The translations under genes were made by a program, and so were the position numbers. The notes beneath the pieces were generated by a model. It saw nothing but the letters and a program-made list of their open reading frames with translations. It was not told where the DNA came from and did not search any database. A stretch of DNA of 63,420 nucleotides, filler included, from Reclinomonas americana ATCC 50394 (taxonomy: Eukaryota): the NCBI GenBank assembly GCA_048213135.1. It is 6 parts of 4 records of this genome, joined end to end, with 100 filler letters (N's around TTAATTAATTAA, not from the genome) between each part and the next. Parts side by side here need not be neighbours in the genome. Positions count along the whole stretch, not along the records: positions 1 to 19,596 come from PS015194.1; positions 19,697 to 26,610 come from PS015194.1; positions 26,711 to 47,053 come from PS015194.1; 3 more parts are not named here. One strand, 5' to 3'. Below, in pieces: positions 1-63,420 of this stretch (its first letter is position 1; each line of letters opens with the position of its first letter).

Positions 1-220
1 TCTTCTTTTTCTTCTTGGTCTTCTTGTTCTTCTTCTTGTTCTTCTTCTTCTTCTTCTTCTTCTTCTTCACCTTCGCCTTCTCCTCCTCCTCCTTGTTGTT
101 GTTCTTCTCCTTCGCCTTCTCTTTCTTCTTCTTCTTCTGCCTCTTCTCCCTTGCTGCTCCCCTTTCCCCCCTCCTTCCCCCTTCCTCCTCCTTCCCCCTT
201 TCCTCCTCCTCCTCCTCCCT
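1..220. repeat. (TCT/TCC)n pyrimidine-rich low-complexity tract, probably intronic
   Basis: Nearly pure TTC/TCC triplets, followed by ...gctgcttag, which looks like an acceptor. Confidence 0.85.
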
Positions 221-245
221 CCGCCATGCTCACTGTGCTGCTTAG

Positions 246-2608
246 CAATCGTGCGAGCGCCGCGACCCGTGTCGCGTGATGAAAAGCACGGCCGCTGTCG
301 ACTGGCGGTCACTCGATACGATCCCGAGCGGTACACAGCCGAGGAGGCGCTCTCCATGAAGAACCCCATTCTGAAGGAATTCTGTTGCGTCCGCCATTTT
401 TTGTTGTTGCGCCCCCCCACTCTCTCTCACCTCCTGTCGCCGCACAGCCTCGGTCGACTGCATCTCGGTGTACACTAACCAATTCGTAGAGTTCTCCTTC
501 CCGTGCGGGTGGGATGTGGAAGACGGTCGGCCCGCTATCAATGCGTGCCTGGTGTCGGTGCCGCTGATGAAGGTGTCGGCCACCTTCTCGTACGGCATCT
601 GCGAGGAGCCGCTCAGTGTGGACGATTGTGGCAGGGTGCGTTGCGCCGCCGCCTCTGCATTGCCCGCCCTTTGCACTTTTGCGCTCACACCGTGCTTTCG
701 GTGCAGCTGAGTGACATGCAGCATGCCATGTTTGCCGAGTGGGTCAAACTTACCGAGGATCGCAAAGTCATCAACGGGCAGGAATACCTCAAAATTGTAC
801 GGCAGCGGCCGATTGACGGTGCCGACGGGCAGTTTGTGCAAACCATCACACTGGTTACTGTACATCCGCAAAACAATCGGTACTCCGCCACGCAACTTCT
901 CCTTTACCCCCACCCGCCGCTCTAATATTATGTTGCAGGCTGATGAACTCCATCACGTTCATGTGCTTCAAGTCGGTGCTGGTCGATTTCAAGGACGCCT
1001 TCCGGTTATTCTACGAGTCAACTCGCTTCCTTGCGTCGCCGCCCGACGCCGACGACTCGGCAGATGGCGCCGCTCCCGATGCCGATGCACAGGATATCGC
1101 TCCCGGTTTGGTCACGCCGCGCCTCGTCACACCGCGCGTCGATCCTCGTACAGGTGCTTTCGCACACTCTTTTCTCTCTCTCCTTCTCTTTCCCTCTCTG
1201 TGTCACCAGCTCACTGCCGTCGATTGCAGAGAGCGCACGACCGCCGCCGCTGAGCGCGTCAAATCCACCTGCCGAGTCGTCACCACGGCACGCGACCGCG
1301 TCGCCCTCGCAGACTGTGACCGACATGACGGCAGAGGAGCGTGAGCAACTCGAGGCATTGTTTGTGGCTGGCGGACGCCCGAATGGAGCGGTACGTAATC
1401 TCGCACACCGTCGTGATGATTTCTTTCTGACGGACTCACGACGTGTGCACCAACAACAGCGCATGGTAATGGATTTTGCCGGTATCTGCCGTGTTCTCGA
1501 CCTGCCGGCCAGCGACGCAGTGTTTGACACATTCCGCGAGTTTTCACATTCGCAAGACCTCTCCACCGGGCAGCCCGTCATGGAAAAGGTCGAGTTCTTT
1601 TTGTTCGCCTACCGCATGCTGTTTGCCGACGACCCCACGAGCCCTGCCGCCGCCGCCGCCGCACCATCGCGATCCACGTCGACCGTTGCCGCTGCCGCAC
1701 CTCCCGTCGCCACCGCCGCCGCTGCTGCCTCCAATCATCACCACAACGGTGAGTATCACCACGACGACCACCATGACGACCACCACGACCACCACGGCCA
1801 CCACGATGACGACGGCGACGACGACGACGACGACGAGTCCGATGTGGGTTTCGAAGACATTCACCAGGAGTCGGCTTCCCCGACCACCGAGTCACTTGCC
1901 TCCCCACCAAAGCATGCCGAACCTTCGCATCGGACGTCCCCATCGCCACCGCCGTCACCGGAGCACCATCCGGTGGAGCCAGCCGCCGAGCCGGTACCGC
2001 CACCGCCGTTGGTGGTCGAGCCGTCGTCACCGCCAAGGCCACAACTGCAGCTGTCGGTGGAGGTGACGAACTTGTCGCCGCAGCCGGCAGCGCCAGCCGC
2101 TGCGGATGCTGCCACCGCAATGTCCGCCCTGTCACCTCTGTCGCCGCTTGGTGTGCCCGTGGTGGTGCTCTTCTTCAGGGTGAGTGCGGAGAGAGAAGGG
2201 GGAACGCCATTTTACGCCCTCGCCGCCGTGCTCACTGTCTTCACAGGAGGACGATCGCAACACACGCGAGGTGCGCATCTTCCTGGAGGAAATACGATCG
2301 ACTATCGGGTTCGAGTTGGTGGCCTTTGAGTTGCACGACCCGATGGCAGAGCGCTTGGTCGCCGATTTCAACGTCAGGTACGCGACGTCGCTCACCACGC
2401 AAGAGCACACTGCCTCACTCACGTGCGCCCTTTTGAACAACCAGCGAATGTCCCACGGTGCTGCTGACACGTGACTGGGTCGTACAACGCCAGGTATCTG
2501 CGCGCACACGCTGCCCAAAACATGCACTTCGGCGACTAACTCGCATCGTCACAGCTGCGACCACCGGTCGATCTCGACGAACTGGGCGAGGCTCTTGTGT
2601 CCATGTGA
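246..2608 (+). CDS. 5'-truncated multi-exon protein: PsbP/DcrB(Mog1)-like domain, EF-hand-like helical segment, His/Asp-rich tract, short C-terminal thioredoxin-like segment
   Basis: Spliced reading VYTNQFVEFSFPCGWDV...KVINGQEYLKIV...QTITLVTV...NSITFMCFKSVLVDFKDAFRLFYESTRFL fits the PsbP/DcrB pattern. It continues MTAEEREQLEALF...MDFAGICRVL, then HHDDHHDDHHDHHGHHDDD, then VVLFFR/EDDRNTREVRIFLEEI. The intron at 384-447 keeps the frame. The last exons and the stop at 2606-2608 are tentative. Confidence 0.55.
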
Positions 2609-2732
2609 TTGTACTGCACTGCCGCAGTTAACTACGCGTGCACAGCACACCAAGGCAAAAAATGTACCTCTTTACTTCGCAGCAGCTTGTCCGTCCGTTG
2701 CGCCCAAGGTCATCGTCCAACTCTCAATCAAA

Positions 2733-4381
2733 ATGGGCCGTCGCAAGGTGAACGGGGGTGCTCCCACTGGGACGCCCACAGTCACAGGCAACGGCAACAA
2801 GAAGAGCAGTCGCCCGCGCGGCAGTGGCAGTGGCAGTGGCACTGGTGGCCTCACAGGTGGCACGCGTGCATCCTCTGCTGCCAGTGCCTCCTCTGTCTCG
2901 AGTGGCGTGAGTGGCATGGATGCGGCACAGCAAGTGACACTGGCGGTGCTGCGTCGTGAGGACCCGTGTGTGCGAGACTCGTTGCACATGACTCGACATG
3001 CAGTGGTGTACACGTTTGACGAAGCGCGCTCACAGTGGGTGAGTGCATGCTCTCTCTCGCTCTCTCTCTCTTTATGTCCCTGTCTTTGGGAGCTGCGCGC
3101 GCGTGTGTGTGTGTGAGAGAGAGTGCGTTGGTTCGCGTTGTCTCATGCTCTCTGTGTAGGCGCGAAAAAGTGTCGAGGGCTCGCTGGTGGTGGTCGCGCG
3201 GTCAGTGTGTGCTTGTCTGCTGTTCCTTTTTGCGTAGTGCTGGCTCACGCAGTGCGTGAGCAGGTCGGAGGAGCCGCGACACAGGATTGTGGTTCTCAAT
3301 CGGCTGTCTCCCGACAACTTGTACGAGGATGTCACCGCCAAGTGTGATGTGGAGGTAAACTTGCCGTACATCTTCTTCAGTACGTCACACGGAGAGATCC
3401 TCGCGCTCTGGTTCTATGACACTGTCGACTGCCTCGGTATCAGCGATGTGTTACACAAGTTCAGTGGCGTTCTTCTGTGATCTCTCGGAAGCCGTAGCTG
3501 ACTCTAGATTGCAGGATCCTACGCAGCCATGCTGCCGTCGGTGTACACGCGACGGCAGGTGGTAGTAGTACTGGTGGTGGTGGTGTCGGCGGCAGCGGCA
3601 TCGACAGCGTGTCGGAGAGGTTGGTTCGAGTGCGTTTCGAGACGCGCACACCTAGACAGCTGATGAGTGAGTCGTCTGCAGCGGCGCCGAGTACGACAAT
3701 GGTGACGATGCCGATGACGATGGTAGTGATGATGGTAGTGACTACGGAGAAGATGAGAGCGGGCGCGGTTTCGAGGGACCGTCGGATGTCGACGGCGAGT
3801 GTGACGACGATGACGACGACGACGACGACGATGACGACGACGACGATGATGATGGGGGGACGTATGATGATGAGGGGACGTATGATGGACGGGACGACGA
3901 CAGCCAACAACCGTCGCATCTTTTGGAGGATATTGCTCAAAGCCTGCGTGATCTTTTGGCGCTTCCGCGACCGACCACTGCCGCCTCGGTTCCCGCCTCG
4001 TTTGCGTCTCCACCAGCGACCGATTTGGGTGGCAGCAGTGCGATTGGCAGTCCTCTACCAGCCGGTGTGCCACCAGCCCCATTGCACATTCAGCAGTCGG
4101 TGCTGCACGCGCACTCGCAGGGACCTGCCTCGCCGGTGCATGCATTTGCCGAGAACCTGTTGAGACTTGGAGCTCACGCGCCGGTCTGCAAATTCTTTTT
4201 CTTCTTCCTCTTCCGTGTCTGTGTGGGGATTCTGAACCTCGTCTCTGCACAGCGGTCGCCTGCTCCTGCTGTCGTACAACCCTCGCTACCAACGGCACCT
4301 ACAAGTGACGAGTCAGCAACACGTCTCCTGTTGCAGTTGCTCACGGCATCCGCTGCCGGCAGTTCCGTGGCCTCCATAGCT

Positions 4382-4412
<31 letters not shown>

Positions 4413-5078
4413 AGCAACAACGAGCGCACATGGAGGCTGCGGCACACCACCTGCAGCAATTGTTGACAATGCCGTCGAGCGCATCGCCGGCACCGACGCT
4501 CTCAGTACCGGCGGCACCACCGATGAAATGGTCGGCATCGTCGATGCCGCAGATGCCTCTGCTGCCGATGCATCTCGGTTCGCCGCCTACCCCATCGCCT
4601 GGCCCTGTCACCGCAGCACCCCTTTCCGCCTCCTCCTCCTCTACCACGACTCAGTCGACCGTATCAAGCGTTTCTCATGTGCCATCCCAGTCGCCAGCTG
4701 TTGCTACCGCCGGTGGTGGCGCGGTGAACTCCGCCGTCTCTTCCTCACAGACGCCACCGCCTTCCACTGCAGCTGCAGCTGCTGCACCTCCGATTGTCGC
4801 CGGTCCGCCGCCCGGCATGCCAATGCTCATGTCTGCGCCACCGATGATGATGATGATGCAGCCGCCCATGCAACCGCCGCCGCCGACACGTGACATGTTC
4901 CGCGAGTGGATGCGTGTGGCCATCGAGGTGAGTAGTAGTATGAAACGGATCGACGGGCGGCAGTGCACGTTGTCCTTACATTCCTCTATCACAGCGCGAC
5001 GAATTGCTCGACCACTTTTATTGGTTGTGGATGATGGATGCTGCGCAGCGGAGCCGCGCATGGCCACCGGCGTCGTGA
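2733..5078 (+). CDS. DCP1: mRNA decapping enzyme subunit DCP1 (EVH1 domain, low-complexity linker, C-terminal helical segment)
   Basis: LAVLRREDPCVRDSLHMTRHAVVYTFDEARSQW / VEGSLVVVAR / PRHRIVVLNRLSPDNLYEDV...PYIFF...ILALWFYDTVDC matches the DCP1 EVH1 domain. GT-AG introns. Last exon is 4995-5078. Confidence 0.9.
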
Positions 5079-5207
5079 GGGCGCATTGGAGAAGAAGGCG
5101 TTGCCGCCGTCGCCGCCACGAGAGAGATCATTTCGTAATCGCAATCCGTAAACACCGATCAGTCGGCCACACACCCGCTGCGTCGAGGAATGCGAATGTC
5201 GCGTCAA

Positions 5208-5654
5208 TCACCAACAAGACGCAAAAGCATGCACACGACGCAACAGTTTGTGACAGAAACTCCACGACAAGATATCCACTGTCTGCGTCACGTCGCCAAC
5301 GGCCGCAGTGAACCCCACAAATCCGTATCCGTCCGAGTCCAGCACGCCCTGTTCGCGACCACAGATGTCAGGCACTGTCAGGGCATGCACCGCAGTCGGA
5401 AGTGCACTCACTCGCTGCTGCTTGTAGTGCTTGCTGTAGGCACTGTCAAGCGTGACTTCGGCCACGAGTGCCGGACGCGAGTTGTTGTCGATAAAGATGA
5501 TCAGATTGCCGGGTCGCCCGAACAGAGACGGAATGTACCTGGTGGAGTGAATACGACAGGGTATTAAGGACAAGCATTACGAGGAGGGACGATGTGTGAT
5601 GACTGTGTTAGCGCAGACTGTGGTGGCTACTGCGTGGCATGCTGCCACCCTCCA

Positions 5655-5697
<43 letters not shown>

Positions 5698-6250
5698 NNN
5701 NNNNNNNNNNNNNNNNNGTTCGAGACCCTGTGACGTGCGAGACAAGAGTGAGGAGGAAAAATAAGAAAGGGAACGTTGGACCAACAGAAGGCACCACTCA
5801 CCTGCTTCGGGTCGTACTGCTCGCTGTTGTACCATGTGTCGAATTCCACAGCCACAATGTCAGAGAGACCCTCGAATCCCAGTCCACGACCAATGGCCTC
5901 GGTTGCCGCCGACGCCCACAAGGGTGCCACTCGGTCCGTCAACTGCACACCCTTGCCGAGCACTAGCGCGAACCCATCACCTCCGCCGCAGAAACTGCCA
6001 GAGTAGCAGCGGAGAGTGAGTGTCACTGCATGCCTGCTGAGCACCCTTGACCAAAAAAATCACTCACCCATCAAGCTCGGAGCACAGTCCGAGTGCGGAG
6101 ATGCGGAACTGGAAATTGATTTCAAAGCCGTCGCGCAGATACAAAGCGTCCGAAAGCCACACGTGAGAACGACGGAAGCGATCGGTGTCCTGGAGCACGG
6201 CGCCAGCCTTTTGTTGCACCAGTCTCATGACTCGACGCGGACGCGGCACA
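5208..6250 (-). other. Legume (L-type) lectin domain, C-terminal part of the giant gene
   Basis: GFEINFQFRI, GGGDGFALVL, GRGLGFEGLSDIVAVEFDTWYNSEQYDP, GYGFVGFTAAVGDVTQTVDILSWSF. Confidence 0.85.
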
Positions 6251-9200
6251 ATGTCGTCGAATACAAACTGCGCGCAGCTGAGTCAGCTCATGCTGCATCA
6301 ATTTGCCGCTGTGTGCGTCGCGTCACCTTTACCGCATCACTTCGTGAGCTCGCATCTGCCGAGGACACCAACATGGGCTGCGTGCCGTCACGTCCGTCCA
6401 CAAGCAGGCAGTTGCCGACAACCACGGCTGCCGCATCCGTGCTCGCCACCAGCGGATCAACCAGCGCACCGGCGGCGTCGGCGCACTCAAAGTTCGCAAA
6501 ATCCATGTCTGTCATTCGCATCGTTCAGCACTCTGCCCTCACGCAACACCCTTCTTCCTTCTCCATCATTAGCAAACCGAGCCACACTTGCAGCTGGAAC
6601 TGCGCGGCGCCAGATTTTTGTGGATACTGCACATCGGAAGTAACGCCAATCCAATAATCCGAGCACCCGCCAGCACCGCACCCGCCTGCAAACAAGCATG
6701 CATACCAAGTTAGCTCGGAAGAAATCACAGAGTAGCGGGAGCAACGAGATGAAGCGCAGACCATCGACCGCGAACTGTTGGGTGGAGACAGAGATGCTCC
6801 AGATGGCACCAGCCCGCGACGCCAGCACAGCACCCGATGCCGAAGCAGTCGGTTGCGTGGCCGGCTGCACGACCACCTGGATCATGTCACCGAAGTTCAT
6901 GTAATCCACGGTACGCACCGCGACGCGCATGGCAAAGTTTCTGCACAACAGAGCACACCACATCAACAACACGCACTACAGACGTGTGACAGCAGAATAA
7001 AAGGGCACCTGTGCGGCGGAGCGATGCGATAGTAGGCGTACTGATTCGCGCGCACTTCTTCCAGCACCTGCAACGCGTTCTCCCTCCACTTGTCGTACAC
7101 TGGATACAGCGACACTGGGTCCTGTGATCACACAAACCCAATGCTCAGCCTGTGCTGCTCTCGAGTGCACACGCTGCGTCAGCGCTTACCTGATCCTTGA
7201 TCATGTTCACAGAGCCGACGTGGGCTGTGTAAGCGGAGCCACAAGAGACGCCGCTTGTGGTGCAGTAACCACGCAGAGTCGACTGCGATAGCTTGTCCCA
7301 ATCGCCCAGCACTCGAGCGCCAGTCGGTTGACACCTGCGGTGCACATGGCACACATGAGCGCAAAACGGACCGAAACAGGACGAAGGCGACACAAAAAAG
7401 GAGAGCCGAGCGAGACACAAAGTAGAATATACGATGCAGTGCGGTGGTGCAAGCGTCGATAAAGGAACGCACCACTGACAGCCCACTCCCGACAAGGACG
7501 CGTCGCCGGCACACGCTCCGGCTGCACTGGCCCCGGTACTGACGGTAGACAACGGGCTGCTATACTGTGTGGGCCGCGAATTCACGTTGTAGAAGCCACA
7601 CTTGCCGATTATCAGAGGCCCATTCGGGCTGCTTATCGCCACCTGCACTCCGTTGTAACACAAGTAGACGGTTTGCTGCATGAACAGGAGCATGAGCAAC
7701 ACCCACGTGGCGACAGGGGACACACGACTTGGACTTCAGCGCTCACCGCCGAGAGATTGTCTGGAGTGGTGCACACCGCATAGCTGACGCCTGCGGTGGA
7801 CCAGGTGTCGGCTGTCGGGTCCGAGCCAACAGAGCACACCAAGGACCCATCGGCGCAGTTGACGACCGAGTCGCCCACGGCAAAGGCAGATGCACCGGTG
7901 AGCGTCAACAGGGACACAGAAAGCTCGGGCACAGTAAGCGGCTCAAACGAGTAGTCTGCACAGGCTGACGTGAGCGGGGGGAAACACAAGAAGAGACGCA
8001 GTGTGGCGACGCATGCGCAACTCAGAACGAGTGGTGTAGGTGGTCGCTGCGAATCACCGACACGACGCCATTGTGTGCCGACACTGGTCTCCACCACGAG
8101 CACTTGTGCACCGCAGCAGCCAACGTCGATAATGTCGCCGACACTGTATCCGAAGCCTCCACTGGCCACACTCACCACCGACACTGTGGTGTCGGAGTTC
8201 GCCGTCACCGTGATTCGCGCGCCGGCTCCACTGCCACCCGTCGCGCTGAGCGTGGTCTGGCCGACAATGTAGCCGAGTCCGGCGTTCCACAGTTGCACGG
8301 TGGCGATGCGGCCAGTTTGCGTGCCGCCCACCAAGACGCACACCGTGTACGGTCCTGCGCAATGGGTGAAGGAGTCAGCACAGCACGTGGTGCAATGGGA
8401 CTCGTCGTTGTGCATTCGTCTAACCGTTGCCACCCGACAGTGTTGGAGTGAACCGATGCAAACTGTCCAGTGACAACACGAGATCGTCCGACACACCCGA
8501 GTGTGGACAATCCCAGCCAGTTGCTATTGTGGCGGCGTCTGCAGTGGTCAGACCACCAGTGATGGTGATAGTCGGTGTGGTGCTCGTCGTGACCAGCGGT
8601 GTGATGGCGTAGAAGGAGACTGCACAGGCAATGAGAAAGCGCAGCGATTGAGCGCCAACCACGTATGCATGCATCTTACCACTCGTAAGAGTCGGCGAGT
8701 TCAGTTGCGTCAGCGTAGACGGACCGGCGGCACTGAATCCCGAGTAGCACAACATATACGACTGCGTAGTGGAGCCGACATCCACAGGGAGACCAGAGCC
8801 GCCTACCGTGATGATCATGCGCTGATTGGGACCGCCGGTCTGCGGCGATGAGCTGTACACGTAGCTATCCATGATGACGTAGCGTGGACCCGTCGAGGTA
8901 AACACATTGCTGGTGTCCGTGCAGGTGGCTGACACGTACACAATGTAGCATGAGCAGGGGAGCAGCAGCAGATGAGAAGCGTCAAACAGCATCACGAAAC
9001 AGCGGGTGAACACGATGGTGTCGGTGGTGCGAAGGCCCGTTCCGGTCCTGTTCACACACGAATAGGCGTTAGATCGTCTCCACGCAAGCAACAGAGGCGA
9101 CAGTGGTGGTGAATTGTACGCAACAGAGTCAGCACAGCGCCAATGTCAGAGGCGGGAATACGGCGCGGGTGGAAATCCGTCAGCACGGCGCTCGCTGCGC

Positions 9201-10207
9201 GACGCATGCGTGAGAGGAGAATCCACTTTTCATATGTATGGTCCAAACTCACTCACGCACTCACCCACGACAGAGAGCTGCGGATAACTGAGGTGAAGGT
9301 AATCCGTAGCGAGGCCGTCGAGCTGCAGGCACACGTGATAGGAGCCAGCAGACAGCACGCCGTCGATGCCCAGTGACACCGTGAGTTCCGTGCGCAGCGG
9401 ATTCGTGGATGACGGTCCATACGCTCGAATACTGACACCAGCGCAGGATACCGAGTTGGTGGTGAACCACACAACATCAGTCGGATCGAGGAATTGTCCC
9501 TGTGTGTTGCGCATGTGCATGTACGGAAATGTGGGTGTGAAGATCAGCGCCACGTGCGATCATTCACAGTCACCAAGACGCACCGTGACGAGAACTGAGG
9601 CTGTAAAATCGGCAGCCGTAATGCTCGTCGGTTGTACACCGGAGATTGTGGCCACTCGCAGCTTTCTCGAACTCACACGGCTGCATGCACGCATGACACC
9701 ATGTGAGTGGCACACACACACGCATACACACAGGGACGACATGGGCGTAACTGGATGGCACTGCCACCGAAGCTTGAGCACACCACGTACTCTTGCGGTT
9801 GGATCGACGACAGCTGCAAGTAGTGCTCCGTCCAGCCACTCTCGGTCACTGCATTTTACATCACATCGCCAGCAAACTGTCAACAGCCACACACAGCCAC
9901 GTGCACGATGACGAAGGCAACGCACCGAAGATCGGAGAACTGGACACATTATTCAGCACGGTGACATGGGTGGATGACTGGCATGTCGACGGACACGTGT
10001 CGGATGTCGTCAAACACACTGGATCCGAGGCCAGCAAGCCGACACCTGCAATCGCACCAGGGCAATCAGCAACGGCTACTGTCGCGGACAGTCAACACAT
10101 GGCGCAACACACCAATGACGGTGAGCACATCAGCCGAGGTTGATGTATTGCCGCGCGCAGAGATCGGGCGGAACGATCCCACCACTGTCGGCGTGGGTAC
10201 AGAGGCA

Positions 10208-10247
<40 letters not shown>

Positions 10248-13200
10248 CGACAAAAAAGTCAGAAGACAATGGAGCCCACACGACGTTGCTCTGTGGCAGA
10301 CGAACCATTTTCAATAGCCACTGTTTGAGCACATGCAATCGAAAGCAACAGTGAGCTGATGGGGCTGGCAGACGAGCGACAGCATGGGGAAATGGTAACT
10401 GACGCACCGGGAGAGGCTGCAGTGGTGAACCAGAGAATGTCACCCCGTCGCGACGACACAGTGTCGACCGCACGGAAGTAATAGGTCTGTTGTGGCGTGA
10501 GCGACAGCAAAACAGCCGCGACAGTCGTGTCGGATGAGCTGGCAGTTGAGGCTGGCAGTGCGGACACTTGTGTCGGAGGCGACACTGTGTTGTCGAATGC
10601 ACTGATGGACTGTGCAAGCTCGAAGATGTTGGCCGTCGCCGCGAGACCACCGGCATTGATAATGCCATTGAGTACAGCGCTCGTGGAAGTGACGCTGCTG
10701 GCGGCCACCGTGCGCACAGATGCACCTACAGCAAGCAACAGTGAGCATGGTGGACAGTCATTCGCCGCTGTGGTGGTGTACACAATTACCGAGGGTGGAG
10801 AACGAGCTGAGCGACGACGTGTGGCTGCCAGTGACCGATCGGAAGTAGTACTGGGTGGACGACGACAGACCGCCGAGTGTGACAGACACGGTGGTCGTTG
10901 TGGACCTCGTTGTAATCAAATGGGAAGAGGACAGGCTGGATGCCAGCAGCGCCACTTGTGGACGACCGTGGCTGCCAGAGTCAACAGAGCTCGACGTGAC
11001 GGACGTAGCGGCAACGGGAGACGCCGGCAGTGTCACTCGCCGAATGGTGTGATTGCTCAAGTCTGCGAGCATCGTTTTTCATGAGTGAGATCACAAAACG
11101 CGGAGAAAGGTAAGTAGCGTACCGCCAATCAGCAGCGATTGACTGGCGCCACAGAACGCCACTCCCGACTGAGATTCATGCACGCACACAAACAGAAAGG
11201 TGATGAGCAACCTTGCAAAAGAGAGAGAGAGACGAGTGCGAGACGAACTGGTTGTGAAAATCGCGCGACACTGCCGAGACCGTCGGTGCTTCCCGCGGAG
11301 CCAGAACTGCCTGCCACCAAAGACACGGCACCAGCGGCGTCGATCAAGCGCACGGTGTTGCCGAACTGCGCATCATAGAGACGCAGGTGCGTGTGTGTCA
11401 GGTGGTGAAATCTCCTCACAAGCCGTCGATCGCATCAAACCTCGGTGACATAGACTCCACCAGAGAGCACGTCCACGGCGACAGCAAGTGGCCGAATGAA
11501 CCGTGCATACTGCCCGTCGGCGTTGGCATACCCAGACGAACCGAGCTGGCCCGCGAGCGTGGTTACGGCCAGCGACTGCAGATCGATTTTTTGCACCACC
11601 TGCGAATTGTTGCCGGCAACGTACAGACAACGGCGTACAGAGTCGACGACCACTGCTGTCGGCGAGCTGAAGCTGCTGCCACTGGCAACGGTGCTGGTGG
11701 CACCAGCGGCAGTCGTCAACCTGAACAAGCGGGTGACAGGAAGTGTGAGGATTGTAGACGACGAGAAACAGGCTGGTGAACGCACCGGATTCGTGAGTTG
11801 CCAGTGTCTGCCGTGTACACTTGGTGTGTCGTGGGATCGACGGCAATGCCACTCGGCGAGCTGAATTGAACTTGAGTGCTCGTCGCACTATCCACAAGTC
11901 CGCTACTACCAGACCCGGCGTGAACCGTCACCAATCCTTGATNNNNNNNNNNNNNNNNNNNNTGATACGACGGATTGCATGGTTGCCGGTCTGTGTCGTC
12001 GACACATCCCAACATGTGAGACAACGGCAGTACCGCGGAGCACAGAACGGTATCATACGCACATCGGCAACATACACGATACCCGTGATTGCATCCATGT
12101 CGACGTCGTGCGGGCTGCACCGTGGCACATTGATCAGTGGGATGAGAGAGTGAGAGAGTAAGAATAGACCATCTTCGCCCCAAAACATACCTATGGAACG
12201 TGGCTCCACTAGTGGTGGCCCCATCGACGAATCCGGAGCTGCTGGGCGTGCCAGCAAACAGCGATACAGTGCCAGCCGTCGACATAGTGCGGATGACGTG
12301 GTTCCTGCATCCCGAGGAGGAACAATCAGCTGTCGCGCAGAAAGCAAGCGCTCATCCACAAACAAATAAGCACGCACCCCGAGTCGGCAATGTACGCCAC
12401 TCCGGTCTCATCGCATCGAATGCCCTGCGCGCGCGCGCACACACACACGTTCGGGAGGTCAGCGGCACAGAGAATAGAGAATGAGGCCGTCGGAAAAGAA
12501 TGGGCAATCCCGTACGCACTGCAGGGCTGCTGAATCGCGCCACGGTACCAGTGCCACTGACATATCCACTGACGCCACTGCTGCCGGCCACAGTGCTGAC
12601 GACTCTCGTGGCGGTTGTGACACCGAATGCCGACGGCACGCGAGACACCTCAAACGAGGTGGTCAACGCGCCTTCGTTATTCGTATTGACCGTGGCCTGC
12701 AGTGTCGCTGACAAGGTGGTGACAGTGGAGGTCCCAGATATCGCAGTCGATGATCCTGCAAACACACATGCACTTGCACAGTCAGCAAGAGTGGCTCACA
12801 GTTTACATCGCGATCGTACTGACCAAGTGAGAGGAACGACGAGGCCGAAGCCGTCGTGGAACCCACAACCAGGCGGAAATAGTACAACGTGTGTGCCGCA
12901 ATGCCAGTCACTTGCACGGTCACCGACGTATCCGCGCTTCCACTGACGGTGGCCGGCGTGGCTGACAGTCGTGCTGCCGGCAACAGCACAAGACGAACCG
13001 TGCTGTTGCCGGTATCTGCGTGTGATGAACAAGAGAGAGAGAGAGAGAGTGAGTCAGTACATGCGGTATGCAGTCGACTCGTGTGACAAGTACCTCCAAC
13101 GGCCGCGGCACCCGTCTGTGGCAGGAAGACGATTCCTTGCTGCACAAATGTCAAAGTAACGACAGGTCAGAGACTGTGCGCACACGTAGTAGAGCAGCGG

Positions 13201-16200
13201 CAGACTCACCGGTGACGAGAACTGGGAAGGAGTCGGCGAGTCGGCATGTCCGGCGGTCGTTGCGACTCCGGCAATGGTCGAGACCAATCCGGCGGCCGAC
13301 ACGGTGCGCATCGTGTGGTTCGCAGTCTGCATATGTGATGAGGTCGGCAAGAGCACGAAGAAAACAACCAGAAATCAGCACGTGTGATCGCACGCAACGT
13401 CGGCAACATAGAGCATGCCAGAAACCAAATCAATGTCCACCGCAGCCGGACTGGAGAAGAGCGCATCGGTCCCCGTCCCGTCCGTGCTGCCGCTGACTGT
13501 CAGCTGTCCGACAAAGGTGGTGACAGCAAATGTCTGCGTATCGATCTTGCGAATCGCATGGTTGTCTCTGTCGGCAACAAAGAGGAATGAACGCGCAGTA
13601 TCCAACGCCACGCTGGTGGGCGAACTGAATGTGGCCATTGTCCCGGTGGCGTTATCTGCATGGCCGCTAGAACCACTTGTGCCGGCCACTGTGGTAACCG
13701 CGCCGGTGCTGATCGTGATGCGCCTGCGTATGTACGAGTGCGTGAGGAAGGAGATAAACCCGGCTGCGTGGCTAGCAATAACAGCAACACATCGCACCGT
13801 ACGCTGTGGTTCTGCTGGTCGGCCACGTATACGACCTGCGAGGCCGAGTGGACTGCCACACCAGCCGGATGACTGAACGATGCCGATGTACCAGTCGCGT
13901 TTGTGCTGCCGGTAGAACCCGTACCGGCAACCGTGCGTACCGTACTGCTGGTGGTGATGGTACGAATGGCGTGGTTGTTATACTGTGGTGCACCACCATG
14001 TCAGCGCAACAGAAAAGAATTGCAACTCCTTACAAGGGGAGCACGCACATCGGCAATGTAAACAATGCCAGTCNNNNNNNNNNNNNNNNNNNNNNNNNNN
14101 NNNNNNNNNNNNNNNNNNNNNNNNNNNNNNNNNNNNNNNNNNNNNNNNNNNNNNNNNNNNNNNNNNNNNNNNNNNNNNNNNNNNNNNNNNNNNNNNNNNN
14201 NNNNNNNNNNNNNNNNNNNNNNNNNNNNNNNNNNNNNNNNNNNNNNNNNNNNNNNNNNNNNNNNNNNNNNNNNNNNNNNNNNNNNNNNNNNNNNNNNNNN
14301 NNNNNNNNNNNNNNNNNNNNNNNNNNNNNNNNNNNNNNNNNNNNNNNNNNNNNNNNNNNNNNNNNNNNNNNNNNNNNNNNNNNNNNNNNNNNNNNNNNNN
14401 NNNNNNNNNNNNNNNNNNNNNNNNNNNNNNNNNNNNNNNNNNNNNNNNNNNNNNNNNNNNNNNNNNNNNNNNNNNNNNNNNNNNNNNNNNNNNNNNNNNN
14501 NNNNNNNNNNNNNNNNNNNNNNNNNNNNNNNNNNNNNNNNNNNNNNNNNNNNNNNNNNNNNNNNNNNNNNNNNAGGCTGTCAACATCCACATCACTCGGA
14601 CTGCACAAAGAGCACACGTGAGCACACGAAGATCAGTGAGATTGAGCGAGCGAGAGAGCGAGCGCACTTTCTGAATGAAGCCGCCAGAGAGCTATTGTCA
14701 CTGAAGCCAGTCACACCGGCTTGACCGGCCAGTGTCGTCACCGATCCTTGTTGCGTGACCTTGCGAATTGTGTGATTCCTAACGGCACAGTAATCAGATC
14801 CGACTGTCACTCAGCTGAGACATGCAATGCGTGCCCTCTCACCCATAATCGGCCACCAGCACGTTACCGTTGCTGTCGACGCAGACGCCCTATTATCGGC
14901 ACCGACAAACAACAATAAAGTAAGGAGGTATCGATTGTCACGACAGCGGCGTGGTGCAGCATCCGAACCCGAAGCCCGCTGAACGAGGCAGAGGGGCCCG
15001 ACGATGAATCAACGGCGCCTGTCGACTGAGCGACACCGGCCAACGTGGACACGGAGACAGAGCGATCAAAGGCGGCCGCCGACTGCGAAATGTCGAAAGA
15101 GGCGGCCAGGCGAATGGCACTCTGAGCGTTACCGGTGCCTTGCAGCGTGGCAGAAGAGGTGGCGATGTTTGTGGCTCCGTCCGTGGAGACAACGGCACCT
15201 GTTTCCACACACACACAGAAAGACCAAGTTTGGTAACGAACGAGAATCCAAGGGTGTGTGGACTCCACCGCTCACAGACCTGCAGTGATAAACGACCTGA
15301 TCGAGGTCGCCGACTGTCCCCCAGAGGCAGCACGATAGTAGTATGTCGTACTCGGCTGCAGTGCCGACACATCGGCACTGATGCTGGCTCCTGTGATGCC
15401 AGTCACCGTGGCGGGAGTGGCGGCGACGGTGGACGGTGGAAGAGCGACCGAGCGAATCGTGTGGTGTCCCGTATCTGCAACAGTACGACAGTGAAACAAA
15501 GGGAAGGACGACATCGCGACGCGTCAAGCCCACACACACCGACGACAATGGCAGCAGAGAGTGCCGACGAATAGTCGACACCCGCCTGTGACATCAGGGC
15601 AACGAGGAACATGTGATCACAGACAGTGGTTGCAATGGAGCGACAAAGCACGTACCGGCTGTGACAGGGAGCTACTCGCATCGACCAGAGTCGACACAGC
15701 TCCTGTGGATGCGGAAATAAGGCGTACAAGAGAGTTGCCGGTCTGTGGCTGCGCATGAGTAATTGTGCGCTAATCACCAACAACCATCATCGGCACGCTC
15801 ACCTCGGCAACGTACAACACATTGGAGAAGACATCAATGGAGATACTGCGCGGCGTGGAGAAACGAGCAGTGCTGCCATCCGCGGCGTCCGTCGACCCCG
15901 TCATGCCTGTGGACGTTTTTGTTCGTTCAATCTCCGAGCAGATAGAGCGCGGAACCAATGCACACAGGCAGTGAAGTGTACGCACCAACAGCGCCGGCCA
16001 ACACACTCAATTGTCCATTTGTCAGGTCGACCACGCGCACCACATGATTGCTCGAGTCGGCAACGTACAGCAGCGAGCGGGTGGAGTCGACAGCCACTCC
16101 CGTCGGCGCATTAAGACCAGCACTACTGTCCACAACAGTAGACGTGCTACCGGTGCCCAGGGCAACTTGCCTGTTGTGTACAAAGGACCAAACGCTGGTG

Positions 16201-19200
16201 AGTACTTGTTCACATCAAGTGCGCACTCGATGCCAGCAAGGCAGACCTGATTGCATTGTTGTTCTTGTCGGCCACATAGACAACTCCCCCACTTGCGTCC
16301 ACCGCCACGTCGGTTGGCTGATTGAAGCTTGCCAGATTTCCAGCACTGTTGTCGCTGCTGCCACCAGCACCAGTGCCGGCCAGTGTGGTAAGGGAGGCAG
16401 CGGAGAGCTTGCGTACCGCATGATTGCCAGCCTGCGTCACACACACATACACACATTCAGACAACCGACCAAAGGCAACGCACACGCACACGACACTGCA
16501 ACTCACATCGGCAATGTACACGTCACCAGTCGGTCCGTCGACATCGCAACCGGTCGGACTGCATCTCGGCAATTCAATGGACAGGCAGGCATACGAGAAA
16601 AAGCAGCATCAAGAAAGTCTGCACGTACCTGCTGAATCTGGCACTCCGTGCCGGTCCGTCCACAAACGCTGTGGAGGCGTACGCGCCTGCCACTGTTGTT
16701 ACTACACCCGCAGATGTCACTTGTCGGAGCAGCGAATTTCTGTGCACCCTAGCAGTTTAGCGCACACAAGGAAGACTTGGCCAACACACGTACACACACA
16801 CACACACGCACCCAGTGTCCACAATGTAGATGACACCACCGGCTGAAGCACACACTCCCTGCGCAGAGAGACTCAGTCATAAAGGAAGGATATGCTTGAA
16901 AAATAGGACACAACGCACTTGTGGTGACTGGAACCTTGCACCGCTCCCAGTCCCATCGGTGTGACCACCCGAGGACGTCACTCCGCACAGAGTGGAAACG
17001 GAAATCGGTCGGTCAAACGCCGCGAGTACGGGAGACAGAGAGAAGGAGTTGGTGAATGGACCGGCTCCAAAGGAGGCGACCTTGCCGCGCAGCGTCACCG
17101 ACGATGCGGTAATCGAGCTCGTGCTGACAGTCAGAGTGGTAGCTGCAGGCGCCTGAACCGCCACAACCGCCAGTGTGTCGCCGTACTGCGGCGGAGTAGG
17201 ACTGCCGACATCGGCCTTGATGCGGAAGTAGGTGGCGTGGTCAGAGGCCAGATTGCCGAGGCTTACAGTGAACGGCACTGGACCAGTCGACAGTGCGGAG
17301 ATGGTACCAGCCGAGTACGTGGTCACGCTGCCACTCATTCCACGGTCGGACGACACGTCGAACGACACGGTCACTGCCAGGCCGCCATTGCCATCCACCG
17401 TGCCCGTCAACACTGCCGAATTCGTGGTGACACTGGTGGCGACGGTAGTGGTCGCCAGTGGCACTGTAATCGTGGTGAACGACGTCGAGCTGCTGTACTG
17501 CACCGTAGCGCCACTGCCACTCGAAAGGACGGCGATACGCACGTTATAGGTAGTGCCCGGTGACAGCGAGCTCGCTGAGGCGGTGATGGTCACGTCGATT
17601 GACAGGCTCGCAGAGGCCGTGCCGGCGGCCAACGACGTCACCCCACTCGCAAACGTGCTGTCCGTGGTGATCTCAAACGATGTCGAGGCCGCCGGTCCAC
17701 CGTGCACATTCACCGTGCCGGACAAGCTGGCGGCAAAAGGCAGAATGCTGCTGACGGAAAGAGACCCGCTGGTTGGTGGCGTTGTGGTTGCAAATGACAC
17801 AACAGAGCCGTACTGCGTGCTGGCACCGGAGCCGACAACGGCCAGAATTCGGAAATAGTACGTCGTGCCGGGCTGCAGTGCCGACACTGTGGTGGTGAAC
17901 AGCGAGTCGCCCGAGGAACCGTTGGTGAGGGTGCCGGCACTGGGCGTGGCCACGAGTGCGGTTATTCCCGCGTTGGTGGCCAGCTCAAACGAGACGGTGA
18001 CAGCCAGCCCTCCATGAGCATTGGCCGTGCCTGTCAGCACTGCCGATACGAAAGTGATGGATGACGCGGAACCGGTGGTCGCCGTCGGTAGCGCCAGAGT
18101 GGCGAACGAAGAAACGAGACCACGCGACCCAGAAGCCACAGCGCGATAGTAGTACGTAGTCGACGGTGCCAGCGAGTACAACGGCAACGATATAGACGTT
18201 AGACTGTTGCCTGCAACCGAGAGTGGCGTGGCTGGCACAGTGACAGTGGGGACCAGTAGGCGGCGGATAGTGCTGCTGTTTGCGTCTGCAACATTGCCGC
18301 ACACATGTGTCAGCCAGCTACCATGTGTCTCACGAGACGGGAAAGGAAGCCGTACCGGCAACATAGACTGCAGTCGGATTCTGCGATTGAGATGGATCAA
18401 CCGCAATGCCTTGCTGCGCGCCAAGAAGCAGACAACGAATCAGGGTTGTGATCTTTTTGTAGTGAAGGGCGCACAGTTGCAAAGCACTCACCGATCCATC
18501 AAAGAGTGCCGCCATGGCTAGGCCGTCGGTCCAACCAGTGCTGCCACTAATGCCGGCCAGCGTCGTCACAATGCCTGCACTCGTCATCTGCCTCACAGTG
18601 CTTCCCTGTGCTCGATAACATTGGTGAGTTCAACAACAGTGAATAGCAACAAACAGACACAGATAGGCACGCAACGTCCGTGACATACAGCACGCCAAAT
18701 GTGGGGTTGACCGCGACTGATGTCAACGACGAGAACCGTGCCGCTGATCCTTTGCCGTCCACCACTGAGGCGCTGGCACCACTCAGTCCGGCCAATGTGA
18801 ACACAGACGTGGTCACCAGATCGACACGACGGATGACACGATTGCCACTGTCGGCCACATAGGCCAGCAGCCCGTCGCTCGTGACGGCCACATCGCTTGG
18901 CAAGTTGAAGGAAGACTGCGTGCCAATGACGCTGTCTACGGCACCAGGAGCAGCGCCCGCCTGTCCAGCAACGGTGGAACTCACACCGGCGTATGTGACG
19001 CGACTATACAGATTGACACGTGAGCAAACGACGGAAGCATCGAATTGGGGAAAATGAAAGCACACAAGATACACGCACCGCAGCAAGTGGTTGTTAACGT
19101 CGGCCACGAACACGGCACCGCCGGCGACATCAATACCTCGTGTGGTGTCAAATGTAGCGGAGGAACCAGAGCCGTCGGCGTGGCCTGCACCTTGACCGCC

Positions 19201-22200
19201 GGCCAGTGTCGACACAACGCCTCCAGAGATGCGACGAACCGCCTGATTGCCGCTCTATGTACATTCACAAACACGCACACAAGTAAATGCGCTGCGTACA
19301 AAACAATAAGGAAAACACAGCAACTGTCTCTACTACGCACATCGGCCACAAAAATGTCACCCGTTGTCGTGTCCACGGCAACGTCGGTTGGTCTGCGTGA
19401 GGAAAGATGCAGATGAATGACAAGCAGAAGGCAAATGAAGAAGGCGGTAAGCAAACGAGCGCACGAATGAAAGCTGGCCATCAACGCCGACGAGTTGTCG
19501 GCGTACGCTGCGACGCCCTGCTTTCCGGCCACTGTCGTCGTACTGCCGGCAGTAGTCACGCGGCGCACGACGTGATTGCTGCGCACCCATGCCGCANNNN
19601 NNNNNNNNNNNNNNNNNNNNNNNNNNNNNNNNNNNNNNNNTTAATTAATTAANNNNNNNNNNNNNNNNNNNNNNNNNNNNNNNNNNNNNNNNNNNNCACC
19701 CAAGAAAACCGTCAGAGTCACAAAGAAGCGGTTCTCCCAGGCACTGGCGTGTGCGACAGAACTTGCGGAAGGTGGCAAAAGACACGTAGCCATTTGTGAA
19801 GCCACCGAGTCCCGACTGACCAGCCACAGTGGTCACCACACCTGCCGTGGTGACCTTGCGGATTGTGTGATATCTAGTCCAAACACAAGGTAAGTTTTCG
19901 CGACTGCGCTCATGAAGCCAGCCAGCAAGTGACCGCTGCGCTCACGCAACGTGGGATCGGCAACATACAGGGAACCTGCCGTGTCAAGGCTCATTCGCTG
20001 CGAAACACACTGAGCATCCTCGGAAAGCAAAAAATTCTCGTTCATCGACGTACCGCGGGAGCGCCAAAGAGAGCCGAGGAACCCGTGCCGTCAGTTGCCC
20101 CCGCAGACCCCGCGGTGCCAACAAATGTGCTCACTGTGGCGCTAGTGCCAAAAACCGACGACGACAGTGCCAGTTCGAAAGACGCACTTACAGTGCCTGA
20201 ACCTTGCGCATTGACAGTGCCCGAGATAGAGGCGGTGGTCAGCGTCACGCTGGATGCAGAGCCAGTGGCGACCGTGGGTGCTGATGAGTAGCGTAGCGCG
20301 GTGAGAGGAGCGAGGAAGAGAAGGATAGGGAGAAGGAGGTGAAGACTCAACTGGAGGACGACGTGGTAAACGACTGCAGAGATCCGTACTGTCCGTTGTC
20401 GCTCGATGCGCGATAGTAGTACAACGTTGCTGCCTGCAACTGGGTGAGCGCCAGCGAGATGCTCGTGTCGGAAGTGCCGGAGACAGTGGACGGTGAGGCA
20501 GTGACGGAGGTGGCAGCCAGTGTGATGCGCCGAATGGTCACCCCCACGAAATCTGCCGACAAATCGCCATGCGGGTGAGATGCGCAAAACGCACAACGTG
20601 GCACACATAATATATGTGTAAACGCACCGGAGACAAGCAGGAAGCCACGGACAGGATCATACGCAAGGCCATTCTGCGCAGGCGGGTGAGTGCATTCAGT
20701 TAATTATTCACACGAAGCTGTGTACGCACTGGGAACGCGAATTGCGCCTGATTGCCTGCTCCATCTGCAGAACCGGTGGCTCCGGTTCCGGCGAGAGACG
20801 TGACGAGCCCGGCGCTCGAAATCTGCCGCACGCTAAAATTGTTCACCTGGCCCAGAACCGTTGAGTAACAGAAGCGGGTGATACGCTAACGGAGGTAGTA
20901 CAGAAGCAACGAAACATCGCCGACATACACCACGTTGGCCACAGGATCGACTGCCACGGTCGATGGATGATTGAACCTTGCCGCGGACCCACTGCCGTCA
21001 GTGTACGCGCAGCTGCCATTGGTGCCAGCCAGCGTCGACACTGCCATGGAGGAGATGACGATTTTGCGGATCGAGCAATTGTTGTAGTCGGCTACGTAGA
21101 GCAGGCCACGCCCAGAGTCGAGCGCAATGTCATTCGGGCCGTTGAAACGCGCTGCACTACCGGTGCCATCGGCGGTGCCTGAACTCGTGAGCGTGCCAGC
21201 CACGGTGGTGGTAACACCGGCGTATGTCACCTTGCTGCAATGATCGACCAGCACCGTCAGCAACGATTTCCCTTACTGGAACTGCGCTGGCACATACCGA
21301 ATGGCATGATTATTCGAGTCCGCGACATACACCACACCAGATGCACTATCGACAGCGAGACCACCGTTGCTGTTGAATTGAGCGGCGGGACCTGTGCCAT
21401 CGACAGCACCAGCGGTATTACTGCCAGCGAGGGTCGACACGTAGTTGGCGGCGATTTTACGAATGGCGTTGTTGAGTTGCTGTGGAACGCATGAATAAAC
21501 ACAAAGCAATACACACATGCAAGTCATATCAGCAGCTACAGTGGTGCGGTACCTCGCTGACGTAGAGCGCGCCGGTGGAGTTGTCGATCGCCACGGCGGT
21601 CGGGCTGTGCCCGCACGCATGTCAATGACAGCTGGGGCAAAGAAAGCAGGAGGCACGCAACTGCTTGAAAGTAGCAATGGCAACGGATCCGTTGACGAAA
21701 CTAGCCGTGTTAGGATCTCCGGCAACCGTCGTCACCACGCCACCGGTGGTGACCTTTCGAATAGTGTTGATCCTGGTCACGAGAATACACACGACGGCGG
21801 GGTAAGTGTGTGCACATCACTCAAGGAGACACAGATCTGCTTTCAATACGCACAAAATGTCGGCCACATAGAGGGAACCAGAGCTGTCCAAGCACATGCG
21901 CTGATCGCAGAAGAGGTGAGAATTCGAGACATATAAAACAAAGCATCGCGCGGTCAGCGTACTCACACCCGGTCCGTTGAATCGCGCATTCGAGCCCGTG
22001 CCGTCAGAACCGCCTGTTTGCCCTGCGCTGCCGACGAGCGTGCTCACAGTGGCAGTAACCCCAAAGGCCGATGACGACAGAGCTACCTCGAAAGCAGCCG
22101 ATGCACCGCTAATACCCTGGGCATTGATCGTGCCAGACACGCTAGCTGTGGTAGCCGTGACAGCGCTAGACGAACCGGTGACCGCCGTGTCGACTGCAAA

Positions 22201-25200
22201 CAGTACAAACACGAGCGTTGGTTGACACGGACAATGTGAAAAGTATGCGAAGTATGGAGAGCACTGCTAACTTGATGTGGCGAATGACAACACTGATCCG
22301 TATTGCGCATTGTCGCTGGTTGCGCGATAGTAGTACGTGGTCGACGGCAGCAGTTGAGTGAGTGCCAACGAAGTACTGGTATTCGAGGTGCCAGACACAG
22401 TGGAGGGCGATGCTGTGAATGAGAGGGCCGCCAGCGTGATTCGCCGCACAGTGTTGTTGTTCGTGTCTGCAATCATCACGAACGGCGATAGTGAGCTGAG
22501 AGGCACAGAAGTGAGGGCAAAGGGGGCGAGGGCGATGGCACACCGGAGACGAGAAGATATCCATTCTCGGCATCATACGCAAGACCGGCCTGGCAAGAGA
22601 AATCAGAGCAGAGATGAACGTCAGTTCATGCTGCAAGCCGCAGCACATGAAGGGGTCAAAACTGCACCGGATGAGAAAACAGCGAACTGAAGGCGGAGCC
22701 GTCGGTACTACCGGTGGTAGACAAGCCTCCAGCAAATGTGGTCACCACACCAGACGATGATACTTGGCGAATGGTGCTGAGCGATTGCTGCTCATCATCG
22801 ATCACAATGAGCTGACCACACTGCTTGGTATGTCATCGAAGATTTACACGCAACGTCCGCGTAAAATAGAGTGCCAGACACGGGGTCCACAGTCAGACCA
22901 TACGGTGTGCCAATGGTCGCCGCAGTGCCAGTTCCGTCGGCAGCACCAGTGACGCCGACCAGGCCAGCCAGTGTACTCACCGTGGCCCCAGAAATGACGA
23001 CCTTGCGAATCAAGTGATTGTTGTAGTCTCCGACATACAGGTTGCCACGACCAACATCCACCGCCAATCCAATCGGCTGATTAAACCTGGCAGCCGACCC
23101 CGAGCCGTCAGTGGATCCCGCCGTGCTCAGAAGACCGGCAAGTGTCGTCACCACTCCACCAAATGTCACACGACTGCCAGTCGACGAATGTCAGTAACAA
23201 CAACAACAGAATACCGCCATCATATCCAAAGTGCCTCACCGAATGGCATGATTGAGATAGTCGGCGACATAAACGAAACCGCCAGCGCCGTCCACAGCGA
23301 CACTCTCCGGCACGTTGAACTGGGCCAGCACGCCGGTGCCATCGGCCGCACCAGCTGTACCGCTGCCCGCCAACGTGGATACGTAGCCACCGGATATCTT
23401 GCGAATTGTGCTATTGCCCTCCTGTAGAATGCCCACAACATCTCAGTACACGGCGGTGTGCTTGGCGACAGCACTGTCAGGTGTAATGCGCACCTCGCAA
23501 ACATACAAGTCTCCGTGCACAGTGTCACACGCAATACCCGCAGGGCTGCAAGCAACGGTTAATCCACGGTGGTGATTGCGCTGCTCGGCTATTCAGACGC
23601 AACGCATTGAACGTGGCCTGCAGAGTTGATCCATTCGTGCTGCCCGCAACACCCGTCATGCCAGCCACTGTCGTCACCACGCCACCCGTTGTCACCTTGC
23701 GGATTGTGTGCGAGCTGCGCAGTCAACGTATTCAGCAGTGATGACAAGGTGAACAGTGCATGGTGCACCGCGTCACGCAACCCATTGTCGGGCACAAAAG
23801 CCGTGCCTGAGTTGTCCACACAGAGTCGCTGCGCGATGAAACAGTTGTCGGCTTCTTCAGCAACACAACAAGTCACACGCAAAGAGGTCACCAACCGCAG
23901 GCACGTGGAACACTGCCGCCGATCCCGTCGCATCGGTGTGGCCTGGACCACCAGCCGTGCCGGCCAGCGTGCTCACCGTGACCGTCGCCCCAAAGGCCGA
24001 CGATGACAGTGCCACGTCAAATGCAGCCGACGCGCCGCTAATACCCTGCGCGTTGAGTGTGCCCGACACCGTGGCCGACACGGCCGTGATGGCACTTGAT
24101 GTGCCAGTGGAGGCCGAGTTTGCTGTGGCGGGTGGGGACATGGTGAGCACATCAATGGAACGGTTGCCGGCACGGCAAGGGAAATCTCACATACATGATG
24201 TGGTGAATGACAGCGCCGATCCATATTGGCCGTTGTCGCTGGCCGCGCGATAATAGTACGTCGTCGACGGTAGCAGCTGCGACAGCGCCAGAGAGATGCT
24301 GGTGTTGGAGGTACCAGAGGCGGTGGAGGGAGAGGCGCTGATTGACGGTGCCGGGATGGTGACCCGTCGGATGGTGTGACTGCCACTGTCTGTGAACGGG
24401 GCAACATAGATATGATTAGCAACACAAGCAACAGCGCCCTTGACGCGCGCGAAGCAACAAACCGGCCACGAGCAGCCACCCATTCATGGCGTCATAAGCA
24501 ACGCCACTCTGTGCCACGCAATCATCAACAAAGTAGTGAGTCTTAGCATGTCATGCATGACTCGCGTGCGAATGACGCACCGGGGAGTTGAATGAGGCAC
24601 TCGTTGATCCGGCGCCATCTGCTGTGCCAGTACTTCCAACCAATCCAGCTATGGTCGTGACAACACCAGCTGTAGTGATTTGGCGAATAGTGCTGTAGTT
24701 TTGCTGCAGCGATCATTTCGAGAAAGTAGTGAGTGCCTGCTCTCCCACCCTCACGACGCACACACAGCATGCGATACCTCCGCCATGTACGCTATTCCTG
24801 TCGCCAGATCCACGGTGATACTCTGAACAATACCCATGGTCGAGCCGGTTCCATATCCGTCACTGGCGCCAGCGACATTCAACTGGCCTGCAATCGTGGA
24901 CACAGTGGCACCGGAGATAGTGATCTTGCGGATGAGTCGATTGCCGTAGTCACCGACATACAGGAAGCCACGACCGGAATCGATGGCCAGTGCAGTTGGC
25001 GAGTTGAACCGAGCCGTCGAACCACTTCCGTCCGCCGATCCGCTGCTCCCAATCACACCAGCAAACGTGGTCGCCACCCCAGCAAATGTGATTTGGCTGC
25101 GTGCGAACGAACGGTCAGTCGCATGCAAGCACTAATGGACACAAGAGGAGACCAAAAGCAAACGTACCGAATGGCATGATTGTTGTAGTCGGCAACATAC

Positions 25201-26458
25201 ACGTTTTGCGCAGTAGCATCCACCGCAATGCCATTGGGTAGATTGAACCTGGCTGCGGCGCCAGTGCCATTTGCAGTTCCAGACGTGCCGTTGCCGGCCA
25301 ACGTGGAGACAAACTGCCCGGATATCTTGCGCACGGTGTGATTGATCTCCTGCAGGATGCAGAATACCAATCAGAAATGAGCACGTGATAATGAGACAGG
25401 CAGCGGTACTTGGAGAACTGACGCACCTCAGTGACATACACAGTTCCACGCAGCGTGTCATATGCGGCGTAGATTGGTCTGTAGCAAGCGGTAAGAGCTT
25501 GTCGCACAGCGTACCGACGATGCACAACGCAACTGATTGAACGTCGCCTGCTGTGTGGAGCCGTCAACATAGCTAGCCGTGCCGGAGATGCCAGCCACGG
25601 TCGTGACCACACCGGCCGACGTCATTTTGCGAATGGTGTGAGAGCTGCAAGGCAGAAGAAGGAAACGGTGTGGGTCTGAGAGAAAGAGACATCGACGTGA
25701 TGAAGAGAGCAAGGGTTACCCGTGGTCAGGAATGTAGGCATTGCCAGCGTTGTCAATGCACAGGCGCTGTGGAACAAGAAGCCACACATCAGCGACTTTT
25801 GTGATCAAATGTCAAACAGCAACAGCACGACGCACAGCTGGCTGATTGAATCGCGCAGCCGTTCCCGTGTTATCCGTGTGTCCCGCCATGCCAGCGGCAC
25901 CAGCCACCGTTGTCACCGACACAGTCGCTCCAAACGAACTGGACGACAAGCCAACCTCAAAGGCGGCCGTGACGCCACTGATGCCCTGAGCATTCACAGT
26001 GCCGCTCACAGTCGCCGTGATGGCCGTGACACTGCTCGACGAGCCGGTAGTGACCGCGATGGCTGCGCACAACGGACGGCTGTGAGACGGCGCAGTAGTG
26101 GAAGATCGAACCGGCGTTGCTCACCTGGCGTGCTGAACGACAACACGGATCCCGTCTGACCGTCATCGGCGACTGCTCGAAAGTTGTACGTGGTACCTCT
26201 CGTCAGGTTGGACAGGGAGGTGCTGATAGCGGTGGAAAAGTTGGCTGACACGGTGCTCGGCGACGCCGTGAGGTTGAGGGCTTTGAGGGACACTTGGCGG
26301 ATCAGATGGTTGTTGTTCTCTGCGGCAACACAGGAACATAAAGTGTGAGGTTAATGATCATAACAATTGTGGAACGCACACACGAACCGACAACAAACAG
26401 GCAGTCAGATGTCAGGTGGTAGCAAATGCCGTTCTGCGGGGGTCGCGTTCAGAGATCG

Positions 26459-26528
<70 letters not shown>

Positions 26529-26827
26529 CTAGTAGTACGTGACGAGTACGTACTTAACTAACGACGTACTAACGTTTAACGTACGGTAACCGTACGACGG
26601 TAACCGGTTANNNNNNNNNNNNNNNNNNNNNNNNNNNNNNNNNNNNNNNNNNNNTTAATTAATTAANNNNNNNNNNNNNNNNNNNNNNNNNNNNNNNNNN
26701 NNNNNNNNNNACCGAACCAACCGACACACGAACCGAACCGAACAAACAACGACGACGTACGAGAGTAGTCGTAGGTAGGTAGGTCGAAGTAGCGTCGTCG
26801 TCGGTCGGGTCGGTCGGTCGTAGAGAG

Positions 26828-26899
<72 letters not shown>

Positions 26900-29019
26900 A
26901 TGAACTTGCAGAAGGCTTACTAACCAAGCCATTAAACTTGGAACTCAGCGGTAAGCCATCCGCAAATCCAGTCACCGTTGACGTACCGGCAAGCGTGTTG
27001 ACAACACCTCCCGGTGTTACACCTCGTACAACGCTGTTGTTGATCTGCACGAGCGTGTTGGGAGGCAGCAAACAGCAGCGACACCAGATTGTTTGACGCA
27101 ACTTCGGTAATGAAAAACCTATCACGGATCTTGTCATACGCAATGTCAAGCGGCTTGTTGAGCAGCGCTCCCGTGCCAGTGCCATCTGCATAACTGGCTG
27201 ACCCAGGCGACCCAATAAACGTAGTCACAGCCGTTGTTGACACGTCAACTTGGCGGACCACATGGTTGATAGAATCGCACACGTAGAGCACGCTGCCGCG
27301 AAGCGCCAGGCCAGCAGGAAACTGAAACTGAGCAGAGGTGCCCGATGCGTTTAGGAAGCCGCTGGAACTACCCGCCAGTGTGGTGGTCACTCCCGCAAAA
27401 GTGACGCGCCTGCGTTGGCGAGAGAAATGAGCGCGACAGAAGAGAAGGGATGTGTGCTCTCTTGGTGTCACTCGCTGCAACGCGAGAGAAGCAAGAATAC
27501 AGATAAAGAGAAAAGAGAGACTCCAACGCAAGACTTGAAGAGCGCGGTAAAGGCATTCTCCTCCAACGCAATCAGCCAGCTACGCACCGGATTCGATGGT
27601 TGCTCTGGTCCGACACATAGATGTTCTGGTTCGTTGAATCAATGGCCAGTCCATATGGTCGGTTAAACGACACCGCCGTTCCAGTTCCATTGGCACTTCC
27701 GCTGCTCCCAGTGCCCGCCACCGTTGACACGTAGTCGCGTGCGATCTTACGCAGCGCATGATTTCCATACTGCGGTTTGGCCAACGATTGAGTGAACAAA
27801 GAGGGGCAACCTGACCTTCCAGCGACACATCCTCTCACGCACATCAGTCACATACAGGGCACCGGTGCTCTCGTCCACAGCGACATCTTGCACTCTGTTG
27901 AAAATAAGAGACACGTGGTGAGCAGGCTGCTCAACATGTCAAACACTTCCTCTCTTCCTCTCATCGCAACGATCCAAAGCGCGCCACTCCAGTACGGTTG
28001 CCGTCGACAAAACCGCACGAGCCGGCAGTGCCCGCAAACGTAGTCACAACACCGGCCACGGTCATCTTTCGAATGGCACAATTGCTGCAATGTTCACTCA
28101 CGAATCAGCACAGCAACAATGCCAAACCAAGTGCTCAAGTCTCACAATACAATCACCTAAAGTCGGCAATGTAGACGCTACCGGAGCTGTCTGTGCAAAT
28201 GCCCTGCATACAAAAAGCGGCTGTCAGTGAGAAAGCAAATGGTCAACTTGGCACGGAGCAGAGCACGCACCGCTGGCACATTAAATTTGGCAGCGGTGCC
28301 TGTGGCATCCGTGGTTCCACTCGAACCCTGCGTGCCGGCAATGGTCGCCACTGACGTCCGTCCATCAATGGCATTCGTGTTGGCCGAAAAATCGAACGAC
28401 ATGGCAACGCTGCTGCCGAAATTGGCATTCGCGGAGCCATTCAGTGTGGCTGCAAGGGCGGTGACGGAGGTGGCTGACTGCGTGGTCATCGTCGCAAGGC
28501 CTGTGTAGGTGCTGAGCAAGTGAGAACCAAGAAGGGGGAGAGAGGAGAGGAACGGAGGTTGGGAGAGAAAGCAGAAACGAGTCTCCTGAACCCAAGGAGA
28601 CGTAAGCGACATGACATGCATCAGTGGAGTTCCCCACGCAACTGGTGGTGGCGAACGTAGACGTAGTTCCGAGAACTGTGCCGTCGATCAGACGCGGGCG
28701 GAAGTAATACGTTGTGGATGGTATGAGGTACGTGGTGGCAAGCGAAATCGAGGTACTGCTGCTGCCACTGACAGTGGAAGGAGAAGATGATATTGCCGAA
28801 GATCCAATGTCAAGTCGACGAATAGTGCGATTCAGTCGGTCTGCGAATACTTGAGATTGGCGACAAATCTCAATGCAGCAAGATCAAGATCGCGCAACGC
28901 ACCTGCTACCAGGAGGGAGTTGGATGCCGCGTGGTATGCGATACCATACTGATTGCATGAGATGTAGAAGGAGAGACAGACGTAGCGAGCGTGAGATCAC
29001 ATGAACACACACACACTCA

Positions 29020-29050
<31 letters not shown>

Positions 29051-32000
29051 TCTGGTGCACAAACAAACTGCACCCTATATACACATCAATATGCTCGTTT
29101 TTGTAACGAGGCACGCACCGCGCAATTAAAGCGAGCAATGCCACCTGGTCCGTCGGTGCTGCCGGTCGTCCTGTAGTACCCAGCCATCGTGGTGACCACG
29201 CCCGCTCCGGTGATGCGCCGCACTACATGTGCATCGCACTGGCAACGAGCACACGATAATCAGCACAAAGGCTGCAAACACGAAAAATCAACCAACACGC
29301 ACCTCTGCCAGGTAAATGATGTTGTTAGTGGGGTCAAGGGTGGTGAATACCGGGGCGTAGAACCGAGCGACACTGCCAGTGCCATCAGCGCCGCCAGATG
29401 ACGACGCGGTGCCGACAAGCGTGGACACTTGACCGGAAGACAAGTCCATTTTTCGCAGTGTATACAAACCGGCGTCAACAATGTAAAGGAATTGCCGACT
29501 GCCATCGACAGTGACACTGAACGGATCCGTGAATCTCGCACTGGTTCCAACCGCGTCGGTTGAACCTGACATGCCCGCACTACCGGCAATCGTGGTGACT
29601 ACTCCCGCAGTTGTCATGCGCCTGCCCGTTTGACAGTGGTGTTAGCGACGAGTGCTTGACTCTTTTGCATGGCACTGACAGCTTACCGAATGATCTTATT
29701 TCCACGATCGGCAATGTACACCACTTGGTTGGGGTTGTCAATCGACAGGCCCGACGGATTATTAAAGGATGCACCTGAACCTGTCCCGTTTGCCGACCCG
29801 GATGAAGGAGGTGGTTGCGCGCCAGCCAACGTGGCAACGACGCCGTTCGCGACCGTTCGGATTAGATGGTTGTTGTACTGCACACACAGCGAAGAAACAT
29901 GGGCGAAACTATCTCCTGCTTTCTCCTACAACAGTGCAACAGACTCACATCGGCAATCAGCAGAGCACCGGTAGCAGCATTGATGGCCAAGTCATACGGA
30001 CTGCACACAACCACTCGTGAGGTCTACTTCGTCTCGAATCGCAGAAGAAATGTATGTACGCACGAGCGGAACAACGCAGACGCCGCTGCGCCGTCTTGAT
30101 ATCCCGAAGTTCCGGGTACACCAGCCACTGTCGTCACCACGCCGGTAATGCGAACCTTGCGAATGGAGTGACTCCTGGTTGTGGGAGACAGGCAGGGCAT
30201 CAGCGAGTAAAACAAAAAAGCCTGGGTCACGGCGAGCGAGACGCACCCATTGTCGACTACGTAGCAGTGGCCGGTAAAGTCATCGACTCGAATGGACTGC
30301 ACAGGATGGAAAAGACGAGTACGAAAAAATGAGGGAGAATGCGGTCAATTTGTGCACGACACACAGGAAGTAGATTGTAAAAGCACTCGGTACGCACGTA
30401 CGGCTCGCTGAAACGGGCACTCGATCCCGTTCCGTCGGTCGTGGCAGAGGAGCCAGCACTGCCGGCAAGAGTTGACACGATCACAGATGCACCGACAGCG
30501 TTGGCCAATGGCGACCAATCAAAACCTACGGGGATCGATGTGCCACCCTGCGCATTTGCTGTGCCCTGCAGAGTGGCACGGACGGCAGTGATGCTGGTGG
30601 CGGATGAGGTGGTGGTGGTGGTGGCTGCATAAAGGGAAGGGGAGGGCGAGGGAGAGGGAGAGAGACAGGGGGGGAGAGGGAGAGGGAGAGGGTGAGGGTG
30701 ATGGAGAGGGTGAGGGAGAGGGTGAGGGAGAGGAAGGGAGGGAGAGAGAGAGAAAGAGACAGGGAGAGACAAGGAGGGAGAGACAAGAGGGAGAAAGAGA
30801 GAGGGAGGGAGAGGGGTACAACGAGCGGAAAGAGACAATGGGTCAATGATTACATGCACACAGGCGCACACACAACACAACACAACACGAATAAGTGACA
30901 AGCTCCACAAGTACAGGCCAAAATCAGACGTACCTGCCAGGGTTGTGAACGACACGGCAGAACCCACAGCTCCCCAGGTTCGGTCGGCAGCTAGGTAAAA
31001 GTACGTGGTCGACGGGCGCAGTTGTGACACCGATCCTGTCAGTGTTGAAGTCGAGGTGCCGGTGGACGAAGTTGGTGAGGCGCTCATGTATGCAGGTGGC
31101 AGAGTGACACGACGGATCTGACCGGCGCCGAGGTCTGCGTGCCAGATTGAATGAGCTCCGGCTACTCACGACAAACGTGAAAGTTAAGGATGGCACATGC
31201 TCACCCACAAACATCATGATCGAGTCTTGTACCACCATGCCGCGCTGCGTGCAATAGTGGATGTGAGGAGAACTGCAGATAGTCAATAAGAGAGACCGAC
31301 AGTGGCGTACCGGGGTGCACAACTGAGCATTGACGCCGATGCCGTCCGCGGTTCCGCATACGCCCGTGTAGCCCATGACCAGTGTGACTACGCCAGTGTT
31401 TGGGTCGATCTGTCGAATGGTAAACGTCGTTATCTGTGACACGCGCAATGGGTGTTATGATCCCACAAATCACTGCATCTCTCGCAGCCAGAGCCACGGC
31501 ACGCAAATACTCAACATCGCCCACGTACACCAAGTTTGCCACGGGGTCAAACGCGATACCGAAGGGACCACTGAAGCGAGCGGCAGAGCCCGTCCCGTCT
31601 CTGCTGCCAGCCTGCCCCGACACGCCGCCCAGCGTCGAGATCACGCCGGTGGCAAGGTCAACCTTGCGAACAATCGAGGAATTGTATTCCGACACATACA
31701 GCAGACGTCGCGTCGAGTCAACCACCACAGCCATGGGATCCAGAAGAGAACCACCCTGTCCAGCACCGTCCACGGCAGCCGCATTGCCTTGACCTGCCAC
31801 GGTCGTGGTGACACCGAGGAAGGAGACAGCTCTGCAGACGCGCGCGTAAGCAACAAGCTCTGCGTGAGCACACGGTTCTGTTTCTCAATCGTCGTACCGA
31901 ATCACGTGGTTGAATCGGTCGGCCACAAACACAGTTTCCATGGACGTGCTCACGGCGAGGCCAATAGGATTGGAGAACGCGGCACTTGTACCAACGGCGT

Positions 32001-33723
32001 TGTCGGTATAGCCATTGGTACCGCCAGCAAGCGTTGTCACAACAGCGCCGCTAGTGACTTTGCGAATCGAGTAGTTATCGGTCTGCAGAAAAAAATGAGA
32101 ATAGCGCAGGGTGCTGGTCGTGGAATGACGTACAACGCACCTCTCCAACATAGAGGTCGCCCGTGATTATGTTGATCGCGATGCCAGTAGGGCTGTACGC
32201 ATAAGAAAGAGAGTGAACTGCATGTCGAGAGCACATAACGCACTTCACGTCGCACGACGCAACGTCCTGAACCGCGCAGACGTCGAGGTGGCATCGACGA
32301 AGCCCGGGGTGTTGACAGCGCCAGCGAATACGGAGACGGAACCTCCGGATGTGATCTTTCGTACCACGTGTTCGTTCCTAATCAAGGCTGTCAGCAACAA
32401 CAAGTACTCACGCACACACAGCGAGCGCGACGCACGTAGGAGCGTACGAATTGCCTGCTGCGTCCATTGTGATGCCCTGCAAGTCGGATAAGCACCTGCT
32501 GAAGAATCACAATCACCGAATGCGCAACAACACGTGCATACCCAGCCACCACTGAATCCAGACGCGACAAGGGTTGTTATCGTCGGTGCCGTCACCGACA
32601 AATTTGCCGAGACGGTGGCCACGGCGAATGCGTTGACGGTGGTGGTGGAGCTGCCCCTTGGACTCAGTGAGCCATTGAGCGCAGCACTTGTGGTGGCGAT
32701 GCTTGACGCCGCATTCGTGGTGGCCAATGGCACTACAGTTGACCGAGTGAGCTCGATTGTAGTGTGATGTCATGAGGCGAAAGATGTGATGGTATCGCAA
32801 CAGATGGTGGCGAACGACGCGATGCTACCGACCACACCGGTACCAGCCGCTTGGTAGTAGTACGTGGTGCCGGGAAACAGCGACGATGCAGTAACACTGA
32901 TGTTAGTGGTGGTTGACCCGCTAACAGTTGATGGCGAGGCCGTGAGTGGAGACGGCGGCAGCTCGATGCGGCGAATGGTGTGTCTATTGTTCTCTGCAGA
33001 GCAAAAGGCGATGCAAGGCTTTGTGATCAGAATGGCGGTTCAGTTTTTTTTGTACAGGAATACACACCGGCAATTAGGAGCGCAGGACGAGTCGAGTCCC
33101 ACGTGACGTCCGTCTGTTGTACAAACCATTAGTATTCTTGCGCCATCAGGTGCGGGTGGAGAAAGAGTAGGTGCGACTCACCACAGTGCCGAAGGAAGAG
33201 TTAATTCCGTAGCTGTTGTTTGTCCCGGTGGAGCCGCTAGTACCGGCTATCGTCGTGACCACGCCGCTACTGGTTACCATTCGAACCGTGAAACACGCAG
33301 ACTGTAGCGCGTGAGGTGACAGTAAGCAAACCGAAAAAAACGCCAGGGAGACCAGTTTGTTGCTCCATGACACGCAACATCGCCAACGTAGAGGACATTG
33401 GCCACCGGATCAATCGACATGCCTCCAGGCGATTTGAAAAAGGAACCAGTTCCAGTGCCATCCGTGCATGAAGTGCACACACCAGCACTTCCCAAATATG
33501 TGGAGACACTGTTGTTGGTCAAATTGACCTTGCGCACAGTGCAATTGTTCACGTCGGACACATAGAGGAGGGAGCGGCTCGTGTCCAAAGCCAAGCTTCC
33601 AGGGTTGTTGAAGCGTGCGCCGGTGGTGCTACCGTCACTCGTGCCAAAATTACTAGTCCCACATAGACCGACAAGAGAGGAACTCGAGCCCGCATAGGTG
33701 ACGCGCCTGCATGTGGTCCGTGA

Positions 33724-33757
<34 letters not shown>

Positions 33758-33816
33758 NNNNNNNNNNNNNNNNNNNNGGGTAGGTACGGTAGGTAGGTAG
33801 GTAGGTAGGTAGGTAG

Positions 33817-33863
<47 letters not shown>

Positions 33864-33920
33864 AGAGACAATGAGTGAATGCATGCATTGTGTGGTTCTC
33901 AGGCGCACTCACACACCTAC

Positions 33921-33967
<47 letters not shown>

Positions 33968-36900
33968 GAGGGGAGGGAGAGAGAGGGAAGGAGGGAGGCA
34001 GAGAGGGAGGAGAGAGCGAGTTGCACAACAATACAGACCGAATACAGTGATTACCAGAGTCGGAAACGTAGATGTAACCGGAGGCGGAGTCGACCGCCAC
34101 ATCCGACGGTGAGGAGGCAGCCAATCCGGTTGCCGCACTGGCGATAGTCGAAACAATATTTTGCGAAATTTTGCGAATCGCGTTGTTTCCAGACTGTACA
34201 AGAGCAAGCTAAGAGTGCACCCACAACGGAATGGGGGAGAAAAGAGTGACCTACCTCGGACAAGTACAAATCGCCGTTGGTCAGGTCGATATCGACGCCA
34301 GTTGGACTGCGCATCGGTGAGCCGCGAATTGCGTCATGACACCAGAGGACGTGCATGCAATGCAATCTACTCACGTGTTGAACAAGGCACTCCCAGCATC
34401 TCCATTCGTAAAGCCGGTGGTATTCGGCTTACCAGCGACAGTGCTCACCACACCGGTGCGCGTCACCATGCGAATGAGATGGTTTCTGTGCAACACGTCA
34501 GGGGAGAGAGTTGGGTCTCGGGAGCATGGGCGAGACTGGCTTCGCAACTGAGTTGCAACGTAGTAATTTCCGCTGGCGTCCATAGTTCCGCGCTGCACGC
34601 AACAGTGTGTGAGAGAGTCACACGAGAGCGAGGAAAGCGAGAATAGCGCGAGCGCACGTTTGGGTTGGTGAACCGAGCAGTCGAGCCGACACCATCGACC
34701 CAGCCAGACACATTGGCCGCGCCCGCCAGCAACGACACCGCTGGCGGCATGTTGAACGAGGCTGCTATATTGGTCGCGCCACCCGGATTGAGTGTTCCGC
34801 TCAACAACGCCGATGCGCTGTCGATTTGCGATGATCCCACCGTTGTCACCGTGACAGCTGGAAGGCGCGATTGTGAATCCAACAGCACAAGCGCATACAC
34901 TTTCGCACGTGGCTCTCTCACCGAGTGTGGTAAATTTGCGAGACGAGAACTTGTTGGTGGTATCGGCAGAGGAAACAGGCACTGCAATATCCGCCAAAGA
35001 GAAAAGTGAGAAGAAACGAGCTGAATTCTGTCGCAGCCAAACAAGATATCCCATCACCGTCTGCATCCGCGTGGGCGTCTGCAGGCGCCACCCGCAGCGA
35101 CAAGACATCCTCGGCTACCACGACGGTGCCGCGAGTGGCGCGCACGCGCACATCCAGCGTCGCATGTGACACTGGTCGAGAGAGCCACAATTGCTTGCGA
35201 TTGGCGATCCGCACAGAAGCAGCGTCCACTCCGCCAGTCACCGACCACGTGAGGTCGGTGGAGTCGCCTGCAGGCTCGTGGGTGCTGCCGACATGCAGCG
35301 TGCCCAACGGCACAGACGGGCTCCACTTGCCGTCCTGGTAACTCAGTGGTTCGAAGCGAACGGTGGCCACGGTGGCTGGCGAGAGAGGAAAGGGGGGGAA
35401 GGGAAAGGGTGAGGGGGGAAGGAGAGGGAAGAGGGGAGAGGAAGGGGGAGAGGAGGGGGGAGAGGGGAGAGGAGGGGGGGGAGGGAGGAGGGAGGAGGGG
35501 NNNNNNNNNNNNNNNNNNNNNNNNNNNNNNNNNNNNNNNNNNNNNNNNNNNNNNNNNNNNNNNNNNNNNNNNNNNNNNNNNNNNNNNNNNNNNNNNNNNN
35601 NNNNNNNNNNNNNNNNNNNNGAGAAAAGGGAGAGAGAAAGAGAGAGAGAAAGGGAGAGAGAAAGGGAGAGAGAAAGAGAGGAGAGAGGAGAGGAAGAGGG
35701 GGGGAGGAGAGAGGAAAGAGAAGAGAGAAAGGTTGGAAAGGAAGGGGAAGGGGAAGGGGAGAGAGGAAGAGGGGAGAGGGGAAGAGGGGGAGGAAGGAGA
35801 AGAGAGAGCAGAGAGGAAAGGGAGAGAGGAGGGGAGAAGGAAGGGGTAGAGGAAGACTGCGGAAGGAGGATGCAGTTGGAATGCAAAAGCAGCGCATGCT
35901 ATCATCACGTTCTCTCTCTCCACATGCGCGCGACTCACCGTTGCGGACCACCAGCAACGTTCTCGCCGTGCCATTGCATTCGACCTCCACCCGCACCTCG
36001 CTCAGTCGCACACCATCCACAGCAAACACCAAGCGACGACCATCGTCGTCCACACGAATCACCGAGGTACCATCAACTACGCGACATGCAGACACCGCCG
36101 AAGCAACGTTGTTGCTGCTGCTGCTGTGAAGCACGCCAATGACAGCACCGCGAGTGGAGGGCGGTGTGTAGTTGGACGGGACGAGAGACAGCAGCGGGAG
36201 TGCAACGTCGATCGGTTTCTCATGGCCACCACCTGCGTGCACAAGAGTCAGAAGCAGGAAGACGGAGGAGAGGGCGGTGCACACAAAGCGAGACAGTGCG
36301 TGTGAGAGAGAGAGGGATGGAGAGGAGGCGAGCTGCAAAACTGCATGCATGATGTGCAGCACAAAATCATACAGGAAAAATCATCAGCAGAAAGGTCAAT
36401 GGTATCGCACGTGCGCTTGTATAAGACACGCTGTGATCACTGTGCGACGACATGACCTTCTACAAGGGCGACTCTTCACGCACACACACAAGGAGAAAAA
36501 GAAGTTGACAGAGATGCGCACATCAGTGACAGCAACACAAGTGGCAGAGCGCGCAGCCACACGCACGCGCAACAGCACACTCATACACACGCACACACAC
36601 GTACACACACACTTGCAAAGCAGACAGGAAACCCTTTGTGTGACTCCGTCGACGGGATAACTCAAGTTGGCTCGGAGAAGACACACGCGTGACGGAGCAA
36701 CATGCGGAGACGTGCGCGTGCGCCGCCGCTCAACAAAGTGTGCCCACAATCCACCGCAGCGAGCGACAAGAGAGGAAACACGAAGAACGGAGCAACATAA
36801 AGAATGTATTCGCGACCAAGAGGCGGTCACATGATGCGAGAAGAAGAGCGAGCAAGTGAGAGAGAGTGTATGCGTGTGCGTGCACGTGTAAGCTTGTGCA

Positions 36901-37036
36901 CAGAGGCAGCAGCACTCTCACCACGGGTATTCCCGGAGAAGATATCGATATCTTCTTCTTCTGCCTCTGTGTGCTGCAGTAAGAGCACCAGTGTGCACAC
37001 CAAAAGCGCGAATGCAACGCGCAGTGAGAGTGCCAT
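5208..37036 (-). CDS. Giant secreted/surface protein: signal peptide, degenerate cadherin/Ig-like N-terminus, >=12 FN3[NHL propeller] modules, plain FN3 domains, Cys Ig/TIG-like repeats, C-terminal legume lectin
   Basis: ATG at 37036 gives MALSLRVAFALLVCTLVLLLQHTEA (signal peptide). Dozens of short exons join in phase wherever checked. NHL blades read VSTLAG..G..DG.G.AARF..P.G.AVD...YVAD..N..IRK. The lectin reads GDGFALVL..GLGFEG..VAVEFDTWYN..DP and GFVGFTAA.G..Q.VDILSWSF. The single-gene model crosses several gaps, so it is inferred. Confidence 0.7.
7525..10184 (-). repeat. About 5 divergent Ig/TIG-like repeats, each with a Tyr-x(1-2)-Cys strand (part of the giant gene)
   Basis: EYVVC (~9778-9792), SYHVC (~9329-9343), SYMLC (~8747-8761), PYTVC (~8338-8352), VYLC (~7658-7669). 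Several are preceded by TIG-like starts such as GSFRPISARG..VLTVIG and TDFHPRRIP. Confidence 0.45.
10790..17152 (-). repeat. FN3[NHL six-blade propeller] modules 10-12
   Basis: Modules at ~17152-15281, 15199-12824 and 12756-10790. Each has an FN3 first half, NHL blades, then an FN3 second half with (T/Q/L)YY(Y/F)R. Confidence 0.85.
17155..18092 (-). repeat. Three uninterrupted FN3-like domains in one long exon
   Basis: PTATTGSASSITFVSAVLTGTAN...LQPGTTYYFRI...QYGSVVSFAT repeated three times in ORF 16877-18424. Confidence 0.85.
19597..19696. other. Artificial contig spacer N44-TTAATTAATTAA-N44 (also at 26611-26710, 47054-47153, 58697-58796, 62077-62176)
   Basis: Identical 100-nt layout five times. 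The 12-mer puts stops in all six frames. Confidence 0.95.
26460..26897. repeat. (TG)n microsatellite in an intron, broken by a contig spacer
   Basis: Long TG runs at 26460-26526 and 26830-26897. Confidence 0.9.
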
Positions 37037-37284
37037 GGTGCGAGAAGAAAAAGTGTGTGTGTGTGTGTGTGAGTGAGTGCTGTTTGTTTCGTGTCGCGAT
37101 GATGTGTGACTCCTTCCGTCGGTCGTGTGCACCGCAATTTGATGTGTGTCCGCATTCATCAACAGCAAGCTGTTTCGCGCGTGTCAAGCACCTCCAGAGT
37201 ATCAATAACGCAAGCAGCAGGGTAGATGACAACAACAAGGCCGGTCCGTTCGCTCTCGGAATAATCAAGAATTCGAAGTCTGCA

Positions 37285-37454
37285 GATATCGATCGAGATG
37301 TGTCCTTTGATATCGACGTCGACGTCGATCGCTTGCAGCTGTCTTGATGGCCGTCACCCCAGCAGATGAAAGCTACTTGACTGGAGTGTTGAGGCCGTCG
37401 TGAAGGTTACCGCTAGATCGAGGCGATCGGAAGCTTGCAGCGATACATATCGAT
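37285..37454. promoter_or_regulatory. Candidate divergent promoter with clustered (GA)TATCGAT-type palindromes
   Basis: Lies between ATG 37036 (-) and ATG 37653 (+). GATATCGATCGA at 37285-37296, GATATCGACGTCGACGTCGATC at 37309-37330, ATATCGAT at 37447-37454. Confidence 0.4.
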
Positions 37455-37652
37455 TTCGATGTCAACGTCGAGCGCTAGCAAGCATGCGCAATTGCAGCTG
37501 TGATCTGCAGCCGTGCATGGTGCATATTAGACAAGCCACTGAACTGTGTCTCCGTCGTAGAACAGTAGTACAACGCGAGTTCAAGTTCATCAGCTGGGTG
37601 GAACGTCGCGTCAGATTGTCTTTATCTCCTTCCTCTCTGTGCGACCGCACGC

Positions 37653-38595
37653 ATGTCATCTGCTGGCCGCGCGATTCAAGGTCTGCTCCGCCACGGTGGT
37701 CACATTCGTCGACTGGTGCTCATGGGCAACCCGGCGCTGCGAGTGCCCTCGACCTCCATTGCGGATGTCACCAGTGGTGCAGTGCAGCAGGTGCGACTCT
37801 TTGTGAGTGAGTGTGCGTGTGTACTGCTCACTGTCTTGTTCTCATCTTTGTGGCAGGTGGTCAAAGACATGTATGCCACAATGGTTTGGAGAGAGAGAGA
37901 GAGAGGAGGAGAGAGAGGAGGAGAGAGAGAGAGGAGGAGGNNNNNNNNNNNNNNNNNNNNNNNNNNNNNNNNNNNNNNNNNNNNNNNNNNNNNNNNNNNN
38001 NNNNNNNNNNNNNNNNNNNNNNNNNNNNNNNNNNNNNNNNNNNNNNNNNNNNNNNNNNNNNNNNNNNNNNNNNNNNNNNNNNNNNNNNNNNNNNNNNNNN
38101 NNNNNNNNNNNNNNNNNNNNNNNNNNNNNNNNNNNNNNNNNNNNNNNNNNNNNNNNNNNNNNNNNNNNNNNNNNNNNNNNNNNNNNNNNNNNNNNNNNNN
38201 NNNNNNNNNNNNNNNNNNNNNNNNNNNNNNNNNNNNNNNNNNNNNNNNNNNNNNNNNNNNNNNNNNNNNNNNNNNNNNNNNNNNNNNNNNNNNNNNNNNN
38301 GAGAGAGAGAAGGAGGGAGGGAGAGAGAGAGAATGGGAATCTGCTGCTCGTTGCCTGGGAGAAGGCCACTGCAGTGCCTCTCTAACTGAGATGCAACAGC
38401 TCGAGAGAAGACGAGCAGTCCACTGCCTGTTACCTCTGCATGCTGCTGAGCGCAGAGACAAGGCCTTTGCAGTAACTCTCTAACTCAGGCTGTTGGCCCA
38501 CATCTTCTCCAGTCAGCTCCTTTCTCTCGTGGGTTCATTCAGACGGTTGTGCTTCTCAGCAGCTCATGCGTTGCAGACAGACAGACAGCAGACTG

Positions 38596-38640
<45 letters not shown>

Positions 38641-39302
38641 TGAGCACGGCTGCATGCTCCACGCAGCTGCTCTCCACCTTCAGGCTTGTCTCCTCGTGTC
38701 ATCAACTCCTCCCTTCCTCCCTCACTTCTCACTCTTTGCCTCCCTTCCTCTCTCCCCTTCTCACTCTTTGCCTCCCTTCCTCTCTCCCCTCCTCTCTCTC
38801 CAGCGCCACCACGGTGGCTGCGGTATTGCGGGACCGCAAGTCGGTCGCACCTTGCGCGTGTTTCTCGTGGAGGACGAGCAGAGTGAGGCCAGCCGATCGC
38901 GCACACCACCACCGGTGACAGTGGTCTTCAACCCGCAGATATTACGGCGCAGTGAGCAGACTGAGTTGGGCTTCGAGGGCTGCCTGAGCGTGCCGGGACT
39001 GTATGCACTGGTGCGGCGATCGCTGGAGATCGACGTGCGCTACGTGGACTATTACGGCAAGCCAGTGGAGTGCACGCTGCAGGTGGGTTGGTTGAGCGCG
39101 AGGCCGCCCATTTGGATTGCTCACGTCGTTGTGGCAGGGATTCGCTGCGCGCGTCTTCCAGCACGAGTACGATCACCTCGAGGGCGTGGTGTACATTGAG
39201 CGGGTGGAGGACACGAAGCACATTCTCATGGAGAGCGAGTACGAGTCGTTTGCCAAGGACTGGGTGGCGAAGCATCCCAACGCCGACGCGAGAATAGCAT
39301 AA
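37653..39302 (+). CDS. PDF: Peptide deformylase (organellar, probably mitochondrial)
   Basis: MGNPALR, motif 1 GCGIAGPQVG, motif 2 EGCLSVPG, motif 3 QHEYDHLEG. Short basic N-terminal extension. GT-AG introns. Confidence 0.95.
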
Positions 39303-39926
39303 TGAATGGCAGAGACAAGTCCTCNNNNNNNNNNNNNNNNNNNNNNNNNNNNNNNNNNNNNNNNNNNNNNNNNNNNNNNNNNNNNNNNNNNNNNNNNNNN
39401 NNNNNNNNNNNNNNNNNNNNNNNNNNNNNNNNNNNNNNNNNNNNNNNNNNNNNNNNNNNNNNNNNNNNNNNNNNNNNNNNNNNNNNNNNNNNNNNNNNNN
39501 NNNNNNNNNNNNNNNNNNNNNNNNNNNNNNNNNNNNNNNNNNNNNNNNNNNNNNNNNNNNNNNNNNNNNNNNNNNNNNNNNNNNNNNNNNNNNNNNNNNN
39601 NNNNNNNNNNNNNNNNNNNNNNNNNNNNNNNNNNNNNNNNNNNNNNNNNNNNNNNNNNNNNNNNNNNNNNNNNNNNNNNNNNNNNNNNNNNNNNNNNNNN
39701 NNNNNNNNNNNNNNNNNNNNNNNNNNNNNNNNNNNNNNNNNNNNNNNNNNNNNNNNNNNNNNNNNNNNNNNNNNNNNNNNNNNNNNNNNNNNNNNGTCCC
39801 ATCACTCTCAAACACCAAACATGAGCGCGAAAGACAGCGAGGTATCTGCATGCATGCGTGCAGGCACACACGCAAGGCCCCTCACTCTCTATCTGCACAC
39901 AGTCCGCCGCTGTTCGGCGTCGCGGA

Positions 39927-55400: not shown

Positions 55401-55491
55401 AGGAGATGCCTATGCTGCGGTGACAAACCACACACACCACAGAAGAGACAGAAAGACTGACTGCCTGACGCAGACAGACAACCGGACAGAC

Positions 55492-55492
<1 letters not shown>

Positions 55493-55541
<49 letters not shown>
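55493..55541. repeat. (CA)n microsatellite
   Basis: Seen directly. Confidence 0.9.
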
Positions 55542-55545
<4 letters not shown>

Positions 55546-56797
55546 TACACAACGAGAATCCGATCGCAGCAAGGCCGGCAGTGAGAATCCAGGCGCACGC
55601 AAGACGCGGACGACAGGACACGAGCTGCGACGCACGTACACCACACAAGCAGTCTGATCAAGTCCGACAAAAAAGGAAATACTCCAAAAAAAGGAAATGC
55701 GAGCGCTAGCACTCCCGCCTGGCCACCGTGGCGGTTACTCCCATGGAAGAATGGAGATCATATCGTGACCACTCTCTTCGAGATCACACTCAATCCATTC
55801 TGCCCGAGAACACCTGCTTGTCATTAGAATTTTGTTAATTAATGCACATGTTCATGATCAAATTCGCAGCATGCGCACTCTGCGATCGCGTCTTCGTCGG
55901 CTGCGCTCTGGCGCCTGTTTCGCGTGTCTGTGCTCGTGCGAGAAGTGAAGTGATGCAGCGGCTTTTCGGGGTTGACTGTGCGAGAAGTGCGCGCAGTCGA
56001 ACGACGGAGTTTGCAATTCTCGGCGCACTTTTATTTTTCCTCTTTTCAGAGCGCTGGCAGGCCTCCTGTTGGTGCCTGCGGTGGGTAGACCCCGTGCGAT
56101 ATACGCGAGTACGTGGCCTTCACTGGTGCACGGTACTCCGCGGATCTGCACGCATGCGCAGCGGTGTCGACTCCAGACGCGGCGCGCATATGCATATGCA
56201 TGCATATGCGCAGCGAGCTCGGAACGCGTTCTTTTTTCTCTCGCTTGCTCGATCTCCTGATTCATATTCTGTGGCAAGTGCGACGTGAGTCCCGCCGTGG
56301 CACCACCGGCGTTTATGTGTGTTTTGTAGAGTGTGGTGGCTCGGTGTTCTTCCTCTTTTGCTTGTTGTGTAGTAGATTCGAATTCTGGAGACGCGGACTG
56401 TCCGGGCACCGGACGGTCACCAGCAACGCTAAGCCAGTGAGCGCTGGTAACGCCTCAGTAGCAGCGGCTGGCCGGCACTTGCACCCATATGCATGGTGAG
56501 TTGCCGCTGATTTGTTTGTTTGTTTGTGGTGCTCGCTGCGTTGCGTGCTGATTACTTCCTTCCGCCGCTGCGGTGCCCGCGGTTGGCCTCTCTTGTAGCA
56601 TGTGCCGAGCCTGCAACTGCGGTAGAAGCCTGGTGCGGCAGCCACGGCGCTGGCAGCGTGAATATTCGGCCGCGTAATGCGCGTTGGCCAACAGAGATGT
56701 TTTCTCACAAAGAAGTGTCTCCAGACTTTATGTGAGTTGTGCCTCCTACGCGTGCTTCGAATTCTACATGGTTGTTATGTGTCATACTCACGCGCAT

Positions 56798-56841
<44 letters not shown>

Positions 56842-57099
56842 TGCCGATCAACAGGAAAAATAGTTGCGTTGTCGACGTCGACGCGTCTGCGCATGCTAGC
56901 GCTTCGAATTCGGAAGCGCAGGAAGCAAGTTGGATCTTACCATTTGTGCGTCTTCTTGTGTGTCTGCAACTGTGTTCCTGCCGTGTTCCGACATCTGCAG
57001 GTGAAAGGTGAGCTTGTGTCTGCGCCCTCTTATATAATGATGGTTGCTGACTTGTTTTCCCGCCATTTTTGGTTTCCTTTTTTGTCGGAATGTTTCTGA

Positions 57100-58400
57100 C
57101 TGACAAGGGTACGTTTGGACCATAAATATCTATGTCGACTCGCGGCACCGGAAGCGTCCACCCCGCCAGCCAAAACGGCATGAGCATGCTCCTCAAACAC
57201 GCGACCGTACATGACCGACGCTGTTGAGCCCAGCGCCTGTAGACGCGACAGCACTAACTTGGCGTCCAGTTCGTTCGACTTGCGCCACTGCTCGAACAGG
57301 TTCATCTCCACGTAGGAGGAGGCAAAGTCCAGGCTCTCCAGCGTAAAGTCCGTGCGGTTGACGATGAGATGCACGAGACAGAGGGAAATGGTGGCGCTGC
57401 TGTCATCATCACGATGATGTGCCAGTTGCACCGCTCGCACCAGATCCTCCGGTTTGTACACGGCGCCTGCCGACTCCAAGTCGAGCTGGGCCTCAGCGCT
57501 GATGTTGACGAGCACCAAGCGTGCCGATCCGCCCCACTTTCGGTATCGCTCAGCCACCTCCTCGCGGCTCTGTCTCTGGTCGGCAAAGGCCACCTGCCGC
57601 AACAACTCCAACTCTTCAGCGCTGTAGGTCGGGAAGAACAGAGGAATGGCGCCGCGCTTGACAAAGTCCTTCCAGAGGAGGCGGTTGGGCGAGGTGATGA
57701 GGATCGACATGGTGACCTTGTTGGGCGCGTACATGCCGGGGGTGGTGCCATCGACCAGGTAGAGGTCGATGACACCTTTATACCCCTGCATCAACGCTCC
57801 CTCCGTCGACGACGCCCAGACACGCTCGCCAGCGATCAAATGAGGTCTGTAATTCAGAACGTCACCGTGGCAGAGCAGGATCGTCTTCCCGGCCATCAGC
57901 GCTCGGTACAGCACGTACATGCCGAACGCCGACTTACCGCTGCACGCACGACAATTGATACACACCAAGAGCGAGAGAATGAGGATGATGGTGTGTTTGG
58001 AAAGCGTAGCAACTCACATGCCAGGAGTACCCGTAATGTAAAACTTGCGGAGGTTCTTTCGCGAGCGAGCGGGATCGAGACCGCCGAGACCCATTGACGA
58101 CGAGAAGAGGCGGTCGTAAAAGTCGCGCACAAAGAGAACGCGCGAGTCGATGCCCGGCCACAGGAAATCTTGCTCCAGCTCAATGTAGGTGGCAGAGGTG
58201 ATGTCGGTGGTCTTGGCGCGAACATCTGTGGTGGGATCCACATGCCACAGAGTGGCTCGACGCATAGCAGCGATGTGCTGCTCCATCTCCACTGTCGAGA
58301 GAGAGGCACACGAGACTCTGAGTACAAATATGATGGCGGAGTTGAACGAATGCGTCGCGCGACTCACCAGAGCGAGTGACATCAGCGATGGCGATGCCAT
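57100..58400 (-). CDS. Crinkler/RHS-type P-loop NTPase domain protein (N- and C-terminal extent unclear)
   Basis: LFVRDFYDRL...FYITGTPG(I)GKSAFGMYVLYR, with Walker A split by an intron. Then YLVDG, ILITSPN...WKDFVK, FFPTYSAEEL, RYRKWGGSARLV, FASSYV, GRVFEEHAH. Confidence 0.8.
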
Positions 58401-58638
58401 GTGGCTCGAGTGCTCCCGGTGACGAAGCGGAGAACGCGCAGCTGCGAGATGAAGGAGTGTTTACACAATGCACTCTCACTTTCACCCACACACACACACA
58501 CACTCGCATAAACACGTGAGTCAACGAGAATGGCGTACGCTCACCATGACGCGCGAGAGACTGGGAGAGCTGCACGACAACTTGCGGGAAGCAGGGATGC
58601 GCCTGTGTGAGAGATATGATGGAGTGAGTGCATGAGCA

Positions 58639-58672
<34 letters not shown>

Positions 58673-59741
58673 TACTCACACCACCGACGAACGAAGNNNN
58701 NNNNNNNNNNNNNNNNNNNNNNNNNNNNNNNNNNNNNNNNTTAATTAATTAANNNNNNNNNNNNNNNNNNNNNNNNNNNNNNNNNNNNNNNNNNNNTGCA
58801 GATTCGCAGAGCACCAAGAGGATTTTTCTGAGCAGTTGCCTGGTGTTGTGAGGGCTGGACTTTGCATGTGAGTTTTCTCTTCAACCAGCTGACCACTGTT
58901 GTTGTCGTAGGAGGAAGAGCAAGGCGAGGGGAGGAAGATTGGAACCGGGGACCGTCATGAAACTTGCCAGTGCTGGTGTACGTGGAGCCGCCAGGAAGCA
59001 TGCATCTGTTGTCGTGAAGTTGCCTGAGAATAGACGTCTTTTTGACAAGGTCCAGCCATATTTGTTGCAACGACACGTGCTTCACGGCAGCGGTAGCGCA
59101 GCACACCGCTGGTGCATGACTACCGGCGTGCGGAGGGCGTGATCCATCGCTAGATTGTGAATTCATGAAGGTGACTCATGCACTTGTGCATCGTTAACCA
59201 GAAGAAAGTGTTGCCTTTGTTAGGTCTGTTGATACTCATGCACCTACACTTGACACCACCTCAGCGGGTGCGGTTGGAATGCAGTCTCGATGACGATCAG
59301 GGTTGTCGGTTTTCAACGAGTTCGTAACCTTCTCGTTGTGTTTTTNNNNNNNNNNNNNNNNNNNNGTCTGCGCATGCGTCTCTTCCTCGGTATCCATTGC
59401 CCTGATGCAGCTGCTCACGTGCGCTGCTGTTCCCAGTGAGGTGTTATTGACCATCAGCATATTAGCACCAGCTTCCCCTGATCCATGTTCTCTCCGCGAG
59501 AGATTCAGAACAAAGAGGCATGCGTAGCTGGTCATGGAGAACAATCGCAGTTGATGATGCACCCAAGGTTGCCCAGTTCTCTGACGCTCCCTCTCTCCTT
59601 CCTCCTCCTCCTCCGCGTCACATCACGACTTGTCACCTTTTCATCTTGCTGTTCGGATCAACGAATTCTCTGTCACTCTCTTCGTTTCTTGCATCACGCA
59701 GTGCGCGCGTGTGTGCGAAACAACAGCAAAGACACACACGA

Positions 59742-60079
59742 ATGGCCTCTCGACCTCCTCCTCCGCCTCCACGCCCTCACTCAACAACAACAACAACAAC
59801 TCCTTCGCTGCCAATGTCTGCCTTTTCTCCGTGCGACGACGAGAAAGCAGACATGATGCTCGTCGACAGCAAGCAGCACGTGACCCGTACGATGATGATG
59901 ATGCATTCCTCCTCGCTCTCTATCAACAGCAACGATGATGAGGATGAGATGAAGAAGAAGAGTGCATTGTGGTCGTCTGCTCATCGTGGTGTGCCTGCGA
60001 TGGCGAGGCGACGAGTGCCAGTCTCCTCTTCCTCTTCTTCTTCCACGTCTGTCACCACCACCAGTGTCACTGCCAAGAA

Positions 60080-60113
<34 letters not shown>

Positions 60114-62076
60114 CTTCATCTCTCTCTCCCTTGTGCTTTTTGCACTTGTGTTGCCGTTGTTTCTCTTTGTGTCCTTCATATGGCCACAGCTGTGCGCACT
60201 CCCTCCCTCCCTTCCTCTCGGTGTGTTTTGTGTGACTGTGTTGAGCTCCACATCTGCTTTCCCCTGAATGTGATGATGATGGAGAGTGAAACGTTCTCTC
60301 TCTCCTCCTCCTCCTATTTCTCCTCCTCCTCCTCCTCCTCCTCTTCTTCTTCTTCTTCTTCTCCTTCTCCTCCTCCTCCTCCTCCTCCTTCTTCTTCTCC
60401 TCCTCCTCCTCCTCCTCCTCCTCCTCCTGTTGTTCTTGTTCTTGTTCTTGTTCTTCCTCATGGATTGTCGTTGTTTCATTCCCTGTTGCAGAACCACCTG
60501 GCTTCTTGGAGGACAAGAAGAAGAAGAAGAAGCACACCGACGAGAGCACAGCCGCCATTGCCGCCGCCCGACGTGACGCTGAGCAGGGTGCGTCTCTCTC
60601 TCTCTTTCTCCTTCTTGCTGTCTGTGGTGTTCTCGCGTCACGTGTTGTCTCAGCTGGGCCGTGCATGTACACAGCTGCTGACCAGGAGCACATGGAGCAC
60701 ACATCGATGGAAGGCATCGTCGAGGTACAGTGATTGTTTGTGTCATCCCAGATCGGCATGTATCTCACTTTTCTCTCTCTCTTTCTCGCTCATGGCATGA
60801 TTGCACAGCAACGCGCGAGGAGACAGCGAGTCGACTCGTCTCTGGTAGATCGCAGCGAGGACTTGCCTGCATGTGAATCAGTTGAGACATCGGTCCGCAA
60901 GCGTTCTCTGGAGGTGAGCTCTGATGCGGCACGCGTCTCACTTTGCCTCTCGCCCGTGCATCGCAGTCGAGACACCTGATGTTTTCTCTTCATTCCCTGC
61001 AGGTGGATGCATCCGGTGATGAAGAGCTTGCACCGCCAAAGAAAAAGAAGGTTTGGATTCTCTGCTGCTGACATTGTGGTGCTTGTTCATCGATCTGCTT
61101 TTAGGGTCGCTGGTGTCACTGTTGCATGTTGCTGATTCACAGAGTGGCAAGGGTCAAGCTGCGAAAGAGCAAGTGGAGTTGAGTGCGGACGAGAAGCTGT
61201 TGCTGAACAAGCTGCTTGTTGCGTGTGCTTGTCACTCTGTCATCTTTTTAACCCATGGCCACCTTGATCCTCCTTCTCGTCGATGCACTCACCATTCTTC
61301 ATGTGTCTCTCGCAGCAATGCAATCGGAAGAGGATTCTGGTGAAGGCATTCGGCCTGATGGCATCGATTGTTCAGCAATCCACTGTCCTCCACCATCAGA
61401 GTGTTCTCTTTGAGCTTGCCTGCAACGAATGCGGGGTTCCATTGTCGGAGCCGGGTCGCGCGTCGTCTGCAGTCAAGTGTGCATTCAGCAAGAGACTTGG
61501 CGAAACTGCCAGAGTTGCACGCGCCAAAACGCCCAAATCTGTGGAGGGCGTGCTCAAGAGCATGAGCAACTACACCGAGGTGAGCAAGCATGTGTAACTG
61601 AATGACCATGGCATGTTGAACCAACGTGCAGATGATTGCAATCTGCAGATGAGCCAGCTCAGTGGCGCGGCTCTGGTGGATGCTGTTGAGAGATCACTGA
61701 TTGTGGTGGACGAGCGCGGGTATTCGGAGGTGCATTGCTTTGCATGATCTTCAGTGGCTGTAACGATCGTGTCAGGATACTTTCGTTCACTCGGCTTGTG
61801 CGTGCCAGGAATCATGGAAGAAATTGCCAACAGGATTCAAGAACAAGAAAGATCTTCTTCAGCCGTTTGTCACACAGGCCACGGATGCATTGCGCAAGTG
61901 TGATGGTCTCATTACTGCTCTGCTTCGAAACAATAACCTCACTGAGGTTGAGATAGCACGCGCCGTCACGTGGTGCCGATCGAAAGGTCTGCAATCTCAT
62001 ACCGCTTTTGGTGTTGCATGCGCTGGTATTGACCAGCCCCACACAGAATCTGGCGATGTGAAGATGGTGGTGAAGA
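59742..62076 (+). CDS. Uncharacterised multi-exon protein, 3'-truncated, with a low-complexity N-terminus and a basic NLS-like motif
   Basis: Exons with GT-AG boundaries: MASRPPPP..., EDKKKKKK, APPKKKK, QCNRKRILVKAFGL..., FKNKKDLLQPF... No family recognised. Confidence 0.5.
60298..60455. repeat. (TCC/TCT)n triplet low-complexity tract, intronic
   Basis: Seen directly. Confidence 0.85.
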
Positions 62077-62448
62077 NNNNNNNNNNNNNNNNNNNNNNNN
62101 NNNNNNNNNNNNNNNNNNNNTTAATTAATTAANNNNNNNNNNNNNNNNNNNNNNNNNNNNNNNNNNNNNNNNNNNNCGGAAGGGAGGAAGGAGGGCATGA
62201 GGGGGAGTGGAGCGGGAAGACCGCTTTTCTCCTCTCTCAACTGGACGCTCTTCTGTCTTCGCGCACTCTCTCTCGTGTGCAAGTGTTGACCGCATGCATC
62301 GATGCCTTGTAAAGAATGAAAGATATGTTTATTGTACTCTTCTCATCCTCATGCCTTACCACTTGCATAGCAGAAAAGCACGAAACCAAATGAACTTGTG
62401 AATAGTGTTGTTTAGACCTCTTGCAACAACATCAACAAGTAGCTTTCA

Positions 62449-63260
62449 TTATTGAATGGACAGTGACTCTGTTTGCGAGTAGAAGCCGTCGCGCTGCCAC
62501 ATTGGCGTCGCCATTGCGGTCGTCGAGGCCGACATGGCACGTGCCTTTTGCAAGTGCCTCTCAAAGATGCCCACGTCCACCGGGCTCTCCGTCAGTTCAC
62601 GCTCCCTCTCCGCACGCACTTGCGCCACGGCCTCGTCGACATCCCACGCGAATGGACTGGCAGCGTACAGCATGTAGGCCACGTAGATGCCGGGCGCAAT
62701 GTCGGTGACAAACATAATGGCCACCGCGATGGCGCTCTCCACCGTCGGTTCCGGATGGCCGTGCACGATGAATGCAATCTCCGACGCCACAACGCCCGCC
62801 ACGCTCAGCGACAGCACCAGAATGGCAATGGTGGAGATACGCTTGATCTGTGCGGCGCTGAGTGACGGGCAGCGCAGTGAAGGAGCACACCGAGAGACAC
62901 ACACCTCACGCAAGTACTTGAGAATGGCGTCCTCGAGCTGCACTTTTTGCTGGAGAATGTCGCGGTTGATGGCCTTTCGCACCACCAAGAAGCCCAGCAC
63001 GCAAGACATGAACACCATCGGCAAGAAGCCAAAGTAATTCGAAATGCCCGTCGTGTCTTCCGACGCGCCCACCGTCAACAGCACCGCCAGCATGACCACG
63101 TAGACCCACAGCGCTGCACGCAAAGGAGACACACACACACACAAAGAGAGTAAGCCCACAATGCGCGCGCACTCTCCGATAGGCGAACAGGCCCGCACCA
63201 AAGCCCACAACGAGGAAAAACAGTCGGCGAGTGTAAATGGGCATGAACAATCGTCCGTAT
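62449..63260 (-). CDS. Multi-pass membrane protein, 3' part (possibly 7TM-like)
   Basis: At least 4-5 hydrophobic helices (LFFLVVGFGAGLFAY, LWVYVVMLAVLLTV, FGFLPMVFMSCVLGFLVV, IAILVLSLSVAGVVASEIAFIV, AIAVAIMFVTDIAPGIYVAYML) and a hydrophilic tail. Confidence 0.65.
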
Positions 63261-63420
63261 CTGATGCACACAACAAAAGACAAAGCTCAGTCTCTCTTCC
63301 TTCACTGCAGCAGTGACGTGAAGCACGCAACGGCACAAACTGCAGCTCCGCGTGCAGTTGCTTCCTGTGAGCGAGTGAGTGCATGAGGAGTTATACAGAC
63401 ACTGCACACTCACACACACA

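Follow-up and report, generated by a model that had tools for sequence, protein, structure and literature searches.

Organization of the nested array

The window analysed here, a stretch of 63,420 nucleotides (filler included) of Reclinomonas americana ATCC 50394 DNA, holds on its minus strand, from 34852 to 10794, a single intron-rich gene carrying 11 nested FN3-like[NHL propeller] modules. Read 5' to 3' on that strand, each module consists of the N-terminal half of an FN3-like domain (N-half), a series of NHL blades and the C-terminal half of the domain (C-half), a pattern repeated 11 times. Maps obtained with HMMs built from the window sequence confirmed the order and location of these elements as given in the original prediction, which had proposed at least 12 modules where these HMMs counted 11. 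The N-half HMM produced 14 matches (i-E 1e-10 to 1e-16), the C-half HMM 15 (best i-E 1e-28) and the NHL blade HMM 72, the latter lying between 11228 and 34741 and on the minus strand without exception. The N-halves of M1 to M11 start at 34852, ~32724, 30619, 28492, 26054, 24117, 22188, 20275, 17140, 15190 and 12738, respectively. The product of the array is a giant eukaryotic protein, probably secreted, with 11 repeats of a ~430-residue unit, encoded as follows.

10794..34852, minus strand: nested array of 11 modules and three internal intact FN3-like domains (HMM maps, spliced alignment)
32806..34852, minus strand: M1, 413 aa when spliced, 9 exons; contains the 20-N run 33758-33777
30941..32727, minus strand: M2, 440 aa, 7 exons in the gene model; N-half and first blade degenerate
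28647..30619, minus strand: M3, 435 aa, 9 exons, six blades
26129..28492, minus strand: M4, 422 aa; a 46-nt exon 8 is probably hidden by the N run 26611-26710
24199..26057, minus strand: M5, 431 aa, 9 exons, six blades
22276..24117, minus strand: M6, 430 aa; exons of 222, 47, 111, 52, 182, 319, 120, 46 and 191 nt
20362..22188, minus strand: M7, 429 aa, 9 exons, six blades
18098..20275, minus strand: M8, 475 aa, 10 exons, seven blade starts; intronic N run 19597-19696
17141..18097, minus strand: three intact, insertion-free FN3-like domains in the same 520-aa open frame as the M8 C-half and the M9 N-half
15284..17140, minus strand: M9, 415 aa, 10 exons
12834..15193, minus strand: M10, broken by the 500-N gap 14074-14573
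10794..12747, minus strand: M11, 434 aa, with an insertion in the C-half; 20-N run 11943-11962
10412..10735, minus strand: intact FN3-like domain, the fourth, immediately following M11
36977..37063, minus strand: candidate first exon, signal-peptide-like, with a Met and a hydrophobic stretch of ~19 residues (hydrophobicity scan, read by eye)

Six blades per module were found in 10 of the 11 modules, M10 being counted by inference across its 500-N gap and M2 only if its degenerate first blade is included, but M8 has seven. The internal controls proposed beforehand were recovered as four intact FN3-like copies, of which three lie at 17141-18097 and the fourth at 10412-10735; in minus-strand order the M8 C-half is followed by the three intact copies and these by the M9 N-half. 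Both in the window and in the bacterial homologues described below, arrays always open with an N-half and close with a C-half, and nested halves abut intact domains. The region 24123-22272, suggested beforehand as a representative module, correctly delimits M6. The two peptides quoted as an example of a split domain belong to neighbouring modules: the C-half at 22430-22272 closes M6, and M7 begins with the N-half at ~22194. The putative leader was read from the open frame 36830-37183 and may be part of the array gene, and no membrane anchor was found for the array protein. Dcp1-like and FSIP1-like genes neighbour the array and, together with its GT..AG introns, are as one would expect in the nuclear DNA of a eukaryote.

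Pfam scans of the window open frames recognized NHL (PF01436) at 31.7, 32.6 and 27.1 bits (cut-off 20), and the 520-aa frame at 16880-18439 matched PhoD_N (52.4; cut-off 30), Pur_ac_phosph_N (40.6; cut-off 30) and fn3 (33.1; cut-off 25). The C-halves matched the C-terminal part of Pur_ac_phosph_N only (from profile position 27 or 42 to 93 of 93), mostly with scores below the gathering cut-off, and N-halves alone were not recognized by Pfam. The host domain is FN3-like, of the PhoD_N/purple-acid-phosphatase-N type. SGL, Arylesterase and Vgb_lyase gave weak Pfam matches on the window as well as on its homologues, and TEN_NHL reached 20.6 and 16.6 in the window against a cut-off of 27.1.

Predicted pairing of the halves and integrity of the gene

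When the two halves were aligned with hhalign to a 104-column profile of the intact domain, the N-half profile fell on columns 4-45 (probability 97.6%, E 3.8e-12) and that of the C-half on columns 52-103 (probability 98.4%, E 7.8e-15). Together they tile the intact domain and thus place the split in the C-C' loop. Columns 60-100 of the intact profile correspond to strands E-F-G in canonical FN3 domains (titin, neogenin and FN3con among them), and the break lies after strands A-B-C and before C'-E-F-G. The split copies therefore hold a whole FN3-like domain, in order, with one break. Core residues are kept in the window and in bacteria (F33 in the N-half; L405, T409, Y411 and F428 in the C-half, M6 numbering), and the two halves always co-occur, in the 11 window modules as in every bacterial nested module examined. 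Behind the leader, P0243, P0232, P0310 and the L047 protein each start with an N-half, and each ends with a C-half. From the sequence and the known NHL fold, each insert would begin at the outer 'd' strand of a blade and end at a 'c' strand. NHL propellers usually close in a 3+1 manner, and such closure would join the two ends of the propeller and let the FN3 halves close into one sandwich.

The AlphaFold check originally suggested for a window module was carried out with AlphaFold2 on module 2 of the bacterial protein P0243, with pLDDT, pTM and secondary structure as read-outs, and returned both halves with confidence. Mean pLDDT was 94.9 and pTM 0.88, every 10-residue block reached at least 86, and strands were assigned at residues 7-14, 21-28 and 34-41 of the N-half and 377-384, 390-396, 404-413, 416-419 and 423-426 of the C-half, from an input alignment that leans towards the nested reading by including intact FN3 rows spanning the insertion. 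A competition construct, in which the module was preceded by a spare C-half, was folded with an alignment devoid of intact FN3 rows. The spare C-half showed pLDDT values of 43, 58, 72, 81, 85 and 74 per block and no strands in residues 1-29, whereas the module's own C-half kept all its strands at pLDDT 87-93. A structure search with the homologue model, covering essentially residues 41-379, matched the propeller to 7djk_A (Z 44.6, rmsd 1.7, 310 aligned), 6g7w_A (Z 44.0) and 6fpt_A (Z 40.2), with lactonases and PAL lower in the list (Z 24-30). These models are in line with a predicted packing of the two halves of one module into a single sandwich, and closure of the six blades into one propeller is likewise modelled in the bacterial homologue. 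The nested arrangement of the original prediction, in which a propeller placed in a single loop divides an FN3-like sandwich, is thus supported by the tiling of the profiles, the array ends, the homologue fold and the competition construct.

The same data bear on two other readings of the halves. Because in direct tandem the next N-half begins ~6-10 residues after each C-half, these two neighbours could instead pair into a circularly permuted sandwich, leaving the propellers as beads in between and without nesting. We regard this as highly improbable: the short linker is identical to that joining intact tandem copies, orphan halves would be left at every array end and also on the two sides of the intact copies, where M8 ends with its C-half and M9 begins with its N-half. 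Moreover, a ~100-aa cadherin-like domain in P0232 and intact FN3 domains in P0243 sit between a C-half and the following N-half, and in the competition fold it was the preceding C-half that was poorly ordered and the module's own that remained confident. That the halves are not one folded domain at all, being degenerate remnants or flexible linkers flanking ordinary propellers, might be suspected from the failure of Pfam with lone N-halves and its low scores for most C-halves. This seems equally improbable, given that both halves are strong against the intact-domain profile, conserve their core residues in the window and bacteria alike, are always found together in the modules examined and are confidently beta-stranded in the bacterial model.

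As regards the gene itself, the modules were spliced in silico by script with a spliced aligner and gave predicted stop-free paths of 413-475 aa. A nine-exon plan is common to M3-M7, the introns are canonical (GT..AG) and mostly 55-190 nt long, and eight intron positions recur, in the same phase, in 8-10 of the 10 modules compared, with phase 1 at all eight solved junctions between a C-half and the next N-half. The window modules are mutually 29-62% identical, and among M5-M7 exons are 58-64% identical versus 44-47% for introns. A decaying pseudogene array, or in part an artefact of the gapped draft assembly, could account for the five N gaps inside the array, the degeneracy of M2 and M11 and the extra blade of M8, which adjoins a gap. 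We nevertheless consider this very unlikely in view of the frame-keeping spliced paths, the conserved intron positions and phases and the stronger conservation of exons, and since the additional M8 exon, with ~55% DNA identity to its neighbour, is not a duplication created at the join. The preferred reading is that of one genuine gene with nested modules.

Bacterial relatives and other NHL proteins

The original view that a repeated nested unit is known from no other protein did not hold, as such units are present, in up to five copies per protein, in 7 of the 380 database proteins that were scanned: P0310 (four units, direct tandem), P0357 (three, direct tandem), P0232 (four), P0260 (five), P0243 (three), P0046 (three) and P0259 (at least one). 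The unit is therefore genuine and uncommon without being unique, since a few bacterial surface proteins have it as well. The original prediction had been made subject to there being no described family of nested tandem architecture, and no curated family or paper describing a nested FN3-like[NHL] unit was found. The bacterial relatives are Planctomycetota and Verrucomicrobiota proteins with intron-less units. Aligned with six bacterial modules, the spliced window modules are collinear and 32-45% identical. In the window exons, the N-half is contiguous with blade 1 and blade 6 with the C-half, and a bacterial module HMM aligns to these end exons through its positions 4-76 and 354-430. The window unit is homologous end to end to the surface-type units of this PVC group, with an identical insertion point.

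The PVC units, namely those of P0243 (whose gene lies in L001, taken from a Singulisphaera sp. MAG), of the P0232 cluster (which includes the Verrucomicrobiota proteins MCX6887571.1 and MCX6887572.1, annotated as 'cadherin-like beta sandwich domain-containing protein'), of P0046 and of the L019, L046 and L047 proteins, share the unit, its insertion point and its length of ~430 aa with the window. They differ from it in lacking introns, in being usually spaced by intact FN3-like or cadherin-like domains where the window array is mostly in direct tandem, and in numbering at most five copies per protein versus 11 in the eukaryotic gene. The metagenomic proteins P0310 and P0357 resemble the window in their direct tandem, in which each C-half leads immediately into another N-half, but they are intron-less, have short ~40-aa PknD/'Pizza'-like blades and contain only 3-4 units. 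In one genome (G001) a nested unit lies between two Vgb-lyase-like propellers.

In the phylogenetic tree the window modules and the bacterial modules fall on opposite sides of one branch (100/99), and P0310 and P0357 form the outgroup to the window and PVC units. When the tree is rooted on these short-blade modules, the long-blade PVC group encloses the window clade (SH-aLRT 99), the direction of transfer depending on outgroup rooting with unresolved branches. The unit would most likely be bacterial in origin, would have acquired introns in the eukaryote and would then have been multiplied by tandem DNA duplication, leaving the eight shared intron positions and the phase-1 boundaries.

Among well-known proteins, teneurins and bacterial teneurin-like proteins (PDB 9ifo, 9pt5, 6fb3) are extracellular, with a six-bladed NHL propeller beside an FN3-type domain, and the teneurin type gave the best PDB sequence match for the propeller (E 1.3e-46) and a Z of 40.4 with the homologue model. 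Membership in this group was rejected, with no YD/Rhs family in Pfam scans of 29 window open frames and of 81 more (outside the array, at least 95 aa), TEN_NHL below its cut-off and a different domain order. Teneurins are reportedly a case of bacterium-to-eukaryote transfer. Their domains are described as sequential (FN-plug, NHL, YD shell), with a single propeller and without nesting (PMC5851990, PMC13018210). The TcB/YenB subunits of ABC toxins provide a precedent in that they contain an inserted NHL propeller, but by their description they are set apart by a single copy and by a host fold of the YD-shell type instead of an FN3 sandwich. NHLRC2, SOQ1 and TRIM-NHL proteins (TRIM71/Lin41), whose propeller fold is the best match of the homologue model, possess one terminal propeller following Trx-like or filamin/Ig domains in series, and unlike the window have neither a split host domain nor a tandem array. 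TRIM-NHL proteins carry a RING, a B-box and a coiled coil upstream of a single NHL domain. Pfam scans of the window open frames returned none of these families, and the architecture there is that of repeated modules in tandem with a putative secretory leader, so membership was rejected here too.

Possible function and significance

Propellers of this kind might be catalytic, resembling six-bladed lactonases, lyases or PAL, so that the array would be a multi-enzyme protein and not an adhesin. The weak SGL, Arylesterase and Vgb_lyase matches, the lactonases and PAL in the structure list and the Vgb-lyase-like flanks of the G001 unit point in this direction, but the enzyme-family scores are under or near their cut-offs and the best sequence and structure matches are binding-type NHL propellers (NHL, TEN_NHL, SOQ1, NHLRC2, TRIM71, teneurin-like), so we consider a catalytic role improbable. 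Taken as a whole, one gene with 11 nested units, PVC homology and a probable bacterial origin is the best explanation and, in our judgement, a likely one. More tentatively, with a chance close to but not quite even, its product would be a secreted or surface giant with an FN3 backbone whose propellers, one at each FN3-FN3 junction, would be putative multiple adhesion or capture sites. The rod or bottle-brush adhesin of the original prediction is a plausible hypothesis.

With at least 11 copies, the array is the longest of this unit among the proteins searched. It offers a clean natural case of a ~330-aa domain inserted in a loop of a ~100-aa domain, with the composite reused as a repeat and intact copies in the same protein as built-in controls, and it connects a surface module that is rare in bacteria with a giant gene of a eukaryote, in which later steps (intron gain, phase-1 boundaries and amplification) are visible. 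Annotation pipelines currently report only 'NHL repeats' and partial FN3 matches, and a rule of N-half, six blades and C-half would allow nested proteins to be recognized. If the propellers bind, the protein would present 11 differently diverged sites on one backbone. In its most extended and rather unlikely form, the interpretation would be that a flagellated eukaryote captured a PVC cassette, added introns and phase-1 boundaries to it and amplified it to at least 11 copies, giving a ~5,000-residue extracellular bottle-brush in which each FN3-FN3 joint bears a propeller and which would act as a multivalent filament for capture of, or adhesion to, for example, prey, partners or substrate. If true, this would be a second teneurin-like story, in which a bacterial NHL surface module became a eukaryotic adhesion protein by a different architectural route.

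Module count and exon structure of the array

Three HMMs (N-half, C-half and blade) were made from pieces of the window and searched against all six frames. The N-half HMM detected 14 sites in the window and the C-half HMM 15, and the 72 matches of the blade HMM are all confined to 11228–34741 on the minus strand. Along this strand, in the 5' to 3' direction, the order N-half, blades, C-half occurs eleven times (modules M1–M11), while intact FN3-like domains, free of any propeller, form a group of three that separates M8 from M9, with one further copy after M11. The array thus comprises 11 nested modules and not the 12 or more of the original prediction; the example peptides offered there for one module derive from adjacent modules, whereas the splice proposed at 24123–22272 does delimit a single one, M6. 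Pfam searches of the window returned NHL above cut-off, and PhoD_N, Pur_ac_phosph_N and fn3, all above cut-off, on the intact copies, while the C-halves matched the C-terminal part of Pur_ac_phosph_N only.

The window, a gapped draft with 20 N runs and a GC content of ∼57%, is a eukaryotic nuclear region; five of the N gaps fall within the array. Minus-strand open frames between ∼10,400 and 35,000 are short and broken by canonical GT..AG introns of ∼55–190 nt. Tracing the exons with a purpose-written spliced protein-to-DNA aligner gave a stop-free path of 413–475 aa for each module, that of M10 crossing a 500-N gap. M3–M7 follow a common plan of nine exons (∼222, 47, 111, 52, 182, 319, 120, 46 and 191 nt), in which the N gap in M4 (26611–26710) probably hides the 46-nt exon. 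Eight intron positions, identical in phase, are common to 8–10 of the 10 modules analysed (M10 excluded), and where a C-half gives way to the following N-half, the boundary is of phase 1 in all eight cases solved with a simple single-intron junction solver, which is blind to mini-exons. Among M5–M7, identity amounts to 58–64% in exons and 44–47% in introns. This excess of exon over intron identity, together with the common intron positions and phases and the phase-1 boundaries, is consistent with a coding gene under constraint, in which modules were duplicated at the DNA level together with their introns.

M8 (18098–20275) deviates in having seven blade starts, 475 aa and 10 exons. Its extra exon (114 nt) lies just beyond paired N runs (19597–19640 and 19653–19696) and shares only ∼55% DNA identity with the neighbouring 111-nt exon, which rules out a trivial assembly duplication. 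Either M8 is a genuine variant with seven blades or a partial blade, or diverged copies have been misjoined here. A pattern of 44 N, 12 bases and 44 N occurs five times (19597–19696, 26611–26710, 47054–47153, 58697–58796 and 62077–62176) and looks like a scaffolding signature, not biology. Microsatellites of the (CA)n/(TG)n and (TC)n/(GA)n types fill introns and flanks (e.g. 26720–26900, 30520–30850, 33550–34050 and 34920–35900); translated, they give THTH.., VCVC.. and SLSL.. runs that inflated the mechanical ORF list.

Frames around the array matched the following proteins, a set consistent with nuclear DNA from a flagellated eukaryote:

2475–3113 (+), Dcp1-like decapping protein
38639–39196 (+), peptide deformylase
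39825–41018 (+), beta-lactamase family
47274–48023 (+), FSIP1 (flagellar fibrous-sheath partner)
54358–55155 (−), alpha/beta hydrolase

Downstream of the last FN3-like domain, long beta-rich, Gly/Ser/Thr-rich frames with no Pfam match were noted at 7636–9559 (−); they may be further exons, for the C-terminal part, of the giant gene, or a separate gene.

Nested units in bacterial proteins

A profile search with the N-half and blade 1 as query gave 13,912 matches, the best 150 of which are filled by multi-blade proteins and include one nested protein (P0046), no counterpart of the window product and no close eukaryotic relative. The C-half as query gave no match at E ≤ 1e-3 among longer proteins (178–2000 aa), and the 520-aa frame at 16880–18439, which spans the M8 C-half, three intact FN3-like domains and the M9 N-half, matched only bacterial FN3-like tandem proteins among the longer ones, at ≤45% identity. 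When the 380 returned proteins were scanned with the window HMMs, seven proved to carry nested units:

P0046, 3 nested units
P0243, 3 nested units, encoded at locus L001 of a Singulisphaera sp. MAG
P0232, 4 nested units
P0260, 5 nested units
P0259, at least 1 nested unit
P0310, 4 nested units in direct tandem
P0357, 3 nested units in direct tandem

The nested unit, earlier held to be repeated in no known protein, is therefore not unique to the window gene, and up to five occur in one database protein. Among the members of the P0232 cluster are Verrucomicrobiota NCBI proteins labelled simply ‘cadherin-like beta sandwich domain-containing protein’. In a second gene of the L001 genome, L019, with an open frame of ∼2,390 aa, one nested FN3[NHL6] unit is flanked on either side by a streptogramin (Vgb)-lyase-like propeller, from which it follows that the nested unit moves as a cassette among different bacterial multi-domain proteins. 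Within the order of the L001 genome, full-length matches were found in 3 of 121 genomes, two further ones being confirmed as nested; a 301-genome sample of its phylum gave matches in 12 genomes, with nested loci in the L001 genome alone. Matches in 351 Acidobacteriota-side and 351 Myxococcota-side genomes, for which five candidates per genome were scored, were propeller-only, and none of the six widest was nested.

Over their whole length, spliced window modules share 32–45% identity with the bacterial units, comparable to their likeness among themselves (29–62%). In trees, the ten window modules cluster together (100/99) and, on rooting with the short-blade units, fall inside the long-blade group of intron-less units from Planctomycetota and Verrucomicrobiota (SH-aLRT 99 and 100), whose inner nodes do not resolve. 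A bacterial origin of the nested unit in the window gene is probable. Two non-nested proteins, P0020 (4033 aa; six blades followed by an intact FN3-like domain, six times over) and P0153 (2823 aa; twelve-blade pairs alternating with runs of intact FN3-like domains), provide contrasts of use for dating the propeller insertion.

The best PDB sequence matches, confined to the propeller, were the bacterial teneurin-like protein 9ifo/9pt5, the ‘Pizza’ designs, TRIM71, SOQ1 and NHLRC2. Neither Pfam nor NCBIfam holds a model for the composite FN3-NHL unit, and a search of full-text articles did not find a described FN3 domain with an NHL propeller nested inside it. We regard the window gene as a new variation on known domains.

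Pairing of the two half-domains

In profile–profile comparison, the N-half covers columns 4–45 of the 104-column intact-domain profile (probability 97.6%) and the C-half columns 52–103 (98.4%). Columns 60–100 of this profile line up with strands E-F-G in canonical PDB FN3 domains. Judged from these alignments, the N-half corresponds to strands A-B-C and the C-half to C'-E-F-G, with the break in the C-C' loop. MAFFT, unaided, lined the intact copies up across a nested one, leaving the propeller as an insertion of ∼300 residues. The insert opens in every case on an outer strand, ‘VxTLAG’, and finishes on the ‘xIRxL’ strand belonging to the last blade, an arrangement which we take to be a 3+1 propeller closure and which would set the entry and exit points of the propeller adjacent to each other.

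Tandem halves might instead pair between neighbouring modules. In the nested bacterial proteins, the first element is always an N-half and the last always a C-half, and intact FN3 or cadherin-like domains often separate a C-half from the N-half that follows, which rules out such pairing in those proteins. For structure prediction we used a bacterial homologue, module 2 of P0243 (431 aa), as target in place of a window module. The model (33 alignment rows) reached a mean pLDDT of 94.9 and a pTM of 0.88, with all blocks ≥86, and built the N-half from three strands and the C-half from four to five. A structure search returned propellers only, with 7djk_A (Z 44.6, rmsd 1.7, 310 aligned), 6g7w_A (Z 44.0) and 9ifo_A (Z 40.4), and barely covered residues outside 41–379, the FN3 part included. 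In a competition construct, the C-part of the preceding intact FN3 was placed before the module to compete for its N-half (7 alignment rows, none from an intact domain; mean pLDDT 90.0, pTM 0.81). The spare C-part was modelled at pLDDT 43, 58, 72, 81, 85 and 74 per block, with residues 1–29 strandless, whereas the module's own C-half retained all its strands at 87–93. This predicted structure is the outcome expected if the two halves of a module belong together, and from it we infer contacts between them. The FN3-like domain split by a propeller, as originally proposed, is supported by profile tiling, the ends of the bacterial arrays and the homologue fold models; the nested reading is well supported and the FN3-like/NHL module is real.

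Putative role of the window protein

Upstream, at ∼36977–37063 (−) in the open frame 36830–37183, a Met precedes ∼19 hydrophobic residues and then an acidic run; this sequence, picked out by eye, resembles a secretory signal peptide and may represent exon 1 of the giant gene. Frame 35346–36380 contains another candidate leader. Leaders are also present on bacterial homologues, the N-terminus of P0232 being signal-peptide-like. A hydrophobicity scan gave no assignable membrane anchor, the downstream hydrophobic stretches resembling low-complexity sequence. An enzymatic role of the propellers is a putative alternative to binding; the candidate signal peptide, the binding-type NHL relatives, the bacterial leaders and the FN3 backbone argue for a putative secreted binding protein. 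In an FN3 domain the C-C' loop occupies the C-terminal pole, so that each propeller would sit at the joint with the next FN3, and a propeller at every FN3–FN3 joint would fit a brush-like shape of such a binding protein.
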